IMG/VR virus record: IMGVR_UViG_3300042540_001399
Coordinates: 62,001-126,000 of that record
Direction: 5' to 3' (one strand)
Length of the DNA: 64,000 nucleotides
In this document: one piece after another, positions 1 through 64,000 of the stretch
How the letters are laid out: each line of letters begins with the position of its first letter
How positions within the stretch are numbered: position 1 is the first letter of the stretch
The notes under the pieces: model-generated
What the model was told of the DNA's origin: nothing
The model's database searches: none
Seen by the model: only the letters and a program-made list of their open reading frames with translations
Translations under genes and position numbers: made by a program

Positions 1-3000
1 CCTGGCCACGTACCTACAGGTAGTTTTTTCGATAGGGATGAGGTAATTTTAGAAAAATCTATAATAGAAGTTTACGATAAGTATTATAAATATACTGTAA
101 CTACAAACGAAAGTGGTGACTTCATGATTTTTGGAGTACCAACAGGGCAACAAACATTGGTTTTAAATCTTGACTTGTCCAATATCGGTTGTTTTTCTTT
201 GACACCCCAAGACTTGATAGATAGTGGTTTTGCAGTTGAAAGCCAATTTAATGGATCACAATTTAAATCTTCAAACAATTTAAATGAATTACCACAAATT
301 ATTACTTTAGTTAAGCAAGTCAATGTTGAACCCCTTTGGGGTGAACCTGATATTTGTTTTATTGGTATCACAAGACAAGATTTTGATCTTTCACAAGAAA
401 TCAATTTAACAATCAAACCAAGTGCTGTATTCATGGGGTCAATAGCGTCAACCCAAGATGATCAGGCACTTAAAACTACCTGTAGAGTACCAAGTGCTGC
501 CGGTAGTTTTTGTTCATTAAAGGCAGGACAAGGAAGAATATCCGCAGTCAGACAAACTATTGCTGTTGATGGTAATGGTTATCCTATTTTGGAAGAATAT
601 CAAATTGAACAAGGGGGTAAAGTTATAGACGGGGACGGAACTTATCTTTTAAAAGTACCTATGAATTTGGATTACATAACTACTGATGAATTTGGTAATC
701 AAGTTATATCATTAGACCCAACAGTTGGTATACCTACTAAAGGAAAATATAGATTTAAAATTAGTTGGCAAAATGATGGAGGAGCTCAAAGCGATGTCTT
801 AAGAGCTAATTTTTTAGTTCCGAACATCAAAGAATATGGTTGGGCATCAACAACACCTAATGCAGACCCAACTTTGGGTGTACCTTTGAATTACTCTGTA
901 TCAATACCGGGTACAACGACAAGTCAACCATCCGCATTAGTTTTACCAGCACAAACAGGGGGACTTATTCTTCAATCTTTTGTTAATACAGGTGACGTAT
1001 CGGTAACAATAAACGGTGTTCCTTACACAGGTAGTTTAACATCAATTCCTATAAACTCACCAGGTTCAGTGATAGGGATAAATTCTACTGCGGTTGACAC
1101 AACCCAAACACAAGATTTCCAATTCACGTTTTATGATCAGGCAACTTATGACTCTTTAAGGTCTTATGCTTTTAGTTTGGATTGGGACGATTATGGTGAT
1201 TCGTCTATGATTCAAGAAGCAATTAATTGTGAAGACAGATTTTATGAATTTAACTATAATAAAGTTTACACAACGGCCATGTTCTTGGATAGATACAAAA
1301 ATGGTATTTGGAAAGCAAGACATTTAGGTATTAAAGAAATTGACGACAGAGAATGTATATCAACAAGCAATCCATTTCCAGTCAATGATGCAGTACAAAA
1401 GTTTGATTTTATTTATTTTTTGGGGATGTTGTTGTTAAACATACTCACATTTCCAATACTTGTTCTACTTTTTGTCGCTCACTTTGTAGCTTGGATATGG
1501 CCTGTTATTAAGTGGGTTTTAGTTATTCTGTGTATATATTTTCTCTATATCCAAGTTCGTGAAACTATAGACGCAATAAATTCAGCACTTGAAACTGCCG
1601 CTGCGGCAATTCCTGGTGGACCAATAGTGAATATAGGTGCAATTCTTAGAGCTGCTTGGCAAATATTACAGGCCGTTTTTAAGTTAGCGTTGTATTTGGT
1701 TTTCTTTGCGTTTGTAATAGTATTCATAATAAGATTGAAAGGATTTCCAAGAATCGGATTACCAATGATATCTTATCCAGAATGTAACGCTTGTGATTGT
1801 GCGTGTAATAACGCCGAACTTGATGATGATTTTGATATCAGTTCCGTCACTCAACAAATAAATAATGAATACAACAATCAACAAACACAAGCCGGTAGTC
1901 CCGCTCAAACAACAACAGATAATACTTTTTTAGCCCCGTTGAGTTCACCAGCAACCTATTCCTTGGCTGAACACCCAAACTACCTTCAGAACGACCCTAA
2001 CGATGATATTGATCAAAATAATAAAGGTAAATTTTATTGTGGTGGTAGTTTACAATATAAGTCTTTAATCAACAGAGTCACAGCTCAAGAAATAACATCT
2101 GATGTTTTGTCACAAGCTCTTTTAGATTATCAAAGAATATTTTCAGGTTATGACCTAATAGATTCAACAAACAAATATAAATTACATGCACCACAACCAT
2201 TCTTGTTTGCTGCCGATAAAACCGCTGGACCTGATGAAAGATGGTTTGCTTATCCAACACAAGAAACGTATCCACAAAAATTGAATGAATTTAATACAAG
2301 GGACAAGTATTTTTATAGCAACACTTCTAATACACCAAATAGTGGTGTTAACAAAATAAAAACAACAGTAAACCCTTCTTTACCCTTACCAAGCCAACCA
2401 TTTGAAGATCAAGTTCTTGTTGTTGTTGCTAAAGCCGGCATGATTCAACAACTTGGAATAGGTGAAATAATATCGTTCCAAGACCCAACATTATCCAACG
2501 GATGGATCAATTTGACAGGGGCAACACAAAACCAATTTAATAATACGGCAATTACAGGTACTACTTCGACAGGAAATACAACAACACCTATTGTAAAAAC
2601 AATTTCATATGCGGACCCGTCACAAAACGGATCGGTTTCATTATCGAGTACAATTTACCTATTGAATACGGGCCAAACAGAATCTTATCTTCAATATCCT
2701 AATGATATAGAATACTTCCAAGTTATAACAGGATTTACTTATAATAGTTTTACGTCAAATCCTAATTTTAGTATTGCTGACTTACAAAAATTTCCTAAAA
2801 AATACTTATTTCATGAAATAGGATATGTGTATGAAGACGAATGTAATCCAAATACAAATAATTTCCCAATAATCAAAAATTCAGGTAGAGCGATTGATAA
2901 CATCGCAACATCATCACGAAATTCATATGAAATTATAATCCTAACAAGGGGTGTTGATCCTCATACCCCAAAACAAGAAATTGAGTATGATTTATCGATT

Positions 3001-5124
3001 ATATTCGGTAATGCATCTTATGGTGTAGGACCAATAGTTACGGGACAATATTATTTGAACTACCCAATTCAAGCGGTCCCAACACAAGTTAAACCTGTAT
3101 CACATGATACATTAGATAATACAACTGTTAATTTATACTTCCCGTCATTTACATTTAATTTAACACCTGGACAGTATACACCATTCACATCTACGTTACC
3201 ATACTATTATTTATCAACTGATGACAATTCAGGATCATACACTCCTGACCCCGTCTTTCAAACTGTTTCTGTCATATCTTCCGTACCATATAACTTATTC
3301 ACTACAGCACCATACAATTATGTAATACCTAAATATGTACAAGACTATTTTGTTGGTGGTACTTTTATTGGATCCCAAAGTACCTCAGGACCATCATCAC
3401 CAATTTATATATTCAAAACTACAGTGGGACAAAATAGTGATTATGGTACTTCACCAAGTGGATACAACGGATTATACTCAAGAGCATATTATAGATACTT
3501 GGCGGGTTCTGTAAACTTTTTAGATGAAACTAATTTGGTGATGAGAAGCGATAGATTACCAACATCTTCTAGAACTGAAGAAGGTAACTCAAGTGAAACA
3601 TCATATGCACTTCACCAAAATAGTAACTTCTACTTTTACAAAGGTGGTGGAGTACAAAATAACCCAAGTGTTTCGGCACCAGGAACACCTCCAACAGGAA
3701 TTTATGCAGATTCAACACCATTAGTTACAGGATTGACTCAAACACTAACATGTGAAGGTATGGTTGCTCTAAAATGTTATTCAGGAACCGGTACAGGTAT
3801 AACTGTAAACACCAATTGTGACATACCGGCCAACCGCGTTGTTAATGGATGTTATTGTCTACTTAATAAAAAATACATAAGCCAATATGATGAAGATGTT
3901 AAGTTATTTTTAGAATGGAAAGTTAGATATCTAATTATGTTAGCGGCATGTAGAGGGGTTTTTGGAAGAGTATTTCAAAACAATTGGATTAATGGTTTTC
4001 TATATATGCCTTCATTTAGTAAAACATCTACCTACGGACCTGGTACAATAACAAACCCAACTTACAATTATTGTAAAGACACGATTGTTTATGAAGATGC
4101 TCAAAATAGTTTTTATTATAGATCATCACCATGGGATAGATTTATAAACCAATTTATAGGTAAACCGGCACCAACACCTCCAAACAACATATTATCTGCT
4201 TTTGTTAGTAATCCAGGATATAACACAAAACAACTTCAAAGTCCTACTACAATTGTCGACTTAGGACCAAGAGATGAATTTATAAATCAAGTATGTAATA
4301 ACGAAAATTTAGAAGGTTATTATGCTAATCAACTAAAATCAACTTCATATAGTGACGATTCTGATATTATGCAAATGGGATTCATTTCTAGATTACTCAA
4401 TCAAACTATAATACAACAAATGTTCCCTATTGCAACAAACGGAAATCAAGGAGAAGGTATTGGAATAATTCAGTTTTTCAATAGTAATCGTGGTGGGGGA
4501 AGAATTGATGGAGATTTTGCACAAGCACTATCAACAAACAGTGAATTCAAAGTTACGCCTTATTTGAATGAAAATTACCCGAACAATTATCTTTTCATAG
4601 GTGATGACGCACAGTCACCATCGAAACCTTTGTTTGGTATTTTCTTTCAGGCAAATAATAATGAAACAATATATAGAAAACAGCTATCACCTGGTGTACA
4701 AACTTACAACTTGTCACCATTTGTTGGTTATACATATGGATACCCAACAACACAAGAAGTACCTTTTTACAAGTGGCAAATAACAAACCCAACTACTTTT
4801 ATTTTTGGAACTGAAAATAACAATTGGTATACGGCACCTTTTACAACTACAGGTGGTTTTTATAAAAACAAATATCAATCTTTAGACTTCCAAACATCAG
4901 ATTATTTTAAAACAACAACGACACAAGAAGGTCATATTACCAACTTTACCCCAGGACCTAACCCAACAATCGCTAACGTCACATATGGTGCACCAAACAC
5001 ACCTGGTGTTGACCCTGTTTTAGTTGGGGCACCCTTCCATTTTTATTTCGGGTTAAGTAATGGTTACACGGCACTTGACAGATTTATTAAACTTTATGTA
5101 AACAACAAAAATACTAATGGGTAA
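1..5124 (+). CDS. Very large virion structural protein (baseplate/hub-like) with internal hydrophobic segments; 5'-truncated by window edge
   Basis: Frame 1 is open from base 1 (PGHVPTGSFFDRDEVILEK...) into the Met at 124, so the true start lies upstream. Over 1700 aa, rich in N/T/G/Y. Hydrophobic stretch at about nt 1405-1740. Heads a co-oriented, overlapping cluster of structural-type genes. Confidence 0.6.
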   Translation, partial: PGHVPTGSFFDRDEVILEKSIIEVYDKYYKYTVTTNESGDFMIFGVPTGQQTLVLNLDLSNIGCFSLTPQDLIDSGFAVESQFNGSQFKSSNNLNELPQIITLVKQVNVEPLWGEPDICFIGITRQDFDLSQEINLTIKPSAVFMGSIASTQDDQALKTTCRVPSAAGSFCSLKAGQGRISAVRQTIAVDGNGYPILEEYQIEQGGKVIDGDGTYLLKVPMNLDYITTDEFGNQVISLDPTVGIPTKGKYRFKISWQNDGGAQSDVLRANFLVPNIKEYGWASTTPNADPTLGVPLNYSVSIPGTTTSQPSALVLPAQTGGLILQSFVNTGDVSVTINGVPYTGSLTSIPINSPGSVIGINSTAVDTTQTQDFQFTFYDQATYDSLRSYAFSLDWDDYGDSSMIQEAINCEDRFYEFNYNKVYTTAMFLDRYKNGIWKARHLGIKEIDDRECISTSNPFPVNDAVQKFDFIYFLGMLLLNILTFPILVLLFVAHFVAWIWPVIKWVLVILCIYFLYIQVRETIDAINSALETAAAAIPGGPIVNIGAILRAAWQILQAVFKLALYLVFFAFVIVFIIRLKGFPRIGLPMISYPECNACDCACNNAELDDDFDISSVTQQINNEYNNQQTQAGSPAQTTTDNTFLAPLSSPATYSLAEHPNYLQNDPNDDIDQNNKGKFYCGGSLQYKSLINRVTAQEITSDVLSQALLDYQRIFSGYDLIDSTNKYKLHAPQPFLFAADKTAGPDERWFAYPTQETYPQKLNEFNTRDKYFYSNTSNTPNSGVNKIKTTVNPSLPLPSQPFEDQVLVVVAKAGMIQQLGIGEIISFQDPTLSNGWINLTGATQNQFNNTAITGTTSTGNTTTPIVKTISYADPSQNGSVSLSSTIYLLNTGQTESYLQYPNDIEYFQVITGFTYNSFTSNPNFSIADLQKFPKKYLFHEIGYVYEDECNPNTNNFPIIKNSGRAIDNIATSSRNSYEIIILTRGVDPHTPKQEIEYDLSIIFGNASYGVGPIVTGQYYLNYPIQAVPTQVKPVSHDTLDNTTVNLYFPSFTFNLTPGQYTPFTSTLPYYYLSTDDNSGSYTPDPVFQTVSVISSVPYNLFTTAPYNYVIPKYVQDYFVGGTFIGSQSTSGPSSPIYIFKTTVGQNSDYGTSPSGYNGLYSRAYYRYLAGSVNFLDETNLVMRSDRLPTSSRTEEGNSSETSYALHQNSNFYFYKGGGVQNNPSVSAPGTPPTGIYADSTPLVTGLTQTLTCEGMVALKCYSGTGTGITVNTNCDIPANRVVNGCYCLLNKKYISQYDEDVKLFLEWKVRYLIMLAACRGVFGRVFQNNWINGFLYMPSFSKTSTYGPGTITNPTYNYCKDTIVYEDAQNSFYYRSSPWDRFINQFIGKPAPTPPNNILSAFVSNPGYNTKQLQSPTTIVDLGPRDEFINQVCNNENLEGYYANQLKSTSYSDDSDIMQMGFISRLLNQTIIQQMFPIATNGNQGEGIGIIQFFNSNRGGGRIDGDFAQALSTNSEFKVTPYLNENYPNNYLFIGDDAQSPSKPLFGIFFQANNNETIYRKQLSPGVQTYNLSPFVGYTYGYPTTQEVPFYKWQITNPTTFIFGTENNNWYTAPFTTTGGFYKNKYQSLDFQTSDYFKTTTTQEGHITNFTPGPNPTIANVTYGAPNTPGVDPVLVGAPFHFYFGLSNGYTALDRFIKLYVNNKNTNG

Positions 5125-6865
5125 TAATGAAAACATACAAATATTGTTAGGTTCTAAAAAAAACAAAGTATCATCTGATGTTGATATGGCGATAAGGGTT
5201 CCTTTGAATCAAACATTTAAACAACAAGTTGAGTACGATAGAACGGAAGAAATTGACTTGGCACAGTTATATCAAAAAGAAAGACAAGAATCAACAATTT
5301 TTAGACCAACCACTAAAATTGTTTTTCTTTTCAATAACAGTTATAGTGGTAGTACTTCATATGTACCTTTCAGGGATAATTTATATTACACTAATTCAGT
5401 TGCAAACGCGATCACATCAAGTGGTAACCCAAACGCACCTTGGGATGGATTTCCACAGTATACAGAATTTGACTTCATAAGAACAGACAACAATATTAAT
5501 GGTTATACTACAGGACCAAATAGTCATATTAGTTTCATAAATAAAAGTGCCACTTCATATAATTGGATGTATTATTTAACTTATCCACATTTAAATGTTG
5601 ATAGACAATTATATGCCGACGATCAAAACACATCCAACACTTGGACATGGCAAGCATTTGATGGTATACCATTTATAATTGAAAACAATTCACTTTATGG
5701 AAATGATGTAATTTCTTTCAGATGTCCTATGAAACATGGGTTATCTGTTGGTGAATATGTAAAACTCAATTTCAACTATAACGGTGTTGATACTTTTCAA
5801 GTAACATCACTTGGTAATCAGAACTTTGGGTCTGGTGAATTTATTTTTAACATTCAAAATATAGGTTATTTACCACCAACATTTAACAACGGTACAACAG
5901 GTACTTTTAAAAGAGTTATAAATAATACAAACGAAATTGACACAACTTCGAATTATTATGTTAGAGTACATAAAATATTAACATCAATTAATGATTCTGT
6001 ATTAGTCAACGCTGGCTTCGAAAAAAATGTTTTTGGTAAAGTTACAAAATATGAAAAGGCAGTATTAACCCCAAATAATTTGAATAGATCTTCAATCAAA
6101 CAAGGTAATGATACTTACAATTTATTATTCAATAATGACATCAATATAGAAGGATTAAGAGATAATCTTAATAGACCAATTAGCGAATTGTTTTTTAGTT
6201 TTATTTGGAAAGGTTATTTTGGTTGGACTTTAGGACCAAACACTAACCTGAAAGAAGGTTATGAGTTTAATCTACCTTTGGAAAATAACCAACCAAGTGT
6301 TTGGTGGGATCAAACAAATACGTTATCTAATACTAATTTACCAATAAACACTTACGTTTCTAATGGTAACACGTTTTACTATGTTGAAAATTTGAACTTA
6401 GGTGATAACATTAATGGGGATTTTTGTGAATTCAACCCATATGATCAAACAGAAAGAGTAATTTCTGATGTATACCAAAAACTAATATTCAATAACAACT
6501 ATTTCAGTGCACCAACACTTTTAGCGCCAAATAACCCATTAGGATATTACTATAAAGTACATCACCCAATGACAATAAAGGTATTTTCAACATCGATAAA
6601 TGATGAAGGATATCAAAATATTAATTTAGTTCCTGATTACGCATACTTTTCAACCACAAGTCAAACTTTCAGATGGAGAGATATTTACCCATATGGGTAT
6701 AAAGACAGTGAAGGTTTCGGTGTTGACTATCCTTTTTTGAATGGAAGTCACTACCCCTACGACCAAATTATATTTAGGTTAGTTGGGGATGGAAGTAACG
6801 TTGACGGAACTCTATTAAATAATCAAAATGTAATTGCAGAACCTACTATAGATGATTGTGAATAA
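5117..6865 (+). CDS. Putative virion structural protein (582 aa)
   Basis: Long ORF overlapping both neighbours. Asn/Thr/aromatic-rich beta-type composition. Structural cluster context. Confidence 0.55.
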   Translation: MGNNENIQILLGSKKNKVSSDVDMAIRVPLNQTFKQQVEYDRTEEIDLAQLYQKERQESTIFRPTTKIVFLFNNSYSGSTSYVPFRDNLYYTNSVANAITSSGNPNAPWDGFPQYTEFDFIRTDNNINGYTTGPNSHISFINKSATSYNWMYYLTYPHLNVDRQLYADDQNTSNTWTWQAFDGIPFIIENNSLYGNDVISFRCPMKHGLSVGEYVKLNFNYNGVDTFQVTSLGNQNFGSGEFIFNIQNIGYLPPTFNNGTTGTFKRVINNTNEIDTTSNYYVRVHKILTSINDSVLVNAGFEKNVFGKVTKYEKAVLTPNNLNRSSIKQGNDTYNLLFNNDINIEGLRDNLNRPISELFFSFIWKGYFGWTLGPNTNLKEGYEFNLPLENNQPSVWWDQTNTLSNTNLPINTYVSNGNTFYYVENLNLGDNINGDFCEFNPYDQTERVISDVYQKLIFNNNYFSAPTLLAPNNPLGYYYKVHHPMTIKVFSTSINDEGYQNINLVPDYAYFSTTSQTFRWRDIYPYGYKDSEGFGVDYPFLNGSHYPYDQIIFRLVGDGSNVDGTLLNNQNVIAEPTIDDCE

Positions 6866-7634
6866 TTATAAAATATTGAATAAACCTACTGATAAGTTCA
6901 TTAACATTCCTGTTGAAGTAAAATGGGATTTACAGGGTAGTGATGATGCAATTGATGAATTTGTAGCCGAAACAATTGATGAAGTGATTGGAAAGGAAAA
7001 TGATTTTGAAGTTGCAAGATTTTCACATAAAAAACATGATAGTAGTGATAGAACCGACATAAATTATGATTTTGGATTTTTTGACCAAAACTTAAATATT
7101 TGGAATTCGTCTTATCTTACTGAAGGTTTTACTGTGAATGAAGTTTATTATTATACAAAACCTTTTACCAAAAGCTTCTTTAAGTTGGACTTGTATGATA
7201 CAAAGGATTCTGCGACACAAAAAAATTATCTAACAATAATACTTCCTGTGCAACAGGGAAAATTAGAAACAAATGTGGTTTTGAGTCCATCAATACCTAA
7301 TGTAGATATCAAGAAACCTGAATACCTTTTGGACTTTATAGGTGATAAAGAAGGTTTTTTTATTTATTGGCTCAGAAGTAGGGATTTTATAAACATAGAC
7401 ACCTTTTATATGAGTGCTAAATTCTTCAATGGAAGAACAGGTAGTTATGTTGTAATGACAAATACTCAACAGAACAATATTTTACCAAACCAATTCAATT
7501 TTGATCCTGCGGAATATTTGTATTATGAGGTAAAATTGGACTATAATGATTTTACATATGTAATTAATGATAACAACGGTAATAGGGTTGGTACAACTAC
7601 ACCGATAAACTGGTTTGAATATATTAACCCATAA
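6852..7634 (+). CDS. Putative virion structural protein (260 aa)
   Basis: Overlaps both neighbours in the structural operon. No recognisable catalytic motif. Confidence 0.5.
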   Translation: MIVNNYKILNKPTDKFINIPVEVKWDLQGSDDAIDEFVAETIDEVIGKENDFEVARFSHKKHDSSDRTDINYDFGFFDQNLNIWNSSYLTEGFTVNEVYYYTKPFTKSFFKLDLYDTKDSATQKNYLTIILPVQQGKLETNVVLSPSIPNVDIKKPEYLLDFIGDKEGFFIYWLRSRDFINIDTFYMSAKFFNGRTGSYVVMTNTQQNNILPNQFNFDPAEYLYYEVKLDYNDFTYVINDNNGNRVGTTTPINWFEYINP

Positions 7635-8779
7635 TGGAAGAACAAAGATATTACATACAAATTGGTTTAGAAGATATTAAAAATAAAATATTTCCTGTTA
7701 ATTGGACGGGTGATTGTGAAGAAATTATTGTCGAAGATCCTTGTTGCCCAATATCAGGAATAACTTATGTAAATTGTGAAACTGGAACAACTTACGTTTA
7801 TTCATCTATGACTCAACTATTGTCGGGTGGAACTAACGGTGATTCACTATTGACAGGTTTAACTATACCAATTATGTTAACACAAAGTACCTACGATATG
7901 GGTTGGTACTCAGTTTTTGATGGTATGGTTTACCAAAAAGAAACTCTCAATAATTTTATTTTTTCTTCTGACACTATAAATCCATATACATTTTATGTGT
8001 ACAACACTTCTAACAATGTCTTACAATCAACATTTGAAGTAGATTGGGGGGATGGATCTCCTATAGTACCTATAAATATTTTTGCTCCATCATCCTTAAA
8101 TCATACTTATCCGGCATCAAACGGTACATATACAATTACAATAAAAGGGACTACACCGTGGGGAATAACCGAAGTTTCTAAAACTATTAATGTACCATAC
8201 CAAAATATTGTCCCACTTAACCCAAATGGTACAGTAGTTTTTTACCAACAAGGCGGGAATTGGGCAAACATACCAATAAGTTATGATTTTTTATTTAGTG
8301 GTGATTCGAATACTAATATCAATGCCTACATAAGCTCAAGTTATGTTGGGGTTCCTTTTTTGGTCACAGGGACTACAAACTCTACATTAAACGATTTGGA
8401 ACAGTATGGGCCAATACCTTATCCTGTTGGTGTGCAAGTTACTGGCGACACTGGTGTTGTGGGTACATATTGGGGATCAATACCAAATGGATCTTATTCT
8501 GCGTACACAATTAATGGTGTTGACTATTGGGACTTGAGTGGTGGAACTACATTATATTTTGTTCAGTCTTCAGGTTTGACACAAAACGACTTAGTTTTAT
8601 CAGGATTGACTAAAGAAGAAGCATTGATTGGAGTTGCGTATGAACCAGAAATAAGATCAGATCTATTTGTTGAACGAGGTAAAAATTCTGCATTGGAATC
8701 AATAGAAAGATTAGGTGAAGTTGATAATATGGGTGATCTTGAAAAATATGGTTATGGATTTTTTAATGTAGAAACTTAA
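7634..8779 (+). CDS. Putative structural protein with PKD-like domain (381 aa)
   Basis: EVDWGDGS...LNHTYPASNGTYTITIKG matches the PKD W-x-(F/W)-GDG...HTY...G-Y-x-I pattern. Confidence 0.55.
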   Translation: MEEQRYYIQIGLEDIKNKIFPVNWTGDCEEIIVEDPCCPISGITYVNCETGTTYVYSSMTQLLSGGTNGDSLLTGLTIPIMLTQSTYDMGWYSVFDGMVYQKETLNNFIFSSDTINPYTFYVYNTSNNVLQSTFEVDWGDGSPIVPINIFAPSSLNHTYPASNGTYTITIKGTTPWGITEVSKTINVPYQNIVPLNPNGTVVFYQQGGNWANIPISYDFLFSGDSNTNINAYISSSYVGVPFLVTGTTNSTLNDLEQYGPIPYPVGVQVTGDTGVVGTYWGSIPNGSYSAYTINGVDYWDLSGGTTLYFVQSSGLTQNDLVLSGLTKEEALIGVAYEPEIRSDLFVERGKNSALESIERLGEVDNMGDLEKYGYGFFNVET

Positions 8780-8786
8780 ATAATAA

Positions 8787-8793
8787 TATTTAT
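8787..8793 (+). promoter_or_regulatory. TATTTAT motif, representative of a candidate late promoter class (about 15 copies listed in findings)
   Basis: Recurs in short intergenic gaps upstream of structural or putative late genes. The AT-rich background lowers certainty. Confidence 0.5.
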
Positions 8794-8814
8794 AAAATAA
8801 CAAACTAAAATTAT

Positions 8815-9723
8815 ATGGCAACAGGTACATATGGAACTATAAGACCGGCGGATGTAAGTCCTACTGATGTAGACATAATATTGAATTATACACCATCACG
8901 AGATGTTACAAATGATTTCCAATTAACTAAACTTAATTCATCTGCGGTTTTAACACCATACTTTAACAATGCGAATACTGGTGGAAATGCTGGTATAGAA
9001 ATATTAGGTGGTTTATATAATTTAAGACTACCGGCAAATGTTTTCAATCAACTTGGAATTTACACTTTATATATTAGACCGGCCGAAATTAGAACTAAAA
9101 TAACTGATTGTGGTATTTTAGCCGCACTTCCAAACATAAAAGGTCTTGTTATAGACATAAGTAATGTACCTGTTGCTTTCAGGGACAAATTTGTCAATCA
9201 AGGATTAATTGGATATAGGGTCGAATATCTTCAATCTAATGGTGCTAAAATTCCTAATTTTTTTAGAATTATAACTTCATCATTTTATTGTGAACCTGTT
9301 GTACAAAATACAACAAATACATCAACAAGTACTGTAAGATATCAATATGTCAATGGTGTTACAAATTTAATTTTTTGTACCTTGTCACCATCATCGTCCC
9401 CATCAAATAAACCAAACGCAACACCATTTATTGGGCAACCCGATCAAGACATTATTATAAGTAATACTTTTTTCAATCCTATTACTATGGAAATTGAAAT
9501 GGTTGAACATGATATTTCTACTTTAGCAATTGCATTGTTTGGTAATCAGACTAAGTCTCTTAATGACGGTATCTACACACTTTACGATTCACAAAATAAC
9601 ATTTACAAACAGTACAATTTATTTGAAATTAGAGATCAATACAATGAGTTGTTATATGAAGTTAGACAAGATAGAAATAATAACATTGATTTTAGTAAAA
9701 ACTTTGCAAACATAACACAATAA
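8815..9723 (+). CDS. Putative baseplate/structural protein (302 aa)
   Basis: Own TATTTAT motif. Stop overlaps the start of the baseplate-wedge-like gene. Confidence 0.5.
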   Translation: MATGTYGTIRPADVSPTDVDIILNYTPSRDVTNDFQLTKLNSSAVLTPYFNNANTGGNAGIEILGGLYNLRLPANVFNQLGIYTLYIRPAEIRTKITDCGILAALPNIKGLVIDISNVPVAFRDKFVNQGLIGYRVEYLQSNGAKIPNFFRIITSSFYCEPVVQNTTNTSTSTVRYQYVNGVTNLIFCTLSPSSSPSNKPNATPFIGQPDQDIIISNTFFNPITMEIEMVEHDISTLAIALFGNQTKSLNDGIYTLYDSQNNIYKQYNLFEIRDQYNELLYEVRQDRNNNIDFSKNFANITQ

Positions 9724-12700
9724 TGGCGGTAATAAAATATAAATGGCCACCTCAAACCGACACAGGAGCGAGTACTTTTTCCGACGACTTGGTTGGTGTA
9801 CAACTTGTTGCCGGTGGAGGTTTAACTAACGCTAATTTTGAATTCACAACGGGATTAACGGAAAAACAAAATAGGAAATTTAACATAGGTGCCTTTTCTA
9901 GTCCAATTAGTTTAGATGATTTGGACCTAAAAAGTGTTGAAGAATCAAAAGTTTTAATTGCAAAAAATTTACAGGTATACCCTAATTTTGATTTAAGTCA
10001 AATAACTAATTTTACTTTGTTCGGCTCGTTGACCAAAAGGATATCAACTTCAATAAGTAGAATTATAAATTACTTTCCGGCGGGTATAGAAAGTTTGTCG
10101 CAAAATTTGAATTTCCAAACAGGACTTACCGCGGTAAATATGTATTACGATAAAGTTCTTGATGAAACTTATTTAGAATTACCATTAAACAGAATCAGAA
10201 ATCCTTTTGATATTGATTTTACTACTACAGCTACACGAAATTTTGAACTTAGCGAAATTGAAGTTTCACCCTTAAGAAATCTTACAGTGGAATATCTAAA
10301 CTATTCAATATTTGTTAATAGTTCAGAATATAATGTAATATTCTTAGATCCTGTTGATGATACTGATACTGTGTTAAAACTTTATGTCACTGGTAACCCA
10401 TTCAGTGGATTATCAGCTACGACCTCTGACATAGTGTTAAGACCTAATACTTTTTATACGGAAAAATCTTTCAATGACTTTTTTGATGAGGTTGAAAAGT
10501 TTCTTCTTAATAGATTGATTCTACCTATTTACACTGCGACTTTTCAAGTACCACAAGAAAATGATGATGGAACTTATTCTACAGTTAACCAAACAATAAG
10601 TTGGCCGTTGGACGGTTCATGGAACCTTGATATTAGAACAAATGATTTCGATAAGTATTTGACAACATTGAATACAATTTGTGAAAATTTAGATTCGTAC
10701 AACACAAATTTAATTTCAAGATTTTTGACCACAGGTGCATTAAAAGAATTTGATACAAGTGATAGAAAAATAGAAAAAGTCTTACAAATTTACGGTAGAA
10801 GTTTTGATGAAGTTAGAAAATTTGTTATGTCCTTGGCAAATATGACATCAGTAAATTATAATACTGGCAACGATATTCCATCACAACTTTTGAAAAACTT
10901 AGCAGAAACATTAGGATGGAAAACAAATATTTCTCCAATAAGTAATGAAGGTTTGTTGGATTCAATATTTGGTACTAATCAAGAAAGTAATTTTCCTGGA
11001 TATTCAAGAGCACTTACACCTGATGAAATTAATTATCAATTCTATAAGAATTTAATACTAAATGCGGCATATCTTTTTAAATCTAAAGGTACTAGAAGAT
11101 CCATTGAAATTCTTTTGAGACTTGTTGGTGCGCCAGAAGCCCTAATAGATTTTAACGAATACATATATATTGCTGATGAAAAAATAAACTTATCACAATT
11201 TGATAAACAATATTTAAACATTTCAAGTGGACTTTATGTTCAACAGACCCCTGTATTGGATCCAACGGATATCTTTTCTATCATGGGAGTTCAGTATACT
11301 GGGTTTACCTTACAAACGACTGTAAGTGGTGTATCTACAACTAGATTGGACTATCCTATGGACAATCAAGGGTACCCAACGGCACCACAAGAAAATGATG
11401 GATACTTCTTTCAAATTGGTGGTGGATGGTTTGAATCAACACCTGATCATCACATGCCAGAACAAGTAGTACCTACTAACCAAGTTTTTGTTGGGCAGAA
11501 TCCTAATTATCAGACAGTTTTATTACCGTTTAATTACGGGCAAATATATTTGGATAGATACCGTAAGTTTCCATTTATGAGTGTTGGTTACGGATTAAAC
11601 AAAACTATAGATAATAAAAAAAGTTGGACTATTGATAATGTTGGATTAAGAAAAAGTTCTGACGGAGGGTTCAATGCTTATTATAGGGTTTATGATGAAA
11701 GATATGTTGTAAACGTAAAAAACGTAGATGTATTTCTCAATCCAGCCCAAGGGTTAGCTTACGACGTTTGGTCTATGTCAAGAAGATACAATTACCCAAT
11801 ACCTAATGAAGGATTAGATTATGTAGAACCAACTTATTGTAATCCAAATCCAAATGGACCATATCCAAATAGGGGTGGTATAGATTGGACAGAAATAAAT
11901 CCTAAGCCAAAACAAAAAACATTTTTTGAGTTTGCCCAAACTTTTTGGAAGAACATGATTAATGTAAGGAATAGACAATTTATTACCGATGGTAAAACCG
12001 GTGGTTACCCAACTTTACAATCAATTTATTGGAAATATTTAGAGTCTAATCAAACAATCAATATACCTAATGATAATTTCACATATAGAACAATGATCGA
12101 CTATGTGAATGGTTTAGGGGATTATTGGATTAAACTTGTGGGACAAATGATACCAGCAACAACTTTATTAACATCTGGTGTGAGGTTAGAAAATTCCATA
12201 TTTCATAGACAAAAATTTGTTTGGAGAAGGCAAATGGGATGTCAAATTATACCAGTACCTTGCAAACCTTGTTCTTTAATTGGTCAACTGTTTGCGGTAG
12301 ATTGTCCAATACAATCGGCAACATGTCCTGTTTATCCTTGGGGATCTAACCCTTTAATTACATCTTTTGCGGTTGTACTGAATCAACTTCTACAAAATAA
12401 AGGATTAGTACAACCTAATTGTGACCCAAATACATTGGAAAGTACTTGGTATGTAGACTTAGTTTTAAACGGGGATTTACTATCACACTATGAATTTTTC
12501 ACGGGTTACGGAAATACAAGTCCTACAGCTAGTTATCCGTCAAACACGGTTTGGTTGTCGGCTTTACAGTCTGCTTTAAGTAATTTACAATCAGAAGGAT
12601 TAGATTATGTTATCAACAGTGATGACACTGTCACAATATATAATAGTAACTGTATACCCCTAAGTGTTACCCAAAATTTTGAAATAAATGTTGGGATAAA

Positions 12701-12725
12701 CTTTAATTTACTTTGTATTCAATGA
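9723..12725 (+). CDS. Baseplate wedge-like protein (P2 gpI / T4 gp7-type segment), 1000 aa
   Basis: IPSQLLKNLAETLGWK...AAYLFKSKGTRRSIEILLRLVG resembles the Tail_P2_I pattern (L..LA...G......KGT...I...L..LG). Confidence 0.65.
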   Translation: MAVIKYKWPPQTDTGASTFSDDLVGVQLVAGGGLTNANFEFTTGLTEKQNRKFNIGAFSSPISLDDLDLKSVEESKVLIAKNLQVYPNFDLSQITNFTLFGSLTKRISTSISRIINYFPAGIESLSQNLNFQTGLTAVNMYYDKVLDETYLELPLNRIRNPFDIDFTTTATRNFELSEIEVSPLRNLTVEYLNYSIFVNSSEYNVIFLDPVDDTDTVLKLYVTGNPFSGLSATTSDIVLRPNTFYTEKSFNDFFDEVEKFLLNRLILPIYTATFQVPQENDDGTYSTVNQTISWPLDGSWNLDIRTNDFDKYLTTLNTICENLDSYNTNLISRFLTTGALKEFDTSDRKIEKVLQIYGRSFDEVRKFVMSLANMTSVNYNTGNDIPSQLLKNLAETLGWKTNISPISNEGLLDSIFGTNQESNFPGYSRALTPDEINYQFYKNLILNAAYLFKSKGTRRSIEILLRLVGAPEALIDFNEYIYIADEKINLSQFDKQYLNISSGLYVQQTPVLDPTDIFSIMGVQYTGFTLQTTVSGVSTTRLDYPMDNQGYPTAPQENDGYFFQIGGGWFESTPDHHMPEQVVPTNQVFVGQNPNYQTVLLPFNYGQIYLDRYRKFPFMSVGYGLNKTIDNKKSWTIDNVGLRKSSDGGFNAYYRVYDERYVVNVKNVDVFLNPAQGLAYDVWSMSRRYNYPIPNEGLDYVEPTYCNPNPNGPYPNRGGIDWTEINPKPKQKTFFEFAQTFWKNMINVRNRQFITDGKTGGYPTLQSIYWKYLESNQTINIPNDNFTYRTMIDYVNGLGDYWIKLVGQMIPATTLLTSGVRLENSIFHRQKFVWRRQMGCQIIPVPCKPCSLIGQLFAVDCPIQSATCPVYPWGSNPLITSFAVVLNQLLQNKGLVQPNCDPNTLESTWYVDLVLNGDLLSHYEFFTGYGNTSPTASYPSNTVWLSALQSALSNLQSEGLDYVINSDDTVTIYNSNCIPLSVTQNFEINVGINFNLLCIQ

Positions 12726-15484
12726 GTTGTGGTTCAATAAATATATTCAATTATTCAATTACGGGAGACTGTGAAAACACAGGATCTGGAGGTGTATCCT
12801 TTTCAATAAATGGGGGATCTCCAAACTATACAGTAACTGAATATTCATCAACAGGATTATTACCTACATCGGCAGATACCACATCATATTTTTTTGTAGG
12901 TCTTACCGCAGGAACGTATGTTATTGAAATAGTTGACAGTTGTTTAGAAGAACCACTTATTTCACAATTTGTAGAATTCACTATTTCTTCGGGAAGTTGT
13001 ATTTCTATCCAAAGTCAGGGAACAACGTGTGGACTAAACAATGGTTCTATAACGGCATCGACAACTAATATATATGGAACAGGATATTATTATTTATATG
13101 AAATTAATGATGGATACATAACAAGTGGTACCAACTTTAGTAATATTTTTAATAACCTGACACCTGGTTTTTATTATGTTATTGGAGATGATGGTGGTGG
13201 ATGTACCGGTCGTAGTGAAACTTGTCTAATAAAAGAAACAAACTCGTTGGACTTTGGTTTATATATCGTAAATGATGCTAGTTGTGTGCCAATAGATGGA
13301 ACCGGAAAAATATTTGTAACAGGTACAACAGGAACTCCACCTTATACATACAATTGGACACCGAATGTTGGACCCCAAACAGGTCCAATTGTTACTGGTC
13401 TTACCGCAGGAACCTATTCTGTAACAGTAACCGATAATTTGGGATGCTCAAAAACACAAAGTGTTTTGTTGACAGATGTGCCAAATTTAGGTATTGCCGC
13501 TATGTTAACAACAAGTCAACCATCTTGTTTTTCAAATGACGGAGTGGTTGATGTTATTGTTTCTGGTGGAACAGCACCTTATTATTTTTCAGGATCAAAC
13601 GGAGAAGTTGTTATACAATATAGTAATACATATACCTTTACGGGACTATCAAATGGTGTCTTCACAATTTCAGTCACAGACGCGGGTCTTTGTAATGTAA
13701 CATCATCAGTTTCCTTGATTACACCAAATGGTTTCATTGTAACATCTATGGTTGTTACAAATTCGAATTGTAATCAAACCGATGGCTCAGTTCATATTGA
13801 ACTCAATAATGGTCTGGCTCCAGGTAACTATCAGTACACACTCTATGATTATAATAGTAATCAAACAGTTATAACCACAACTTCTATTTGTGATTTTACC
13901 GGATTAGAAAGTGGAAGCTATACAATAACAATACAAGATGTACCCAACAATTCAGGATGTATTTATACAGGTTATTTTTCTGTTGTAAATCAAAATAAGT
14001 TCGAAATAAGTGTAAGTAATACTGACACAACTTGTGGATTGAATAATGGTGTTGCAATTATTACCGCAACCACAGGAGGAACATTACCTCTAAACTATAC
14101 ATTGTCGGGTGGTACACCTGTTACGACTACAACACAATTAACGAACGTATTTAACAATCTAAGTCCTGGTTTTTATCAAATAACAGTAACAGATTCTGCG
14201 GTACCATCATGTTCACAAACTGAATTATTTTATGTTGCTCCGTCACAGAACGTTAATATAAATTTAATTGGTGTCCCACCAGTAATAGGTAATGATGGTG
14301 AAATATTCCTTAATATTACAAGTGGTAATCCTCCATTTACAATTACGTGGAGTCCAAATGTTGGATCACAAACAGGACTACATTTAACAGGTTTGTCAAA
14401 TGGTAGTTATAGTGTTTTGGTTACAGATAGTGACGGATGTATTTCATCGGACATAATATCATTACAAGGCACTGAATTAGTTACAACTTACGCGTCTTTT
14501 AATTTGTGTACCGATGATTTCATAGACACAAAAACATATGGAAAAAGAGGAGTTCTTCAAATGATGAACGAAGGATTTTTCGATCTTACAACAGGTGATA
14601 CTGGTTGTGAAATAGTAGAAGCCTACTTTACAACCCAAGTCGAAATTGATGGTGTTGTAAAAGAAGATTTATTTTTAACTTACACGGGAACACCTTTTCC
14701 ACAATACGCAGACATTTTATGGATAGAAAGTCTTAGAACCACACTTAAAGAATTTGACGAAGTAGGAGATGTGATTATTGATTTGGCAACAAATAAAATA
14801 ACTATAACAAACAAATGTAACACAAAAATAAAGGACTGTGATATTGTAACTTTTAACGACTTTAGTGATACTAATGTCAAAATAAATTTGTTGGTTGAAT
14901 ATCTAATAAATTGTCAAACTTGTGGTAAAGCGCCTGATTGTATAGGATTCTATGCTGATATGTCAATTGTAAGTGGTGATTGTAGTGGTTTCAGTGCAAA
15001 TATGAATTTAGTGGGACCAACACCAACACCGTCAGTAACACCAACACCAACAATTACTCCTACACCTACAATCACACCTACAGTAACTCCGACAATTACA
15101 CCAACACCTACTATACCAGCAACTGGTTGTACCTGTTTCATATTAGAATCAAACGCCGATCTGGCGATTTTTGAATATACTAAATGTGGGGAGTCTACAC
15201 CAAGTACAATTCCTATTTTGTTTGGTACGGGATACACTTGTTCATCAACTACCCCTATTTTAATTAGTGGTATGGGATCGGTATTGGGTTCATCGGGTTC
15301 ATGTATAGTTTATGAATGGGAAATCACCTTTAGCGGTGGTGGATCATACACTACATATAATTGTGGTTCATCAAATGAAACTTCCGTTTTAAGTGGAGGT
15401 ACTTTCACGGTTTGTTCGACTATAACACCAACAAGTTCATCACCAAATTTTGTGTCAGCAGTAAATATTGGAATATGTCCTTAA
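12713..15484 (+). CDS. Fibre/adhesin-like protein with multiple SprB-like repeats and a Pro-Thr linker (923 aa; start may be 12722)
   Basis: Repeated C...(N/D)G.I.....GGT.PY.Y.W......GL.AG.Y.V.VTD..GC units (e.g. GTTGTPPYTYNWT...GLTAGTYSVTVTDNLGC). PT tract near the C-terminus. Confidence 0.7.
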   Translation: MYSMSCGSINIFNYSITGDCENTGSGGVSFSINGGSPNYTVTEYSSTGLLPTSADTTSYFFVGLTAGTYVIEIVDSCLEEPLISQFVEFTISSGSCISIQSQGTTCGLNNGSITASTTNIYGTGYYYLYEINDGYITSGTNFSNIFNNLTPGFYYVIGDDGGGCTGRSETCLIKETNSLDFGLYIVNDASCVPIDGTGKIFVTGTTGTPPYTYNWTPNVGPQTGPIVTGLTAGTYSVTVTDNLGCSKTQSVLLTDVPNLGIAAMLTTSQPSCFSNDGVVDVIVSGGTAPYYFSGSNGEVVIQYSNTYTFTGLSNGVFTISVTDAGLCNVTSSVSLITPNGFIVTSMVVTNSNCNQTDGSVHIELNNGLAPGNYQYTLYDYNSNQTVITTTSICDFTGLESGSYTITIQDVPNNSGCIYTGYFSVVNQNKFEISVSNTDTTCGLNNGVAIITATTGGTLPLNYTLSGGTPVTTTTQLTNVFNNLSPGFYQITVTDSAVPSCSQTELFYVAPSQNVNINLIGVPPVIGNDGEIFLNITSGNPPFTITWSPNVGSQTGLHLTGLSNGSYSVLVTDSDGCISSDIISLQGTELVTTYASFNLCTDDFIDTKTYGKRGVLQMMNEGFFDLTTGDTGCEIVEAYFTTQVEIDGVVKEDLFLTYTGTPFPQYADILWIESLRTTLKEFDEVGDVIIDLATNKITITNKCNTKIKDCDIVTFNDFSDTNVKINLLVEYLINCQTCGKAPDCIGFYADMSIVSGDCSGFSANMNLVGPTPTPSVTPTPTITPTPTITPTVTPTITPTPTIPATGCTCFILESNADLAIFEYTKCGESTPSTIPILFGTGYTCSSTTPILISGMGSVLGSSGSCIVYEWEITFSGGGSYTTYNCGSSNETSVLSGGTFTVCSTITPTSSSPNFVSAVNIGICP
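15017..15118 (+). repeat. Pro-Thr low-complexity coding repeat
   Basis: PTPTPSVTPTPTITPTPTITPTVTPTITPTPTIP, encoded by ccaaca-type repeats. Confidence 0.9.
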
Positions 15485-15513
15485 ATAAAATAAAAATATA
15501 ATATATATAGAAT

Positions 15514-17694
15514 ATGGCACTTCAAGTAACAATTACAAATATAAATTCAGTAACATACCCTGTTGATGTATATGTTTGTACAGATTGTCCAGATACAAGT
15601 TGTACTTTAGTTGACACAATTTTTTCTGTACCATCAACAATAAACATACCCGCACCCTATAGCGGTTCATCTTCTTTTTCTGTTAGAATTGTAGATAGTG
15701 CCAATTGTGAATATTGTCAAACTTTTGGAAATACAACAACAACTACAACAACCATAAATCCATTGTGTTTAAGTTGTGATATTGGTTTTGATTTTTACGA
15801 TACTAACCCAATATCCGAAATTTCAGTTGGAGAAGTTACAGGAAGTTGTGATACAAATATTACTGATTACGTTATAAATTGGTATGGACCGGGTATTGGA
15901 AGTAGTACAGTTGCGTTTACTTCGGGTATAGGTAATTCATATAGTGGTGACTATACATATACACATCCGCTTACAGGATCATCGTCAGTTCCTGTTGTTG
16001 CAGGAGTCTACACACCAATAATACAAAAAATCAAATTGAATGGTATTGAGTACACGGACTTAAATTGTTTCCAATCAACTACAGTTGATGTTGATGCATT
16101 AACATGTATTAATGGACCTGGAACTAATTTGCCACAATATTCCCATTTGTTAAGTTTTAGTGCTGTTACAAATTTGAATCCACCACCGGTAAATGTGACT
16201 TACGCATTGGATCCTTTGAAACCATATTTTGCAATTAGATTCGATACTGAATTAGTTTATGACAGTTTGAAAATTACATTGAATGCTGCGGCATATACAG
16301 ACCCAATTATTTTAGAATATTTTACCGCGGGTCAGTCTTTAGGTGGATCAGATCTTAATTTAAATACAACACCAAAAAAATTCCAACATTCCTTTAGTCT
16401 ACCATTTGTGGCGAAAGTACTTACACTAACAGGGTTTACAATAAATACTGGTGATTATATTGATATAGAAGTTACCCCCAACCCAACAAACAATAACACA
16501 AATTGGAAACTTTATTGTGAATGTTTAGAAAATTTTGATTGTTCTTTGTGTGACGACACAAATAACACAACACCATTTAAAATAATTGAATCTTCTATAA
16601 CCCAAGGTGCTGCCAGCCCATGTGACATTATAAGTATGACTTTCCAAGTAAGTGCTTGTACATCAAGTGATTTTTTAAGATATATGTTAAATACTGGTGG
16701 TACTTTTTCTAATATTAATTATATTGATAATTTTTACCAAGGTATAGTGACCCAATATTTCACAAATATGAGCTCCACACCTCAGATTCAGTGTGTAAAT
16801 GGTGGGTACTACTTAACGCCACAATGTGATACACCAAGCAATTCTACAATTACTTATAGCAAAAATGTACCAGGAGCCGAAGGACAGATAACCATGACCT
16901 TCACTGATTTTACAGATTTTCAAGTATATAATAATGGATGGAATAACTTACTTTTTAGTTATTCGGGGAATCCTACAGATTGTACCGATATTGAATACTA
17001 CAGATATTTTTGGTTAACAATCCCACTAGCAAGTGGAAATGATAATTGTGGTGACACTACAGGTTACGAAACTTATTTTATTCACCCATCATCAACATTC
17101 ACAACTGGTGGAACAGGTCCATGGACAATAACAATTGATATGGCTACCATAACTGACTGTATTACATTTACTAGTTGTGATCTAAATTGTAATACTGAAG
17201 TTTTGACAACTTTAAGTAATGTAAATAATTCATCAACAGGAACAACTAATAATATTTCAATAACTTCAAACACAGGATCAAGATTAGTAACTCCGTGGCA
17301 TTCCGTAACACTTATAGATTCAGGGTCAACCACTTTTTCATCAAGTACAGTTACAAACCAAATGTGGATACCAAAATATATTAATGAAACAGTACCTTAC
17401 TCTGGAAATCCTCTCACCATAATTCCTAATCTTTCAGGGAAGACATGCGATTTCAATAATTGGACATATAATTCTGCAAATCCATCAATTAACAACGGTT
17501 TTTATGTGCAATTCGGGTTTTGGTACGAAGTTAGAAGGACAAACCCATTGAATGTTGCGGATTTCGAAATATGGACAACAAATTTAACAAATGGAACATA
17601 TACTGGTTATCCTGGTCAACCTACCGCATTATTTAAAATATATGAATTTGTAGGTGGGGTTCCTAATGTGATTGATCCAAACTTTTTTGTTTAA
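15514..17694 (+). CDS. Cys/Thr-rich fibre-like structural protein (726 aa)
   Basis: N-terminal ~70 aa domain shared with ORFs at 17696 and 28234, followed by a poly-Thr linker. Structural context. Confidence 0.55.
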   Translation: MALQVTITNINSVTYPVDVYVCTDCPDTSCTLVDTIFSVPSTINIPAPYSGSSSFSVRIVDSANCEYCQTFGNTTTTTTTINPLCLSCDIGFDFYDTNPISEISVGEVTGSCDTNITDYVINWYGPGIGSSTVAFTSGIGNSYSGDYTYTHPLTGSSSVPVVAGVYTPIIQKIKLNGIEYTDLNCFQSTTVDVDALTCINGPGTNLPQYSHLLSFSAVTNLNPPPVNVTYALDPLKPYFAIRFDTELVYDSLKITLNAAAYTDPIILEYFTAGQSLGGSDLNLNTTPKKFQHSFSLPFVAKVLTLTGFTINTGDYIDIEVTPNPTNNNTNWKLYCECLENFDCSLCDDTNNTTPFKIIESSITQGAASPCDIISMTFQVSACTSSDFLRYMLNTGGTFSNINYIDNFYQGIVTQYFTNMSSTPQIQCVNGGYYLTPQCDTPSNSTITYSKNVPGAEGQITMTFTDFTDFQVYNNGWNNLLFSYSGNPTDCTDIEYYRYFWLTIPLASGNDNCGDTTGYETYFIHPSSTFTTGGTGPWTITIDMATITDCITFTSCDLNCNTEVLTTLSNVNNSSTGTTNNISITSNTGSRLVTPWHSVTLIDSGSTTFSSSTVTNQMWIPKYINETVPYSGNPLTIIPNLSGKTCDFNNWTYNSANPSINNGFYVQFGFWYEVRRTNPLNVADFEIWTTNLTNGTYTGYPGQPTALFKIYEFVGGVPNVIDPNFFV

Positions 17695-17695
17695 T

Positions 17696-18004
17696 ATGGG
17701 ACAAATTCAAATTACTAGCACAAGTTTTACATCATTACCATATAATGTTTATGTTTGTGATGTTTATGGAAATCAATGTGTTTTAGTTGCAAATATTGTT
17801 ACATCACAACCACCAACAATAGTAATTAATGTTCCTATACAATTTAACAACGCACCCGCAATTGGAATAAAGATAATTGATTCTTTGGGATGTGAAATTT
17901 TTAAAATTTTAGATTGTTCACCTGATGGCTTTAATCAAAAACAATTTCAGGATGGGTATTTCTTTTATTTTATGGATAATGATTCTTACGATTTCCAAAA
18001 CTAA
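17696..18004 (+). CDS. Small structural protein, paralogue of the ~70 aa Cys domain (likely start 17696)
   Basis: MGQIQITST...PYNVYVCD...CVLV...IKIIDSLGCE aligns with the N-terminus of 15514 and with 28019..28234. The ATG follows the previous stop directly. Confidence 0.6.
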   Translation: MGQIQITSTSFTSLPYNVYVCDVYGNQCVLVANIVTSQPPTIVINVPIQFNNAPAIGIKIIDSLGCEIFKILDCSPDGFNQKQFQDGYFFYFMDNDSYDFQN

Positions 18005-18027
18005 AATATTTATAAGAAAAAAAATTA

Positions 18028-19494
18028 ATGTCATTTTTAACAGATAGAAATTTTGCTTCAGGTGTTTCGGTTAATGATTTAATTCACATTGTTATAACAG
18101 GTGATACATCACAAAATCCTGCCGGATCATCATATAAAACTACTTTGGGTGATGTAATTTCTTTAGTGACAGGAATTACAGGAAATTATTTACCAATAAG
18201 TGGTGGTACAGTTACGGGCACAACTTTCTTTATCAGTGGTTTATCGGCCAACACTTTTTCGGCATCAACTATTGGTTCATCAGGTAGTTGTGTAGACGAT
18301 TTGTATGTTTCGAATATACATTCATGTTCGCCTTTGAATATAAATCCATTTGACGAAGGTGAAGTTCTGTTTGGGTCCAATAAACAAATTTTTGTTGACT
18401 TAGTTGGTAAAAAAGTTGGATTCAATATGACCCCAACATATAATATTGATGCGATGGGAACTACTAATGGTAGATTTTTCTTTAGAGGTGCGTCCCTTCC
18501 AAGTATAAACATTTCTGGTACAAGTAACTCCTACGTATCCACAAACACTGTGGCAGGAAATGTTGGGTTATTGTCTGTTGCTTTTGGGGAATCATACCCA
18601 TCTAACCTTTATGGTGTTGTATCGGGAAATACTTTACTAACAAACACAAATGAATCAAATGATATGGTTATTTTAACCAATCAAAGTTCAACTAATGATA
18701 AAAATATAAAGTTTTTTGCTGGAAAATCTGCGGATACAAAACCTGATATTATTATTTTGGGTTCAGGATCAGGATTAAAAAGAGGGTATGTTGGTGTTGG
18801 ATTAAATAATCCCCAGGAACACTTACATGTTGATGGAAATTCTATAATCAACCAAGGATTAACCGCGGCAACATTTAATATTTCAACAGCACCTAATATA
18901 GATACAAATGTACCTACAGAATATCTAACAAGAGATGCTTCGACCGGTGAAGTTAAAATCAAACAAATTCCAGGACCAACCGTTTTCGGTTTATTTGCAC
19001 AAACAGGAAACAGTGTGGTTATCAGCGGTACCACAGTTGAATCTACTTTAATTGATGGAGGTGTTGGAACTTTATCTGTTCCGGCAAATGGTTTTTCTAT
19101 TGGGGATAGTTTTAGAGCGGACTTTGGTGGTTTAATGAGTGTAAAACCTGGTGGTGATACTTTAAGAATTAGAATAAAAACTGGTAGTGTTATTTTAGGT
19201 GATACTGGAGTTTTAAGTATACCGGCAGTAACAAACGATGTTTGGCTTTTAAATATAAATTTTACGGTAAGAAAACTTGGGGGACCAACGTTTGCTTCAA
19301 TTGTAAGTTTAGGAAATCTACATGTAATAAAAGCCGCAAGTACAACACCAACAAGTTTTGCCTTTAACACTGTTAACTCATCAACTTTTGATACAACAAT
19401 ATCAAATACACTTGACGTTACCGCCGAATGGGGAAGCAATAGTACTAATAACAAAATATATTCTGATATTTTTGTTCTAAATAAAATATATTAA
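18028..19494 (+). CDS. Tail fibre protein (488 aa)
   Basis: YLPISGGTVTG and GYVGVGLNNPQEHLHVDGN are typical fibre shaft motifs (YLPLSGGTLTG; GNVGIGT..P...LHV.G). Confidence 0.65.
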   Translation: MSFLTDRNFASGVSVNDLIHIVITGDTSQNPAGSSYKTTLGDVISLVTGITGNYLPISGGTVTGTTFFISGLSANTFSASTIGSSGSCVDDLYVSNIHSCSPLNINPFDEGEVLFGSNKQIFVDLVGKKVGFNMTPTYNIDAMGTTNGRFFFRGASLPSINISGTSNSYVSTNTVAGNVGLLSVAFGESYPSNLYGVVSGNTLLTNTNESNDMVILTNQSSTNDKNIKFFAGKSADTKPDIIILGSGSGLKRGYVGVGLNNPQEHLHVDGNSIINQGLTAATFNISTAPNIDTNVPTEYLTRDASTGEVKIKQIPGPTVFGLFAQTGNSVVISGTTVESTLIDGGVGTLSVPANGFSIGDSFRADFGGLMSVKPGGDTLRIRIKTGSVILGDTGVLSIPAVTNDVWLLNINFTVRKLGGPTFASIVSLGNLHVIKAASTTPTSFAFNTVNSSTFDTTISNTLDVTAEWGSNSTNNKIYSDIFVLNKIY

Positions 19495-19529
19495 ATTCAC
19501 TTTGTCTATTTTGACAATATATTTTCAAT

Positions 19530-20507
19530 ATGAAAGATATTGTATTTGTTACGGCACAACCAGACGTTCCTTATTTCCATTGGCAAGTTAAATTATATAC
19601 CCACAATTTTATAAAAAAAGGCATCAATCCAAATAACATACATGTAATATTTGCAATGGTTCATGGTGCAAAAAAACCAACTGATGAAGCTTTAAAAATA
19701 AAAGATTATGGTGTTAATGTTCATTTTTATGAAGATAATAGAGATATTAAAACATATATACCAAGCATAAAACCTTATATGATCACACAGTGGTTAAAAG
19801 AGTTTCCCGAACATGGTAAATTGTTTTTTTTACATGATGCGGATATAATATTTAACTACCTACCAAATTTCGAAGAACTTTTAAAAGACGAACTTACTTA
19901 TGTATCTGACACAATTGGGTATATAGGTTATAACTATATTATGGATTGTTGTAATAGATATGAAACAAAACATCCAAATTCACAAAAAGGACAGTTACTA
20001 CAAGAAATGGTTAATATTGTAGGTGTAACAGTAGATTGTGTAAAATGTAATCAAGAAAATTCTGGTGGTGGTCAATATCTAATTAAAAACACTGATCATA
20101 ATTTATGGCAAAAAATATATGACGATTGTTCTCCATTATATTATCAGATGTTAGATTATCAAAAAAGATTTCCCATAAGTCCAGGTGAAATTCAATTTTG
20201 GACGGCAGAAATGTGGTCATTACTTTGGAATCTATGGTTAAACGGTAACGAAACCAAAATAACTAAAGAGCTTAATTTTTCATGGGCAACTGACACCATA
20301 GGAGTTTTCGAAAAAAATCCAATACTACATATGGCAGGTGTAACCGAAAATCTAAAAGGTACTAAGTTTTACAAAGGAGAATACATTAATATTGACCCAA
20401 TCCAAAAATTAAAATCTAACCCAAACCATTTTGATTACATAGATAAAAACAGCTCAACAATCAAGTATGTTGAAGTAATGAAATCTTTCATTCAAAATGA
20501 CTTATAA
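19530..20507 (+). CDS. GT-A glycosyltransferase resembling plant peptidyl-Ser galactosyltransferase / Hyp arabinosyltransferase (GT96/GT95-like)
   Basis: Ordered motifs YFHWQ, YIPSIKP...QWL, FFLHDADIIF (DxD), GGGQY, WTAEMW mirror recalled SGT1 motifs YFDWQ, YPAINKP...YWL, ILDADMII, VGG, WISEMY. No signal peptide. Confidence 0.7.
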   Translation: MKDIVFVTAQPDVPYFHWQVKLYTHNFIKKGINPNNIHVIFAMVHGAKKPTDEALKIKDYGVNVHFYEDNRDIKTYIPSIKPYMITQWLKEFPEHGKLFFLHDADIIFNYLPNFEELLKDELTYVSDTIGYIGYNYIMDCCNRYETKHPNSQKGQLLQEMVNIVGVTVDCVKCNQENSGGGQYLIKNTDHNLWQKIYDDCSPLYYQMLDYQKRFPISPGEIQFWTAEMWSLLWNLWLNGNETKITKELNFSWATDTIGVFEKNPILHMAGVTENLKGTKFYKGEYINIDPIQKLKSNPNHFDYIDKNSSTIKYVEVMKSFIQNDL

Positions 20508-20531
20508 ATGTATTTATAATTAAAATATACA

Positions 20532-21584
20532 GTGGGACAAACAGATAGACCTAAACCAGTACTTGCACCCAGGAATGAATGTGATGTTATTACAATTTTT
20601 CCTATGGGGGCAAAATGTTTTACAAAAGAACCAACTAATGTAACAACATTTGATGGTGCGGTTTCGGTTGGTATTACAGGGGGAACACCACCATATACTA
20701 TAGCTTGGGAAAATGGTAATGTTGCGCCGGCAATAACAAATTTAGGTGTCGGTGAATATAACGTAACAATTACAGATTCCTACGGTGATTTTGTTATAAA
20801 CCAAAAATGTGTTCTCAACGCCACACCACTTCCAACTCCAACTCCAACTCCAACACCGACCATAACTCCAACACCGACCATAACTCCAACACCTTCTGTA
20901 ACACCAACATCAACTCCTATACCAACATTGACACCATCGGCAACACCAGAACCTTTAATTTGTTTTACCACTGAATATGAATTTTTAGGTCCGATTTATA
21001 CATCAATGTCATCAACAGGACAATATAATGGAAGACCATACTACGAACTAATAGGTCTTGGTGGAAGTGCTTTTGTTTGGTGGAATTCCGGATTGTCAAG
21101 ATGGGAAATGACATTATTCTTAGGTGGTGGTCTACTTTTGGCATATTTACCAAGTACTAATTCTTTTCCTGTTGACCAAACAGTTGATTGGGTAAATGTA
21201 AGAACTGTTTATATGTTAACATCATATGGGCTTTGTAGTTATCCACCAACAGAAATGTGTTTTGAAGTTTTAAAGAATGACCCACCAACAACACTGATAT
21301 GTAATGGATATATTGTTGGTACTTATAATAATAAGTTTTATTTTGCAATATACAGTCCTGTAACGTCACCACCAACATTAATTGGGTATGTATTTTGGGA
21401 TGATGTTGACAACAGATGGGAATGTTGGCAAACTTTTAACCCATCTACAGGCCCCACAGGAAGTTTTTATGCTTATTTATCAAATAACGCTAATTACCCA
21501 AATAGTACAATTTCTCAAAACTGGGTTTCAAACCCACTTGTGACATATGGAATAAACAGTTCTTCACTAGGGACTTGTCAGTAA
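20532..21584 (+). CDS. Fibre-like protein: SprB-like repeat, Pro-Thr linker, two tandem aromatic modules (GTG start)
   Basis: GITGGTPPYTIAW...NLGVGEYNVTITDSYG. PT tract at 20823-20954. Duplicated YN(G/N)+..Y...W....RWE module. Confidence 0.65.
   Translation: MGQTDRPKPVLAPRNECDVITIFPMGAKCFTKEPTNVTTFDGAVSVGITGGTPPYTIAWENGNVAPAITNLGVGEYNVTITDSYGDFVINQKCVLNATPLPTPTPTPTPTITPTPTITPTPSVTPTSTPIPTLTPSATPEPLICFTTEYEFLGPIYTSMSSTGQYNGRPYYELIGLGGSAFVWWNSGLSRWEMTLFLGGGLLLAYLPSTNSFPVDQTVDWVNVRTVYMLTSYGLCSYPPTEMCFEVLKNDPPTTLICNGYIVGTYNNKFYFAIYSPVTSPPTLIGYVFWDDVDNRWECWQTFNPSTGPTGSFYAYLSNNANYPNSTISQNWVSNPLVTYGINSSSLGTCQ
20823..20954 (+). repeat. Pro-Thr low-complexity coding repeat
   Basis: [44 protein letters not shown]. 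Confidence 0.9.
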
Positions 21585-21597
21585 AATACTAATTTAA

Positions 21598-22593
21598 ATG
21601 AATTTGTGTGTAGTTACAGAAGTTTTAGAAAATAGGGAAAGAAAAATAGAAACCTATAATTTTATTGAATCCGAAATGTTGAACGGTAAAAGTTCTTGGG
21701 TTTTTGAAGAACAATATTTTTTATATTGGTCTACTGGTACAACAAATCAGTGGATTTTAAGTGGGTTTCCAAATACTTTTATTTATACATTTTCGAATAC
21801 AGAAATACCTTTCACTAATTGGCAAATTTTAGGATCAAGACCCCCAAAACAAATAACAAACTTAAGAATAACAACTGGTGAGTGTGAAAATAATGTCGTG
21901 GTAGATTATAATGTTAATATTAAAAACAGTTCTTGTAAATGTGATGGTATTATATCAATAGATCCATTTAGCGGAACAGAACCATTTACATATTATCTAA
22001 ACGGTCAAATACAGACAGGAAACATAATTCAAAATTTATGTAGTGGTAGATATGTTATTACGGTTGAAGACGTAAACGGAAACACAACAATTAAAGAAGT
22101 AGTAATACCACAAAATGATGTTACCCAATATTTTGTCACGTTGAATTTTGATAAAACAACGGGATATTTTAATATTTTTTGTAACCCAAGTTTAAACAAT
22201 AACATTCAGTTAAGTTTAGATTTAGTGTATCAAAACACACTCAAATATAAACCTAATTTTGGTGATGTAAGTCAAAATACAAATGAACAAATTATTTTAA
22301 ATGGAAATGACATAGGACAGTATACTACCAAAATTGATAATACACAGTCTACGCCACTTTTGAGACCCTGTGTTGGTAATAATTACAATAACGTTACAAC
22401 TAAAGAATGGAAAAATTTAATTATTGGTAATGGTGATACTTTGGAAGGTTACATTAGTAGTGATTTAATCTATAATGTAGATTTGAAAACACCTTGTTTA
22501 AGTGCATCACAGGATCTTGTACTTAATTTGAATAATCTTAGATTAATAAATTGTGAATGTTGTAATGTTACAAAAGTTATTATTAACAAATAA
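21598..22593 (+). CDS. Fibre-associated protein with one SprB-like repeat (331 aa)
   Basis: CKCDGIISIDPFSGTEPFTYYL...NLCSGRYVITVEDVNG. Confidence 0.55.
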   Translation: MNLCVVTEVLENRERKIETYNFIESEMLNGKSSWVFEEQYFLYWSTGTTNQWILSGFPNTFIYTFSNTEIPFTNWQILGSRPPKQITNLRITTGECENNVVVDYNVNIKNSSCKCDGIISIDPFSGTEPFTYYLNGQIQTGNIIQNLCSGRYVITVEDVNGNTTIKEVVIPQNDVTQYFVTLNFDKTTGYFNIFCNPSLNNNIQLSLDLVYQNTLKYKPNFGDVSQNTNEQIILNGNDIGQYTTKIDNTQSTPLLRPCVGNNYNNVTTKEWKNLIIGNGDTLEGYISSDLIYNVDLKTPCLSASQDLVLNLNNLRLINCECCNVTKVIINK

Positions 22594-22621
22594 AAAAAGT
22601 TATTTAATATTTATTATTTAA

Positions 22622-25210
22622 ATGGCATATATAATTAAAAATACATCGGGATTGGTTAACACAAGAGTTACCGATACAGGTAGACAAAAGTTATCACAAG
22701 GTAACTTCAAAGTTGCCTATTTCCAAATTGGGGATAGTGAAATATCATACGATAAATTACCTTCTAATTATAACTTTACAAATTCCTTTGTTTTAGAACC
22801 AGCATTTAATACTCAAAATTCTGCAGGTGTTCCAGAGTCAAATAGACAAAGCATTAAATATCCATACTATGTTGATGGAACTAGTGGATCTACTTATGGA
22901 ATACCTTACATGGATTCTACGATAGATCCTGTTTATAATAGGGCACCACTAAGAGGGTTTTTTACAGGAAACACAACCGCAAGTACAGTCGTTTGGAGTG
23001 CATTAACTAACAATCAATACGTGGTTTCTTCAAACTATATTATTGATATGTCAACTCTAAATGGTACTAATAAAGTTGATTTAATTTATTCTGGATGTAA
23101 TTATACAAATACAAACAAACCATCTATTGGGGATTTAATTACAATATATTATGATGGTTTTGGTGAGTATGACTGTAATTGTGTTAATTTACCAACACCG
23201 ACTCCTACACCTACACCGTCAATCACACCAACCGAAACTATCACACCAACTCCAACACCAAGTATCACACCTAATTATAACCCTTGTGCATCGCCAACCC
23301 CAACACCAACTCCAACAAGGACACCGTGTTTAACACCTACTCCGAGTAGACTTTGTCCTCCACCACCGCCACCAAGTTGTGTTATGTCTATGAATTCATG
23401 TTATCAAATTCTGACATATAGAATAATTGATATATGTGAAAATACTATAACACTTGATAGAAACACACCCGATTTTTGTGGTACAGTAATAACACATTGT
23501 TACGCACGTACATTGATCTATCCGCCAAATATGACTTCTATTTATGATAGTATAACTCCAAGTCCACATTGGGGCGAACAAGTAATCGATTTTGAATCTA
23601 TTTGTGATACAGATCAATTTGATGTGAAAATATGGAACATGAATATTCCATGGACCGAAAATCCCGCTGGTATGATACCTACAAAATATGAAGGATATCA
23701 ATATTTTGGTTCAGTTGATTATATAGGATCAAAAGAATACTTTGGATACAATTCAAATTCAGGACAAACATTTTTTATCAATAATACTTTGAGTGCTGAG
23801 ACTACAGATACTTTTTATTACAATTCTTTAGGTGAAATCGTCAAAGTACAACCCGAAGAACAAAAGGCAATTGCCATCATACATTATACTAATCAAACAA
23901 TTGATTTCTTTTATGGTGAAAAATTTGCACTGGAACCGTATGATCCAAGCAACTTAGACGATACAACAGGACAGGCTAGAAATTTTAGACTTCATATACC
24001 TTGGTTGATGTGGCATAAGAATCCTGAATGTTGTTTTGGTCAAACTTTTTGGGTTGATCCTCCAGGATTTGAAGGTAAAAATCTTTTTGATGTTAGATAT
24101 GTTCAGACAACTAGAAATGATGATATGAATAATCCCGGTATTAGATATTATCATTTGTGGGATACTAATAAAAACAAAAACGGTTTACCTAATCGAATTG
24201 GTAAAGTTTTCCCTGATAGTAAATTAATTATTATTGACGATGAAGAAATAATTGCCGCGATGTCTTATAAGGCAAATAGAAATTGGACTTTGCCGGCACC
24301 TCAATTATCGCTTATAACCCCAAATACTTGTGGATTAGCGTCTTTAACTGCTGATGGGGTTTTGACAGGTCATGGTGAAACTATGTATGTCACTTATAGG
24401 TTTACAAATAAAACTTGTAGTACAAATTCACTTCATTGCAATTACTATGTAAAACTTGTTGGGAATAATAATGATTGTACGCCTAATGTTTCACAAAATG
24501 TTGCCATTAGATTTGGTCGCGAATTTAATTGTTTGGATTATATGATACCAACAACAACGACGACAACGATACCAATATTTACTACTACAACTACAATTCC
24601 ATTCACAACTACAACAACAACAGATCCTTTTCCATTAACAACGACTACAACTTTTTGGCCGTACACCACAAGTACAACAACAATATGCCCACCTTCTTGT
24701 AATATAAATAAAGGTTTCTTTGCTGAATCATTCCAAGTTTTATGTCAGAAAGTGAAAACAGGACAAAGACCGGATCCATCAAGTTGGAAAATAATTGATT
24801 ACACACAAGACTTAGGTAATTTAGTAACACAAGATACTTTGACAAACAATACTTTTGTTATAACGAAAGATCTTTACGATAAGGCTCCATATTACGACTT
24901 GGGTAGTTATATAAACTTGACTAAATTAGGAAATGACAAACCTGATTTAAATTTTGGTGACGAATATTATTTTTACGGTTCCTTTGAATCAGATATAATG
25001 GCAACCATATATCAGATGAAATATAAGATAAATTTAAATTTTACAGAATTTCAAAATTCAACTAACCCAACATGGAAACAAGGAACAAAATCATTCGTAA
25101 CCGAAATTGCATTATTGGATGAGGATAAAGACATTCTTGTAATGTCAAAGTTACAATCACCTGTGTTAAGACAAGGAATACAACAGTATTTAGTCAAACT
25201 TGACTTTTAA
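22622..25210 (+). CDS. Tail/baseplate-fibre junction-like protein with PT, poly-Pro and poly-Thr linkers (862 aa)
   Basis: N-terminal [25 protein letters not shown] and C-terminal [18 protein letters not shown] resemble the two ends of tail-collar fibre (DUF3751-like) domains. Confidence 0.55.
23192..23374 (+). repeat. Pro-Thr and poly-Pro coding repeat
   Basis: [27 protein letters not shown]...[11 protein letters not shown]...CPPPPPPSC. Confidence 0.9.
24548..24690 (+). repeat. Poly-Thr mucin-like coding repeat
   Basis: [48 protein letters not shown]. Confidence 0.9.
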
Positions 25211-25258
25211 CCTTTAATTTTTTTTCATTTAAATTATTTTATAACTAAAACCAACTTT

Positions 25259-25858
25259 ATGGCTAAAATCAAAAATTCACCAAAAGTCTTAGGATTAGAT
25301 ATATCTACTAAAACAATTGGTTGGGCTTTGTTCGATATACAAAGTCAACAACTTTTAGAACTAACACACGTTTCCCCAAGACCAAAAATGAAAGAAGATG
25401 AAAAATTAAAAGAGTTACTTTTAAAATGTGAAATCTTTAGAGAAAAATTGATACAATACAAAAATTTAGGAATTGTCAGTGTGGTAATTGAAGAACCACT
25501 TCTTAATTCGAATAATATCTATACAATCCAAACCCTGTTAAGATTTAATAGTTTTATTTTCAAAGAAATATATGAAATATTAAATGTTGTACCTGAATTT
25601 ATATCAACATATAATTCCCGTAAATTTGCTTTTCCTGAATTAGTCCAAGAAAATGAAAAGAAAAAATTTGTTTTGTTTGGAGGTCTACCAAAAGATATTG
25701 ATAAGAAAATGATTATATGGGAAAAAGTTGCTAAAAGAGAACCACAAATAAAATGGTTATACACAAGAAATAATACACTTAAAAAAGAAAATTTTGACCA
25801 AACAGATGCATATACCTGTGTTTTAGGATATATGAGATCTAAAGAAATTTGGAAATGA
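25259..25858 (+). CDS. RuvC-like Holliday junction resolvase
   Basis: VLGLDISTKTIGWA, VVIEEP, DQTDAY give the RNase H-fold D, E, D/D catalytic set. Confidence 0.8.
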   Translation: MAKIKNSPKVLGLDISTKTIGWALFDIQSQQLLELTHVSPRPKMKEDEKLKELLLKCEIFREKLIQYKNLGIVSVVIEEPLLNSNNIYTIQTLLRFNSFIFKEIYEILNVVPEFISTYNSRKFAFPELVQENEKKKFVLFGGLPKDIDKKMIIWEKVAKREPQIKWLYTRNNTLKKENFDQTDAYTCVLGYMRSKEIWK

Positions 25859-25887
25859 TATCGTTCAAAATACCGATAATTTGAAAT

Positions 25888-25913
25888 ATCGTCTTTTTAG
25901 ACGATTTTTTTTT
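25888..25913 (+). terminator. Intrinsic terminator
   Basis: Stem atcgtct/agacgat, 4-nt loop, long T-run, downstream of the RuvC-like gene. Confidence 0.7.
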
Positions 25914-25929
25914 ATTCAAAAAAAATTAT

Positions 25930-25937
25930 TATATTTG
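25930..25937 (+). promoter_or_regulatory. Bacteroidota-type -7 element (TATATTTG)
   Basis: TAnnTTTG 24 nt before the ATG at 25962, right after a terminator. No clear -33 TTTG. Confidence 0.55.
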
Positions 25938-25961
25938 TAAAATAAACAAATAAAAATAACT

Positions 25962-26378
25962 ATGAAAATCTTATCTTTGGTTTTTTCACTATTATTAACT
26001 TTTAATTTTTTTTCTCAACAAGTCGTAATTCAAGTAGATGAAGTTCAGTCATACTTTGGTGATACTACATCAACCATGACAGAAATATTTGAAAAAAAAT
26101 ATAACTTGGAACCACAACATAAAAATTGTAGGTATATAATCGATTTTACAAATAATAAAGCAAGTTTTTTTAGAGATGGGGAACTTATTGATCACGGATC
26201 TATAAAAGTAGGGCATGAAAACGAATATACAGTTGTTGAGTTTCTTAACGACGGATTTAATTATGGACTAATTTTAAATTTAGATATCCATAATGAATTG
26301 GTAGTTCTTTATCAAATAGATAATGATAAGGTTGAGTATATGAATTTCACTAGATTTCAGATTCTTAAACCAATGTAG
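25962..26378 (+). CDS. Secreted hypothetical protein (signal peptide followed by Gln)
   Basis: [20 protein letters not shown] is a Sec signal with predicted +1 Gln. Confidence 0.6.
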   Translation: MKILSLVFSLLLTFNFFSQQVVIQVDEVQSYFGDTTSTMTEIFEKKYNLEPQHKNCRYIIDFTNNKASFFRDGELIDHGSIKVGHENEYTVVEFLNDGFNYGLILNLDIHNELVVLYQIDNDKVEYMNFTRFQILKPM

Positions 26379-26400
26379 AAATATTTTTTTTTATAATACT

Positions 26401-28017
26401 TTAGTGAATTGAATCTGAACAAAGATCTATAATAGTTCCACCGGCCATAGAAGCCCCATTACCCGAAATTGTTATTGTGGTATATGGTACATCGTTTGAA
26501 AAGGTGAATATTCCCGATCCAATATCACCGTATGGTGCATTTTGTGGACAAGGTATTGCGGAAATTACGTTCCCATTAATTTTTGCACAACAACTACTAC
26601 AAGTACTTATCACTGGATTACCTGTATTTGTTGTGATTATAAATTCTTCGTAAACAGTTGATGAAATGTAATTGTAATTTATGAATCTAAGCGTTACATT
26701 ATTAACAGGACTATCAAAAGTTAGAGTGTAAGTAAATGGGTTGTTTCCTGGTAAAATATCATTACCCAAATATAAAAAGTTGTCTTCTACATTTGGACCC
26801 GAAATACACCAACCTAAAAATCCACCAAAAGTTCCCGCTTCTATTTTTCCAGTACCACTACCTGTAATATTAACACCGTTAACAACTATTGAATTACCAA
26901 CTTGAGGTAATGTTACAACTTGTGAACATTCAAAACAACCAGGTGGTGTTGTAGGTGTGGGAGTTGGTGTTGCTGTAGGCGTTGGTGTAGGTGTTTGGGA
27001 AGGACTTGGGATACAATCTAAACATTTACCTTCATTTTCAGGACCTAATTCTGAAATTAATTCTATTTGATCTACACCACTTATGTTATCAACCAAACCT
27101 ATGAAGGTTGCACAAATTGATTCGTTGTTTATTATAGTTTTATAAACATATCCTTCTAAAGGAATTTCACCATTTATTAACAATAATTCGGTTGAGTAAT
27201 ATTCTATACCTGTGAAACAATCTCTGAATTTCTTACTACTTGAACATCTAATGTAATCATCAATCACATTAAATGTTACTTGACCAGAAACCAAACAATT
27301 TATTGTAGGTGTTGGTGTTGGACTTGGAGTTTCACTTGGAGTTGGAGTTGGTGTTGGTGTGAATGTTATTCCTGTTGCTTGAAAACTCAAACTATTACAA
27401 ACATTTGATGGTGTCGGTGTAGGTGTCGGTGTAGGTGTCGGTGTTTTTGTCGGGGTGACAGTAGGTGTTGGTGTAATGTCACAATTAAAATATGCTTCAA
27501 AATCTATTAGCTCACAACTTGGAAAAGTTGTTGATGTAGTTATGACACAGTATCCTTCAGAAAAAAATGAATCACATAAATCAGGACAATCACTTGTACA
27601 TGGACTTTTACCAAATAGTAAACACGGCTCATCAAGGTCGTTAGCCAAACACCAACAATTCTCATCAGAACTATAGTATATTACAAAATCACCAGTCCCA
27701 CCTGTGTAATAAGGAAGTCCATTATATGTTCCATTCGAAGTGTAGTTACCATCGTACAACGATGTCCCTGAAATACAATACTGATTTGAACACGGACAAT
27801 CATCAATGGAATCAATCCCCGATATTTGTTTATATTCTAAAACTATTGACCCATTTGAATAGTACCCGTTTGTTGCTTCTGAAGTACAGATTGAATCGAA
27901 ATATAAAATTGTACCAAGATTCAAATCATTCCCATACAATGGTATAATCAAAGGTTCTGAACATAATTCAGGGTCAATAGTTGAGTTTGAAAAATATCCT
28001 AAAAAAATACAAGCCAT
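26401..28017 (-). CDS. Cys-rich fibre-like protein with three Pro-Thr linkers (538 aa)
   Basis: Three PT tracts separate Cys-rich modules. Contains the GTYNGLPYY...W module shared with 20532. Confidence 0.65.
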
Positions 28018-28018
28018 T

Positions 28019-28234
28019 TTATACTTCTATTATGTTTGTTTTTATACATTCATTGTCATCGATTACTTTTACTACAAACTGTGAAAAACTTGAATATATT
28101 GAAGGTATTTCAAATGTATACGGGGCGGTTGTAATTGTGTCGACATATATACATGTAGTTAATCCCGTATTACATACCCAAACATCAAAAGGTGATGAAC
28201 CGGCAAGATTTGTTATTGTTACTGTTGTAGGCAT
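28019..28234 (-). CDS. Small structural protein, stand-alone ~70 aa Cys domain paralogue
   Basis: VTITN...PFDVWVC...CIYVDTI...VKVIDDNEC aligns with 15514 and 17696. TATTTAT at 28250-28256 on the minus strand. Confidence 0.65.
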
Positions 28235-28281
28235 AATTTTCTGTCTTAAATAAATATAGAAAAATAGAAAAACATGTGAAG

Positions 28282-28312
28282 TTGATAAATTTAAATAATG
28301 TACCTATCTTTT
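28282..28312 (+). promoter_or_regulatory. Candidate middle promoter TTGATA-N17-TATCTTTT
   Basis: Same architecture as the motifs at 31114, 35682 and 48670. Directly upstream of the primase. Confidence 0.55.
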
Positions 28313-28317
28313 AAAAG

Positions 28318-29220
28318 ATGGAAGAACAAGAAGCTTTAGTTGAGTTATTAGAAGAAGTTTTAGGTAGTCACGGACTTCACTATCCCAATAGGGGTCAAAT
28401 ATCTTTTAATTGCCCTGTTTGTGACGAAGAAAGAAACAAACATAATTTGGAAGTGAACTACTTCAACGGAGTTTACAAATGTTGGGCTTGTGGTGATAGT
28501 GAAAACACACACGGTTCTTTAGGAAAATTATTTGACAAATACGGAACTAGAAAACAAAAAAAATTGTACAAAATTCTAAGACCCGAAGAAGAACAAAAAG
28601 TGGTAAGAAAAAAAAAACCAAAAGTTGTTTTACCTGAAAATTTTATATTATTTAAAGAATCAAACCCAATCTATCCTGTAAGAAGACAGGCATATAATTA
28701 CTTAAAAAGTAGGGGAATAACTGAAGATATCATAGAAAAGTTTGGAATCGGATTTTGCGATAAAGGTAGTCACCAAGGAAGAATAATTATTCCATCATAT
28801 GATAACAAGGGTAATTTGAATTATTATGTTGGTAGAAGTTGGGACCCACACAGTAGGGCGAAATATCGAAATCCTGAGGCAGAAAAAGAAAAAATTATTT
28901 TTTGGGAAAATTTAATAGATTGGAATAAAGATATTTACTTAGTGGAAGGTGCTTTTGATGGGATGTTTTTGGATAACCCAGTTGTAATGTTAGGTAAACA
29001 CATGTCTGAATTATTGTTCGAAACAATTTATAACAAGGCTAAGGCTAATGTAATTATTTGTTTAGACGGTGATGCATGGGAAAACGCTGTGAACCTTTAT
29101 CACGAATTAAATGGTGGTGAACTTTGGGGTAAAATTAAAATTGTCAAACTTCCAAAAGACAGGGACGTTTGTGATCTGAAGGGTGAAATAAATGAATATT
29201 ATTATGAAATTAAAGATTGA
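28318..29220 (+). CDS. DNA primase (Zn finger + TOPRIM)
   Basis: CPVC...CWAC zinc-binding domain, GRIIIP...YYVGRS, TOPRIM LVEGAFDG...CLDGD. Confidence 0.9.
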   Translation: MEEQEALVELLEEVLGSHGLHYPNRGQISFNCPVCDEERNKHNLEVNYFNGVYKCWACGDSENTHGSLGKLFDKYGTRKQKKLYKILRPEEEQKVVRKKKPKVVLPENFILFKESNPIYPVRRQAYNYLKSRGITEDIIEKFGIGFCDKGSHQGRIIIPSYDNKGNLNYYVGRSWDPHSRAKYRNPEAEKEKIIFWENLIDWNKDIYLVEGAFDGMFLDNPVVMLGKHMSELLFETIYNKAKANVIICLDGDAWENAVNLYHELNGGELWGKIKIVKLPKDRDVCDLKGEINEYYYEIKD

Positions 29221-30083
29221 TGGATTTATATAAAGTTGCAGAAGAAATAAGAAATATCTTATCTGAAAGACAAAAAGAGTTCAAATTAACTTTTGAAGAA
29301 GATACTCACAAATATACAATGTTGAGTTTAGATGGGGAATTAAGGTCGGACTACCCATCAGTTTCAAAAGTTATGAAGCTTTTTTATGATGAATTTCCTT
29401 CCGAACAAAAAGCATTTGATATGGCCGGTGGAAATCCTGATGAAGCCGAACGAATCTTAGCTGAGTGGGCGGAAAAAGGTAAAAAGTCAACCAACATGGG
29501 ATCAAGAGTTCACTATTTTTTAGAAGAACATGTGTTAAAAGTTTTTAATCAAAACAAACAAGTCAGAGAACCAATTTTTGAATGTGATGCACAACAAATA
29601 GTAGTTAGTGATACTATGATTGTTGCAGGTAAAAACTATATTGATCTATTGAAACAAAGAGGTTGTGTTTTGTTAGATACAGAAATAGTTTTAGGTCACC
29701 CTGAGTTAGGTTATACGGGTCAACCAGATAAAGTTTGGATAGTGTTAAGTACAAAAAATGAGATAGGTTTATTAATTACCGATTGGAAAACTAATCAGGA
29801 AAAGAATTTTTTAGTTCAAAGATATACTAAACCAATGAGAAAGCCATTTGAGTACTTACCAAATAATGCATTAGGTCATTATAAAACACAATTACCGTTA
29901 TATGGTAAGTTGCTTATTAAAATGTTGGAAGGCACAAAATATGAAAAAATACCCTTACTTGGATGTATAATTGTAAGACTAACAGAAGATCGTGAATACG
30001 TGGAATATAGGGTTGATAAATCAACAATTACAACTATACTTGAGATGGACATTAAATCAAAATTGAATAAATTAAAAAAATAA
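29217..30083 (+). CDS. PD-(D/E)XK exonuclease
   Basis: PSVSKVMK, GSRVH, DTE, YTGQPDKV, ITDWKT, YKTQLPLY. Confidence 0.8.
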   Translation: MMDLYKVAEEIRNILSERQKEFKLTFEEDTHKYTMLSLDGELRSDYPSVSKVMKLFYDEFPSEQKAFDMAGGNPDEAERILAEWAEKGKKSTNMGSRVHYFLEEHVLKVFNQNKQVREPIFECDAQQIVVSDTMIVAGKNYIDLLKQRGCVLLDTEIVLGHPELGYTGQPDKVWIVLSTKNEIGLLITDWKTNQEKNFLVQRYTKPMRKPFEYLPNNALGHYKTQLPLYGKLLIKMLEGTKYEKIPLLGCIIVRLTEDREYVEYRVDKSTITTILEMDIKSKLNKLKK

Positions 30084-30089
30084 TATAAA

Positions 30090-30305
30090 ATGGATGAAAT
30101 TATAAAACCAAGGATTGACCTCAAGTCACAAGAAACGGTAAAGTGTGAAAAGTGTGAATCAAAATTCTTCAAAGAAGTCACAATGATTAAGAAAGTTCCA
30201 AAACTTTTAACAGGTAGTTCTGAAGACACTTTAGTACCATTCCCAACATACATGTGCAATGAGTGTGGACATGTAAATAAAGACTTTGAACTTTTTATTG
30301 ACTAA
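30090..30305 (+). CDS. Small zinc-ribbon protein
   Basis: CEKC...CNECGH. Confidence 0.7.
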   Translation: MDEIIKPRIDLKSQETVKCEKCESKFFKEVTMIKKVPKLLTGSSEDTLVPFPTYMCNECGHVNKDFELFID

Positions 30306-30451
30306 TGGAAATAGGTAAAATGACCATAAGCGAAGCGTATCCACACCTGAAAACTGTGGCATTAGCTTATGGATTAAAACTAAACAGAGCTAAGGAATTT
30401 AAGTTCGCAAGAATTGTTTTAGCAAACCTTTATTGTAGAGAATTAGTATGA
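30305..30451 (+). CDS. Small hypothetical protein (48 aa, not in ORF track)
   Basis: MEIGKMTISEAYPHLK...CRELV. Start overlaps the upstream stop (TAATG) and stop overlaps the next start (ATGA). Confidence 0.55.
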   Translation: MEIGKMTISEAYPHLKTVALAYGLKLNRAKEFKFARIVLANLYCRELV

Positions 30452-30672
30452 CACACAAAGAATTTTATATTTGGTTAGAAGGATACCTTCACGGTAAACT
30501 TGAAAACAAACAGATAGATATTGCACCTATTGTGGAAAAGATGAGTCAAGTTAAGGATGAACCTAAAATTGGTATTGCTGAACCATACCGAGTCCCTATA
30601 CCCGTAAATCCTTTTCCTGTGAAAGACGATCCATATAAACCTCCTTACGAAGTTTTGTGTAATCAAAAATAA
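30448..30672 (+). CDS. Hypothetical protein (74 aa)
   Basis: Translationally coupled to the previous ORF. EFYIWLEGYL motif. Confidence 0.6.
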   Translation: MTHKEFYIWLEGYLHGKLENKQIDIAPIVEKMSQVKDEPKIGIAEPYRVPIPVNPFPVKDDPYKPPYEVLCNQK

Positions 30673-30710
30673 TTTTTTTAATTATAGGTATATTTATCAA
30701 TAAAAAAAAT

Positions 30711-31064
30711 ATGAAAAATATACTATCAAGTCTAACCACATCAGAAAAAAATAGAATTCTTGAAATGCACAGAAGAGCAACATCAAAATTTTATTTATTT
30801 GAATCAGATATAGATGGTGAAATTTATTGGCAATCTTGTGATCAAGAAATGAATTTATTATCAGATGAATCAAAATCTGGTTTAAAACCTGCGGGGAATG
30901 AAAATGGAAAAGATTTATTTTATTTTGAAATTTTACCCGAAGATAAGGCAAAAAATCCGCAATATGACATACAAGGTTGTGTCGGGATTGAAGGTAAAGA
31001 TAGTAAAGTCTATATTGAAGAATATGATGGTAAAAAAGTTTTAAGACTTTATGAAGGTTTTTAA
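30711..31064 (+). CDS. Hypothetical acidic protein with EKNRILEMH leader
   Basis: Own TATTTAT motif (30691) upstream and a terminator downstream. Confidence 0.6.
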   Translation: MKNILSSLTTSEKNRILEMHRRATSKFYLFESDIDGEIYWQSCDQEMNLLSDESKSGLKPAGNENGKDLFYFEILPEDKAKNPQYDIQGCVGIEGKDSKVYIEEYDGKKVLRLYEGF

Positions 31065-31083
31065 AATTAAAAAATAAATAAGT

Positions 31084-31108
31084 AACCCACCCAAAAGGTG
31101 GGTTTTTT
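31084..31108 (+). terminator. Intrinsic terminator
   Basis: aacccacc-caaaa-ggtgggtt followed by a T-run. Confidence 0.85.
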
Positions 31109-31113
31109 GTTAA

Positions 31114-31144
31114 TTGACAATCTAATCAAATATGACTATATTTA
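31114..31144 (+). promoter_or_regulatory. Candidate middle promoter TTGACA-N17-TATATTTA
   Basis: Lies between the terminator and the SbcD-like start. Confidence 0.65.
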
Positions 31145-31148
31145 GTAT

Positions 31149-31928
31149 ATGATTAAAAAACTTATACACTTTTCTGATTTACATATAAGATTATTCAAAG
31201 ACCATGAGATTTACAGATTAATTCTTGAAAATGCATTTAACGAATGGAAAAATTTAAATCCTGATAGAATTGTGTTTACTGGTGATTTAGTCCATTCAAA
31301 AAATCAAATGACTCCCGAACTTATTGAAATGGTAAGTTGGGTATTGAAAGAATGTTCTTCGATTGCAAAAACAATAATTATACCTGGTAACCACGACTTT
31401 TTAGTGAATAACACAGAAAGATTAGACGCTCTTTCACCAATAATAAATTCTTTGAACAACCAAAATATTGTATATTACAAAGATCGCGGTGTTTATGAAG
31501 ACGAAAATGTTAGTTGGTGTGTTTATTCTCAGTATCAACATAATATACCGCCAGATATCAACGTAGCAACAGGAATAAAAATTGGATTGTTCCATGGACC
31601 TATATCTGGTCTTAAAACGGATTTAGGGTTTGAATTTGGTGAAGAAGCTTATGATGTTGAAAAATTTGATGGTTTAGATGTTGTTTTGTGTGGGGACATT
31701 CACAAAAGATCTGAATTTAAATTCAAAACAGGAAAAGGATATATGATTGGGTCTACAATCCAAAATAATATTGGTGAAAGTGTTAACAATCACGGATATG
31801 GTGTTTACGACATACCAAATAAAGATTATGTTTATGTTGATCTATTTAATCCTAAACCATTTCTTAAGTTTTCAATTAGTTCATTCACAGATTTAGAACA
31901 TGGAACCGAAAAAATCCAAAATATTTAG
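31149..31928 (+). CDS. SbcD/Mre11/gp47-like metallophosphoesterase nuclease (short, 259 aa)
   Basis: SDLH, GDLVH, PGNHD, LFHGP, GDIHKR calcineurin-like motifs. An SbcC gene is nearby. Confidence 0.85.
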   Translation: MIKKLIHFSDLHIRLFKDHEIYRLILENAFNEWKNLNPDRIVFTGDLVHSKNQMTPELIEMVSWVLKECSSIAKTIIIPGNHDFLVNNTERLDALSPIINSLNNQNIVYYKDRGVYEDENVSWCVYSQYQHNIPPDINVATGIKIGLFHGPISGLKTDLGFEFGEEAYDVEKFDGLDVVLCGDIHKRSEFKFKTGKGYMIGSTIQNNIGESVNNHGYGVYDIPNKDYVYVDLFNPKPFLKFSISSFTDLEHGTEKIQNI

Positions 31929-32610
31929 TAAAGAAACAATGCAGGCAGTGTCTGCATATTGTGAGTCCGAAGATATTAAAGACGTTGATAAGTTTATGTA
32001 CCTTTGTTTTAAACAAGGATTTGATATCAAAAGATATGGATTTTTGGGGGAAACACTTAATGAAGGTGAAAAAGACTTAAAAATGAACGAAGTCCAAGAA
32101 AAATGGGTGGAAAAGGAGGTAATTGTTGAAAAACGAGTGGAAATTCCTGTTGAAGTCATCAAAGAAGTTGAAAAAATTGTTGAAGTCATAAAAGAAGTTA
32201 TTGTAGAAAAGGAAATAATAAAAGAAGTTCCAGTTGAGATTGTAAAAGAGGTTGAAAAGATTGTAACAATAACCAATAATGAAGAGCTTGAGGAAAAAAT
32301 TTTCCAATTAAACAAAGATTTGGAGTCAGAACGGAAAATTTTTTCCACTAAAATGGAAGAAATGGAAAATAATTTCCAAAATGAAATGTCTAAAAAGATT
32401 AAAGAATTAGATGAACTTAGACATAATTTAGACATTATAAAAGAAAATGACAAAACAAAACTCCTTCAGGATACTTTACAAAAATTAAGAAAAGAAATTT
32501 CAGATAAAAATAAAAAAATTGAAGAATTAGAAAAAATAAACAATAGACCAAATAGTGATGTAATAAATGCAATTTTCATGAAAGGGTCAAATTTAAAAGA
32601 TATATTATGA
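31900..32610 (+). CDS. Coiled-coil protein with alveolin-like E/K/V/I/P repeats
   Basis: VEKEVIVEKRVEIPVEVIKEVEKIVEVIKEV...KEVPVEIVKEVEKIV followed by a coiled coil. Confidence 0.7.
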   Translation: MEPKKSKIFSKETMQAVSAYCESEDIKDVDKFMYLCFKQGFDIKRYGFLGETLNEGEKDLKMNEVQEKWVEKEVIVEKRVEIPVEVIKEVEKIVEVIKEVIVEKEIIKEVPVEIVKEVEKIVTITNNEELEEKIFQLNKDLESERKIFSTKMEEMENNFQNEMSKKIKELDELRHNLDIIKENDKTKLLQDTLQKLRKEISDKNKKIEELEKINNRPNSDVINAIFMKGSNLKDIL

Positions 32611-33014
32611 TACAATTATTAATTTGGGTGATGGTTGCCTACGGAATGACAAACATTTTGGTTTACGGATCAATTTTTAATGGAATAAGGGATGGAATAC
32701 GTAATTGGGGTAACAATGAGTTAGCTCCTTTTAACTATATGGGATCTTTTATATCGGCATTAATATCGTGTGTTTTATGTACATCAACATGGGTTGGGTT
32801 TTTCTTATCATTAACATATTTTTCACCAAGTTATAATATCATTGGAACTAATAAAATTTTATCCGTATTTTTTGACGGGATGTTATCTGCTGGTTTTGTT
32901 TGGGCAATAAACTCTATAATCGAATGGTTCGAAGAAAATAGATTGTCAAATCAAAAACAAGAAGTTACATATGTGATACCTGAAGATGAAGAAGAACAAA
33001 TATTAAACGATTAA
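32607..33014 (+). CDS. Membrane protein (3 TM, CxxC-like CVLCTSTWVG)
   Basis: Three hydrophobic segments. The C..C.S.W.G motif is reminiscent of DUF1360-like proteins. Confidence 0.6.
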   Translation: MIQLLIWVMVAYGMTNILVYGSIFNGIRDGIRNWGNNELAPFNYMGSFISALISCVLCTSTWVGFFLSLTYFSPSYNIIGTNKILSVFFDGMLSAGFVWAINSIIEWFEENRLSNQKQEVTYVIPEDEEEQILND

Positions 33015-33024
33015 TAAAAATAAA

Positions 33025-33309
33025 ATGGGAAAAAAAGCAAAAGAACACAGAAAAAAAGTTGAAAAAAGAAATGCAAAAATAAAATCACAAAAAAGTGCAA
33101 TGCAAAAAGCTTTTGACATTCTAATGAAACAACAAATAGAAAAATTGAAAGAAAATAATAATTTGAATGTAAGTTTATCAGGACAACCATTATCATTCAA
33201 TGTTATGGATGAGAATGAAGAATTAATTGATGAAATTAATATTGAATCTGTAAAACCAACTGAATTTATTGAACTGAAAACACAAGAAAATAAGGAAGAA
33301 GAAGAATAA
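33025..33309 (+). CDS. Hypothetical protein (basic N-terminus, acidic C-terminus)
   Basis: Abuts the SbcC start. Codon usage consistent with neighbours. Confidence 0.55.
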   Translation: MGKKAKEHRKKVEKRNAKIKSQKSAMQKAFDILMKQQIEKLKENNNLNVSLSGQPLSFNVMDENEELIDEINIESVKPTEFIELKTQENKEEEE

Positions 33310-35685
33310 ATGGATCTATTTAATCCACCGAAGTTATTTAATTATGAATTTATGATAAAAGAATTAGACTTTTCTAAGTTTGAAAATCCAACAATACAGG
33401 TAGTTTGGGAAGATAATCAAGAAAACTTTACGCAAGATAAAATTAAAAGTGTAAAATATTACTTTCAAAAAAAGTACAACACAACTAATGTTAATGTGTT
33501 AACAAAAGTTAAAACAAAAAATGAAGATACACAACAAACTATTGATGTTTCTTTGAACGTTACTGATAGTAATTACCAAATAGATTTGTTAAAAGGTTTT
33601 TTAGAATCTAAAGGATATGACAAAAGTTTGAAAGAAGTTTTGGATCTCAACAAAACTGTGGAATATAAAATGGAAGAAAGTGATGTTGATATCACACAAT
33701 TCAAAAAATGGTATATTAAAAATATTGAGTTTTCTAATTTTTTATCCTATGGTGAAAATCAAAAATTAGATTTTGACAGGTTAAATGGTTTGATTGTTGT
33801 CGAGTCTAATCCACCAAACTTTGGTGGTAAAACTGTTTTATCTGTTGACCTTCTGATGTTTTTATTTTTTAATGAAACAACAAAAACAACAAAGGCTGAA
33901 GAAATATTTAATCGATTTACCGATAAAAACTCGGTAGTTGTTAAAGGTGAAATAACAATAGACGGTGAAGACTACATTATCATAAGAAAAATTGAAAGGA
34001 AGTTATCCAAAAAGGGAGAATGGAACGTAAAAACAGAATTAGATTTTTTTAAAAAACTATCTGATGGTAGTCTACAAAATTTCACTGGTGAACAAAGACG
34101 TGAAACTGAAACTTTCATCAAAAATTCTATAGGGACTAAAGAAGATTTTTTGATGACAATTTTAACTACTGCCACAAATTTAGAAGAACTTTTGGAATCT
34201 AAACCAACTGCAAGAGGACAAGTATTATCAAGGTTTATGGGACTTGAATTTTTAAAAAAGAAAGAAGAAGTCGCTAAAGAAATATATTCAGATTTTTCAA
34301 AACAAAAACTTTCTAACATATATTCATCCGAACAACTTAAAACTGATATATCTGATTATGAAAACACAATTAAATCACTTAATAATCAAATTGAAGATAG
34401 TAATAAAGAATTGACAAATGTGGAAGAAGCGATCACAAAAGGTAAGTCCTACCGTGATGATATGTTGAAGAAAAAACATTCCAACATCGATCAAGAAATT
34501 AGTAGATTAAATCCGACTAAAGTTCAAGAAGAAATTAACACGATTGATTTTGAAAAGAAAGGTTATATTTCCAAGATTAATGAACTAAAAGTTGTTGAAC
34601 CAAGTGAATATTATCATGAAGATAAACACGATGAGGTTAAAGAACAATATAACGATGTTTATAAAGAAGTGGTCCAGATTGATACTGAAATTTCATCAAT
34701 TAACAAATTGAAATCTGAAGTTGAGGGTGGTATTAAATGTGAACACTGTGGAATTGAGTTAATGAACGCGGCAATAACAAATGCCAAAATTGCAGAACTT
34801 GATGGACTTATCATGCATAAAACCACAAAAACGACACTTATGCAGGATTTATCCCGCAAAGAACAAAGTTTTGTACAATTAAAGAAGGAGTTTGATGAAT
34901 ACGAAAAAAACAAACTTGTTAAAGAAAAGTATGAGATTTCTGTTGAAAGTTGTGATTTGAAAATAAGCGCGTTAAAAGACAAACTCAAAAGGTGGGGAGA
35001 AATTCAAGACAAAATTCAAGAAAATCAAAAGATCGACGGACAATTAATAAAGGCCGATATGCGATTAGAAGAACTTGAAAGAGAAAAAACAAGAATTAAT
35101 TCAATCCTTTCGACAAACAAGGTTTCTATAGTTTCTTATCAGGAAAAGATTGAAAAAAATAAAACAATGATTGAAAAAATTCAAAAAGAAGAAGATAAAG
35201 AAAAAATATATAAAACTTATCTTGAAGCTTATGGAAAAAATGGTGTTTCTAAAACAATTATGAAAACTATGATGCCAATCATAAATTCTGAACTTCAAAG
35301 ACTTATGGAAGATTCTTGTTACTTTAAATTAGAAATTAGAATCAATGATAAGAATGAAGTTGAATTTATTATGATTGATAATGGAACGGGTATAGAAAAG
35401 TTAATGACATCTGGAAGTGGTTACGAAAAAACTATCGCATCATTGGCACTTAGATCAGTACTAAGTAAGATATGTTCACTTTCTAAACCCAACGTAATCG
35501 TTTTCGATGAAGTATTTGGGAAAATAAGTAATGATAATTTGGAGTTAGTATCTGAATTTTTTATGAAAATTAAAGATTACTTCGAAAAAATATTCATAAT
35601 CAGTCACAACCCAATGGTTAGTCAATGGGCTGAGTCAACCGTAAAAATTTCTAAAGAAAACAATATATCTAAAATTGTCAATTGA
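33310..35685 (+). CDS. SbcC/Rad50/gp46-like SMC ATPase with ~125 aa N-terminal extension
   Basis: IEFSNFLSYG, Walker A variant NPPNFGGKT, coiled coil with CEHC zinc hook, signature SGSGYEK, Walker B IVFDEVFG, H-loop IISHN. Confidence 0.9.
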   Translation: MDLFNPPKLFNYEFMIKELDFSKFENPTIQVVWEDNQENFTQDKIKSVKYYFQKKYNTTNVNVLTKVKTKNEDTQQTIDVSLNVTDSNYQIDLLKGFLESKGYDKSLKEVLDLNKTVEYKMEESDVDITQFKKWYIKNIEFSNFLSYGENQKLDFDRLNGLIVVESNPPNFGGKTVLSVDLLMFLFFNETTKTTKAEEIFNRFTDKNSVVVKGEITIDGEDYIIIRKIERKLSKKGEWNVKTELDFFKKLSDGSLQNFTGEQRRETETFIKNSIGTKEDFLMTILTTATNLEELLESKPTARGQVLSRFMGLEFLKKKEEVAKEIYSDFSKQKLSNIYSSEQLKTDISDYENTIKSLNNQIEDSNKELTNVEEAITKGKSYRDDMLKKKHSNIDQEISRLNPTKVQEEINTIDFEKKGYISKINELKVVEPSEYYHEDKHDEVKEQYNDVYKEVVQIDTEISSINKLKSEVEGGIKCEHCGIELMNAAITNAKIAELDGLIMHKTTKTTLMQDLSRKEQSFVQLKKEFDEYEKNKLVKEKYEISVESCDLKISALKDKLKRWGEIQDKIQENQKIDGQLIKADMRLEELEREKTRINSILSTNKVSIVSYQEKIEKNKTMIEKIQKEEDKEKIYKTYLEAYGKNGVSKTIMKTMMPIINSELQRLMEDSCYFKLEIRINDKNEVEFIMIDNGTGIEKLMTSGSGYEKTIASLALRSVLSKICSLSKPNVIVFDEVFGKISNDNLELVSEFFMKIKDYFEKIFIISHNPMVSQWAESTVKISKENNISKIVN

Positions 35686-35712
35686 TTTAGTACTGTTTAA
35701 AATCTATATTTT
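35682..35712 (+). promoter_or_regulatory. Candidate middle promoter TTGATT-N17-TATATTTT
   Basis: Same architecture as 28282, 31114 and 48670. Confidence 0.55.
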
Positions 35713-35719
35713 ATAAGAA

Positions 35720-36397
35720 ATGTTTTATTACTACGGAAGAAAAGAAAAAATATTCAAGTACTACCCAAAACCCAAGTACGATACTATTGTGGAACCATTC
35801 GCGGGATCTGCGGCATATTCAATGAACTATCATGACAGAAATGTAATTTTAATTGAAAAAGACGTTAGAATTGCAAAACTATGGGAATATCTTATAAATG
35901 TCAGTTCTGAAGAAATTTTATCGTTACCTATTTTATCAAAAGGACAATCATTGAATAATGATAATTTCAATTATTTAAATGAAAACCAAAAGTCTATCAT
36001 AGGTTTATTTTTAAATCCTGGTTCTGCACAACCAAAAAAGTCCCCAGGTAAGTTTTGTGCTTGGAATGAAAAAAATAGATTAAAACTTTCACAAGATGTG
36101 AATAAAGTTAAACATTGGCAAATAATAAATAATGATTATACGTCAATTGAAAACATAGAAGCAACTTGGTTTATTGACCCACCATATCAAGGAAATGGTG
36201 GTAAGTATTATAAACATGGTAATAAAGGTTTTGACTATGAATTTTTATCCGAATGGTCACTCAATCGTAATGGTGAAATTATAGTATGCGAAAATTCTGA
36301 AGCTGATTGGATGGACTTCAAACCTTTAGTTGAAATACAAGGACAAAAACACAAAACAAAAGAAGTTATTTTTTATCAAAATAACGCCTTAGTTTAA
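35720..36397 (+). CDS. DNA adenine methyltransferase (D12/alpha class)
   Basis: Motif I VEPFAGSA near the N-terminus, motif IV FIDPPY later. Confidence 0.85.
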   Translation: MFYYYGRKEKIFKYYPKPKYDTIVEPFAGSAAYSMNYHDRNVILIEKDVRIAKLWEYLINVSSEEILSLPILSKGQSLNNDNFNYLNENQKSIIGLFLNPGSAQPKKSPGKFCAWNEKNRLKLSQDVNKVKHWQIINNDYTSIENIEATWFIDPPYQGNGGKYYKHGNKGFDYEFLSEWSLNRNGEIIVCENSEADWMDFKPLVEIQGQKHKTKEVIFYQNNALV

Positions 36398-36407
36398 AAA
36401 AAAACAC

Positions 36408-36415
36408 TATCTTTG
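36408..36415 (+). promoter_or_regulatory. Bacteroidota-type -7 element (TATCTTTG)
   Basis: TAnnTTTG 18 nt upstream of the ATG at 36434. Confidence 0.55.
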
Positions 36416-36433
36416 TACTATCAATAATAAAAA

Positions 36434-37309
36434 ATGGGTATTTCATCATCGACAAAAACAATTCCTGAATTTGTACTAAACTATATAAAGTTTCAAAACT
36501 CTATCGGTAACATAATAACTCGTACCGATATTAAAAATGCTTTAAGACAAGCTTTAAATCAAATGCCTTGGATGTTTGGTACATCAAACAATGGTTCTGA
36601 TGTTGCATCTTGGGAAAGTAGTATATACCCCACTTTTAGATCGATGTATTCAAGGGCTAAAAATGGCTCAGGTGGGTCAAAAGGATTAGAAGATATTAAA
36701 ATCATCACAAAAGATGGTATAGATTATGTTTTTCATATTGACACATTTTTGATGTCGAGCATTGGTTTCAACCTTGGTGAAATATATGGGGGAGGTCAGG
36801 AAAAAATTTCAAAAGATCCACACACAACACTACAATTCATGTTATGTAGTATCGGTAGGAAGGCGGGATATAAATTATTTGTACCAAATAACAATAGAAC
36901 ATCTTTCAAGGCCGATAATGGACTTACAATCGGGGGTGAATTTTCTAACGATTTAGTTGATGATTTTATAGGATATAATGATATAACAAGACAAATTGAT
37001 GTTATTTTTTTAGAAAAAACTGAAAACGGGTATCTACCAATTAGATCTTTCGAAGTTGAAAATTCTACAAGTGTTGTTACTGGTTTAACAAGAATCAAAT
37101 CATTGGGTGTAAATGGTTGTATTATATCAACTCAAAAATCTTACAAAAATATTTTTGATAAACAATTGGAACACACCTTTACAGAATTACAAGGGAAAGT
37201 TAAGTACATAGAAGGGTCAAGAATATTCAAAATGTCAGAAGACTTTGAAGAATATGAAAAATCATTCAGTGAAGAAGAAATCAGAGAACATATTAATACA
37301 AAACTATAA
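36434..37309 (+). CDS. Putative PD-(D/E)XK restriction-endonuclease-like protein
   Basis: C-terminal IDVIF...SFEVENSTSVVTGLTRI fits a D...E-x-E nuclease core. Adjacent to an MTase. Confidence 0.5.
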   Translation: MGISSSTKTIPEFVLNYIKFQNSIGNIITRTDIKNALRQALNQMPWMFGTSNNGSDVASWESSIYPTFRSMYSRAKNGSGGSKGLEDIKIITKDGIDYVFHIDTFLMSSIGFNLGEIYGGGQEKISKDPHTTLQFMLCSIGRKAGYKLFVPNNNRTSFKADNGLTIGGEFSNDLVDDFIGYNDITRQIDVIFLEKTENGYLPIRSFEVENSTSVVTGLTRIKSLGVNGCIISTQKSYKNIFDKQLEHTFTELQGKVKYIEGSRIFKMSEDFEEYEKSFSEEEIREHINTKL

Positions 37310-37312
37310 AAA

Positions 37313-37843
37313 ATGAAATACATTTTATTTACGTATCGTTGTGACGATAAAAAAAATGAAACGGAATTTATTCGTCGCATCGCAGAAGAAATAAGTCCTG
37401 TTGTTAAATCAGATGAAATAAAATATATTTTTGGTGATACAAGTTCAGTTTTTCATTTTGAAACTGAAATGTGTTTACCTGAACTAAATATTTATATTGA
37501 TTTAGTAAGTAAGGATTTTGAAAACTTTACGTACTTTTTATTACCAAAAGGTAGAAACTTTGCCAGTAACATGGAAGAAGAAAATCTAAACCATTTAATG
37601 GAATTATATCCAAATAAAAAGAAACGAAAAAGTAATAAAAACGTATTTCAGTTACCAAAAATTGAATTTAATGATGAAGAATTTATAAAAAATTATTTAT
37701 CATCTATTGAAATAAAAGAAAAAAAAGAAGATATTTGTAATCTTACAGTTGATGAAATTTTAGATAAAATTCTTGATCAAGGAATGGATTCTTTAACAAT
37801 TGCGGAAAAAAATAAACTTGACGAACAATCTAAAAGCATATAA
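37313..37843 (+). CDS. Hypothetical protein with C-terminal DUF6576-like helix motif
   Basis: TVDEILDKILDQGMDSLTIAEKNKL. Confidence 0.55.
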   Translation: MKYILFTYRCDDKKNETEFIRRIAEEISPVVKSDEIKYIFGDTSSVFHFETEMCLPELNIYIDLVSKDFENFTYFLLPKGRNFASNMEEENLNHLMELYPNKKKRKSNKNVFQLPKIEFNDEEFIKNYLSSIEIKEKKEDICNLTVDEILDKILDQGMDSLTIAEKNKLDEQSKSI

Positions 37844-37845
37844 AT

Positions 37846-38646
37846 ATGAAAGACAAAAATGTTGGGGCACCAATAAATCAAGAAGAAATTCAACACTATC
37901 TTAAAGACATAAGAAAAATCAAGGTAATGACTCCTGATCGGGAAAAAGAACTTGCTAAGATTATGAAATCAGAAGGTATTAGTTTAAGACAACGTAAAGA
38001 AATTGAAGAAGAATTACTTAGGGGTAATTTAAGATTTGTTATAACTGTGGCAAAACAGTATCAAAATCAAGGTATGGACCTTTCAGATTTAATTGCTGAA
38101 GGAAACTTTGGATTAATGAAGGCGATCAAAAATTTTGATTGGAACAAAGACTTAAGATTTATTTCCTACGCAGTTTGGTGGGTAAAACAATCAATAATTC
38201 AGTCTCTAAATGACAACGCAAGAACAATAAGACTACCGGTTAATGTTGTACAAGATTTACAACGAGCAAAAAAAGAAGTGGAACAAACAGGGAAAAAATT
38301 AGACGATAAATTTTCTACACTACCATCTATTATTGATTTAGACATGACAATTAATGAAGATGGGGATACATTAATTGATATGATATCAAATCCTGATGCT
38401 GAACAACCAGATTCAGTATTTAACACAAAAGATATTTTAAAAGATAAACTAATGTCTCTTTTAAATGTTTTAGACGACCGTGAAAAAACAATCATTGGTG
38501 ATTACTTTGGTCTTACCGGCACTCCAAGAACTTTAGAAGATATTGGATCAGATTTCGGACTTACAAAAGAAAGGGTCAGACAGATTAAAGAAAAGGCATT
38601 ACGTAGACTTAGAAACGATAGTTCAGAATTATTTGATTATTTATAA
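37846..38646 (+). CDS. Sigma-70 family RNA polymerase sigma factor, similar to the Bacteroidota primary sigma (no region 1.1)
   Basis: NLRFVITVAKQYQNQG...LIAEGNFGLMKA...FISYAVWWVKQSIIQSL...IRLPVN, and region 4 TLEDIG..FGLTKERVRQIKEKALRRLR. Confidence 0.93.
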   Translation: MKDKNVGAPINQEEIQHYLKDIRKIKVMTPDREKELAKIMKSEGISLRQRKEIEEELLRGNLRFVITVAKQYQNQGMDLSDLIAEGNFGLMKAIKNFDWNKDLRFISYAVWWVKQSIIQSLNDNARTIRLPVNVVQDLQRAKKEVEQTGKKLDDKFSTLPSIIDLDMTINEDGDTLIDMISNPDAEQPDSVFNTKDILKDKLMSLLNVLDDREKTIIGDYFGLTGTPRTLEDIGSDFGLTKERVRQIKEKALRRLRNDSSELFDYL

Positions 38647-38659
38647 AAATAAAATTAGT

Positions 38660-39064
38660 ATGGGAAGTGTAATAGATTATATTGAATGTCCAAATTGTAA
38701 AGAAGAAGCTTTTAGTGACTTCTATTACAAGACAGGTGAAGAATATGTAGGATGTAATAATTGTGGGTATCATAGATCTGCTTTTTATAAAAGAGATGAA
38801 AATGGTAAGTTTGTAACTAAAGATGGTACTGATGATTATAAATTTGAAAATCTTGTGATGGAATTTTCGGAACTTAAAAATCCATATGGTTCATACCGAT
38901 TGAAAGTTTACCATTCGATTGCGACACAATGTGGATCATTTGAAACTGAAGAACAATACAATCAGTTCAAAGAAAACATTAAAGAAGATGTTGAAATTGA
39001 ATTTTGTTCCGTTTCAAGATTTGTTGATGGTGAAATAAAAAAAGAAGTTTTGATTGAAAATTAA
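38660..39064 (+). CDS. Zinc-ribbon protein (likely start 38660, not 38543)
   Basis: CPNC...CNNCGY. The ATG follows an A-rich spacer after the sigma stop. Confidence 0.65.
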   Translation: MGSVIDYIECPNCKEEAFSDFYYKTGEEYVGCNNCGYHRSAFYKRDENGKFVTKDGTDDYKFENLVMEFSELKNPYGSYRLKVYHSIATQCGSFETEEQYNQFKENIKEDVEIEFCSVSRFVDGEIKKEVLIEN

Positions 39065-39102
39065 AATAGTAATTAATAAACAAACAACCCTATCATATAT
39101 AG

Positions 39103-39127
39103 ACCCCCACCTTAAATGGGGGTTTTT
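39103..39127 (+). terminator. Intrinsic terminator
   Basis: accccca-ccttaaa-tgggggt followed by a T-run. Confidence 0.8.
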
Positions 39128-39164
39128 CTTTATCTTTTATATTTATTAAGTATAGTTTAAAGAT

Positions 39165-40271
39165 ATGAATAAAAAATTTTTACCTTGGTTTTTGTTATTT
39201 TGTGCAATAGGATTATCAGGAACCGCAGCGTATTACAGTGTTATAGGTTTATCTATAATATTTTCGGCAGTTGCCATTCCTGTGATCATTATGGGATCTT
39301 TTTTGGAAATATCCAAGATAGCAATCGCGACGTACTTACATGATAAATGGAAAGAAACTTACGGTATTCTAAAGATATATTTAACAATAGCATTAGTTAC
39401 TCTTTCAATACTCACATCTGTAGGAATTTATGGATTATTATCTACAGGATTTCAAAAAAATATCGCAGGACTTGAAATCAATAATAAAAAAATTGAAAAC
39501 ATCGAAGTTAAGAAAAACAGGTTTGATGAAATAAAGAAAGAATATCAAAAGGAAAAAGATGTGTTGGATAAAGACATAACAAATTTAAGAAATGCACTTT
39601 CCACAAATACAACAACTCAGACCATTGATAGAACAACGGGTCAAGTAGTTACAAGAGCTAATGGTGGTAATAGAAAGGCTTTCGAAACACAATTAAAAGT
39701 TGCTCAAACAAACAGAGATACACTATCAATCAAAATAGAAGCACTAAATGATAGTATAACCAAGTTAGATTTAGAAGTTTTAGATCTCACTTCACAAGAA
39801 ATTCAATCAGGAGAATTAGGGGCAATTAAGTATTTAAGTGAAATAACTGGATGGGACGTTAAAAAAACCGCTAATTTTTTTATTCTTACATTAATTTTTG
39901 TTTTTGACCCATTAGCTATTGCATTAGTTATTTCTACTAATCAAGCTTTTAAAAACTATAGAAAAAAAGAAAGTAATGAAATTCACAAAGTTTCTGAACC
40001 AAAACCCGAAGTTGTTGAAAAAATTGTAGAAGTCATCAAAGAAGTGGAAGTACCTGTTCAAGTAATTAAAGAAGTGGAAGTACCCGTCCAAGTAATTAAA
40101 GAAGTTGAAAAAATTGTAGAAGTACCTGTGGAAGTTATAAAAGAAGTGGAAAAAATTGTAGAAGTACCTGTAGAAGTTATAAAAGAAGTTGAAAAAATTG
40201 TAGAAGTACCGATTGAAACAACGACAGTAGGTGAAAATAATAAAAAAAGATTGGTTTATAAAAAAGAATAA
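39165..40271 (+). CDS. Membrane protein with coiled coil and C-terminal alveolin-like repeats
   Basis: 3 N-terminal TM segments, a ~130 aa coiled coil, a TM (FFILTLIFVFDPLAIALVI), then EKIVEVPVEVIKEV repeats. Confidence 0.75.
   Translation: MNKKFLPWFLLFCAIGLSGTAAYYSVIGLSIIFSAVAIPVIIMGSFLEISKIAIATYLHDKWKETYGILKIYLTIALVTLSILTSVGIYGLLSTGFQKNIAGLEINNKKIENIEVKKNRFDEIKKEYQKEKDVLDKDITNLRNALSTNTTTQTIDRTTGQVVTRANGGNRKAFETQLKVAQTNRDTLSIKIEALNDSITKLDLEVLDLTSQEIQSGELGAIKYLSEITGWDVKKTANFFILTLIFVFDPLAIALVISTNQAFKNYRKKESNEIHKVSEPKPEVVEKIVEVIKEVEVPVQVIKEVEVPVQVIKEVEKIVEVPVEVIKEVEKIVEVPVEVIKEVEKIVEVPIETTTVGENNKKRLVYKKE
40009..40216 (+). repeat. Tandem coding repeat: 30-nt units (KEVEVPVQVI) x2 then 42-nt units (KEVEKIVEVPVEVI) x~3
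   Basis: Near-identical DNA units such as aaagaagt(t/g)gaaaaaattgtagaagtacc. Confidence 0.9.
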
Positions 40272-40864
40272 TGGATATTATAGAATACGGTAATTTCAAT
40301 ACTGAGTTTGTTTCAAACCAAAAAAAACAAATAATTTTATTACATTCAGGAAGAAATTCTGAAAATTATATAACATCCTTGAAATACAGACATAATGGAT
40401 CATATAGTAAAATACCTAACTATTTTGTTGATCGTGAAGGTAAAGTTGTAAAACTACTTGAGGACAATCAATACTCAAAATTTTTTTATAAAAATGAAAT
40501 TAACAAGAAGGCAATATTTGTTTGTTTAGAAAATTTAGGGTGGTTAGAAAAACAACCATTAAAAAATGGATACATAAACTGGATTGGCAATATTTATAAT
40601 AGTGTTGTTGTACAAAAAAAATGGAGGGACTACTACTATTGGCAACCATATACTGAAGAACAATTAAAATCGACTTCAGAACTATGTTTGAAATTATGTA
40701 ATAATAACTCAATAAAAATCCAAGTTTTAGGTCACAACACTAAGATAAATGGGATAGAAAATTTTGAAGGAATAGTGACAAGAAGTAATTTTCTAACAGA
40801 AATAACCGATCTGAGTCCGGCTTTCGACTTTGAATTATTTGAAAAACAAATTAAAAATGAATAG
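40271..40864 (+). CDS. N-acetylmuramoyl-L-alanine amidase (Amidase_2-like, endolysin candidate)
   Basis: IILLHSG, NYFVDREGKVVKLL, VCLENLG, LGHN, DLSPAFDF give the H/E/H/D layout of AmpD/T7-lysozyme-like amidases. Confidence 0.7.
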   Translation: MDIIEYGNFNTEFVSNQKKQIILLHSGRNSENYITSLKYRHNGSYSKIPNYFVDREGKVVKLLEDNQYSKFFYKNEINKKAIFVCLENLGWLEKQPLKNGYINWIGNIYNSVVVQKKWRDYYYWQPYTEEQLKSTSELCLKLCNNNSIKIQVLGHNTKINGIENFEGIVTRSNFLTEITDLSPAFDFELFEKQIKNE

Positions 40865-41438
40865 ACACGAAGAAATTAAAAAACTACTTTCAGCATCTAG
40901 AACTTTATTAAATAAAGAATCACTAAGTGAAAGTACAGAAATACTTGATAAGTATTATGGTTTAATCAAAGAAGATTCAGAAGAAAAAGAATATGAAACG
41001 GCTGAGTTAGAAACAGACCTTGAAAGTGATACGCCTGAAGATAGGAAGTTTGAAAAGAAAAAAACTTATAGAATTTCAGGTGGTTTAATGACAATCAACG
41101 CTAAAGATAAAATGGGGTTACAACTTACTACAGATGACAAAACCGCATATCAAGAATCGATGGATGAGTTTGTTAGTGAAGTTTCTGAATTAGTAGATTT
41201 TAACACTTTGAACCTATATCAAAACAATGTTGAATGGTCCGGTAAAATACAAGATTTAGATATAGAATTCTTTTTTTCAATTGGAGAAACAAATGGTGTT
41301 TATATAAATGGGGACATGATAAACATAAATGATGAATTTGTTGAGTTCATTGGAAAACTTAGAAGTTACTATGAAAAATTTAAAGCTAAATGGTCAAAGG
41401 TTATTGCCAATAGAAAAAAAACACCAAGTGAAAAATGA
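40857..41438 (+). CDS. Hypothetical acidic protein (likely start 40857)
   Basis: ATGA overlap with the amidase stop. Confidence 0.6.
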   Translation: MNRHEEIKKLLSASRTLLNKESLSESTEILDKYYGLIKEDSEEKEYETAELETDLESDTPEDRKFEKKKTYRISGGLMTINAKDKMGLQLTTDDKTAYQESMDEFVSEVSELVDFNTLNLYQNNVEWSGKIQDLDIEFFFSIGETNGVYINGDMININDEFVEFIGKLRSYYEKFKAKWSKVIANRKKTPSEK

Positions 41439-41788
41439 AAAAGTTTCTGATAAAAAATTATAAAGATGTCTTATTAGTTGTTTTAACTCTGTTATTAACA
41501 ATCATACTTGTGAAGTTATTCAGACCGGTAGAAGATAGGTCAGAATTACTCAAGTATAAATTAGAACAACTCGATCAGAACATTAATAAGATGAAGGAAT
41601 TACAATTAAAGTTGAACGATTCTATAGTTTCTTATAAAAAAGACATTGAAAAAATAGATCAAAATATATCAAAAATTAAGTTCGAAAAAAATGTAATAAA
41701 TAATTATTATGAACAGAAAAAAGAAAAAATAGAAGGTATGGGAAAAAAAGAAATTGACAGCACCTTTAAACAAAGATACAAATATTAA
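41435..41788 (+). CDS. N-terminal TM + coiled-coil protein (spanin-like candidate)
   Basis: VLLVVLTLLLTIILVKLF followed by heptad coiled coil. Located near the amidase. Confidence 0.5.
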   Translation: MKKFLIKNYKDVLLVVLTLLLTIILVKLFRPVEDRSELLKYKLEQLDQNINKMKELQLKLNDSIVSYKKDIEKIDQNISKIKFEKNVINNYYEQKKEKIEGMGKKEIDSTFKQRYKY

Positions 41789-41790
41789 GT

Positions 41791-42207
41791 ATGAAAAAAT
41801 TTTTATTTACATTATTTATTTTTATTTCCTGTCTAAGTTACGGGCAAAAAAATTTACAAAAAGAAGATACGACAACAATATGTTTTCCTGTAAATGTAGG
41901 AAAACAAATACTTTTAGACTTGAACGAATTGGATAGATTGAAAAAACAATCATTAATGGATCAAAAAGAAATTAATCAGTTAGAATCGAAAGTAGAAAAA
42001 AAAGATACTATAATTGGGCTGTTAGAGCTAAAAGATAAAAACAATGAAATAATAATTAAAAATACTGAAGAAAAAGTAAAATTATTGGACGAAGAAAATA
42101 AAGAACTTAGAAAGGACATAAGAAAAATTAAAACAAAAAATACAGTTATAGAAATTGTTTCAGGATCAATAGTTGCGGCATTAACTTACGTATTAGTTTT
42201 TAAATAA
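41791..42207 (+). CDS. Signal peptide + coiled coil + C-terminal TM protein (spanin-like partner candidate)
   Basis: MKKFLFTLFIFISCLSYG-Q signal, coiled coil, IVSGSIVAALTYVLVFK tail. Confidence 0.5.
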   Translation: MKKFLFTLFIFISCLSYGQKNLQKEDTTTICFPVNVGKQILLDLNELDRLKKQSLMDQKEINQLESKVEKKDTIIGLLELKDKNNEIIIKNTEEKVKLLDEENKELRKDIRKIKTKNTVIEIVSGSIVAALTYVLVFK

Positions 42208-42210
42208 AAA

Positions 42211-42939
42211 ATGGAAGATTGGAAATCAGAAATACAAAAAAGTTTCTCTGATGTAATCGCTAAGGCTAGAGGTTACGAAGGTGGTGATCAAGTAGATCCT
42301 TCTTTAGCTATGCAATCCAAAAACGAACTATTATCAAACATACAAACAGAAGAAGAAAATGATAATGGTAAAAAAACTCATTATTTAGATTTCTTAAAAA
42401 ATAAAAGTGAAATTGGTGAAATTTACAAACTTATTAAAAACAAAAAATTATCCAATAACAAAATTAAACAAGAAATAAAAAATTACTTGAAAAACCCTGA
42501 AGACATAAAAACCTTCTTAGAAACTATTTTGGATAATAAAAAAACCAAAAAAGAAACTAAGGAAGCCACAGGAACAGGATCTGCTGGTGGATATGAGGCA
42601 CCTCTTTTTTCTGGCGAAGAACCTAAAAAAGTAGAAGCCACTGAAGCAACTGATTCTTCATCATCAGGGTCATACGTTACTACCGCGGCATGGGCTAAAT
42701 CTTTAAGTAAAAAAGATTGGAGAGGAAGATCAAAAACACAAATACCTGGAGGAAAATTCGTCCAAGTTAAAAAAAAATGTAAACGTTTCCCATATTGTAA
42801 TCAGGGTGATATCAAGGCTCTTAATATTTTTGAAAATAAAACATTGAACGGTGTAATAAAACGAATCAGTGATCGATATCAAATTCATGAAGATATTATA
42901 AAAGATATTATCCTGAGTGAAATGAATAAACTCCACTGA
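42211..42939 (+). CDS. Hypothetical protein (242 aa)
   Basis: Repeated EAT-x-x-S-x-G-x-Y motif (EATGTGSAGGY, EATDSSSSGSY) and CKRFPYCNQGD. Confidence 0.6.
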   Translation: MEDWKSEIQKSFSDVIAKARGYEGGDQVDPSLAMQSKNELLSNIQTEEENDNGKKTHYLDFLKNKSEIGEIYKLIKNKKLSNNKIKQEIKNYLKNPEDIKTFLETILDNKKTKKETKEATGTGSAGGYEAPLFSGEEPKKVEATEATDSSSSGSYVTTAAWAKSLSKKDWRGRSKTQIPGGKFVQVKKKCKRFPYCNQGDIKALNIFENKTLNGVIKRISDRYQIHEDIIKDIILSEMNKLH

Positions 42940-42966
42940 TCATATATTTATAATAAAAACAAAAAA

Positions 42967-44397
42967 ATGAAAAACTATTCTAGATTTCTAAATGAAAAAT
43001 ATAATACGACAAAATTTAATAGACCTGGAAAGTCTTTTGATTATGTTGAAGAAGAAGAAACATCCGAAGGAAATGCTTTCACAAAAATGTTGAAAAACAC
43101 AAAAAAAGGGGATAAATTTTCTTTGAATGGTAAAGAATATACTGATAGATCATCATTAGATGAAGAACCAATTTATGAAATTGAAGTCAACGATGGTGAA
43201 ATGTGTGAATGTGGTGGTCAAATGATGGAAGGTGAATGTACAGAATGTGGATACATGAAAGAATCTGAAATGAATGAAAAACTTCATGGAAATCAATTCA
43301 AATTGGACAAAAACAAAAACGGTAAAATTGATAAGTCAGACTTTGATTTATTAAGGAAAAGTAAAAAAAATATGAACGAAATTTCTGATGAGTTTGATTA
43401 TGAAATGCAAGAACCATGTCCTCATTGTAATGGTACGGGATATAACGAGTTTGATGATGTTGAATGCGAATGGTGTGATGGGACTGGTGAATATGATGAA
43501 TATGGGGATTTAAAAATTTCTGACGACATGCCAGATTATAAAACCAATTGGAAAATGCCTGAAGACGATTTTAATACAGATAGTAGTGATATTGTTTATG
43601 AAATAGAAATTGACGAAGACATGTATGATAACGCCGAAAAAACAACAGATTTTTGGAATCCTGGAAAAAAAGAATTGAGAACTAAAATGTATGAATACGA
43701 AATTTTTAATGAAAGATTAGGTAGATCAATTCGACTTACAGAAGAACAAGTCGTTAATTTAATTGAAAATTTGGCGGAAGAAAAAATGAAACCCGCCAAA
43801 AAAACTAGAGGATACACTGAATATGAAAGATCATTCAAAAAATCTGGAGACGAAAATCAAGACTATTATAAAGAGGTTGGGCAAAAAATGAAAAAATATG
43901 CTAAAGATGGGTCAATGGAAGATTTCACTATGGACGCAAAACATTTTCCTATGGGTAATGGTGAATTGAAAAAGATGGATAAAATGGCATATGTTCCATC
44001 AGACAGTGTGGCGGAATATGTAGAAAACTTTACAGCGGCGGCACTTGAAAACATTGATTATGATGAATTTGCTCCTAATGAAGAATGGGTAAAAGACAAC
44101 ATTGTCGGTTCTTCAAGAACAGGTAACAATCCTGAATGGGGCAATGCGGTCGAAACACCAACAAACAAAAAAAGAAACGAAATTAGAGAAAAAAATATGT
44201 TGGCTCAAATAAAAAGGAAGGCATATAATAAATCCGCACAACCTGTGGTTAAAGATAGACCAGGAAATGATGATGCATCCGATTTACTAAATAAAGTTGA
44301 AAAAGGTGAAAAGGCCGTATCAAAAAAGTCAAAAAAAGTTAATGAAAATATTGAAAGAATTGCTGGTTTGATTACCTACAATTCCAAAACACAATAA
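42967..44397 (+). CDS. Acidic mosaic protein, putative prohead core/internal head protein (476 aa)
   Basis: N-terminus MKNYSRFLNE, CECGG..CTECG, EF-hand-like DKNKNGKIDKSDF, two CxxCxGxG repeats, many (I/L/M)xE sites, own TATTTAT motif. Confidence 0.5.
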   Translation: MKNYSRFLNEKYNTTKFNRPGKSFDYVEEEETSEGNAFTKMLKNTKKGDKFSLNGKEYTDRSSLDEEPIYEIEVNDGEMCECGGQMMEGECTECGYMKESEMNEKLHGNQFKLDKNKNGKIDKSDFDLLRKSKKNMNEISDEFDYEMQEPCPHCNGTGYNEFDDVECEWCDGTGEYDEYGDLKISDDMPDYKTNWKMPEDDFNTDSSDIVYEIEIDEDMYDNAEKTTDFWNPGKKELRTKMYEYEIFNERLGRSIRLTEEQVVNLIENLAEEKMKPAKKTRGYTEYERSFKKSGDENQDYYKEVGQKMKKYAKDGSMEDFTMDAKHFPMGNGELKKMDKMAYVPSDSVAEYVENFTAAALENIDYDEFAPNEEWVKDNIVGSSRTGNNPEWGNAVETPTNKKRNEIREKNMLAQIKRKAYNKSAQPVVKDRPGNDDASDLLNKVEKGEKAVSKKSKKVNENIERIAGLITYNSKTQ

Positions 44398-44434
44398 TTT
44401 ACATAATTTTATATTACCGTATAATTATCCATAG

Positions 44435-44908
44435 ATGACCTCTATGGATAATTTTTTTAATTACATATCAAAACCAATCAATAAAGAAGACATTGATTTA
44501 TGGTTCAGAATAAATAATATTTTACCTGAAAAATTAGAATTATATTACGATTTTTCGTATTCCCTTTACGATTTAATAAGAAAAACTTTTTTGGGTGAGG
44601 AAGACAATAGCGAAACCAAAATTCAAATGTCTGAAGAAGACATCGTGAACCACTTCAAGTGGTGTTGGAATAAAACAATCGAAAGTTTTGAAAAAGAAGG
44701 AATTATTTTTACAAATGAAGGAGATCATTTGAAATACTTCAAGTCATTTTTTATTGAAATATTTTATAAACAAGAAGATAAAAAAATCAAAGAGTCTATT
44801 GGTGAATTTTTTGATGATATTTTTAACATAGAAAAAACATTTACCCAATCTGATTTAGATATTATGTTGAACATATATAAATCTTTAGATAACAATTTAA
44901 GTATTTAA
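44435..44908 (+). CDS. Hypothetical protein (157 aa)
   Basis: Clean ORF with upstream TTTACA-N16-TATAAT (44398-44425). Confidence 0.6.
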   Translation: MTSMDNFFNYISKPINKEDIDLWFRINNILPEKLELYYDFSYSLYDLIRKTFLGEEDNSETKIQMSEEDIVNHFKWCWNKTIESFEKEGIIFTNEGDHLKYFKSFFIEIFYKQEDKKIKESIGEFFDDIFNIEKTFTQSDLDIMLNIYKSLDNNLSI

Positions 44909-44969
44909 ATGTTTACATAAACATCATAATTAATATGTTTAACATTAAATAAACCTATAATATTTAAAA

Positions 44970-45140
44970 ATGGAAACACTTGAACAAATTAAAGTTTTGA
45001 CAGAACAATTGAGCGTGGATACAACCAAATTCTTTGCTGGTAACAAAAGTGCTGGTACAAGAGCTAGAAAATCAGCACAAGAACTGAAATCTTTATTACA
45101 ACAATTAAGAGGTGAAATTTTAGAAAGTAAAAGGGCTTAA
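44970..45140 (+). CDS. Histone H1-like (Hc1-family-like) small nucleoid protein, 56 aa (not in ORF track)
   Basis: METLEQIKVLTEQLSVDTTKFFAGNKSAGTRARKSAQELKSLLQQLRGEILESKRA. GNK(S/A)AGTRARK is the hallmark of Bacteroidota/Chlamydia Hc1-like proteins. Confidence 0.75.
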   Translation: METLEQIKVLTEQLSVDTTKFFAGNKSAGTRARKSAQELKSLLQQLRGEILESKRA

Positions 45141-45141
45141 T

Positions 45142-45336
45142 ATGACTAATATCGATACGTTATATTTGTTTGTATTTATATTTTCGATTATATCAATAAC
45201 TAGAATTTTTCTAAAATTTATTATTTCCCTATTACAGACAGATCCTAAACCTATTTTGTTTAGTAATAGGGAAATCTTTCTTTATGGTTTATTTTTAACT
45301 TATATAATAACATTTCTAATACAAAACAACAAATGA
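45142..45336 (+). CDS. Small 2-TM membrane protein
   Basis: Two hydrophobic helices. Coupled to both neighbours. Confidence 0.6.
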   Translation: MTNIDTLYLFVFIFSIISITRIFLKFIISLLQTDPKPILFSNREIFLYGLFLTYIITFLIQNNK

Positions 45337-45755
45337 GTTTATTTAAAGAATTTAACATTCTATTTCCGTATTTACAATCGGTAAGAAAAATGAAAAACTA
45401 TCTATCTTTTGATATAGAATTTCCAAATACTTGGAAATTACCAAAAAAGTTTGTAGATGAAAAAAGTGTTGTTGAAAACGACCCAACCAACGTCGGTGTA
45501 AGATTTTTTTCTTTTGTAACTCAGTTCAATGAACAATCTGTAGAAAATCAAATATCTAATATAAAAAACATTATTGCTTACAATAAAGAAAGAGAAGAAA
45601 AAGATCGACTATTTCAACAGAAGATAGATGAACTAAAACACATATTTGAAAAACAAAAGTTAAATGATCTACAAGGACTAAAATTTGAAATTAATAATCC
45701 TAAAATAGAATTAGAAGATGACGAAGAAGAAAACCAAGTTGGAAGCGGAAATTGA
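45333..45755 (+). CDS. Hypothetical protein (140 aa)
   Basis: ATGA coupling with the upstream gene. Confidence 0.6.
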   Translation: MSLFKEFNILFPYLQSVRKMKNYLSFDIEFPNTWKLPKKFVDEKSVVENDPTNVGVRFFSFVTQFNEQSVENQISNIKNIIAYNKEREEKDRLFQQKIDELKHIFEKQKLNDLQGLKFEINNPKIELEDDEEENQVGSGN

Positions 45756-45918
45756 TTGGTTGAAAAGTGAAATAGAAAAAGACAAAAATGATCTTGATAT
45801 TGAAAAACACAATTTAATTGCTGAAATTAAAAAACTAAAAAAAGAAGATATATTACCAAAAAAACCTGAAAAACTAAGTGTATGGGAGAAGATGAAAAAA
45901 ATATTAATGATATCTTAG
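45718..45918 (+). CDS. Hypothetical coiled-coil protein (66 aa)
   Basis: Fills the gap between neighbours with short overlaps. Confidence 0.5.
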   Translation: MTKKKTKLEAEIDWLKSEIEKDKNDLDIEKHNLIAEIKKLKKEDILPKKPEKLSVWEKMKKILMIS

Positions 45919-46208
45919 AAAAATTGTTAGTTGTTACTGAAGCGGCTAATGAAATTTTCCCAGAAGGAAAACCGATCTTGGTTTATGAATTGAATGATCA
46001 AGATTTCAAAAAAGTACAAAGTAATTTTAGAAAAATTGATATAAATAAATTAAGATTTAAAATAGATATTTCAGGTACAGAAATAGTTTTTGTTAATACA
46101 AAAGTTTACGAAGAAACAAAAGACGAAGAAGTAAAGAATGAAAAAAAACCAAGTTTTTTCAAAAGATTATTCTTTCGTAAAAGTAGTGAATCTTCTGTAA
46201 AGAAATGA
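45882..46208 (+). CDS. Hypothetical protein (108 aa)
   Basis: Clean ORF ending KKPSFFKRLFF. Confidence 0.5.
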   Translation: MGEDEKNINDILEKLLVVTEAANEIFPEGKPILVYELNDQDFKKVQSNFRKIDINKLRFKIDISGTEIVFVNTKVYEETKDEEVKNEKKPSFFKRLFFRKSSESSVKK

Positions 46209-46805
46209 TTTGTTAATTCCTTTTGATTCTAAAATATTATATAAATATTTTTTTTGTTCTTTAGAAGAATCTTTGACTAAAATACAATCCAACCTGTTAT
46301 TACTTATCAAGTAAGATTCCAATACATCCATAAACCTTGAACACTCGTCGATAGACTTCAATGAAATCAAATTGACATCATTATCATTTTGTATCGCGAC
46401 TTTATTGTTCAATTTTGAAACTAACTTTATGTTTGATTTAGGTAAATATTTTTTTACAAAAGAATCAAAATTAATTTTAGATTTTTCCTGAACGTCATAA
46501 ACTTCTTCATGAATATTATATTTCGAAATTTTACTTAATCTATAGTTAGTATCGTCGAGATCAACTTTTACCTGCCTTCCGAGTTCATCTTTTACAAAGT
46601 ATAAATCAAAATTTGTACTACCCGATTCCAAAAAACCAATTTCGTAATCACACAATTTTCCATTTTCAAAACGTTTAGGAAAATTCACTGAATTGCTAGT
46701 TTGTAGTAAAAAATCAAAGTATTTTAATGCTCTTTCTTTATTCAAAAATTTATTTAGAATCTTTTTTCTTTTTTTATTTTTGAATAGTACTATTAGATAT
46801 TTCAT
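46167..46805 (-). CDS. Hypothetical basic protein (likely start 46805)
   Basis: MKYLIVLFKNKK follows an A-rich leader. The longer start at 46937 would overlap dnaJ. Confidence 0.6.
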   Translation of the reverse strand: MKYLIVLFKNKKRKKILNKFLNKERALKYFDFLLQTSNSVNFPKRFENGKLCDYEIGFLESGSTNFDLYFVKDELGRQVKVDLDDTNYRLSKISKYNIHEEVYDVQEKSKINFDSFVKKYLPKSNIKLVSKLNNKVAIQNDNDVNLISLKSIDECSRFMDVLESYLISNNRLDCILVKDSSKEQKKYLYNILESKGINKSFLYRRFTTFTKE

Positions 46806-46849
46806 TTTTTTTATCCTATAATTTAAAATATACAAGAAAAAAACAATAA

Positions 46850-47773
46850 ATGAACGCTGAAAATCATTACTCTGTTTTAGGGGTTGAAGAAACCGCAACT
46901 CAAGAAGAAATAAAAAAAGCTTATAGAAAATTGGCAAAAGAAAATCATCCCGATAAAGGTGGGGATGAAGAATTATTTAAAAAAATTTCCGTGGCATATG
47001 ATGTAGTTGGTGATGAACAAAAAAGAAAAGAATACGACATACAAAGAAAAAATCCGTTTGCCGGGTCCAACTTCAGGGATTTTAGTAGTATGTTTAATAT
47101 GTTTAATCAGAATTTTAGACAACAACAGAAACCTTCAAGAATTATTACACTTTCTGTAGATGTTATAAAAAGTTTCATGAATGAAAAAGTTAACTTGAAT
47201 TATCAAAGAAAAGAAAAGTGTGATCCATGTAATGGTACTGGTGGGGACAAACGATCATGTGCCACTTGTAAAGGTGAAGGTGTTTTATGGGCACAAGTTG
47301 GTAGTGGGATGTTTGTTCAGATGGTACAAAAGATTTGTACTTCATGTAATGGTTTTGGTCATACATTGATTAATGCATGTCATGTTTGTAAAGGTGATGG
47401 TAATAAAGATGAGGTAAAAAGTGTTGAACTTAGAATACCACATGGGATTGATGATGGTCAAATGATGCGTTTACAAAACATGGGAGATTTCGAAAATGGT
47501 ATTTACGGTGATCTTTTAGTTAAAATAACATTAACAAATGAAAGTGGTTTTGAAAAGTTTGGTGAACACCTATTATATAATAAATATTTCACATTGGACG
47601 ATCTCAATCAGGAAAATTTTGTTATCCCACATCCACAAGGTGAAATAATGGTTAATTTTCCAAAACAAATGGATACATCAAAACCATTAAGACTTAAAGG
47701 AAAAGGATTTAAAGGTAGAAACGTTATTGGGGATCTACTTGTCAAACAATTTTTAAAATATGAAAGAAGTTAG
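46850..47773 (+). CDS. dnaJ: DnaJ chaperone (J domain, Zn finger, C-terminal domain)
   Basis: HYSVLGV...[13 protein letters not shown]. Four CxxCxGxG-type repeats. [21 protein letters not shown]. Confidence 0.92.
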
Positions 47774-47928
47774 AAAGAACTAATAATGTCCTGTACTAAT
47801 CTTACTGCCCCATATATAGAAAGACCTAATAAAACTATACCAAAAGTGACCAAAAATAATTGTAATTTTTCTTGTCCTTTATTACATTTTCTACATCCTG
47901 TAACTTGTGTTGCTTCTTTTTTTTCCAT
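47770..47928 (-). CDS. Small membrane protein with CxxC (52 aa, not in ORF track)
   Basis: [52 protein letters not shown]. Confidence 0.6.
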
Positions 47929-47935
47929 ATAATAA

Positions 47936-48442
47936 TTATAATATTACAGTCCTTAAATGAAAATACTTTTCTAACATAACTTTTCTTGATTGAAGAACAT
48001 CTTTACCGTATAGTTTTAGATAAGTACCATTATCAGAAAATGTACTTGACACAATTAAAAATGTATTATCATCACTTCTTGCAAGTATGAATTCAATATA
48101 GTCAAATACGTGTTCATCTTTATTATCTTCTCTTTTAAATACAAATTTTATTTTTTTTTCTGTTGGATCTTTAGAAAATTCATATAAAATTTTTTTATAT
48201 TTATCACGAATTATATCAGAAAGCATAGTATTAGGTACTCCAACTCTTGTATGAATCTTACTACCTGAATAAATTGCATTTAAAATTATATCTTTTATTT
48301 CCCCATAACTTAAATTACTTTTTCTATCTGAAGTTTGATGAGTTGTTGCAATAAATTTTGGACCTTCAGGCGCAGTAAAAAGTTTATGGTGTTTACCACG
48401 ATTTTCTATTATTATACTTTTAAGTACACTTAATACTTTCAT
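47936..48442 (-). CDS. Hypothetical protein (likely start 48442)
   Basis: MKVLSVLKSIIIEN leader. TATTTAT at 48448-48454 on the minus strand. Confidence 0.6.
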   Translation of the reverse strand: MKVLSVLKSIIIENRGKHHKLFTAPEGPKFIATTHQTSDRKSNLSYGEIKDIILNAIYSGSKIHTRVGVPNTMLSDIIRDKYKKILYEFSKDPTEKKIKFVFKREDNKDEHVFDYIEFILARSDDNTFLIVSSTFSDNGTYLKLYGKDVLQSRKVMLEKYFHLRTVIL

Positions 48443-48465
48443 TAGTAATAAATAGCACAAAAAAT

Positions 48466-48490
48466 AAAAAAGGGGACAAAGTCCCCCTTT
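48466..48490 (-). terminator. Intrinsic terminator
   Basis: ggggac-aaa-gtcccc stem followed by a T-run on the minus strand. Confidence 0.8.
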
Positions 48491-48514
48491 ATGTTTTTCC
48501 TGTTAGGAAGGTAA

Positions 48515-48586
48515 TTAACCTGTCTCTAATAACCGTAAGATGACATCACGACTTGCGTTTTTTAAATGGTGTACCAAATCATCCAT
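48515..48586 (-). other. Short transcription unit: 23-aa micropeptide (MDDLVHHLKNASRDVILRLLETG) or sRNA
   Basis: Bounded by a full Bacteroidota-type promoter (48617-48647) and a terminator (48466-48490). Confidence 0.45.
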
Positions 48587-48616
48587 TTTGTTTAGTGGTT
48601 AACCACATCAACAATA

Positions 48617-48647
48617 CAAAGATAGTGGTTTTTTATTAATATCCAAA
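48617..48647 (-). promoter_or_regulatory. Bacteroidota sigmaA-type promoter TTTG-N19-TATCTTTG
   Basis: Both -33 and -7 elements at canonical spacing. Confidence 0.7.
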
Positions 48648-48669
48648 TAAATTATAAAAAAGTTTGATG

Positions 48670-48700
48670 TTGATTAATATGATTAAGTTTATTATTTTTT
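48670..48700 (+). promoter_or_regulatory. Candidate middle promoter TTGATT-N17-TATTTTTT
   Basis: Same architecture as the other DNA-metabolism promoters. Confidence 0.45.
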
Positions 48701-48704
48701 ATAC

Positions 48705-49544
48705 ATGTTAAGTTATATCGGAGGTAAAAGTAAAATCGGGAAATGGATTGTTCCTTATTACGATAAAAATATGGAGGTTTATTTAGAAACTTTCGGAGGA
48801 ATGTTTTGGTGTTTCTATAATATGGATCTAAAACAATTCCCCAGACTTAAAAAAGTTGTATACAATGACTTCAACCCACTAAACTATAATCTATTTAAAT
48901 GTGTTCAAAATCCAACTGAATTATTAAGGGCAATAAACAATATTGATTGTCAAAAACAAGGAGTAGATAATACCCCTGAAATATATAAACAACAGTTTAT
49001 AAGCTTTCAGGCTGAATTATTTAATGAAGGTTTCAGCTTAGAACCTGGCAATTATGAAGTCGCGGCTAAGTATGTTTACATTTTAACACAGGTTTTCAGT
49101 GGATCAAAACCTGAAACATCAAACTTTATTGACCTTAAAGGAAAATATAAATCGAAATATCTTACGTTTAGAGATAAGTTGTCTAAACCTGATTGGGTGG
49201 ATCACTTTTTAAAAATTACAGATGTTGAAAATATGGATTTTGCGGACGTGATACAAAAATACGATTCACCATCTACGTACATTTATTTGGACCCACCATA
49301 TTGGAAAACAGAAAACTATTATTCCAATCATGATTTCGATAGACAAGACCATGAAAGATTGGCAAACGTATTACACAAAGTCCAGAGTAAGTTTTCTCTA
49401 TCATACTATGATTTCGAACTACTTCACAATTGGTTTCCTGAAGATCAATATACTTGGGTCAGAAAAGAATTTGCAAAAGCCGCCGCAGCAAAGAAAGGTG
49501 AAAAACAAAACATGGGTGAAGAATTACTTATTATGAATTATTAA
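48705..49544 (+). CDS. Dam-like DNA adenine methyltransferase (D12 class)
   Basis: LSYIGGKSKIGKWI, YLETFGG, YNDFN, YLDPPY, LSYY, EELLIMNY. Confidence 0.88.
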   Translation: MLSYIGGKSKIGKWIVPYYDKNMEVYLETFGGMFWCFYNMDLKQFPRLKKVVYNDFNPLNYNLFKCVQNPTELLRAINNIDCQKQGVDNTPEIYKQQFISFQAELFNEGFSLEPGNYEVAAKYVYILTQVFSGSKPETSNFIDLKGKYKSKYLTFRDKLSKPDWVDHFLKITDVENMDFADVIQKYDSPSTYIYLDPPYWKTENYYSNHDFDRQDHERLANVLHKVQSKFSLSYYDFELLHNWFPEDQYTWVRKEFAKAAAAKKGEKQNMGEELLIMNY

Positions 49545-49582
49545 TTTTTTGACTTGTTGAAATATTTATTAATAAAAAAATT

Positions 49583-51520
49583 ATGGAATTAGTAAAGTTA
49601 TTATCCAATATAGTAAAAGAAAACACCAAAGTTAAAAATAGTTTATTATTAGAATATCCAGAATCAACAATTAAAAGGTTAGTCCTTAAGTTTAGTGGAA
49701 GTACAGAAGACACGGTAGATCAAATTAGACAAACCATTTCTGATTTTGAAAGATTCAAAAATACCTTGGTAGGAGCTGAAAGGGACATCTTCACATATGA
49801 TTATCAAAAATTAAAGGATCTTGTAAAGTCTAAAAGTGAAAGTCAAAAATCTAAAAGAACTTTTGATGATGTTTTTAAAACATTCATGGAAAAAAATGCT
49901 GGTGCAGACAAAAGACTTACTAAATTGAATATTAAAAAGTTTTTTGAAATGAAAGCTTTAGATCCAAAAAGATTCAGAAAAGACATTTTGGACATGACAT
50001 CTATGGAATTGTCATCTTTGGTTAGACGTGAATTTGAAAATTTCATGAAAGAAAAATTAACAGAAAAGTTAATAAAAGAAAATCCTCAAGAAAATATTGA
50101 ACAAATAGTCAATAGGGTTGATAGATATGTTGCAAACTACACATTAGTCCCTATAAATACAAAACCTGCAGGTATGATGAATTTTGTTGAATTCGAACAT
50201 GTTGTGGATGTTTTACCAATGGAAGACGAATATAAAATTCCTGAAATTGATGTTTCTGATGTTGATGTTGTTTTTGAAGACGACAGCATTCTGATATTCA
50301 ATCCTGATCAAAAACACAAGTGTATCAATATACGAAAAAAGTTTGCCCCTGATAGAAGATGGTGTACATCTTGGGAAGGGTCATCGAATTATTTTTATAA
50401 TTATAGGCTTAGACAAAATCTTACATTATACTATGTTATAAATAAAAATTTAAATGAAAGCGATGTAAATTTTGCGGTTGTTATACTGGTTGATTATGAT
50501 TGGAGAAAAAATGTACAATTTAGATTAGCCGATGGTACAAACTCAGGAAAATACGCCGGAGCAACCGTTTTACCTTGGAGTGAAATAACTAAAAAAATAC
50601 CAAATTTAATCGGTAAAGAAAAATATTTTGTACCGCATCCATACTCTTCTGAACAACAAAGTATGATGATGAGCTTCGAAAGAAAAAATTTGACATCTAC
50701 CGACGCAATAAAAGAACTTGGTTCTGAAGAAAACGTTGAATTATGGTTAGAATTAAGGACTCCTGATTTAACTCAGATCGCTACTGGCCCAATAATTTGG
50801 AAAAATTTTACACCTTATTTGAGACATAAATACATTGGTATGGACGGTAAATTGAATGCTGAAATGTTGAAATTTACTGATAAGGAAAGTAAAGATTACT
50901 ATCTTACTAAAAAACGTAAATCACTTTTGTTAACTGACATTGACAAATTGACAGAGGCGGATGTTTCTTTGATTATGAGTGATGAAATGTCACCATATCA
51001 TGAAGCACTTATTAATTCATATGCAAAACAATTGGCAAAGAAAAATATTGATCTTAGTTATCTACCGATATCATTCCCTAATGATTCCGCAGCTAAATTT
51101 GCCACCATGTTTGGTTTAGACACATTGTTTTCTATTTTACCTGAAGATACAAGATTCCTTAATTTGGAAAACAAATCAGACAAACAGGAACCATTTGACG
51201 TACCCGCAAACATATCAAGATTCAAAAATTTGAAAACATTTGTTGCTGACAATATTATCAAAAGTTTACCTGAATCAATTGGTGAATGTAAAATGTTGTC
51301 TTTCCTAAATGTCACAGGAAATAAAGAATTAAAAACTTTACCAAAGTCACTAGCAACTTTGTATTGTCTCAACTTTATTTCAGTTATGGATTCTGGCATT
51401 GATATTGATAACCTACCAAAGGAGCTATTCAAACACATGATACCTACTGAAGATTTTTTCATAGTCAATTTCCCTGAAGAGCTCAAAGTTAAAAGAGGTT
51501 GTAAATCTAACGAAGACTAA
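49583..51520 (+). CDS. Large protein with central WCTS module and C-terminal leucine-rich repeats
   Basis: RWCTSW...YFYNY...LYYVINK, then LKTFVADNIIKSLPESIGECKMLSFLNVTGNKELKTLPKSLATL LRR units. Confidence 0.65.
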   Translation: MELVKLLSNIVKENTKVKNSLLLEYPESTIKRLVLKFSGSTEDTVDQIRQTISDFERFKNTLVGAERDIFTYDYQKLKDLVKSKSESQKSKRTFDDVFKTFMEKNAGADKRLTKLNIKKFFEMKALDPKRFRKDILDMTSMELSSLVRREFENFMKEKLTEKLIKENPQENIEQIVNRVDRYVANYTLVPINTKPAGMMNFVEFEHVVDVLPMEDEYKIPEIDVSDVDVVFEDDSILIFNPDQKHKCINIRKKFAPDRRWCTSWEGSSNYFYNYRLRQNLTLYYVINKNLNESDVNFAVVILVDYDWRKNVQFRLADGTNSGKYAGATVLPWSEITKKIPNLIGKEKYFVPHPYSSEQQSMMMSFERKNLTSTDAIKELGSEENVELWLELRTPDLTQIATGPIIWKNFTPYLRHKYIGMDGKLNAEMLKFTDKESKDYYLTKKRKSLLLTDIDKLTEADVSLIMSDEMSPYHEALINSYAKQLAKKNIDLSYLPISFPNDSAAKFATMFGLDTLFSILPEDTRFLNLENKSDKQEPFDVPANISRFKNLKTFVADNIIKSLPESIGECKMLSFLNVTGNKELKTLPKSLATLYCLNFISVMDSGIDIDNLPKELFKHMIPTEDFFIVNFPEELKVKRGCKSNED

Positions 51521-51524
51521 TTAT

Positions 51525-51821
51525 ATGACTAATGTTGATATTGAAGTTTACATAAGTAATCTAATCAATTTTTTTGAAAAGAATCCTAATGATTTAATGG
51601 TTCTGATAGGTAATTTACAAAAAGAAGATTTTTATAAAAAACTTAAAGAAAAATCAATACAAAATTTTGATAACGGTATTGATTATATACTATCAAAAGA
51701 CCAAATAGTTGAAATTGTAATCGAACTCAAGTTACCTGAACTTGTAGAAACTTCTAATCCAAAAGAAGTAATTGAAGGGTACATCCAAAAAACAAAGTTT
51801 GGTAATATAATTTTGAATTAA
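51525..51821 (+). CDS. Hypothetical protein (98 aa)
   Basis: Clean ORF downstream of the LRR gene. Confidence 0.6.
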   Translation: MTNVDIEVYISNLINFFEKNPNDLMVLIGNLQKEDFYKKLKEKSIQNFDNGIDYILSKDQIVEIVIELKLPELVETSNPKEVIEGYIQKTKFGNIILN

Positions 51822-51823
51822 AA

Positions 51824-51854
51824 TTTGTTTTTATTGAAAAAACGTTTATCTTTG
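51824..51854 (+). promoter_or_regulatory. Bacteroidota sigmaA-type promoter TTTG-N19-TATCTTTG
   Basis: Both elements at canonical spacing, upstream of the DUF932 gene. Confidence 0.7.
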
Positions 51855-51876
51855 TTCAATAATTAAAAACAAATAT

Positions 51877-52632
51877 ATGATCTACACTCCTGAACTTATT
51901 AAATCCCAAGCACCTTCAGTATTCGCAACTTCAGCATCTCCAAAGATGACTAACAAGTACACTTTTGTACCAACTGATCAAGTTTTAGAATTTTTTGATC
52001 GCGAAGGTTGGCAAATAGCATCTGTTAAACAAACAGGTAAGGGAATACATTCATTACACGAAATCAGATTCCGTAACAGCGAACTTCCCAAAGTTGGTGA
52101 TACATTAGTTGAAGCAATTGTCAAAAATTCACACAACGGTACTTCTGCTTTTTCTTTGAGTGCTGGACTATTCAGATTAGTTTGTTCAAACGGATTGACG
52201 GTACCAACAGCAGTGGCGGATAGATTTACTATGAGACACAATCATTTTCAACTTGACGATGTTAAAGAACTGGCAGATCAATTTTCTAAAAAATTACCAT
52301 TGATTGAACAATCGGTAGGAAGAATGATGGAACGTGAAATGTCAACTGATGAAAAAATTAGTTTTGTTCGTGAATCTGCTAAAATCAGATTTAACGCTGA
52401 AAAAACATTGAACGATATGGAAATTATGGGTCTTCTAACACCTAATCGGAAAGAAGATGAAGGAGATGACCTTTGGAAAGTTTTTAACACAGTACAAGAA
52501 AAATTTATTCGTGGTGGTGTTCAGGTATCAAACCAAAGGGGTAGGGTTTCTAAGATGAGAAAAATTGATAGTATTATCGCACAAAATAGTATCAATACGA
52601 AACTTTGGGAGTTGGCCGAAGAAATGATCTAA
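51877..52632 (+). CDS. DUF932/DUF945-family protein
   Basis: KYTFVPT, IVKNSHNGTSAF...GLFRLVCSNGL, DLWKVFNTVQE, NTKLWELAE. Confidence 0.8.
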   Translation: MIYTPELIKSQAPSVFATSASPKMTNKYTFVPTDQVLEFFDREGWQIASVKQTGKGIHSLHEIRFRNSELPKVGDTLVEAIVKNSHNGTSAFSLSAGLFRLVCSNGLTVPTAVADRFTMRHNHFQLDDVKELADQFSKKLPLIEQSVGRMMEREMSTDEKISFVRESAKIRFNAEKTLNDMEIMGLLTPNRKEDEGDDLWKVFNTVQEKFIRGGVQVSNQRGRVSKMRKIDSIIAQNSINTKLWELAEEMI

Positions 52633-52634
52633 AA

Positions 52635-52670
52635 ATAAAGTGGTGACTTTTTCACCACTTTATTTATTTT
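52635..52670 (+). terminator. Intrinsic terminator
   Basis: ataaagtggtga-ctttt-tcaccactttat followed by a T-rich tail. Confidence 0.75.
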
Positions 52671-52676
52671 TATATT

Positions 52677-53018
52677 ATGACAAATACTAAAGAACTTTTT
52701 GATAAAGAAACTGAGTTTCTAAAATCTATTTATGATAGGGAAGGAAAAATATTATCAAAAAACAGAATCCAAGGTCAATTAAATGTCACACCCGAAATTC
52801 TTTTAGAAAAAAACTATAAACCAGAATATCTTAATATGTACACTTATGAAAATGGTGTTTCTTTTATAGATGCAATTTTTCGTAACAAGTCTGACATTTT
52901 CATATATTTATCTAAAAAGATAGCTGTAGACTCGGGATATCAAATAATGATTTATTTTGAACCAGAAAAACTAGAAGAAACTAAATTCTTTGTAAAAAAC
53001 TTAATAAAATTAAAATAA
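52677..53018 (+). CDS. Hypothetical protein (113 aa)
   Basis: Clean ORF upstream of thioredoxin. Confidence 0.6.
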   Translation: MTNTKELFDKETEFLKSIYDREGKILSKNRIQGQLNVTPEILLEKNYKPEYLNMYTYENGVSFIDAIFRNKSDIFIYLSKKIAVDSGYQIMIYFEPEKLEETKFFVKNLIKLK

Positions 53019-53025
53019 TAAAAAA

Positions 53026-53340
53026 ATGGAAATTACCGCAACTGAACTTAAAGAAAAAATAGAATCAGGTAAAAAAATTATTGTTGAATTTTGGGCTGAA
53101 TGGTGTGGTCCCTGTAAAATGATGAAACCTAGATTTGAAAAAGTATCAAATGAAAATGAAACTGACGTGGAAATGTACACCATGAATGTTGATCAAAATA
53201 AAGACATAAGTGTTTCACTTGGCATTAGAAGTATCCCCACAGTTAAAATTATTAATGGTGGTAAAGTTGTTGAAACAAAAGTTGGGGTTTTAGAAGAAGG
53301 GGACATTAAAAATTTAGTTAAAGAATTATTATTGAATTGA
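53026..53340 (+). CDS. trxA: Thioredoxin
   Basis: VEFWAEWCGPCKMM...GIRSIPT. Confidence 0.92.
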   Translation: MEITATELKEKIESGKKIIVEFWAEWCGPCKMMKPRFEKVSNENETDVEMYTMNVDQNKDISVSLGIRSIPTVKIINGGKVVETKVGVLEEGDIKNLVKELLLN

Positions 53341-53341
53341 T

Positions 53342-53494
53342 ATGATTAAAGTAGTCTTAACATTTTTTATTTTACTATTTTTGTTTTCATGTAAAACCAG
53401 TAAAAGTAGTTGCGATGCTTATGGAAGCAATGATGATCATAAAAGAATTTACAAATATGAAAATTCATCTAAAATAATACAAAACAGTAAGTAA
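53342..53494 (+). CDS. Small lipoprotein (50 aa, not in ORF track)
   Basis: MIKVVLTFFILLFLFS-CKTSKSSCDAYG has lipobox LFSC. Coupled to trx and to grx (TAATG). Confidence 0.65.
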   Translation: MIKVVLTFFILLFLFSCKTSKSSCDAYGSNDDHKRIYKYENSSKIIQNSK

Positions 53495-53781
53495 TGGATA
53501 AGTTGGTTGTAGTTTACAGTATGGTTGGTTGTCCTTTTTGTACAGAGTTAAAAGAAATGTTAGACAAGGAAGATCTAAATTACGTTGATAGAGATATTGA
53601 CAAATATAAAGATGAATATGATATTTTTGTTGAAATTACTGAAAACGAATATGTACCGGCATTTATGACCATTTTAGATCCTGATTCAGAAAGACCAAAA
53701 ACAAAACTATATGCTCCTGACAGAGATTTTGATGACTTAGAAGAAGGTCTTAAAATAATCAAAAACTTTTATGAAGAATAA
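53494..53781 (+). CDS. Glutaredoxin-like protein
   Basis: VVYSMVGCPFC...YVPAF. Confidence 0.85.
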   Translation: MDKLVVVYSMVGCPFCTELKEMLDKEDLNYVDRDIDKYKDEYDIFVEITENEYVPAFMTILDPDSERPKTKLYAPDRDFDDLEEGLKIIKNFYEE

Positions 53782-53813
53782 AAAAAACCACCTATAAACG
53801 GTGGTTTTTTTTT
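53781..53813. terminator. Bidirectional intrinsic terminator
   Basis: aaaaaaaccacc-tataaac-ggtggttttttt between convergent genes. Confidence 0.85.
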
Positions 53814-54507
53814 AAATTAATATTACGTGTTCTAACATATCTTGAATCAAGTATGGTTTTTCTTTGTTTTGAGTTAACAGATCCTCAAACAAATTATAAT
53901 TATTAATTCTTTCGTTAAATTTATCTAAATCAAAATCGAATACATCTAAAATCAAAGATTTGATTTTTTCTTTGGGTATATTTGAATTTGAAATTATGTC
54001 AATATCAAAGTCTTCATCACTATTAAGTTTTTTGGTAAAATAAAATTCCAAATTATTTACACCTAACAAATTATACATGTGGTTAAACATATAGTTTGAA
54101 TAATAAACTATAGACCGACCACAATTCAAACTATGTCCATAAGGAAATTCAGACACTGTAAATAGATTTGTCACAGGTTCAGACTTACTTGTGAAAACAT
54201 TTTTATCTAAAGAAATCCAAACATCTTCCAAAACATCAAAATCTGATCCATACGAAAGTAAATCAATAATATTCATATGGTCTACGTTTGCATCTTCTAA
54301 TTCGGACGAATATTCTTTGAAGAATTCTTCTTTTATTTTTTGTAAATCCAAGATATCTTTGCTTGAACTTTTACCCGAAACAACAACAAAATTTATGCAA
54401 TCACATACTTGAATTATACTTTTTTCTGACTTGTTAATTTTTGATAAAATGTAGTCAGAAAATAAATTTACAATAAATCTTTTTGTTTTTTTATTTATTA
54501 ATCTCAT
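53812..54507 (-). CDS. Degenerate S-adenosylmethionine synthetase (MetK)-like protein
   Basis: IVNLFSDYILSKI...IIQVCDCINFVVVSGKSSSKDILDLQKI resembles MetK IADQISDAVLDAI...[29 protein letters not shown]. It lacks GHPDK and is only 231 aa. Confidence 0.4.
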   Translation of the reverse strand: MRLINKKTKRFIVNLFSDYILSKINKSEKSIIQVCDCINFVVVSGKSSSKDILDLQKIKEEFFKEYSSELEDANVDHMNIIDLLSYGSDFDVLEDVWISLDKNVFTSKSEPVTNLFTVSEFPYGHSLNCGRSIVYYSNYMFNHMYNLLGVNNLEFYFTKKLNSDEDFDIDIISNSNIPKEKIKSLILDVFDFDLDKFNERINNYNLFEDLLTQNKEKPYLIQDMLEHVILI

Positions 54508-54556
54508 AATATATTTTTTTACAATTGATATGAGATTTATTTGATATTATAAATAG

Positions 54557-55552
54557 TTAATAGACGTAATCTAAAAATGCATCATTAAGGTATTGTTTAA
54601 CTCTATAAGAATCGGAATATTCTGAAGTTCTAAAACTTAAAAAATCACCACAATATTCAAAGTATCTAGTTAACATATCTAAATAAGATCTTTCGTCATA
54701 TATATTATACTCATAATCACTCATACAATTAAAATAATCATATAGATCTGACTTTAAATTTTTAATTTTACACAATAAGTATTGTTTTTTATTTTCGTCT
54801 TGATCCCACTTAAATTCTGTATCAATTAAACTTCTTAGTTCATTTTTAATATCTTCATATACCTCATCGTTCCAAGCTTCGTTATATGCCATATTATGTA
54901 AACTTCTTAGATTACTTCGTAATTCGTCTAAATAACCAGAATTAATTAGTTCATTGAAAACTTTACGATCCGATAAAACATAGTTTATATTGTTATAATT
55001 GATAGTAACATAACCTTCTTCATTTGAGTTTTCAGAGAAAAAATTTCCACCAAACTCATCAGAATCCATATTTTGATTCTTTAAATCTCTAAGTATTATT
55101 TCCTTTAACTCATTTAAATTTTTTTCATTTAGTTCTTCTACAACATCATCATAATAATTATAAATTGTATCAGAAAACATCTCGAACCAATCTTCATCTA
55201 AAATTCCATTTGCAATTTCTCTATTTGAAATATTTCTATAATCACTATCATCAAACAAAACGGATAACTCAACTAATTTGTTTAATTTAAGGTAATAGTC
55301 ACCCCCAATTTTTTTAACATCCCCAAGAAGAGGTAAAAAATACTCAACACCATATTCTTTTAGAAGACTAATACAAAGTTGGTTAAGAAAACTATTATCA
55401 TCTGACTCCCGATAAACGGAGTATAAATCAACTTTATTCAATTTACCAATACCTTTTATGTATGAAATGAATCTTTCTACCGACTTAAATATAGGCTCAA
55501 TCCTTTCCCACTTACCGGTATTGAAAGTATCTATTAATTCATTAGTTGTCAT
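54557..55552 (-). CDS. Acidic hypothetical protein, paralogue of 55549..56691
   Basis: Shares FNEL...LDEL.SNL.SL...A.N.A..DE.Y and C-terminal FR..EY.D......N..F.DYV with its neighbour. Confidence 0.7.
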   Translation of the reverse strand: MTTNELIDTFNTGKWERIEPIFKSVERFISYIKGIGKLNKVDLYSVYRESDDNSFLNQLCISLLKEYGVEYFLPLLGDVKKIGGDYYLKLNKLVELSVLFDDSDYRNISNREIANGILDEDWFEMFSDTIYNYYDDVVEELNEKNLNELKEIILRDLKNQNMDSDEFGGNFFSENSNEEGYVTINYNNINYVLSDRKVFNELINSGYLDELRSNLRSLHNMAYNEAWNDEVYEDIKNELRSLIDTEFKWDQDENKKQYLLCKIKNLKSDLYDYFNCMSDYEYNIYDERSYLDMLTRYFEYCGDFLSFRTSEYSDSYRVKQYLNDAFLDYVY

Positions 55553-56691
55553 ACGTAATCATAAAACAGTTCATTTATATTTTTTCTTGTTCTATTCCAG
55601 TCAGGATATTCAGGGACTCTAAAATCAATACATTCAATATCATCATTATTAATCATAGCAACCATCAATTCAGTTAAACCACCATAATATTCTAAAAAAG
55701 AATCACTATACGCACTTCCTTTATAATTTTCTAAAAATGTTTCAACTAAATTTCTAAAGTTTCTAATTTTAATATAACTGTCATATCTAGTCACTTTACT
55801 ACCATCGCTCTTTGTAACTTCTCTTGGTACCTCATCGATTCTTCCTTCAAAGTACTCATCTAAACCACCATAAACTAAGTCATATATTTCATCTTCATAT
55901 GCACTATTTTCTGCTTGCCAATATAAACTTGTTAAATTAGATCCTAATTCATCTAAATCTTTATTACATAATTCATTAAATGCTGCTTCATCGTTAATTA
56001 ATCCATTCAAATCTTCAGCTCTTATTCTAAAATAACCTTCAGTTCCTTGTTCTTCAGAAAGTTCAGAGAAAAAATCAGAATCATAATCTTCTAAAGACAA
56101 TTCTTTATCCCCAATTTCTTTGAAAATAAAATCTATAAGTGTTGTAATATTTGCATCATCAAGTTCATCAACAACTTGGTGTGGTTTTACGCTGTCATCA
56201 AAATACCAATCATGTCCTAAACCATCTTCACTTAAAATGAGTTTTGCAACATATCTTGCACTTTCACCTCTTTGTGAACCACAAAAAAGTATTTCCAATT
56301 CTTCTCTATCTCTTAAATGAAGATAAAATCCATCTTGTCTAATATTTACGTCACTTAATAGATTTTTTGTAATAAATTCCATGGCGTCTTCATAGTTAGT
56401 ATCAATGTAATATAATAATAATTGATTTTTTGTTGATTCGTCAATTTCATCGTATAAACGCGAAAAGTCATCAAAGTCAATTAAGTTATTTTCAATTAGA
56501 AAGTCAAATAAGGTTGAATCATGATCGAATTCATTACCAGATATAGTAGTTGGGTCTATGTAATCTACTTTATTATTTTTAATTAAAAATGATAAAAAAT
56601 TACGTGTAGATTTGAAAACTTTCATCAGTTTAACATAATCTGTTTCATCCCCACTACGATACCATTCTATAAAAGTGTTAAGATCTGCCAT
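55549..56691 (-). CDS. Acidic hypothetical protein, paralogue of 54557..55552
   Basis: Same shared blocks. TATTTAT at 56697-56703 on the minus strand. Confidence 0.7.
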   Translation of the reverse strand: MADLNTFIEWYRSGDETDYVKLMKVFKSTRNFLSFLIKNNKVDYIDPTTISGNEFDHDSTLFDFLIENNLIDFDDFSRLYDEIDESTKNQLLLYYIDTNYEDAMEFITKNLLSDVNIRQDGFYLHLRDREELEILFCGSQRGESARYVAKLILSEDGLGHDWYFDDSVKPHQVVDELDDANITTLIDFIFKEIGDKELSLEDYDSDFFSELSEEQGTEGYFRIRAEDLNGLINDEAAFNELCNKDLDELGSNLTSLYWQAENSAYEDEIYDLVYGGLDEYFEGRIDEVPREVTKSDGSKVTRYDSYIKIRNFRNLVETFLENYKGSAYSDSFLEYYGGLTELMVAMINNDDIECIDFRVPEYPDWNRTRKNINELFYDYV

Positions 56692-56704
56692 ATATCATAA
56701 ATAC

Positions 56705-56729
56705 AAAAAAGGTGGAAAAATTCCACCTT
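56705..56729 (-). terminator. Intrinsic terminator
   Basis: aggtggaa-aaa-ttccacct stem followed by a T-run on the minus strand. Confidence 0.75.
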
Positions 56730-56754
56730 AATTTCTTTGGCCAAAGGAATTAAA

Positions 56755-56901
56755 TTACTTTTTATTATAGTATTTTTCAACTATCTTCTTCACCGATTCT
56801 TGAACGTTCTGATTTTTTTGGGCTTGAGCCTGTGGTCTAGCCGCTTGATTTGGTGTTGAAGCCTGTTGGTTCCCTTGTTTGTTTTTACAACCGCATCCCA
56901 T
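56755..56901 (-). CDS. Small MGCGCK-leader protein (48 aa, not in ORF track)
   Basis: MGCGCKNKQGNQQASTPNQAARPQAQAQKNQNVQESVKKIVEKYYNKK, with its own TATTTAT motif and terminator. Confidence 0.65.
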   Translation of the reverse strand: MGCGCKNKQGNQQASTPNQAARPQAQAQKNQNVQESVKKIVEKYYNKK

Positions 56902-56983
56902 GGTCAATTGTTTTTATAAGGTTTATTTATTTATAAATATCAACACTAAGACTATTTTGTAAATCACAAATATTTATGATTGT

Positions 56984-58513
56984 ATGAAAAAGAAATTAAT
57001 TCTAACCGAAACACAATTTAAAACTGTTTTACAAAGGATTGTAGAAGATGATGTTGTTGAAAAAATATATTTAACACCTGAAGAATATATGCAGTATTTG
57101 AAACAAGTAGGGTTTATGGCACACGCTATTCCATATTTACCAAAATTTACAGGAAAAAAAATTGTGGTAAAAGGGAACTTGAACCTTTCAGATCTCAGTG
57201 GTAAAAATAAAATTTACAAGTTAGGGAATATAGAAGTAACAGGTAATTTAGATGCTTCTAAAACAGGAATTAAAAATTTCGATGATGTTGTTGTTGGTGG
57301 AAGAATATCATTTTGGGATACACCTTATGAAAAGGAACTTATAAGAAAAAAACAACTTGCAAAAAGAAACGAACAGGATGGTAAAAGGGATAGAAATGAA
57401 TGGAGTTTAGATGGTACTGATGAAGAAGGTGAAAAGGCTAACGCAGCGTTTGAATATGCCGTTAATGAAGGGTATTTAGAAGGTATAACTGATGATGAAC
57501 AAGATAGAATATCTGAAATAAATAGAGAAATTGAAGAATTAGAAGAAGAACAAGAAAATTTGGATGCTGGTGATGAAAATTATAGTGAAAAGTTTGATGA
57601 AATTACTGATAAACAAATGGAACTTGAAGATGAAAAAAATGAAATATTATCTGATAGAGTTGATGTTTACGATTTATATAATATCGGAAGACATTATGAT
57701 CTAACAAATTTTGAATCTTTATCCACAGGCCATCAATATGCGGTTGGTACTGAAGATGAATGTGACGAGTCATTAAAAATGTACTATGAAGAAATGGTCG
57801 ATAGTATGGAACATTATTTTGATAATAATTTTATTTCAAGATATGTTGATGGGGATGAAGTGGCAGAGTACTTCGAAGATTCTGTAAGTGAATGGGTTAG
57901 GGATGAACCAGATAGTTATGGGGTCGAAAAACAATTAAGTAAAGATCAAGAAAAAGAAATTTGGGTTTTAGAAATGGAAAAATGGGTATATGAAAACGAA
58001 GGTGTTAGATTTCCGATAAAATACCCAACAATGGAAGAAAATGGTAAAGTATTTGATTTTTGGGATGAAAATGAAGAACATGAGTTTCAATATAGAAATG
58101 AAAGTTCAGACCCATCCAAAAGTCATTGGGTGTTATATAAAGATGGGCAAGTTGTCCCACCTCACCAAATATATGATGATGAAGAAACCCAAGAACAAAA
58201 AGATGATCGTGAAAGTAGAATATCCGATATTGATTATGAAATAGAAGAAATAAAAGATAATCCTGATGGTGAACCATCAGAAGAAGATATAGAATATGCG
58301 ATAGAAAGTTATATTGATGACAACATTAAAAACGATCCTGTAAGTTTTTTACAACAGATGGGATATGACGACTATTCGAATTTTGTAAATAAACAGGAAA
58401 TGTTAGATGATCTTGTAAGTGATGGTGAATATGGTTCGTTAAATGGTTACGACGGTAGTTATGATTCTGTTAGAATTAACGGTACATACTATATAGTAAT
58501 GAGAATTGATTAA
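56984..58513 (+). CDS. Highly acidic hypothetical protein (509 aa)
   Basis: MKKKLILTETQFKTVLQRIVE leader, D/E-rich body, TATTTAT at 56971. Confidence 0.7.
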   Translation: MKKKLILTETQFKTVLQRIVEDDVVEKIYLTPEEYMQYLKQVGFMAHAIPYLPKFTGKKIVVKGNLNLSDLSGKNKIYKLGNIEVTGNLDASKTGIKNFDDVVVGGRISFWDTPYEKELIRKKQLAKRNEQDGKRDRNEWSLDGTDEEGEKANAAFEYAVNEGYLEGITDDEQDRISEINREIEELEEEQENLDAGDENYSEKFDEITDKQMELEDEKNEILSDRVDVYDLYNIGRHYDLTNFESLSTGHQYAVGTEDECDESLKMYYEEMVDSMEHYFDNNFISRYVDGDEVAEYFEDSVSEWVRDEPDSYGVEKQLSKDQEKEIWVLEMEKWVYENEGVRFPIKYPTMEENGKVFDFWDENEEHEFQYRNESSDPSKSHWVLYKDGQVVPPHQIYDDEETQEQKDDRESRISDIDYEIEEIKDNPDGEPSEEDIEYAIESYIDDNIKNDPVSFLQQMGYDDYSNFVNKQEMLDDLVSDGEYGSLNGYDGSYDSVRINGTYYIVMRID

Positions 58514-58515
58514 TC

Positions 58516-58548
58516 TTTACTGCCAAGTAATTTATTGTTATAATTTTG
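58516..58548 (+). promoter_or_regulatory. Candidate promoter (TTTACT-N17-TATAAT overlapping TAATTTTG)
   Basis: Fits both a sigma70-like and a Bacteroidota -7 reading. Confidence 0.45.
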
Positions 58549-58552
58549 TCAG

Positions 58553-59323
58553 ATGGGAAGAAAAAAGAAAATAGAATTTTTGATGGACACTGATTGGATG
58601 TTCGAAAAACCAATTGACAGAGAACATAAAGAATACAAGTTATTGTCATATTTTCAAAAAATGGGGGAAAAGTTGGATAAAATGGAACTTTATCCAGGTT
58701 TCATTGAACTTTCTTTGCACCTAGCAAACGTACAAACCTTAATCAAAGACAAAAAAATAATGTATACCAACAAAAAGTTAGATTCTGTTGACGACGAACT
58801 TTTGGTTAAAGATCTAAAATTGAAAGATATTCCTGAATTAAACAATGAAGAAATAGATGAATTTGTACAGATACTCAGTTATAGTGCACCAAGGATGTTA
58901 GAATATTTTAACATCGCTAAATCAGTTTGGACAATAGTTTATGAAAACGTAGATATGAAACCTAATAAAAGGGCTAAAGAAGTTATTTCTGATGTTGGTT
59001 ATTTTCATTTCACTGATACTAAAACAAATAAAATATACGTTTGGGAATACAATATTAAACCAGCAGCAAAAAAATCCCCTGAAAGTAAAACTTCTGTGAA
59101 TTTAATTTACTGTGATGAAAAAAATTTGACAATCACTAAAATAATTAATAATTTTTCTGTGTGGAATTCTGAAAATAAAAAATTACCCGTATTCGAAATG
59201 ATTAGCCGTGGGGATTTTCCAATTTTCGAAACACTATTACCAATTTTTAAAAGAAAACTAATTTCATACATTAATCAAAAGAAATTTTTAGAAAGCACAA
59301 AAAAAACACAAGAAGTAATTTAA
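58553..59323 (+). CDS. Hypothetical protein (256 aa)
   Basis: PIDREHKEYKLLSY...LYPGFIELSLHL. No confident family. Confidence 0.6.
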   Translation: MGRKKKIEFLMDTDWMFEKPIDREHKEYKLLSYFQKMGEKLDKMELYPGFIELSLHLANVQTLIKDKKIMYTNKKLDSVDDELLVKDLKLKDIPELNNEEIDEFVQILSYSAPRMLEYFNIAKSVWTIVYENVDMKPNKRAKEVISDVGYFHFTDTKTNKIYVWEYNIKPAAKKSPESKTSVNLIYCDEKNLTITKIINNFSVWNSENKKLPVFEMISRGDFPIFETLLPIFKRKLISYINQKKFLESTKKTQEVI

Positions 59324-59324
59324 A

Positions 59325-59567
59325 ATGAAACAAAAAAACTATCCGAAACCTCAAGAAAAATTTCAACATTATAAAGGTGGTCAGTACGAAGTTATTTGTA
59401 TGTGTAATCATACAGAAACTAAAGAACCTCTTGTGATTTACAAATCTCTTTCTTTTGGTTCACAATACGCAAGACCATTTTCTCAGTGGTATGAGGAAGT
59501 TGATATCGAAACATACGGGGGAAAGGAATACCCAATTTCAAGATTTATAAAAATAGAAGAATTTTAA
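59325..59567 (+). CDS. DUF1653-family protein
   Basis: FQHYKGGQYEVI...HTETKEPLVIYKSL...YARPFSQW. Confidence 0.8.
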   Translation: MKQKNYPKPQEKFQHYKGGQYEVICMCNHTETKEPLVIYKSLSFGSQYARPFSQWYEEVDIETYGGKEYPISRFIKIEEF

Positions 59568-59851
59568 TGGATAATATTAAATCATGTGTTTGTGGTGGCA
59601 TCGAAGATTGTAAGTGCCCCACTATTAAAGTAGAACAAGTAAATCACCCAACACACTATGGTGGGGTTAATAATCCTTATGAGGCGATAAAAGTTATTGA
59701 TGCTTGGGATCTAAGTTTTTCGTTAGGTAATACAATAAAGTATATTTCAAGAGCAGGTAAGAAAAACAAACAAAAAGAATTAGAAGATTTAGAAAAGGCC
59801 GCTTGGTATCTTAACCACCATATTCAAAAATTAAAAGTTGAAAATTTATGA
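59567..59851 (+). CDS. DUF3310-family protein
   Basis: VNHPTHYG...EAIKVI...FSLGNTIKYISRAGKK...EDLEKAAWYL. Confidence 0.85.
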   Translation: MDNIKSCVCGGIEDCKCPTIKVEQVNHPTHYGGVNNPYEAIKVIDAWDLSFSLGNTIKYISRAGKKNKQKELEDLEKAAWYLNHHIQKLKVENL

Positions 59852-60774
59852 AAATAGTAGTAACAGGTGGGGCTGGTTTTATAGGTTCCGCATTTATAAA
59901 TCACCTACTTGATAATTTTGAATGTGATGTTCTTTGTGTTGATAAATTGACTTACGCTGGTAAAAAAGAAAATATCAAACACAATATTCCATTTCTACAA
60001 AAAGACATTTGTGATGTAACCGAAGACGACCTTGGTGATTTTGATTACATAGTTCATTTTGCTGCGGAATCTCACGTTGACAACTCAATTAAAAATGGTT
60101 TACCTTTTGTTAGAACTAATGTGGAGGGAACCTTCAACTTATTAGAGATATCAAGGAAAAACAAAAACTTAAAGAAGTTCATTCACATATCAACTGATGA
60201 GGTTTACGGAGATATGGATGAACATATTGCAATAAATCATACGGCAACGGAAGATGATAAGATTAAACCTAGTTCATATTATTCATCAACTAAGGCGGCT
60301 TCTGATATGTTAGTATTTTCGGCAAATAGAACATATGGTCTACCTTACTTAATTACAAGAACTTGTAATAATTTTGGAGAACATCAATTTGAGGAAAAAT
60401 TCCTCCCAACGATTACACGATCAATTAATAAAGGTAAAGCGATACCGGTTTATGGTGATGGAAAACAAATTAGAGAGTGGATGTATGTTTATGACAACGT
60501 TAAAGTCATATGTGATCTTATGTTTGACGATGAGGTCATAAACCAAGTTTTTAACATTGGAACCCGATTCAGGGTAACTAATTTAGATATAATAAATCAA
60601 ATTGGTGTGATATTAAATAAAAAAGTTAAAATAAAACACGTCGAAGATAGATTGGGGCATGATAAAAAATATGGTCTGAATTCATCAAAAATGGAAAATT
60701 ATTACAGACAAAAACACGGACAATTTCCTAATTTTTTAAATTTATTTGATTATCTAAAAAAAGTGTATGGATAA
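59848..60774 (+). CDS. rfbB: dTDP-glucose 4,6-dehydratase
   Basis: VTGGAGFIG, DKLTYAG, HFAAESHVDNSI, HISTDEVYGD, YSSTKAASD, TCNNFG, YGDGKQIREWMYV, DRLGHD. Confidence 0.92.
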   Translation: MKIVVTGGAGFIGSAFINHLLDNFECDVLCVDKLTYAGKKENIKHNIPFLQKDICDVTEDDLGDFDYIVHFAAESHVDNSIKNGLPFVRTNVEGTFNLLEISRKNKNLKKFIHISTDEVYGDMDEHIAINHTATEDDKIKPSSYYSSTKAASDMLVFSANRTYGLPYLITRTCNNFGEHQFEEKFLPTITRSINKGKAIPVYGDGKQIREWMYVYDNVKVICDLMFDDEVINQVFNIGTRFRVTNLDIINQIGVILNKKVKIKHVEDRLGHDKKYGLNSSKMENYYRQKHGQFPNFLNLFDYLKKVYG

Positions 60775-61096
60775 AAAACTTACAAAACCAAGGAAAGGCC
60801 TAAATAAAAAAATAAATATTTTGGACGCAATAACAACTCCTAATGAACTTATCAGAGAAACCCTAATAAATTTTATGTGGGGATTCCTTGGTAATTCTAT
60901 TGTTGTTTTTGTTGCAAAAGAACTAGATTTTTTGGTTTTGATAAATTATATTGTCTATTACATTCTAATTTCTTATATTGTAAATAGAAAAAAGTATGAA
61001 ACAATGTTAGGTAAATTTATTGTGTTGCCAGGTTCCGCAGCGGCGGGTGCTTACACGGGATATAAAGTGGCACAAATGTTAACGCAAATGCTTTAA
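60767..61096 (+). CDS. Membrane protein (109 aa)
   Basis: Three hydrophobic segments. Confidence 0.6.
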   Translation: MDKKLTKPRKGLNKKINILDAITTPNELIRETLINFMWGFLGNSIVVFVAKELDFLVLINYIVYYILISYIVNRKKYETMLGKFIVLPGSAAAGAYTGYKVAQMLTQML

Positions 61097-61207
61097 AAAA
61101 GTTGAAATCAGAAATTATTTATCGAGTAATTTTTTTTATAATCATGATTGGTACTATAACTTTGACATGGACTTTAATATACAAGTTAATAAAAATAATT
61201 TTTTAAA

Positions 61208-62056
61208 ATGATAGAAACAGGAAAAATAATAAATGGGGATTGTGTGGAAGTAATGAAGACACTACCTGAAGGATGTATTGATTTGGTGGTAACATCTCCC
61301 CCATATGGTGTTGGAATTGACTATGACGTACATAATGATGACATGGAATTTAATGATTATGTTGAATTTGCAAAGTCATGGTTAACAGAAACATATAGAG
61401 TATTGAAAGATGATGGAAGAATTGCTCTTAATATACCATATGAGATCAATCGTCAAAAAAAAGGTGGTCGTATATTTTTTGTTTCAGAAATATGGCAAAT
61501 TATGAAAGAAATTGGTTATGGTTTCTTTGGTATTGTTGATTTAGAAGAACAATCACCACACAGAAGTAAAACCACAGCTTGGGGTTCATGGATGAGCCCA
61601 TCGTCACCATACATTTATAACCCTAAAGAATGTGTAATATTGGCTTACAAGAAAAAACACATCAAGAAAGTTAAAGGTGAACCTGAATGGACCGGTGAAT
61701 TAACAGAAATTGAAAATGAAGATGGGACAAAAAGAAACAAAATGGTTTATGAAGATAAAGACAAAAAAGAATTTATGGAACTTGTCTTCGGTCAGTGGAA
61801 TTATTTTGCTGACACTAAATCTCTCACTAAAGCAACCTTCTCTATGGACATCCCGACCAAGGCAATCAAAATATTGTCATATAAGAACGATATAATATTA
61901 GATCCCTTTGCTGGAAGTGGAACAACTTTGGTTGCCGCTCAAGTGTTAGGAAGAAATTGGTTAGGTATAGAATTAAGTCCAAACTATTCAGAAATTGCAA
62001 AAACAAGGGTAGAATATTTCAAAACCTTGGAACAAATAAAAGAAATAGAGTTTTAA
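61208..62056 (+). CDS. Beta-class DNA methyltransferase (N4-C/N6-A)
   Basis: INGDC...VVTSPPY (motif IV first) ... ILDPFAGSGTT...GIEL (motif I later). SPPY suggests m4C. Confidence 0.9.
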   Translation: MIETGKIINGDCVEVMKTLPEGCIDLVVTSPPYGVGIDYDVHNDDMEFNDYVEFAKSWLTETYRVLKDDGRIALNIPYEINRQKKGGRIFFVSEIWQIMKEIGYGFFGIVDLEEQSPHRSKTTAWGSWMSPSSPYIYNPKECVILAYKKKHIKKVKGEPEWTGELTEIENEDGTKRNKMVYEDKDKKEFMELVFGQWNYFADTKSLTKATFSMDIPTKAIKILSYKNDIILDPFAGSGTTLVAAQVLGRNWLGIELSPNYSEIAKTRVEYFKTLEQIKEIEF

Positions 62057-62058
62057 GT

Positions 62059-62085
62059 AAACCCCCTTAAATGGGGGTTTTTTTA
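62059..62085. terminator. Intrinsic terminator between convergent genes
   Basis: aaaccccc-ttaaat-gggggttt followed by a T-run. Confidence 0.85.
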
Positions 62086-62622
62086 TTGTAATGAAATCCA
62101 TTTAGATTTATAATCTAAATTGGTGGCACAATATCTACCATAGTCATTTACAACTGGCCTACCTGTATTGTACCAACCACAAACAATTGACCAATTACCA
62201 TACTTTTTGTGCAAGTAATTAAGAAGTTTCATACTTGTCATGACATTTAATTCTAAATCAGACATTATTTTATTTTTACTGTAGTTTGAATTGTTGATCC
62301 AATTACAAGTTTTTGGTAAAACTTGCATCGGACCAACAGCTCCAACAGAAGAAACCTGATTCGGATTGTAATTCCAATGAAACGGTCCCATATATCTTGT
62401 TTCTTTAAACGCAACATTGTAGGCGATGTATTTTGGAACTGAATATTCATCAGAATATTTTTCTATTAAATCAAAAAGAACCATAGAACTAAATTGTTTA
62501 GTTTTGAAATTACTTTTGTTGTCTAATGGTTTGTAATCGTTGGAAAAACTATCGAATGAAAATGAAAAATATATCAAAAATGAACAAAAAAGTCCGTAAT
62601 AAAAAACTGTTTTTATCTTCAT
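62083..62622 (-). CDS. Lytic transglycosylase (SLT) with N-terminal signal/anchor
   Basis: IAYNVAFKETRY (catalytic E), SSVGAVGPMQVLP, YLHKKYGNW, WYNTG. Confidence 0.85.
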   Translation of the reverse strand: MKIKTVFYYGLFCSFLIYFSFSFDSFSNDYKPLDNKSNFKTKQFSSMVLFDLIEKYSDEYSVPKYIAYNVAFKETRYMGPFHWNYNPNQVSSVGAVGPMQVLPKTCNWINNSNYSKNKIMSDLELNVMTSMKLLNYLHKKYGNWSIVCGWYNTGRPVVNDYGRYCATNLDYKSKWISLQ

Positions 62623-62623
62623 A

Positions 62624-62941
62624 CTATTTTTCCGATTTGACTATAACATTTCTGGCGTACATATTAAAAATTGCAACACCAATTGAATCTTCATAAACAG
62701 TGTAATTACCATTATTCTTATCAATTATGATTAAGTGGTTATTTTCATCAATTGCCAAATTAACCTGTGACTTGTCCAAAGAAATCATTTCTATGGTTGG
62801 TGATTTGGGACCATAAATTCTGTGGTAAAGATAACCAACAGAAAACCCACTAACAATGGAAAGTGAAAGTACAGTTATGACTGTGACTTTTTTGATCATT
62901 GGTTTTGAATTCTCGATTAAAGCTTTGATTTTTTCTTTCAT
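62624..62941 (-). CDS. Single-TM membrane protein
   Basis: VTVITVLSLSIVSGFSVGYLY. Co-transcribed with the SLT gene. Confidence 0.65.
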   Translation of the reverse strand: MKEKIKALIENSKPMIKKVTVITVLSLSIVSGFSVGYLYHRIYGPKSPTIEMISLDKSQVNLAIDENNHLIIIDKNNGNYTVYEDSIGVAIFNMYARNVIVKSEK

Positions 62942-62967
62942 AATATATTTTTTTTATTGGTTTGATA

Positions 62968-62999
62968 CAAATATAATAATTTTATCAACAATTTACAAA
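62968..62999 (-). promoter_or_regulatory. Bacteroidota sigmaA-type promoter TTTG-N20-TATATTTG
   Basis: Both elements at canonical spacing. Confidence 0.7.
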
Positions 63000-63031
63000 A
63001 TTTAATCTTCAACAATCGATATTTATGTTAT

Positions 63032-64000
63032 ATGAAAAAAGGAATATTAGTAGAATCAGGAATTAGGGACATTAAAAAGCTTGCTGATAGATACAAAAAG
63101 GCTAAAATTTATTTTCATCAAGATTTGGATGGTGTAACTACTGCAATTGCTATGAAAGAATATTTGGAAGATAATGGTATTGACGTTGTTGACGCCGAAA
63201 TAATACAATATGGTGATAAAGAATTTGCAATAAAAAAACTTGACGCTGAAGGTGATACGATGCCGGTTTTGGTTGATTTTGCCCACGGAAAACCAATGTT
63301 TGTAATTCACACAGATCACCATGATACACAAGCTGGTGTAGAAAAAGGAACATCTACATCATTCAAAAGTTCAAGGTCTAACGTTGAAACAATATCTCAA
63401 AGTTTATCACCTAAAGAAATTTTTACACAAGAAGACATAACGTTAATATCAACTGTTGATTCTGCAAATTTTGCTCAATACAATATATCAGTTGACGATG
63501 TAATGAAGTATATTTTCAAATTAGATAAGAATTCTGATGTTAAAAGAAATAAAATGTTGTTAGGATTAGTTGCTAATAAATTACTTTTAGCGTTCAAAAA
63601 TAAACCCGGATTTCTTGAAGAATTAGTATTAGACTGTAAACCATCGTTACTGAATATTTTATTAAAGATCAAATCAATTATGAAACGAGAAGGTTTTGAT
63701 GATGAAGAAAAACTCACACAAAATCAACAGGCCTACATCCAAAATATGAATGTTAGCCCCAACGTTAATGTTAGCGGTAACATATTAGTTCAATACGGAG
63801 GTGGATACATGACACCACAAGGTTCATATGATAGATATACACCATTTAAAAACAATCCAGACGCTGATTTTTTAGTAATTGCATGGCCGTTGGGATTAGT
63901 TCAAGCATCATGTAACCCATACAAAAAAGAACGAGCACTTAAGGGTGTTGATTTGGGTGAAATCAAAAATGAAGTATTGGATGAAATGAATCCAGAATTA
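63032..64000 (+). CDS. DHH-family phosphoesterase, 3'-truncated by window edge (not in ORF track)
   Basis: Open frame to the end of the window: IYFHQDLDG, LVDFAHG, IHTDHHD. TATTTAT at 63020. Confidence 0.8.
   Translation, partial: MKKGILVESGIRDIKKLADRYKKAKIYFHQDLDGVTTAIAMKEYLEDNGIDVVDAEIIQYGDKEFAIKKLDAEGDTMPVLVDFAHGKPMFVIHTDHHDTQAGVEKGTSTSFKSSRSNVETISQSLSPKEIFTQEDITLISTVDSANFAQYNISVDDVMKYIFKLDKNSDVKRNKMLLGLVANKLLLAFKNKPGFLEELVLDCKPSLLNILLKIKSIMKREGFDDEEKLTQNQQAYIQNMNVSPNVNVSGNILVQYGGGYMTPQGSYDRYTPFKNNPDADFLVIAWPLGLVQASCNPYKKERALKGVDLGEIKNEVLDEMNPEL

What the first reader, a model, noticed from the sequence alone, without database searches (positions are those of the whole stretch)
8787..63026. 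Third motif, TATTTAT, marks structural and scattered single genes (candidate late promoter), often right after a terminator
Seen on the plus strand at 8787, 18007, 20511, 22608, 30691, 39140, 42945, 49563, 56971 and 63020. Seen on the minus strand at 28250, 48448, 54549, 56697 and 56933. All lie within about 45 nt upstream of a start codon. At 39140, 48448 and 56697 the motif directly follows an intrinsic terminator. Established: T4 late promoters are a single AT-rich -10-only element (TATAAATA). Caveat: the 7-mer is expected by chance dozens of times in DNA this AT-rich, so positional enrichment must be tested.
Basis: partly seen in the sequence, partly recalled or inferred. Interest (0 to 1): 0.6.

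Follow-up and report, generated by a model that had tools for sequence, protein, structure and literature searches.

The report
Phage-specific TATTTAT promoter, T4-late-like
TATTTAT is very probably the core of a phage-specific, "-10-only" promoter in an uncultivated jumbo phage of Bacteroidota; it resembles the T4 late promoter, many of its sites should give leaderless mRNAs, and the genome encodes a divergent gp55-like sigma factor that could read it.

Summary
All 15 listed sites exist, and two more were missed (38638+, 52661+). The raw count is at chance (59 vs 54), but position is not. Genome-wide (274 kb), 92 of 274 copies lie sense-oriented within 50 nt upstream of ORFs. The exact 7-mer is 26-fold enriched 3-19 nt before starts, while no one-mismatch variant exceeds 4.7-fold. 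Spacing to ATG is bimodal (4-7 and 12-18 nt), and both classes place an A 5-7 nt after the motif. Orthologous intergenic regions in related phages keep only this block. Sense-strand copies inside genes are depleted. Bacteroidota chromosomes show no such signal; there, and at about 30 phage sites, the host box TAnnTTTG with a -33 TTG is used instead. TATTTAT has no -33 element.

The phage encodes a sigmaA-like sigma (window 37846-38646) and, outside the window, a 249-aa factor whose best structural match is T4 gp55.

Best reading: a phage-sigma-dependent, T4-late-like promoter (TATwwAT), often producing leaderless mRNAs. "Late/structural only" is unproven, because DnaB and RNR are also driven by it. 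Which sigma reads it, and the start sites themselves, are inferred. No read data could be obtained.

The parts
8787..8793 (+). TATTTAT site, 21 nt before ATG of ORF 8815-9723
18007..18013 (+). TATTTAT site, long class (14 nt) before ORF 18028-19494
20511..20517 (+). TATTTAT site, 14 nt before the GTG start at 20532 (supports that start)
22608..22614 (+). TATTTAT site, short class (7 nt) before ORF 22622-25210
28250..28256 (-). TATTTAT site, 15 nt before ORF 28234-28019(-), which is followed by the 538-aa ORF 28017-26401(-). TATATTTAT is kept in all 25 distinct orthologous regions
30691..30697 (+). TATTTAT site, long class (13 nt) before ORF 30711-31064
38638..38644 (+).
39104..39128 (+). Intrinsic-terminator-like hairpin plus T-run ending 11 nt before the 39140 motif
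39140..39146 (+). TATTTAT site, 18 nt before ORF 39165-40271, followed by the amidase gene 40271-40864. ATATTTAT is the only conserved intergenic block, and exact TATTTAT is kept in 40 of 44 distinct orthologous regions
42945..42951 (+). TATTTAT site, long class (15 nt) before ORF 42967-44397
48448..48454 (-). TATTTAT site, short class (5 nt) before ORF 48442-47936(-). Terminator-like hairpin plus T-run on the minus strand at 48459-48487
49563..49569 (+). TATTTAT site, long class (13 nt) before ORF 49583-51520
52661..52667 (+).
54549..54555 (-). TATTTAT, 41 nt before ORF 54507-53812(-). Outside the two spacing classes, so a weaker candidate
56697..56703 (-). TATTTAT site, short class (5 nt) before ORF 56691-55549(-). 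Terminator-like hairpin plus T-run on the minus strand at 56705-56727
56933..56939 (-). TATTTAT, 31 nt before the small ORF 56901-56755(-). Outside the two spacing classes, so a weaker candidate
56971..56977 (+). TATTTAT site, short class (6 nt) before ORF 56984-58513, divergent from 56933(-)
63020..63026 (+). TATTTAT site, short class (5 nt) before ORF 63032 (runs past the window end)
37846..38646 (+). Phage sigmaA-like sigma factor (266 aa; regions 1.2, 2 and 4), one of two candidate readers
36408..36415 (+). Host-type -7 box TATCTTTG, 18 nt before ORF 36434, heading the unit that contains the sigma gene

Best explanation
TATTTAT (extended form A-TATTTAT, then 4-6 nt, then an A) is the core of a phage-specific promoter class in a lineage of uncultivated 250-360 kb phages of Bacteroidota. 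It acts as a -10-type, '-10-only' element. Host core RNA polymerase carrying a phage-encoded sigma melts the DNA there and starts at the A that lies 5-7 nt downstream. In the short class (motif-N4-7-ATG) that A is the A of the start codon, so the mRNA is leaderless. In the long class (motif-N12-18-ATG) transcription starts in an invariant A-run and gives a 7-12 nt A-rich leader. Both suit a host phylum that translates without Shine-Dalgarno sequences. The favoured reader is the 249-aa gp55-like factor at genome 6422-7171(-), which would make this a re-tuned version of the T4 late system. The window's sigmaA-like factor would then serve the TTG-containing promoters. Shown: positional enrichment, strictness, orientation, conservation, absence from host-type DNA, and the presence of both sigma genes. 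Inferred: that it is a promoter, where transcription starts, which sigma reads it, and its timing.
For: Position and strictness: 12.5-fold upstream enrichment, rank 1 of 128 AT-only 7-mers. 26-fold for the exact word against at most 4.7-fold for every one-mismatch variant. Bimodal spacing. Flanking information (A at -1, upstream T-tract) only at gene-proximal copies. It marks operon heads: median upstream gap is 53 nt against 4 nt; it occurs at 75 of 162 large gaps but only 13 of 174 small ones. Start-site signature: in the short class T precedes the ATG in 25 of 32 cases against 101 of 223 (p=5.5e-4), and all 32 use ATG; in the long class A is found at +6 after the motif in 38 of 39. Orientation: the sense word is peaked, the T4-oriented complement is flat. 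Selection: 64 intragenic sense copies against 99.7 +/- 9.6 expected; antisense 85 against 94.2 +/- 8.7. Footprints: 40 of 44, 25 of 25 and 38 of 43 distinct orthologous upstream regions keep the word while the flanks diverge. The same enrichment appears in a clade whose factor is only 36-50% identical (15.5-fold), and in a complete 288-kb genome with no alignable DNA (10.3-fold, same two peaks). Phage-specific: in 1.14 Mb of Bacteroidota DNA, TAnnTTTG is enriched (5.6-fold, 271:113) and TATTTAT is not (39:29, no peak). Architecture: TAnnTTTG and TATATTT sites have TTG at spacer 19-20 (10 of 24; 4 of 11), while TATTTAT has none (at most 4 of 80). In 14 sites a terminator stem ends 5-25 nt upstream, leaving no room for another promoter. 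Readers: the sigmaA-like gene. For the gp55-like factor: top structural match is T4 gp55 at Z 9.3, 2.6 A over 96 residues, followed by sigma domain 2 structures; PHROG top hit is 'late sigma transcription factor'; the deeper profile hits SigA at E=0.0047 and sigmaA by hhalign at E=7.7e-4. T4 analogy: TATAAATA lies at -13 to -6 and is read by gp55 (PMC1524935), and TATTTAT matches TATAAAT at 5 of 7 positions.
Against: There are no transcript data. Strict spacing to the ATG is unusual for promoters and could also suit an RNA-level signal. The factor-to-motif link is by analogy only. Both sigmas co-occur in every complete relative tested, so co-occurrence cannot separate them. Sequence similarity of the 249-aa factor to gp55 itself is weak (E 0.08-0.9), and Z 9.3 is below the level the tool calls safe for helical folds. 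No gp45-type clamp domain was found. The factor has an extra C-terminal, possibly sigma-4-like, domain that gp55 lacks. The motif also drives DnaB and RNR, so 'late' may be wrong. The true host is unknown.
Confidence: 0.7

Rival explanations
1. The element is a promoter, but it is read by the window's sigmaA-like sigma (37846-38646), not by the gp55-like factor. This would be an early-made replacement sigma with altered -10/-7 specificity.
For: The gene sits in a unit headed by a host-type TATCTTTG box, so it should be made early. It keeps the melting residues (YAVWW) but has lineage-fixed changes in regions 1.2, 2.4 and 3.0, the parts that read the -10/-7 element and discriminator. It is a core gene of the lineage, at 46-54% identity in distant complete genomes.
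Against: Its region 4.2 recognition helix is almost identical to that of host sigmaA, yet TATTTAT sites lack the -33 TTG that TAnnTTTG and TATATTT sites have. The invariant positions do not fit the T-12/A-11/T-7 register of sigmaA-type boxes (PMC6847099).
Confidence: 0.25
2. TATTTAT is a variant host promoter read by the host's own primary sigma.
For: It has the same distance to leaderless ATGs as the host box TAnnTTTG and shares the leading TA and a T at position 5. The actual host is unknown.
Against: There is no positional peak or strand bias in 1.14 Mb of Bacteroidota DNA, and none within 20 nt of starts in the low-GC subset. It lacks G-5 and the -33 TTG, which the phage's own host-type promoters do have. 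All seven bases are strictly required.
Confidence: 0.05
3. It acts in RNA (UAUUUAU), as a translation enhancer or ribosome-binding aid, or as a processing site.
For: Tight, bimodal spacing to the start codon. The host phylum has no Shine-Dalgarno and uses A/U-rich initiation regions. Sense-strand depletion inside genes fits any sense-strand signal.
Against: It is almost absent from genes inside operons (13 of 174 small-gap genes), although those also need translation. In 14 sites a terminator ends 5-25 nt upstream, so the word would not be transcribed from upstream. The Y(-1)/A(+1) signature and the invariant A-run at a fixed distance fit a start site. Orthologues switch between the 4-nt and 15-nt spacing while keeping the word.
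Confidence: 0.05
4. It is the promoter of a phage-encoded RNA polymerase.
For: Jumbo phages and crAss-like Bacteroidota phages often encode their own RNAPs. Several giant ORFs (3394, 2135, 1819 and 1612 aa) have no family match.
Against: No hit to RNAP beta-prime (PF00623) or single-subunit RNAP (PF00940), and no DFDGD-type catalytic motif in any large ORF. Two sigma-type factors are encoded, which implies use of the host core enzyme.
Confidence: 0.04

Closest known systems
Bacteriophage T4 late promoters (TATAAATA at -13 to -6) read by gp55 with gp33 and the gp45 clamp
   Same: A single, short, strictly conserved AT-only box with no -35 partner. The distance to the inferred start is the same. 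5 of 7 bases are shared (TATwwAT). It precedes baseplate, sheath, head-decoration and lysis genes. The phage encodes a factor whose best structural match is gp55.
   Different: The central AA is TT. The T4-oriented word shows no signal here. The factor is 249 aa with an extra C-terminal domain, and its sequence link to gp55 is only borderline. No gp45-type clamp domain or gp33 was found. The host phylum is Bacteroidota. About 35 sites are placed to give leaderless mRNAs. It also drives DnaB and RNR.
Bacteroidota sigmaA promoters (-33 TTTG / -7 TAnnTTTG; PMC6847099)
   Same: The leading TA and the distance to the start site are the same. The phage itself uses about 30 such promoters, several exactly 4 nt before an ATG.
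   Different: TATTTAT has A where T-7 is invariant, no G-5, and no -33 TTG. It is not enriched upstream of Bacteroidota genes.
Diverged late promoters with a diverged gp55 in T4-like phage Aeh1 (PMC1524935)
   Same: It is a precedent for a gp55-type factor and its late box changing together.
   Different: Aeh1 is a recognisable T4-like phage of Aeromonas with an easily detected gp55. Here both the factor and the phage are far more distant.

Membership tests
T4-type late promoter / gp55 system | Short, strictly conserved AT-rich -10-region box with no -35 element | tested here: met
   The exact 7-mer is enriched 26-fold against at most 4.7-fold for all one-mismatch variants. No TTG peak at any spacer.
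T4-type late promoter / gp55 system | Consensus TATAAATA | tested here: not met
   The consensus is (A)TATTTAT, 5 of 7 identical to TATAAAT. TATAAATA/ATAAATA in the sense orientation shows no positional peak.
T4-type late promoter / gp55 system | Box at -13 to -6 relative to the transcription start | not testable with these tools
   This is only inferred. An A lies 5-7 nt after the motif in both classes and T at -1 is enriched. No read data were available.
T4-type late promoter / gp55 system | Phage-encoded gp55-family sigma | tested here: inconclusive
   Top fold match is T4 gp55 at Z 9.3. phrog_234 'late sigma' at E 0.095, or 2.6e-4 per genome. PDB profile hit to gp55 at E 0.08-0.9, but SigA at E 0.0047 with the deeper profile. 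Sigma-family region 2 is well supported; gp55 subfamily membership is not proven.
T4-type late promoter / gp55 system | gp45 sliding clamp and gp33 co-activator | tested here: inconclusive
   PF09116 (gp45 C-domain) found nothing. gp33 was not searched for. Divergent homologues could be missed.
T4-type late promoter / gp55 system | Late timing, dependent on replication | not testable with these tools
   No expression data. The gene content is mixed: baseplate, sheath and amidase genes, but also DnaB and RNR.
Bacteroidota sigmaA -33/-7 promoter | -7 box TAnnTTTG (T-12, A-11, T-8, T-7, T-6, G-5) | tested here: not met
   The motif has A at the T-7 position and W at G-5.
Bacteroidota sigmaA -33/-7 promoter | -33 TTG about 19-20 nt upstream | tested here: not met
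   At most 4 of 80 at any spacer, against 10 of 24 for the phage's TAnnTTTG sites.
Bacteroidota sigmaA -33/-7 promoter | Enriched upstream of genes in Bacteroidota chromosomes | tested here: not met
   39 sense against 29 antisense with no peak in 1.14 Mb. TAnnTTTG gives 271:113 with a peak.
Leaderless-mRNA promoters | Start codon at the transcription start; AUG required | tested here: inconclusive
   The geometry fits: 32 short-class sites, all ATG, with the A of the ATG 5-8 nt after the box and T at -1 in 25 of 32. The 5' ends were not observed.

The most novel reading that the evidence does not exclude
A large, unrecognised family of gp55-like sigma factors (1,402 sequence clusters) directs a re-tuned T4-style late promoter (TATTTAT) across a lineage of 250-360 kb Bacteroidota phages. 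These phages place the box so that dozens of genes are expressed as leaderless mRNAs, in a phylum whose own mRNAs are mostly leadered and lack Shine-Dalgarno sequences.
Probability: 0.4. Interest if true: 0.7.

Novelty: new variant of a known kind. Interest (0 to 1): 0.6.

Why it matters
Almost nothing is known about how phages of Bacteroidota, a dominant phylum in lakes, oceans and guts, programme transcription apart from the crAss-like phages with their own polymerase. This finding offers three things. First, it gives a precise, testable promoter definition (ATATTTAT-N4-5-A) that annotates about a quarter of the genes of a whole lineage of jumbo phages and corrects some start codons. Second, it names two candidate phage sigma factors, one from a large uncharacterised family whose closest structural match is T4 gp55. 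That would extend the T4 late-transcription design far beyond the T4 superfamily. Third, it suggests that these phages rely heavily on leaderless or near-leaderless mRNAs in a host that does not use Shine-Dalgarno pairing, which makes an open question about translation initiation in this phylum directly testable. A strict 7-bp orthogonal promoter with its own sigma would also be a useful genetic part for Bacteroidota.

Tried and rejected
1. **Chance from AT-richness.** Rejected by comparison with all AT-only 7-mers and all one-mismatch variants.
2. **T4 box on the other strand.** Rejected because ATAAATA/TATAAATA in the sense orientation is flat.
3. **Near-identical cultured phage.** None found by megablast. 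tblastn with either factor found no close cultured relative.
5. **Complex prediction** (factor domain with a Flavobacterium beta-prime clamp segment).
6. **Separating the two sigmas by co-occurrence.** This failed. Both are present in complete distant genomes. Two incomplete records lacked the sigmaA-like gene, but that is uninformative.
7. **Reaching very distant factor clades.** P0147, P0108 and P0016 gave no viral contigs, and look-ups by identity gave mostly 1-2 kb contigs. Those contigs do show TATTTAT before the next gene, but that is anecdotal.
8. **hhalign of the shallow factor alignment against sigmaA.** Not significant. It became marginal only with the deeper alignment.
9. **Hallmark late genes.** Pfam searches for T4 capsid, portal and terminase found nothing, so those genes could not be placed.
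10. **Terminator association as a defining feature.** Not significant against other gaps (14 of 80 against 9 of 79).
11. **Batch scans.** The alignments A1-A3 hold unrelated proteins and served only as containers for batch scanning. The operon model behind the sets is rough.

Full report
**Context.** The window is bases 88638-152637 of a single 274,138-bp IMG/VR virus record. It has 31% G+C, CheckV completeness of 93%, and 22 tRNA genes at 248.5-254.7 kb. A simple longest-ORF gene model gives 336 genes covering 94% of the DNA. Few proteins match any family. No Shine-Dalgarno signal exists: G is depleted before starts, and A is enriched at -11 to -14 and at -3. That is the Bacteroidota mode of initiation (PMC6847099). 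SprB and CHU_C (type IX secretion) domains in phage proteins point the same way, as does the nearest cellular relative of its sigma factor.

- Genome-wide, 92 of 274 copies lie in the sense orientation within 50 nt upstream of an ORF start. That is a 12.5-fold enrichment, first among all 128 AT-only 7-mers, with 30 copies antisense.
- Within 3-19 nt of starts the exact word is enriched 26-fold. None of its 21 single-mismatch variants exceeds 4.7-fold, which is the level of AT-rich words in general.
- The distance from the motif end to the ATG is bimodal: 4-7 nt (33 sites) and 12-18 nt (39 sites).
- Only the gene-proximal copies carry flanking information: A at -1 in 72%, a T-tract 11-14 nt upstream, and A-rich sequence downstream.
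- The word marks heads of gene groups. The median upstream gap is 53 nt against 4 nt for genes without it. It occurs at 75 of 162 gaps of at least 25 nt but at only 13 of 174 smaller gaps.
- In the window, two sites were missed: 38638 and 52661.
- A terminator-like hairpin precedes 14 of 80 sites, not more than at other gaps (9 of 79). Where one is present, its stem ends 11-17 nt before the motif in 10 of 14 cases, so its U-run coincides with the upstream T-tract.

**Is it functional?** Three phylogenetic footprints say yes.
- Upstream of the orthologue of ORF 39165, 44 distinct sequences from related uncultivated phages share only (G/A)ATATTTAT and the start codon.
- Upstream of ORF 28234(-), all 25 variants keep TATATTTAT, although orthologues switch between the short and long spacing.
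- Downstream of the gp55-like gene, 38 of 43 variants keep the word, 33 of them exactly 4 nt from the ATG.

The same enrichment and spacing recur elsewhere:
- in 80 loci around the sigma gene;
- in a clade whose factor is only 36-50% identical (15.5-fold);
- genome-wide in a complete 288-kb relative with no alignable DNA (10.3-fold, both peaks).

Inside genes, sense-strand copies are depleted (64 against 99.7 +/- 9.6 by codon shuffling). Antisense copies are not (85 against 94.2 +/- 8.7).

**What kind of signal is it?** The evidence fits a promoter core rather than an RNA element.
- Both spacing classes reduce to one rule: an A lies 5-7 nt after the motif. In the short class it is the A of the ATG. 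All 32 use ATG, and T precedes it in 25 of 32 against 101 of 223 other genes (p = 5.5e-4). In the long class, positions +5 to +8 are almost invariably A, with 38 of 39 at +6.
- That is the distance between the T4 late box (-13 to -6; PMC1524935), or the Bacteroidota -7 box (G at -5), and the start site. It comes with the usual pyrimidine(-1)/purine(+1) preference.
- Internal operon genes, which also need translation, lack the word.
- Terminators immediately upstream leave no room for another promoter.

**Is it the host's own promoter?** No.
- The phage does carry about 30 canonical host-type boxes (TAnnTTTG). Ten of 24 have TTG 19-20 nt upstream, and eight lie exactly 4 nt before an ATG.
- A minor class, TATATTT, also has TTG at spacer 20 in 4 of 11 sites.
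- TATTTAT sites have no TTG peak at any spacer.
- In 1.14 Mb of Bacteroidota chromosomal DNA, TAnnTTTG is enriched upstream of genes (5.6-fold, 271 sense against 113 antisense, peak at 15-30 nt). TATTTAT is not (39 against 29, no peak).

**Who reads it?** No phage RNA polymerase was detected. Two sigma-type genes were.
- **The sigmaA-like protein (window 37846-38646).** It has 266 aa with regions 1.2, 2 and 4 and is about 40% identical to Bacteroidota sigmaA over its full length. It has lineage-fixed changes in regions 1.2, 2.4 and 3.0 but an almost unchanged region 4.2 helix. It lies in a unit headed by a host-type box at 36408.
- **The 249-aa protein at genome 6422-7171(-), outside the window.** It gives a weak Sigma70_r2 hit. 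Its top PHROG hit is 'late sigma transcription factor' (E 0.095; 2.6e-4 in a genome-restricted search, and the only place found). T4 gp55 is the second-best PDB profile hit. An AlphaFold model (pLDDT 70.7) has T4 gp55 as its best match among 48,161 chains (Z 9.3, 2.6 A over 96 residues), followed almost only by sigma domain 2 structures. The C-terminal domain weakly resembles region 4.
- **Its family.** It has 1,402 cluster representatives. A deeper profile hits SigA in the PDB at E = 0.0047 and sigmaA by hhalign at E = 7.7e-4, in the correct register.
- **My preference.** TATTTAT is strict, -10-only and matches the T4 box at 5 of 7 positions, while the sigmaA-like protein keeps a -33-reading helix for which TTG-bearing promoters exist. 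I therefore favour the gp55-like factor as reader, at roughly 2:1. This is analogy, not proof. Both genes co-occur in all complete relatives tested.

**Timing.** Units headed by TATTTAT include baseplate wedge, tape measure, Hoc-like, tail lysozyme and amidase genes. The tail sheath has the word 37 nt upstream. So does a DnaB-like helicase followed by RNR. PolB, primase, ThyA and the gp55-like gene itself lie in units without it. 'Phage-sigma-dependent, not early' is a safer label than 'late'.

**Limits.**
- The gene and operon models are simple.
- The host is unknown.
- I found no description of this motif, or of a gp55-type factor in Bacteroidota phages, in the held literature.

Noticed in passing
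window 25930, 36408, 51847, 58541, 61157 (+) and 62968 (-): Canonical Bacteroidota host-type -7 boxes (TAnnTTTG). Genome-wide there are about 30, and 10 of 24 have TTG 19-20 nt upstream. Eight lie exactly 4 nt before an ATG (e.g. 58541 TAATTTTGtcagATG), which would put the A of the ATG at +1, giving leaderless mRNAs from host-type promoters too.
   Followed up: partly
genome 6422-7171 (-), outside the window (L083:6422-7171:-): A 249-aa divergent sigma/gp55-like factor from a family of 1,402 cluster representatives with no Pfam model. It has no cultured-phage homologue apart from one weak hit in Microcystis phage Mel-JY01.
   Followed up: yes
window 28257-28300, between divergent ORFs 28234(-) and 28318(+): A second conserved block, ATCAACT[TA]CACAAGTTTTT (minus-strand reading), lies about 10 nt upstream of the 28250(-) motif in all 25 orthologous variants. 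It could be an operator or an upstream promoter element. A conserved CTATATT/TATCTTT box serves the divergent gene.
   Followed up: no
window 19518, 31137, 35705 (+) and 46826 (-): A minor third promoter-like class, (C)TATATTT(T/A), lies 5-8 nt before ATGs. Four of 11 genome-wide sites have TTG exactly 20 nt upstream. This class heads the replication-gene cluster that ends with the gp55-like gene, and it may be the target of the sigmaA-like phage sigma.
   Followed up: partly
window 20532 and 38660: Motif spacing suggests start-codon choices. The GTG at 20532 (14 nt after the motif) is preferred over the ATG at 20604. The ATG at 38660 is preferred over the upstream TTG at 38543 for the Lar-like ORF.
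   Followed up: partly
whole genome: There are no Shine-Dalgarno sequences at all, but A-rich Kozak-like initiation regions instead. There are 22 tRNA genes at 248.5-254.7 kb. Phage proteins carry SprB repeats and CHU_C type IX secretion signals, which supports a Bacteroidota host.
   Followed up: partly
G001 (IMGVR_UViG_3300001336_000001, 287,855 bp, terminal repeats): In this distant complete relative another word, TTGTCTAATTA, is the most enriched upstream 7-mer family (about 27-fold, 25 of 81). It probably combines the tail of TAnnTTTG with a conserved leader. This genome and G002 carry two sigmaA-like genes each.
   Followed up: no
L099 (RFNS01000300.1, 3.3 kb, labelled Alphaproteobacteria MAG): This contig encodes a sigma 67% identical to the phage's. 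It is most likely a fragment of a related phage binned into a bacterial MAG.
   Followed up: no
window 53812-54507 (-): A 231-aa ORF contains the pentapeptide DFDID, which is the catalytic motif of crAss-like virion RNAPs. The protein is far too small for that, so this is taken as chance.
   Followed up: no

What the first reader, a model, noticed from the sequence alone, without database searches (positions are those of the whole stretch)
15017..27478. Mucin/extensin-like Pro-Thr and poly-Thr linkers recur in five virion genes
Seen: tracts at 15017-15118, about 15730-15755 (T7), 20823-20954, 23192-23374 (ending CPPPPPPSC), 24548-24690, and three in the minus-strand gene (about 26940-27478). 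They separate Cys-rich or beta-rich modules and I saw no comparable tract in the non-structural half of the window. Established: PT linkers act as extended, usually glycosylated spacers in cellulases and adhesins. Inference: these are modular, flexible fibre or whisker proteins whose linker length may vary quickly by slippage on ccaaca repeats, tuning reach through capsule or biofilm.
Basis: partly seen in the sequence, partly recalled or inferred. Interest (0 to 1): 0.6.

Follow-up and report, generated by a model that had tools for sequence, protein, structure and literature searches.

The report
Variable Pro-Thr linkers in phage tail proteins
Five genes in the baseplate/fibre region of a 274-kb lake-water phage carry Pro-Thr or poly-Thr spacer tracts that join or decorate folded modules, change length by repeat slippage between almost identical phages, and lie in a genome that also encodes glycosyltransferases of the kind that start mucin-type sugar coats; that last link is untested.

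Summary
The window belongs to a 274-kb jumbo myovirus from lake-water metagenomes, probably infecting Bacteroidota. The five genes directly follow a gp6-like baseplate wedge gene. The phage's tail sheath, outside the window, carries the same kind of tract.

Comparison with 80 related viral contigs and 120 homologous proteins shows that the flanking domains keep their length while the tracts vary (56-263 and 6-92 residues in the 862-aa protein). Whole small modules are inserted in the tracts or appended after them. Three natural variants that are 99.5% identical in DNA differ by three indels. All three lie in linker DNA, and each is one unit of a short tandem run, which is the signature of slippage. 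The window's own genotype kept its linker lengths in metagenome runs dated 2016-2024.

New here: a conserved GT8-like glycosyltransferase lies inside the fibre module (19530-20507), and elsewhere the genome encodes a PF11397 (GT60-type polypeptide GlcNAc-transferase) enzyme. Glycosylation is therefore plausible but unproven. Virion membership rests on context only, and the 862-aa protein remains unidentified. I rate this a new member of a known kind, of moderate interest.

The parts
12713..15484 (+). Gene A, 923 aa. An array of SprB-type Ig-like repeats (conserved residues 1-737), then a PT linker, then a Cys-rich C-terminal appendage (803-923).
   Evidence: Pfam SprB PF13573, E 2e-15, 56 bits against a cut-off of 28. 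Hoc-like phrog_2973, E 4e-9. In relatives the protein ends at about 715-745 aa or continues through 1-11 PT tracts to as much as 1223 aa.
15017..15118 (+). PT linker of gene A (34 residues).
   Evidence: It marks the start of the optional C-terminal appendage.
15514..17694 (+). Gene B, 726 aa. A roughly 70-aa N-terminal 'YxVYVCD' domain, a T7 spacer, then a large variable body.
   Evidence: The N-terminal domain is paralogous to window 17672-18004 and to genome ORF 42067-42537 (hmmsearch E 4e-33 to 3e-40). Homologues appear in only 7 of 80 related loci, so the gene is hypervariable.
15733..15753 (+). T7 spacer of gene B.
   Evidence: It lies directly after the 70-aa N-terminal domain. It is present in the L045 orthologue and absent in L073.
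17672..18004 (+). 110-aa protein made of the same small N-terminal domain alone.
   Evidence: In relatives this domain is fused to PT-rich proteins of up to 890 aa with 8 tracts.
18028..19494 (+). 488-aa fibre-like protein with a conserved N-terminal stretch of about 50 residues and a variable remainder. It has no P/T tract.
   Evidence: Orthologues share 61-68% identity over residues 1-50 only and range from 105 to 1166 aa. No Pfam or PHROG family matched. 'Fibre-like' is my inference from this pattern.
19530..20507 (+). GT-A fold, GT8-like glycosyltransferase with a DxD motif (H102-D103-A-D105), inside the fibre module.
   Evidence: AlphaFold2 pLDDT 94.4. Foldseek against PDB: WbbM, UGGT catalytic domain, glycogenin, LgtC and XXYLT1, probability 1.0, E about 2e-6, TM about 0.45. 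BFVD: viral GT8 proteins. D103 and D105 are invariant in 36 orthologues. The gene is present in 71 of 80 related loci. phrog_4417, E 2e-68.
20532..21584 (+). Gene E, 350 aa. An N-terminal SprB-like domain (about residues 1-96), a PT linker, then a C-terminal domain.
   Evidence: SprB at E 1e-5, which is below the Pfam cut-off (25 against 28 bits). In relatives only the N-terminal roughly 95 residues are conserved, and the gene is often fused with the next gene into one protein of 446-763 aa.
20820..20954 (+). PT linker of gene E (45 residues). It contains the cleanest DNA repeats: a hexamer x4 and an 18-mer x2.7.
21598..22593 (+). 331-aa protein. It is the C-terminal part of the E-F fusion proteins of most relatives.
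   Evidence: it aligns to the C-terminal roughly 320 residues of the same ORFs that carry the E-like N-terminus.
22622..25210 (+). Gene G, 862 aa. A core protein of the lineage with unknown role. It has three length-invariant parts (1-185, 256-638, 693-862) separated by two P/T tracts.
   Evidence: 363 relatives in IMG/VR and more than 2300 in metagenomes. Domain lengths are 184-186, 370-384 and 170-177 aa. No Pfam, PDB or named Atlas relative. The whole-protein model is poor, pLDDT 47.
23186..23374 (+). PT tract 1 of G, with conserved Cys residues (C187, C222, C236, C245, C253, C260) and CPPPPPPSC at its end.
   Evidence: It is 56-263 aa in 80 orthologues and 59-315 aa in 120 homologues, some with inserted acidic or Cys-rich modules.
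24545..24690 (+). Poly-Thr tract 2 of G: five units of about 9 residues, [YF]xP[IVL]TTTTT.
   Evidence: There are 0-5 units, 6-92 aa, among orthologues. A one-codon (ACA) slippage was seen between 99.5% identical variants.
26401..28017 (-). Gene H, 538 aa, on the opposite strand. Cys-rich N-terminus, two PT tracts, a middle domain, a PT tract, then a C-terminal beta-rich domain.
   Evidence: Only the core (residues about 75-336) is conserved. Relatives are 317-1173 aa with up to 14 tracts, and in some the gene sits elsewhere on the + strand.
27403..27477 (-). PT tract 1 of H (25 residues), with a perfect 12-mer x2.9.
27301..27369 (-). PT tract 2 of H (23 residues).
26935..27003 (-). PT tract 3 of H (23 residues).

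Best explanation
The tracts are extended, non-globular Pro/Thr spacers in modular proteins of the baseplate/fibre module of a freshwater jumbo myovirus that probably infects Bacteroidota.

In A, E and H, and in a 156-aa paralogue elsewhere in the genome, the tracts tether optional or exchangeable distal modules to a conserved core or anchor domain. In G and in the tail sheath they are variable excursions at fixed positions of an otherwise length-invariant protein.

Their length evolves much faster than the rest of the protein, in two ways. One is replication slippage on short codon repeats, which adds or removes one PT or one T at a time. The other is insertion of whole small modules into the tract.

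The tracts are most likely O-glycosylated on Thr in the host cytoplasm by phage-encoded enzymes. That would make stiff, protease-resistant, hydrated stalks or a brush on the tail.

Shown: position, non-random occurrence, modularity, length variation and the slippage signature. Inferred: virion location, extended conformation and glycosylation. The confidence given is for the spacer/joint core of the statement; for the glycosylation step alone I would say about 0.4.
For: 1. Tracts are real and far above chance.

2. Context:
- A gp6-like baseplate wedge gene (phrog_219, E 5e-19) lies immediately upstream of the window.
- The tail sheath (phrog_23, E 1e-58; tblastn to annotated sheaths) has a P/T tract at a position conserved in four lineages. 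Its composition drifts between poly-T, PT and poly-P.
- Gene A has SprB/Hoc-like Ig repeats.
- A 3394-aa collagen-repeat protein lies in the same genome block.

3. Modularity. The cores of A, E and H are conserved, and appendages begin at the tracts. A 156-aa protein consists of an anchor domain, a PT tract and a Cys-rich module.

4. Length variation. G's domains are 184-186, 370-384 and 170-177 aa, against linkers of 56-263 and 6-92 aa. 55% of pairs at least 99.5% identical differ in linker length and 0% have domain indels. Three indels, all single repeat units and all in linker DNA, separate variants that differ by 14 substitutions in 2604 nt.

5. Glycosylation candidates:
- A GT8-like GT-A enzyme with an invariant DxD lies inside the fibre module and is conserved in 71 of 80 loci.
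- A PF11397 enzyme (E 5e-70) lies at genome 42586-43833. It has no N-terminal hydrophobic segment and has a D-S-H motif. It is present in 5 of 5 related jumbo phage records and in 0 of 14 control genomes. It is flanked by two small P/T-tract proteins.
- GT60 enzymes start mucin-type O-GlcNAc on Thr in protists (PMC8724618, PMC9472816, PMC6939170).
- Two further glycosyltransferase-like genes are present.

6. The poorly modelled stretches of G coincide with the tracts (pLDDT below 50 at 188-251 and 641-692).
Against: - No direct evidence that any of the five proteins is in the virion. G has no identifiable relative of known role. H is transcribed in the opposite direction and moves between relatives.
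- One further tract-bearing protein, outside the window, carries a T9SS CHU_C signal. It is probably exported by the host rather than built into the virion, so such tracts are not exclusive to virion proteins.
- The window genotype showed no length change in contigs from four lake metagenome runs dated 2016-2024, so the tracts are not hypermutable on that scale.
- Perfect DNA repeats are short.
- Glycosylation is inferred only. The glycosyltransferases could act on DNA or on host glycans. A thymidylate-synthase-family gene is present. The GT8-like gene is kept even where the neighbouring E orthologue has no tract by my criterion.
- That PF11397 corresponds to the Gnt1/GT60 family is from my memory of Pfam, not from a tool.
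Confidence: 0.65

Rival explanations
1. The tracts are plain, unmodified spacers. Pro-rich sequence alone gives an extended segment. The phage glycosyltransferases serve other targets: DNA modification against restriction, or remodelling of host surface glycans.
For: - Everything about position, modularity and length variation is explained equally well without sugars.
- A thymidylate-synthase-family gene is present (E 2e-90). Some members of that family make hydroxymethyl-pyrimidines that phages then glycosylate (established knowledge).
- The paper on a similar lineage lists DNA glucosylation and serotype conversion as the usual roles of phage glycosyltransferases (PMC12619734).
- In sheath orthologues the tract can be almost pure Pro or Pro with Ala/Val. 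That argues that Thr is not essential at that site.
Against: - The founding and characterised members of GT60 are polypeptide transferases, not DNA or lipid transferases (PMC6939170, PMC9472816).
- One glycosyltransferase is embedded in the fibre module and conserved there.
- Poly-Thr runs (T5-T7, repeated) have no obvious advantage over Pro-rich sequence as bare spacers.
- The thymidylate-synthase match is very strong, as expected for an ordinary ThyA.
Confidence: 0.35
2. The main role of the tracts is at the DNA level. Similar PT-coding sequence in many fibre genes provides microhomology for recombination, so modules can be shuffled between genes and phages. The protein linker is a tolerated by-product.
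For: - Modules are gained, lost or inserted exactly at the tracts.
- The PT DNA of gene E matches the tracts of A, H and a fourth gene at 76-83% over 36-62 nt.
- PT-coding DNA from many other contigs piles up on these tracts in lake metagenomes (depth peaks, joints and loose ends at 23200-23399, 26800-26999 and 27200-27399).
Against: - Identity between tracts is low and the stretches are short.
- Codons are scrambled synonymously, which reduces homology.
- The tract positions in G and the sheath are conserved where no module is exchanged. That points to a role for the peptide itself.
- This rival complements the best explanation rather than excluding it.
Confidence: 0.2
3. Some or all of the five proteins are not virion parts. 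Instead they are made in the infected cell and act on or at the host surface, for example as exported adhesins or superinfection-exclusion proteins. This is most likely for H.
For: - H is on the opposite strand, next to a small protein with a signal-peptide-like N-terminus (25962-26378), and changes position in relatives.
- The genome encodes a SprB+PKD+CHU_C (T9SS-signal) protein with a PT tract, which shows that the phage also makes host-type secreted proteins with such linkers.
Against: - A, B, E and G lie in one co-oriented block that starts right after a baseplate wedge gene.
- None of the five has an N-terminal signal peptide by reading or a CHU_C domain.
- The sheath, a certain virion protein, has the same kind of tract.
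Confidence: 0.12

Closest known systems
Pro-Thr linkers of bacterial cellulases and xylanases (for example Cellulomonas fimi CenA and Cex) and O-glycosylated Ser/Thr/Pro linkers of fungal cellulases (from established knowledge, not tested here)
   Same: Low-complexity (PT)n tracts of 20-60 residues between independently folding modules. Length and sequence vary while the modules are conserved. They act as extended spacers and are glycosylated in the native host.
   Different: Here the tracts are in cytoplasmically assembled phage tail, baseplate or fibre proteins, not in secreted enzymes. Any sugar would have to be added by phage-encoded cytoplasmic enzymes. Poly-Thr repeat units and Cys-punctuated PT tracts are also present.
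Mucin-type O-glycosylation started by polypeptide HexNAc-transferases (GT27 in animals; GT60 in Dictyostelium and Trypanosoma cruzi) (PMC8724618, PMC9472816, PMC6939170)
   Same: Thr- and Pro-rich acceptor tracts occur together with a PF11397/GT60-type enzyme in one genome. The enzyme has a D-x-H motif.
   Different: No glycan has been shown. The known enzymes are eukaryotic, Golgi or cytoplasmic. The best-known cytoplasmic member (Gnt1) modifies hydroxyproline, and this phage has no detectable prolyl hydroxylase.
Virion glycosylation of mycobacteriophages (Freeman et al. 2023, as cited in PMC12619734)
   Same: Phage-encoded glycosyltransferases would modify the phage's own structural proteins.
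   Different: In those phages the glycans sit at the C-termini of the capsid and tail-tube subunits, not on PT or poly-T linkers of baseplate or fibre proteins. The enzymes are of other families and the host phylum is different.
BclA collagen-like glycoprotein of the Bacillus anthracis exosporium nap (from memory, not tested here)
   Same: A repeat tract containing Thr is O-glycosylated. Its repeat number varies between strains and sets filament length, which is the 'length tunes reach' idea.
   Different: BclA has a GXY collagen triple helix, not PT or poly-T. It is bacterial, not viral.
T4 Hoc and other Ig-like decoration domains on phages
   Same: Gene A and a distant paralogue hit the Hoc-like PHROG and SprB/PKD Ig-like repeats. 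These are surface-exposed arrays that bind weakly to glycans.
   Different: Hoc has no PT linker and decorates the capsid. Gene A lies in the baseplate/fibre block.
'Moraphages', freshwater jumbo phages predicted to infect Flavobacteriia (PMC12619734)
   Same: Aquatic and mostly freshwater. Genomes of up to 307 kb. Bacteroidota hosts predicted. Four core glycosyltransferase orthogroups.
   Different: Membership was not tested here, and this genome has no DnaK. The paper's main text contains no 'threonine' or 'proline', and its only 'linker' refers to a linker histone.

Membership tests
PT-type interdomain linker (cellulase-like) | Low-complexity tract dominated by Pro and Thr, 10 or more residues | tested here: met
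   Eight tracts of 10-63 residues with at least 80% P/T. Shuffles give 25 residues against 391 observed in the genome.
PT-type interdomain linker (cellulase-like) | Lies between independently folding modules | tested here: met
   For A, E and H, orthologues exist with and without the modules beyond the tract. For G this is inconclusive: a weak model puts both flanks of each tract in one compact domain.
PT-type interdomain linker (cellulase-like) | Length and sequence vary while the flanks are conserved | tested here: met
PT-type interdomain linker (cellulase-like) | Extended, flexible conformation | not testable with these tools
   The only hint is pLDDT below 50 across the tracts in a poor model.
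Mucin-type O-glycosylation system (GT60 enzyme plus Thr-rich acceptor) | Genome encodes a GT60/PF11397 polypeptide GlcNAc-transferase homologue | tested here: met
   Genome 42586-43833: PF11397, E 5e-70, 237 bits against a cut-off of 21. Present in 5 of 5 related phage records. The link between PF11397 and GT60/Gnt1 is from memory.
Mucin-type O-glycosylation system (GT60 enzyme plus Thr-rich acceptor) | Metal-binding DxH/DxD motif intact | tested here: inconclusive
   The sequence reads ...LQIDSHMRF.... I did not align it to a characterised enzyme.
Mucin-type O-glycosylation system (GT60 enzyme plus Thr-rich acceptor) | Enzyme and acceptor are in the same compartment | tested here: inconclusive
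   No N-terminal hydrophobic segment in the enzyme by reading. Phage structural proteins are cytoplasmic (established knowledge). No predictor was run.
Mucin-type O-glycosylation system (GT60 enzyme plus Thr-rich acceptor) | HexNAc O-linked to Thr of the tract | not testable with these tools
   Needs glycoproteomics.
GT8-like retaining GT-A glycosyltransferases (for window 19530-20507) | GT-A Rossmann-like fold resembling GT8 members | tested here: met
   pLDDT 94.4. Foldseek probability 1.0 to WbbM, UGGT, glycogenin, LgtC and XXYLT1 and to viral GT8 proteins. TM is only about 0.45, so the family-level assignment is approximate.
GT8-like retaining GT-A glycosyltransferases (for window 19530-20507) | DxD motif | tested here: met
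   D103 and D105 are invariant in 36 orthologues.
GT8-like retaining GT-A glycosyltransferases (for window 19530-20507) | Donor and acceptor specificity | not testable with these tools
   Needs an enzyme assay.
Extensin-type hydroxyproline glycoproteins | Prolyl 4-hydroxylase available | tested here: not met
   No PF13640 or PF03171 match in the 274-kb genome at E 0.01 or better. A host enzyme cannot be excluded.
Extensin-type hydroxyproline glycoproteins | Repeated Ser-Pro(3-5) motifs | tested here: not met
   Only one CPPPPPPSC, in G. The tracts are PT or poly-T.
Phase-variable contingency locus (simple-sequence repeat switch) | Long perfect repeat whose slippage shifts the frame or switches expression | tested here: not met
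   Perfect repeats have at most 4 copies. Observed indels are 3 or 6 nt and preserve the frame. No length change in contigs from four metagenome runs.
SprB repeat (PF13573) proteins | Match above the Pfam gathering score | tested here: met
   Gene A: 56.4 bits against 28. Gene E: 25.2 bits, below the cut-off, so not met for E.

The most novel reading that the evidence does not exclude
An abundant lineage of freshwater jumbo phages builds a mucin-like coat on its tail, baseplate and fibre proteins. A phage-encoded cytoplasmic GT60-type polypeptide GlcNAc-transferase would start O-glycans on the Thr of PT and poly-T tracts, and the GT8-like enzyme in the fibre module and other phage glycosyltransferases would extend them. 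Slippage would then tune the length, and so the sugar load, of each stalk. This would be mucin-type glycosylation in a bacterial virus, made with an enzyme family so far characterised only in eukaryotes.
Probability: 0.3. Interest if true: 0.75.

Novelty: new member of a known kind. Interest (0 to 1): 0.48.

Why it matters
Pro/Thr linkers are an ordinary device, so the tracts themselves are not surprising. What the data add:

- This lineage has more than 2300 homologues of one gene in metagenomes. In it, the tracts are the sites where tail and fibre proteins change: single-repeat slippage over short divergence and insertion of whole modules over longer divergence. That gives a concrete map of where host-range-relevant proteins of an uncultured phage group are plastic.
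- The lineage pairs these Thr-rich tracts with a conserved GT60-type enzyme and with a glycosyltransferase embedded in the fibre module. This makes testable whether glycosylation of phage virions, so far shown in mycobacteriophages, extends to Bacteroidota phages and to mucin-type chemistry.

If the glycosylation is confirmed, it would bear on phage stability in lake water, on adsorption through host capsules, and on recognition by host defences.

Tried and rejected
- Megablast of 12.5 kb and tblastn of G against 50,697 GenBank phage records gave no match, so no cultured relative is available for proteomic inference. The sheath finds only distant T4-like and uncultured relatives.
- The whole-protein AlphaFold2 model of G was poor (pLDDT 47).
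- A VIA-align wide search on that model gave Z of at most 7.1, which the tool's own notes place at noise level. Many top rows are phage tail or capsid proteins, but I do not count that as evidence.
- A profile search of G against PDB sequences found nothing. The ESM Atlas returned only viral 'hypothetical' clusters. PDB sequence searches of H, the 156-aa protein and both glycosyltransferases found nothing useful.
- I tried to define the recurrent Cys-rich module (CxC-x17-C-x17-C-x17-20-C). It is seen in the C-terminus of A, in the 156-aa protein and in inserts in G orthologues. Iterated phmmer/hmmsearch found no further members. A regular expression was non-specific, with 118 hits against 58 in shuffled sequence. 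I dropped this as a claim.
- Extensin-type chemistry is rejected: no 2OG-Fe(II) oxygenase or prolyl hydroxylase was found.
- No DnaK was found, so this marker cannot tie the genome to the DnaK-bearing 'moraphages'.
- Read laying had only assembled contigs, so rare length variants within a sample could not be seen.
- The large representative search was not run. PHROGs and Pfam had already left G without a named relative, that library carries no names, and the main claims do not depend on G's identity.

Full report
**What the window is.** The window is bases 88638-152637 of a 274,138-bp IMG/VR virus record, estimated 93% complete, with about 30% G+C. Lake-water metagenomes hold the stretch at up to 100% of sampled words. 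The genome encodes:
- a T4-type tail sheath (phrog_23, E 1e-58; tblastn to hundreds of annotated sheaths);
- a gp6-like baseplate wedge protein at genome 86388-88229, immediately upstream of the window;
- a family-B DNA polymerase, a DnaB-type helicase, ribonucleotide reductase and a UvsX-like recombinase;
- in the window, a RuvC-like resolvase, a primase and an exonuclease after gene G.

It also encodes a protein with SprB, PKD and a CHU_C type IX secretion signal. This points to a Bacteroidota host, because type IX secretion is confined to that phylum (established knowledge). No cultured phage is close. A 2025 paper describes freshwater jumbo 'moraphages' with predicted Flavobacteriia hosts and four core glycosyltransferase orthogroups (PMC12619734). 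This genome may be of that lineage or a neighbouring one. I did not test this, and it lacks DnaK.

**The observation.** All eight tracts exist at the stated coordinates, in genes A (12713-15484), B (15514-17694), E (20532-21584), G (22622-25210) and H (26401-28017, minus strand).
- With a fixed criterion (10-residue windows, at least 80% P/T), the whole genome has 11 tract-bearing genes and 391 tract residues. Within-protein shuffles give means of 1.5 genes and 25 residues.
- In the window, 5 of 16 genes before 28017 carry a tract against 0 of 47 after it (p 6e-4). Genome-wide, 10 of 59 genes in the block 22-117 kb carry one against 1 of 244 outside (p 4e-7).
- The block is not purely structural, however. 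Replication genes are interleaved in it.

**The tracts as joints.** I recovered 80 related loci with 10-kb flanks and found the orthologue of each gene in them.
- Gene A keeps residues 1-737, the SprB/Hoc-like Ig array. It then either ends at about 715-745 aa or continues through 1-11 PT tracts to up to 1223 aa.
- Gene E keeps only its N-terminal roughly 95 residues. In most relatives it is fused through a PT tract to the homologue of the next gene (21598-22593).
- Gene H keeps a core (residues about 75-336). It gains N- and C-terminal modules through up to 14 tracts and sometimes sits elsewhere in the locus.
- Gene B was found in only 7 loci.
- The 488-aa protein at 18028-19494 keeps only its first roughly 50 residues. 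I read this as the pattern of a fibre with a conserved anchor (my inference).

B's first 70 residues form a small domain. That domain also exists alone (17672-18004) and in a 156-aa protein at genome 42067-42537 built as domain, PT tract, Cys-rich module. The T7 of B is the spacer directly after that domain.

**Gene G.** G is a core gene of the lineage, with 363 IMG/VR contigs and more than 2300 metagenomic proteins.
- Across 80 orthologues its three parts are 184-186, 370-384 and 170-177 residues, while tract 1 is 56-263 and tract 2 is 6-92 residues. A set of 120 database homologues gives the same picture.
- Tract 2 is 0-5 copies of a roughly 9-residue unit, [YF]xP[IVL]TTTTT.
- Tract 1 has a variable PT part and a conserved Cys-punctuated part (C222, C236, C245, C253, C260).
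- Some orthologues carry whole inserts inside either tract. These are a Cys-bracketed acidic motif of about 25 residues, or Cys-rich modules of about 55 residues.
- G has no Pfam, PHROG (other than a low-complexity hit), PDB or named Atlas relative.
- The AlphaFold2 model of the whole protein is poor (pLDDT 47). The tracts are among its least confident stretches.
- A structure search on the model stays at noise level (Z at most 7.1). The alignments do need residues from both sides of each tract (model ranges 133-312 and 556-757, with the tracts trimmed out). This suggests that in G the tracts may be loop excursions from a compact domain rather than tethers. I treat this as a lead only.

**Speed and mechanism of length change.**
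- Among G homologue pairs at least 99.5% identical over the 738 domain residues, 55% differ in linker length and none has an indel in a domain.
- I fetched the DNA of three such variants from three different assemblies. They differ by 14 substitutions in 2604 columns and by three indels.
- All three indels are in linker DNA, and each is one unit of a short tandem run: (CAACAC)3 against 2, one CCTACR hexamer, and (ACA)5 against 4.
- Two limits apply. First, perfect repeats in the window's own tracts are short: hexamers of at most 4 copies, an 18-mer x2.7 and a 12-mer x2.9, with synonymous codons mixed throughout. Second, contigs from four lake metagenome runs dated 2016, 2017, 2020 and 2024 span G's two tracts and H's three without a single gap.
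- The tracts are therefore indel hotspots, not phase-variable switches, and all changes seen preserve the frame.
- Depth peaks, joints and loose ends at the tracts come from other PT-coding DNA in the lakes laid at 90% likeness, not from variants of this phage.

**A certain virion protein with the same feature.** The tail sheath (genome 58088-61411) has a P/T tract at residues 283-318. In three other lineages the tract is at the same position, flanked by the same conserved Cys. Its composition runs from poly-Thr to PT to almost pure Pro. This shows that such tracts are tolerated in assembled tail proteins of this lineage. It also shows that, at that site, an extended P/T-type segment matters more than its exact sequence.

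**Glycosylation candidates.** The 325-aa gene at 19530-20507 lies between the fibre-like gene and gene E.
- It folds with pLDDT 94.4 into a GT-A glycosyltransferase.
- The fold is closest to GT8-type retaining enzymes (WbbM, UGGT catalytic domain, glycogenin, LgtC, XXYLT1; Foldseek probability 1.0, E about 2e-6, TM about 0.45) and to viral GT8 proteins.
- Its DxD motif is invariant, and the gene is present in 71 of 80 loci.

Outside the window, genome 42586-43833 matches Pfam PF11397 'Glycosyltransferase (GlcNAc)' at E 5e-70.
- The protein has no N-terminal hydrophobic segment and has a D-S-H motif.
- It is present in all five related jumbo phage records tested and in none of 14 control genomes.
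- It has more than 7300 metagenomic homologues at 73-99% identity.
- It is flanked by two small proteins with P/T tracts, and there is an HtrL_YibB-family gene nearby. A fourth glycosyltransferase lies at genome 18041-19255.

From memory, PF11397 was built around Gnt1. Gnt1 belongs to CAZy GT60 together with the T. cruzi and Dictyostelium polypeptide alpha-GlcNAc-transferases that start mucin-type glycans on Thr (PMC6939170, PMC8724618, PMC9472816).

No prolyl hydroxylase-like oxygenase is encoded. If sugars are added, Thr is therefore the likelier acceptor, and the 'extensin-like' reading is not supported.

None of this shows that the tracts are glycosylated. The enzymes could act on DNA or on host glycans, and a thymidylate-synthase-family gene is present. 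In the searchable literature I found GT60 mentioned for phages only as an item in a list of auxiliary genes. I found no paper linking P/T tracts of phage tail proteins to glycosyltransferases.

**Verdict.**
Modularity, rapid length variation and slippage are shown. Virion membership is likely for A, B, E and G from context and open for H. Glycosylation is plausible and now has named candidate enzymes, but it is inferred. 'Reach through capsule or biofilm' is untested.
- The tracts are a new member of a known kind, Pro/Thr linkers.
- The most novel reading not excluded is a mucin-type glycan coat on a bacterial virus.

Noticed in passing
G000 genome 25825-36009 (outside the window; L085:3825-14009): A 3394-aa protein made largely of collagen triple-helix repeats (PF01391, 1164 bits). 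It lies next to two PT-tract genes (22143-25019, with a papain-like peptidase C-terminus, and 25021-25809). It is probably a giant fibre.
   Followed up: partly
G000 genome 227010-229529 (outside the window; L090:1010-3529): An 839-aa protein with SprB repeats, PKD domains and a CHU_C type IX secretion signal, plus a short PT tract. It is a host-type secreted surface protein carried by the phage and a marker for a Bacteroidota host.
   Followed up: partly
G000 genome 42067-47011 (outside the window; L086:3067-8011): A cluster made of a 156-aa protein (anchor domain, PT tract, Cys-rich module), a PF11397 GlcNAc-transferase, a 334-aa unknown, an HtrL_YibB-family protein and a 155-aa protein ending in T6. 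It may be a glycosylation cassette together with its own substrates.
   Followed up: partly
window 23186-23374; sheath residues 283-318; genome 25021-25809: Cys residues punctuate the PT tracts at conserved positions, often as (N/D/S)PC. G tract 1 has six. They could form disulfides within or between chains once the particle is outside the cell, like an antibody hinge. This is not tested.
   Followed up: no
G orthologues in L014, L022, L031, L026, L038, L046 (inside tract 1 or tract 2): A Cys-bracketed acidic motif of about 25 residues (CxI[LM]TE...L.TE[DN]..[DN][FL]L[IV]W.DC) is inserted in either tract in several lineages but not in the window's own gene. It looks like a portable docking or metal-binding peptide.
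   Followed up: no
window 14805-15484 (A residues 803-923); genome 42343-42537; inserts in L044, L057, L035: A recurrent Cys-rich module of about 55-60 residues with spacing CxC-x17-C-x17-C-x17-20-C follows or interrupts PT tracts. I could not define it statistically, and it has no Pfam or PDB match.
   Followed up: partly
window 25962-26378: A 138-aa protein with a signal-peptide-like N-terminus ([20 protein letters not shown]) lies between the RuvC-like gene and gene H. It was found only in the four loci that are 100% identical in G.
   Followed up: no
window 20532-22593: Genes E and the following 331-aa gene are separate here and in the closest relatives, but form one fused protein of 446-763 aa in most other lineages. 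This is a gene split or fusion at a PT tract.
   Followed up: partly
window 23200-23399, 26800-26999, 27200-27399: In four lake metagenome runs, summed contig depth rises several-fold exactly over the PT tracts, with many joints and loose ends. PT-coding DNA of at least 90% likeness is therefore common in many other genomes of these lakes.
   Followed up: no
G000 genome 175199-176296 (L099): A thymidylate-synthase-family protein of 381 aa (PF00303, E 2e-90). It is longer than a usual ThyA. Whether it is a plain ThyA or a pyrimidine hydroxymethylase bears on the DNA-glycosylation rival.
   Followed up: no
IMG/VR records behind L006 and L011 (G001, G002): Two records of 290.9 and 290.7 kb, estimated 99% and 97% complete, carry a G gene 100% identical to the window's. 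They look like fuller copies of the same phage.
   Followed up: no

Follow-up and report, generated by a model that had tools for sequence, protein, structure and literature searches.

A jumbo-phage gene belongs to an unnamed family of predicted GT-A glycosyltransferases that occurs alongside threonine-rich tags on phage virion proteins

We propose that a gene in a jumbo phage of Flavobacteriia type encodes a glycosyltransferase of a large, so far unnamed phage family, which probably glycosylates the phage's own virion proteins on Thr-rich tracts. The gene lies at 19530-20507 (+) of the analysed stretch of DNA (64 kb of IMG/VR record IMGVR_UViG_3300042540_001399, hereafter the window). The support for this function is comparative. 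In 13 of 13 homologue-bearing loci from about ten phage lineages the gene lies in the structural module beside virion proteins with runs of five or more Thr, most of them C-terminal tails of major capsid or major tail proteins, whereas 18 related loci without the gene have no such runs in 224 kb. In the lineage of the window, 77 of 80 loci keep PT or poly-Thr proteins within 10 kb of the gene.

The open reading frame starts at ATG and encodes 325 aa. A sequence-only reading had described it as a cytoplasmic protein with a DxD motif and five ordered motifs between two fibre genes, and this observation was confirmed, except that the fibre identity of the neighbours has only indirect support. The motifs are present in the order YFHWQ (residue 15), YIPSIKP (76) with QWL (87), HDADIIF (102), GGGQY (179) and WTAEMW (224). 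They are not chance, as they coincide with the conserved blocks of a 58-sequence family alignment, in which D105, G180, Q222, W229 and H267 are invariant and D103, W18, Q19, Q182, W224 and M228 are at least 90% conserved. The codons of the DxD motif (D103-A-D105) lie at 19836-19844 (+). The protein has no hydrophobic segment (highest Kyte-Doolittle mean over 19 residues: 0.92) and is predicted to fold as one globular domain, so that a cytoplasmic localization is reasonable.

A search of the PHROG profiles revealed a match over the full length to phrog_4417, a family annotated as of unknown function (E=1.8e-68; residues 6-319 against profile positions 3-290 of 293). The family comprises more than 800 clusters at 50% identity and is called "hypothetical" in every source checked. 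Searches of Pfam (E<=10), NCBIfam and PDB (phmmer and profile searches) gave no usable match, and none of the 120 closest homologues carries any precomputed Pfam domain. Longer family members in bacterial MAGs are, however, fused to other glycosyltransferase domains (PF11397 "GlcNAc", PF10250 O-FucT, GT6, GT2) and to a carbohydrate-binding F5/8 type C domain. Our literature searches found no description of this family or of glycosylation of poly-Thr tags.

An AlphaFold2 model of the protein (pLDDT 97.5, pTM 0.93) showed a GT-A glycosyltransferase fold with a single Rossmann-like alpha/beta/alpha nucleotide-sugar-binding domain, in which the DxD motif directly follows a hydrophobic strand (residues 98-101). 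Foldseek detected 193 PDB matches at E<=1e-3, and the top 50 listed are all GT-A glycosyltransferases. The nearest solved structures are retaining enzymes of the GT8, GT24 and GT6 type, namely WbbM, the UGGT catalytic domain, glycogenin, XXYLT1, LgtC and GT6 enzymes including blood-group GTA (E 7e-7 to 2e-5), several of which act on proteins or glycoproteins. Structural searches of a viral library returned the same family first, followed by giant-virus GT8 enzymes. The matches are moderate (TM 0.40-0.47 at about 10% identity), so that mechanism and specificity cannot be read from them and a retaining mechanism is only suggested. A DxD after a hydrophobic strand is shared with these enzymes, and the invariant C-terminal H267 may, by analogy, correspond to their conserved His and be the third metal ligand, as in GT8 enzymes. 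At the sequence level no link to GT8-like enzymes was found: Pfam Glyco_transf_8 was detected neither with the window protein nor with any of the 58 family members, and PDB searches gave nothing significant. The only sequence-profile hit in the PDB was the catalytic domain of GNPTAB, around the DxD (E=0.11), and one family member touched Stealth_CR2 (E=0.17), which could point to transfer of a sugar-1-phosphate on to Thr rather than a sugar. Both hits are at chance level and GNPTAB is not among the top 50 structural matches, all ordinary glycosyltransferases; we therefore consider phosphoglycosylation very unlikely.

The sequence-only reading had further interpreted the protein as a plant-type peptidyl O-glycosyltransferase (SGT1/HPAT, GT96/GT95) that glycosylates the phage's own fibre proteins. 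This interpretation is supported in part: a soluble DxD glycosyltransferase acting on Thr-rich low-complexity tracts of virion proteins is well supported by the comparative evidence, while the plant label is not supported by the tests made. In favour of such a kinship are the motif parallels drawn in that reading with Arabidopsis SGT1 and HPATs, the GT8-like nearest folds (HPATs were originally described as GT8-like), and the notion that both groups would be DxD enzymes acting on low-complexity peptides. The Pfam HPAT model (PF23452), however, gave no hit with the window protein at E<=10, and only one of 58 family members matched it, at E=0.38, which is what chance predicts. A length-restricted search with a 1369-aa fusion member, designed to exclude the short phage proteins and to expose long eukaryotic relatives, returned only bacterial MAG proteins. 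HPATs are Golgi type II membrane proteins (PMC8012813), whereas this protein has no membrane segment. No prolyl hydroxylase was seen among the ORFs scanned, and the tract that co-varies with the enzyme is poly-Thr, often without any Pro, rather than Ser-Hyp extensin-type motifs. A true membership in, or close homology to, GT95/GT96, with modification of Ser or hydroxyproline in Pro-rich tracts, is thus unlikely, although a distant superfamily link cannot be excluded. In concept the proposed enzyme would work like the plant enzymes, which start O-glycans on repetitive, Pro-rich or hydroxy-amino-acid-rich peptide tracts.

To analyse the genomic context of the family, we compared homologue-bearing loci of different phages. 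The gene follows the major tail protein in phiFL1A, phiCTP1, SA2 and TPWB06, the major capsid protein in Enterococcus 4995_1 and R3.3, and a small poly-Thr protein in iLp84 and Iacchus; in the cultured Chryseobacterium phage MA9V-3 it lies in the baseplate/fibre block. It is found among structural genes in nine lineages, and in the Herelleviridae phage Iacchus beside two poly-Thr proteins. Every one of these phages has T5-T12 runs in the adjacent virion proteins. In the whole phiFL1A genome such runs occur in exactly two proteins, gp45 (capsid by position) and the major tail protein gp50. This 38.8 kb phage has no other glycosyltransferase candidate, and the enzyme there would have to act alone on the protein.

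The coupling of gene and tag was examined in 32 loci with homologous major tail proteins. All 14 loci with the gene have a poly-Thr tail on this protein, whereas in all 18 loci without it the protein ends right after the conserved core. The loci without the gene have 0 runs of five or more Thr in 224 kb and those with it 63 runs in 193 kb, although five of the loci without the gene have short flanks, so that the gene could lie outside them. On a tree of the major tail proteins, gene and tail change together five times, at least three times on well-supported branches; with so few independent events, a sign test on three to five pairs cannot reach 0.05.

These data also bear on other roles of phage glycosyltransferases. 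Many phage and prophage GT-A enzymes modify host envelope polymers such as teichoic acid, LPS/O-antigen or capsule (known roles summarised in PMC12619734), possibly for superinfection exclusion or release, and WbbM, the top structural hit, is an O-antigen enzyme; in this view the poly-Thr tails would be unrelated linkers. Yet the gene lies inside late structural operons and not in lysogeny or moron regions, is present in strictly lytic large phages and encodes no membrane segment, and an envelope or other non-virion target does not explain its perfect presence/absence coupling with poly-Thr tails among close relatives. We consider this role unlikely. Glycosylation of hypermodified DNA bases to evade restriction is an established role of phage glycosyltransferases (PMC12619734; bioRxiv 10.1101/2023.12.21.572611), and the window also carries two DNA adenine methyltransferases. 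However, the annotated phiFL1A genome has the homologue but no DNA-hypermodification genes, including none of the 5-hydroxymethyl-pyrimidine pathway genes that DNA glycosylation needs, and the gene lies among structural rather than replication genes and is coupled to poly-Thr tags. A role in DNA modification is therefore very unlikely.

Within the window, Pro/Thr and poly-Thr tracts occur only in five ORFs between 12.7 and 28.0 kb, which flank the gene and are candidate acceptors. The best candidate is an 862-aa protein (22622-25210, +) with a PT tract (about residues 191-236) and four T5-T6 runs (residues 644-677). Orthologues were found in 73 of the 85 related loci searched, and in an alignment of 38 of them the tract residues P191, P193, P195, T654, T655, T657 and T686 are invariant; its AlphaFold2 model is poor (pLDDT 47), with both tracts at low confidence. 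The 350-aa protein directly downstream of the glycosyltransferase gene (20532-21584, +) has one SprB-type repeat (E=1.3e-5) followed by a PT linker of about 40 residues, and a weak PHROG hit to Hoc-like head decoration. The 923-aa SprB-repeat protein (12713-15484, +; SprB match at E=2.2e-15, Hoc-like PHROG hit at E=3.6e-9) has a PT tract of about 32 residues near the C-terminal domain. The 726-aa protein at 15514-17694 (+) has a T7 run near residue 75 and no family match, and the 538-aa protein on the opposite strand at 26401-28017 (-) has three PT tracts, on which alone its phrog_15511 hit rests. In the related loci the PT/poly-Thr ORFs lie mostly 1-7 kb downstream of the gene. All 80 loci of this lineage that were analysed carry the gene, so that the PT tracts have no negative control, and PT linkers are common in Bacteroidota and phage proteins anyway.

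Directly upstream of the gene lies a 488-aa protein (18028-19494, +) without a Thr-rich tract and without a PDB or Pfam match. Its length and presence vary among relatives, with only 24 partial matches of very different length among the 85 related loci, as is often the case for receptor-binding fibres; its assignment as a fibre is inferred. Further upstream, five co-directional genes (5117-12725, +; 582, 260, 381, 302 and 1000 aa) are kept in the same order upstream of the gene in the related loci L007-L011 and in other loci, and form the presumed baseplate/tail block, without family or PDB match. Searches of the neighbouring proteins against Pfam, PHROGs and PDB, and with tblastn against phages, revealed no tail-fibre or baseplate match, so that the tract-bearing proteins are putative virion components only. 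The baseplate/fibre context is inferred from MA9V-3, in which the homologue sits between a Baseplate_J protein, three poly-Thr proteins and a protein with a T4 Gp10 C-terminal domain, the Baseplate_J protein occupying the position equivalent to the upstream block.

Taken together, we favour with fair confidence, on comparative evidence alone, a model in which the gene encodes a cytoplasmic, metal-dependent (DxD) GT-A glycosyltransferase of a phage-specific family. During late infection it would transfer a sugar from a nucleotide-sugar on to threonine hydroxyls in Thr-rich, disordered tracts of the phage's own structural proteins, before or during assembly. The window also carries a dTDP-glucose 4,6-dehydratase-like gene at 59848-60774, which might supply the donor sugar. 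In small Firmicutes phages these tracts would be the C-terminal poly-Thr tails of the major capsid protein, the major tail protein or a small decoration protein, and in the phage studied here internal poly-Thr and (P-T)n linkers in SprB/Ig-repeat and other proteins of the baseplate/fibre block. The expected product is a mucin-like glycan brush on the virion surface. Our analysis establishes the predicted fold, the conserved DxD, the position of the family in structural modules, and its strict co-occurrence and co-variation with poly-Thr tags. We infer from these, without biochemical or proteomic evidence, that the virion proteins are glycosylated, that the tags are the acceptors, that the enzyme starts the glycan, that the chemistry is likely retaining (alpha-linkage), as suggested by the nearest folds, that PT tracts are used as well as poly-Thr, and that the coat may serve shielding, stiffness, protease resistance or adhesion.

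Virion glycosylation by phage-encoded enzymes has been demonstrated only in mycobacteriophages (Che8 gp108-110, Corndog, Myrna; Freeman et al. 2023, as cited in PMC12619734 and PMC12363180), in which the phage's own capsid and tail-tube subunits are modified at their C-termini in the cytoplasm. The poly-Thr tags of phiFL1A sit on exactly those two proteins. The enzymes are unrelated, however, as hhalign of the family profile against Che8 gp108, gp109 and gp110 gave probabilities of 0.8%, 0.2% and 0.05%, and no Mycobacterium phage is among the 77 tblastn hits. The Che8 genes lie at the far right end of the genome and not in the structural operon, the Che8 capsid and tail proteins have no poly-Thr tail, and the hosts in the present family are Bacillota and Bacteroidota (plus one Arcanobacterium phage) rather than Mycobacterium. 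Chlorovirus PBCV-1 also carries its own cytoplasmic glycosylation machinery for structural proteins, independent of host pathways (PMC9614988), but this eukaryotic giant virus has atypical N-linked glycans, several enzymes and no poly-Thr tag. Dense O-glycosylation of long Ser/Thr-rich disordered repeats occurs in mucins and in the serine-rich repeat adhesins of Gram-positive bacteria, in the latter in the cytoplasm before export and with GT8-type enzymes among the extending transferases, giving a stiff, protease-resistant glycan brush. Those systems use GT27 or GT4 (GtfA/B) initiating enzymes and act on cell-surface proteins, whereas here a single unrelated GT-A enzyme is carried by the virus and the tags are on virion subunits.

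A broader reading, which we regard as about as likely as not, is that a single portable module, consisting of a short poly-Thr (or PT) tag and one cognate soluble GT-A enzyme, has spread among phages of at least Bacillota and Bacteroidota (plus one Arcanobacterium phage) and converts capsid, tail-tube, decoration and fibre proteins into mucin-like glycoproteins in the bacterial cytoplasm. The enzyme would then be the initiating polypeptide Thr-O-glycosyltransferase and the founder of a new CAZy family, and a tag of about 7 residues plus one soluble enzyme would be an attractive minimal system for making O-glycoproteins in bacterial cytoplasm. In mycobacteriophages virion glycosylation alters antibody recognition (PMC12363180). 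If this unrelated family does the same job, phage glycoproteins are widespread rather than a mycobacteriophage peculiarity. The family is present in well-studied Enterococcus (VPE25, phiFL1), Lacticaseibacillus, Staphylococcus, Lactococcus and Clostridium phages and in abundant environmental jumbo phages. This would bear on the annotation of thousands of "hypothetical" genes, on how therapeutic phages are seen by the immune system, and on how phages stick to mucus, polysaccharide or host surfaces.

Analysis of the region proposed by the sequence-only reading confirmed an open reading frame at 19530-20507 (+) that encodes a protein of 325 aa, and the observation held. The gene lies within a long run of co-directional, closely spaced ORFs that extends from 124 to 25858. 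The five ordered motifs that had been noticed in the protein are at residues 15, 76/87, 102, 179 and 224. They are not chance resemblances within a random protein, since in an alignment of 58 homologous sequences (29-82% identical to the protein of the window) they coincide with the conserved blocks. D105, G180, Q222, W229 and H267 are invariant in this alignment, and D103, W18, Q19, Q182, W224 and M228 are at least 90% conserved. The protein has no hydrophobic segment. The window itself matches IMG/VR contigs of 274 and 291 kb, encodes SprB repeats and carries at 46850-47773 (+) a complete DnaJ chaperone with J domain, CXXCXGXG zinc finger and C-terminal domain. This fits the jumbo 'moraphage' type, which is predicted to infect Flavobacteriia and for which DnaJ/DnaK genes are a reported hallmark (PMC12619734).

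Searches of curated libraries with the protein sequence revealed no match in Pfam at E<=10 and none in NCBIfam, and nothing significant was detected among PDB sequences, either with the single sequence or with the family profile. The protein does match phrog_4417, a family of 'unknown function', over its full length at E=1.8e-68. This family is large, with 1355 hits in the 90%-clustered database, 832 clusters at 50% identity and at least 595 places in IMG/VR. Every public name that we retrieved for its members is 'hypothetical protein', 'phage protein' or 'prophage pi2 protein 34'; the last is the name of the family member in the well-studied Enterococcus phage VPE25, which offers a ready laboratory model for testing virion glycosylation.

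To analyse the fold of the protein, we used the alignment for an AlphaFold prediction, which gave a very confident model (pLDDT 97.5, pTM 0.93). A Foldseek search placed this model in the GT-A glycosyltransferases. The nearest solved structures are WbbM, the UGGT catalytic domain, glycogenin, XXYLT1, LgtC and blood-group GTA, which are retaining enzymes of the GT8/GT24/GT6 type; however, these matches are distant (TM 0.40-0.47, about 10% identity). In the viral structure library the best matches are family members, including Orf49 of Lactobacillus phage LP65, followed by giant-virus GT8 enzymes. The DxD motif follows a hydrophobic strand in the model, as in GT-A enzymes. Longer family members in bacterial MAGs (among them proteins P0159, P0187, P0145, P0202, P0195 and P0157 of our set) are fused to other glycosyltransferase domains (the PF11397 'GlcNAc' transferase, the O-fucosyltransferase PF10250, GT6, GT2), to a carbohydrate-binding F5/8 type C domain, or to radical SAM/SPASM or methyltransferase domains. 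The fusions to glycosyltransferase and carbohydrate-binding domains are independent support for a role in glycan synthesis. Two of these proteins are labelled Bacteroidota and Actinomycetota MAG proteins, and the family is therefore not confined to phages. The sequence-only reading had assigned the protein to the plant-type GT95/GT96 enzymes. This attribution is not supported, as the HPAT model of Pfam does not match and the protein is soluble, although a distant relationship is not excluded by this profile search.

A tblastn search revealed full-length homologues in 77 cultured-phage records (32-38% identity in the 40 records listed, under 60% in all), with Enterococcus, Lactobacillus, Staphylococcus, Lactococcus, Clostridium, Arcanobacterium and Chryseobacterium as hosts. 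In every lineage that we inspected, the gene is next to virion or candidate virion genes. It lies directly after the major tail protein in phiFL1A, phiCTP1, SA2 and TPWB06, and directly after the major capsid protein in Enterococcus 4995_1 and R3.3. In iLp84 it follows a small protein next to the capsid gene, in nattely it is found in the head module, and in Iacchus (Herelleviridae) it follows two small poly-Thr proteins. In MA9V-3 it is located between a Baseplate_J protein, three poly-Thr proteins and a protein with a T4 Gp10 C-terminal domain.

In all of these phages the adjacent virion proteins carry runs of 5 to 12 threonines, and this coupling to poly-threonine tags is the key finding of our analysis. 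Most of the runs form a C-terminal tail on the major tail protein, the major capsid protein or both, whereas in iLp84 and Iacchus the small upstream proteins are largely poly-Thr repeats. In Staphylococcus phage SA2 (5661-5924 of our locus L005) and Arcanobacterium phage TPWB06 (7714-7920 of locus L124) a short annotated ORF overlaps the 3' end of the major tail protein gene in another frame and encodes almost pure poly-Thr. It looks like a programmed-frameshift extension that would give some tail-tube subunits a much longer Thr tag. Across the whole 38.8 kb genome of phiFL1A, runs of T>=5 occur in exactly two proteins, gp45 (the capsid protein by position) and gp50 (the major tail protein). 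These are the same two virion components that carry glycans in mycobacteriophages (PMC12619734, PMC12363180).

As a control, we retrieved 27 further loci with homologues of the phiFL1A tail protein and added five from GenBank records. All 14 loci that contain the glycosyltransferase gene have a tail-protein terminus with a T run of 6 or more, whereas in all 18 loci without it the tail protein ends within a few residues of the conserved core, with a longest T run of 2. Six-frame ORFs of the 18 loci without the gene contain no T>=5 run in 224 kb, while thirteen loci with the gene, from about ten lineages, contain 63 runs in 193 kb. Treated naively, 13/13 against 0/18 gives a Fisher probability near 5e-9, but the loci are not independent, and five of the loci without the gene have short flanks. 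Streptococcus phages with 57-60% identical tail proteins are absent from the 77 glycosyltransferase hits. On a tree of the tail-protein cores, with the tails excluded, gene and tail change together five times, at least three of them on well-supported branches, and never separately; these are too few pairs for a formal sign test (p=0.25 for three). Comparison of loci L096-L103 with L002/L097/L099 from this set revealed that tail proteins which are 99-100% identical over the first 190 residues carry different poly-Thr tails, with two T runs split by 'RP' in one set and three T runs split by Ser in the other. The tags seem to evolve much faster than the protein core.

In the lineage of the window the gene order is conserved and consists of an upstream five-gene block, SprB/PT proteins, the glycosyltransferase, more PT proteins and then a RuvC-like gene. 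In the window, the RuvC-like resolvase (25259-25858 (+)) and a DnaG-type primase (28318-29220 (+)) follow the PT-protein block, and the same switch from baseplate/fibre genes to replication genes occurs in MA9V-3, where a DnaB-like helicase follows. Of 80 related loci, 77 have PT or poly-Thr ORFs within 10 kb, mostly 1-7 kb downstream, with 475 PT-type and 106 poly-Thr tracts. The 862-aa protein encoded at 22622-25210 has orthologues in 73 of the 85 related loci searched, and in an alignment of 38 of these sequences both its PT tract and its poly-Thr tract have invariant Pro and Thr positions. Within the window, such tracts occur only between 12.7 and 28.0 kb. All 80 retrieved loci of the lineage have the gene, which leaves no negative control here, and PT tracts as acceptors are an extension from the poly-Thr result. 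The tract-bearing proteins of the window are not proven to be virion components, as all homology searches were negative and the model of the 862-aa protein was too poor to use.

We propose that a soluble, probably Mn-dependent GT-A enzyme, made late in infection, uses a nucleotide-sugar to O-glycosylate threonines in disordered Thr-rich tags of structural proteins in the cytoplasm. While the conservation of the family, its position beside virion or candidate virion genes and its co-occurrence with poly-Thr tags were observed directly in the sequences and the loci compared, the transfer of a sugar to these tags, and each further step of this mechanism, is inferred. In phiFL1A the gene encodes the only glycosyltransferase candidate in the genome; there the enzyme would have to be the initiating polypeptide transferase and use a host sugar donor. 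As the nearest folds are retaining enzymes, an alpha linkage is the better guess, again by inference. In the window, a 308-aa SDR enzyme is encoded at 59848-60774 (+), about 39 kb from the glycosyltransferase. It is closest to dTDP-glucose 4,6-dehydratase (TIGR01181, E=6.6e-91, 304.7 bits, below the 365-bit equivalog cut-off), and this phage-borne nucleotide-sugar enzyme might tailor the donor sugar; no other rhamnose-pathway gene was seen nearby. Shielding, stiffness, protease resistance and adhesion would be candidate functions of such a coat, which lie outside the reach of our data. Glycosylation of DNA and modification of the host envelope are both unlikely as alternative roles. Against both, the gene lies among structural genes and is coupled to poly-Thr tags; against the former, phiFL1A has the gene but none of the 5-hydroxymethyl-pyrimidine pathway genes that DNA glycosylation needs, and against the latter, the gene is present in strictly lytic large phages and the protein has no membrane segment. 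The window also encodes two DNA adenine methyltransferases, one Dam-like and one CcrM-like (48705-49544 (+) and 61208-62056 (+)), which are probably anti-restriction functions.

The closest system in function is the virion glycosylation of mycobacteriophages, but the enzymes are unrelated, with hhalign probabilities below 1% for the comparison with the Che8 glycosyltransferases. The Che8 genes lie outside the structural operon, and the Che8 capsid and tail proteins have no poly-Thr tail. The interpretation of the sequence-only reading is partly supported: the idea of virion glycosylation is well supported by comparative genomics and is sharpened here to a module of a poly-Thr tag plus its cognate enzyme, whereas the plant-type family label is not. 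Glycosylation of virions as such is already described; what we consider new is an undescribed enzyme family and acceptor tag proposed for phage virion glycosylation, with wide distribution and easy experimental access.
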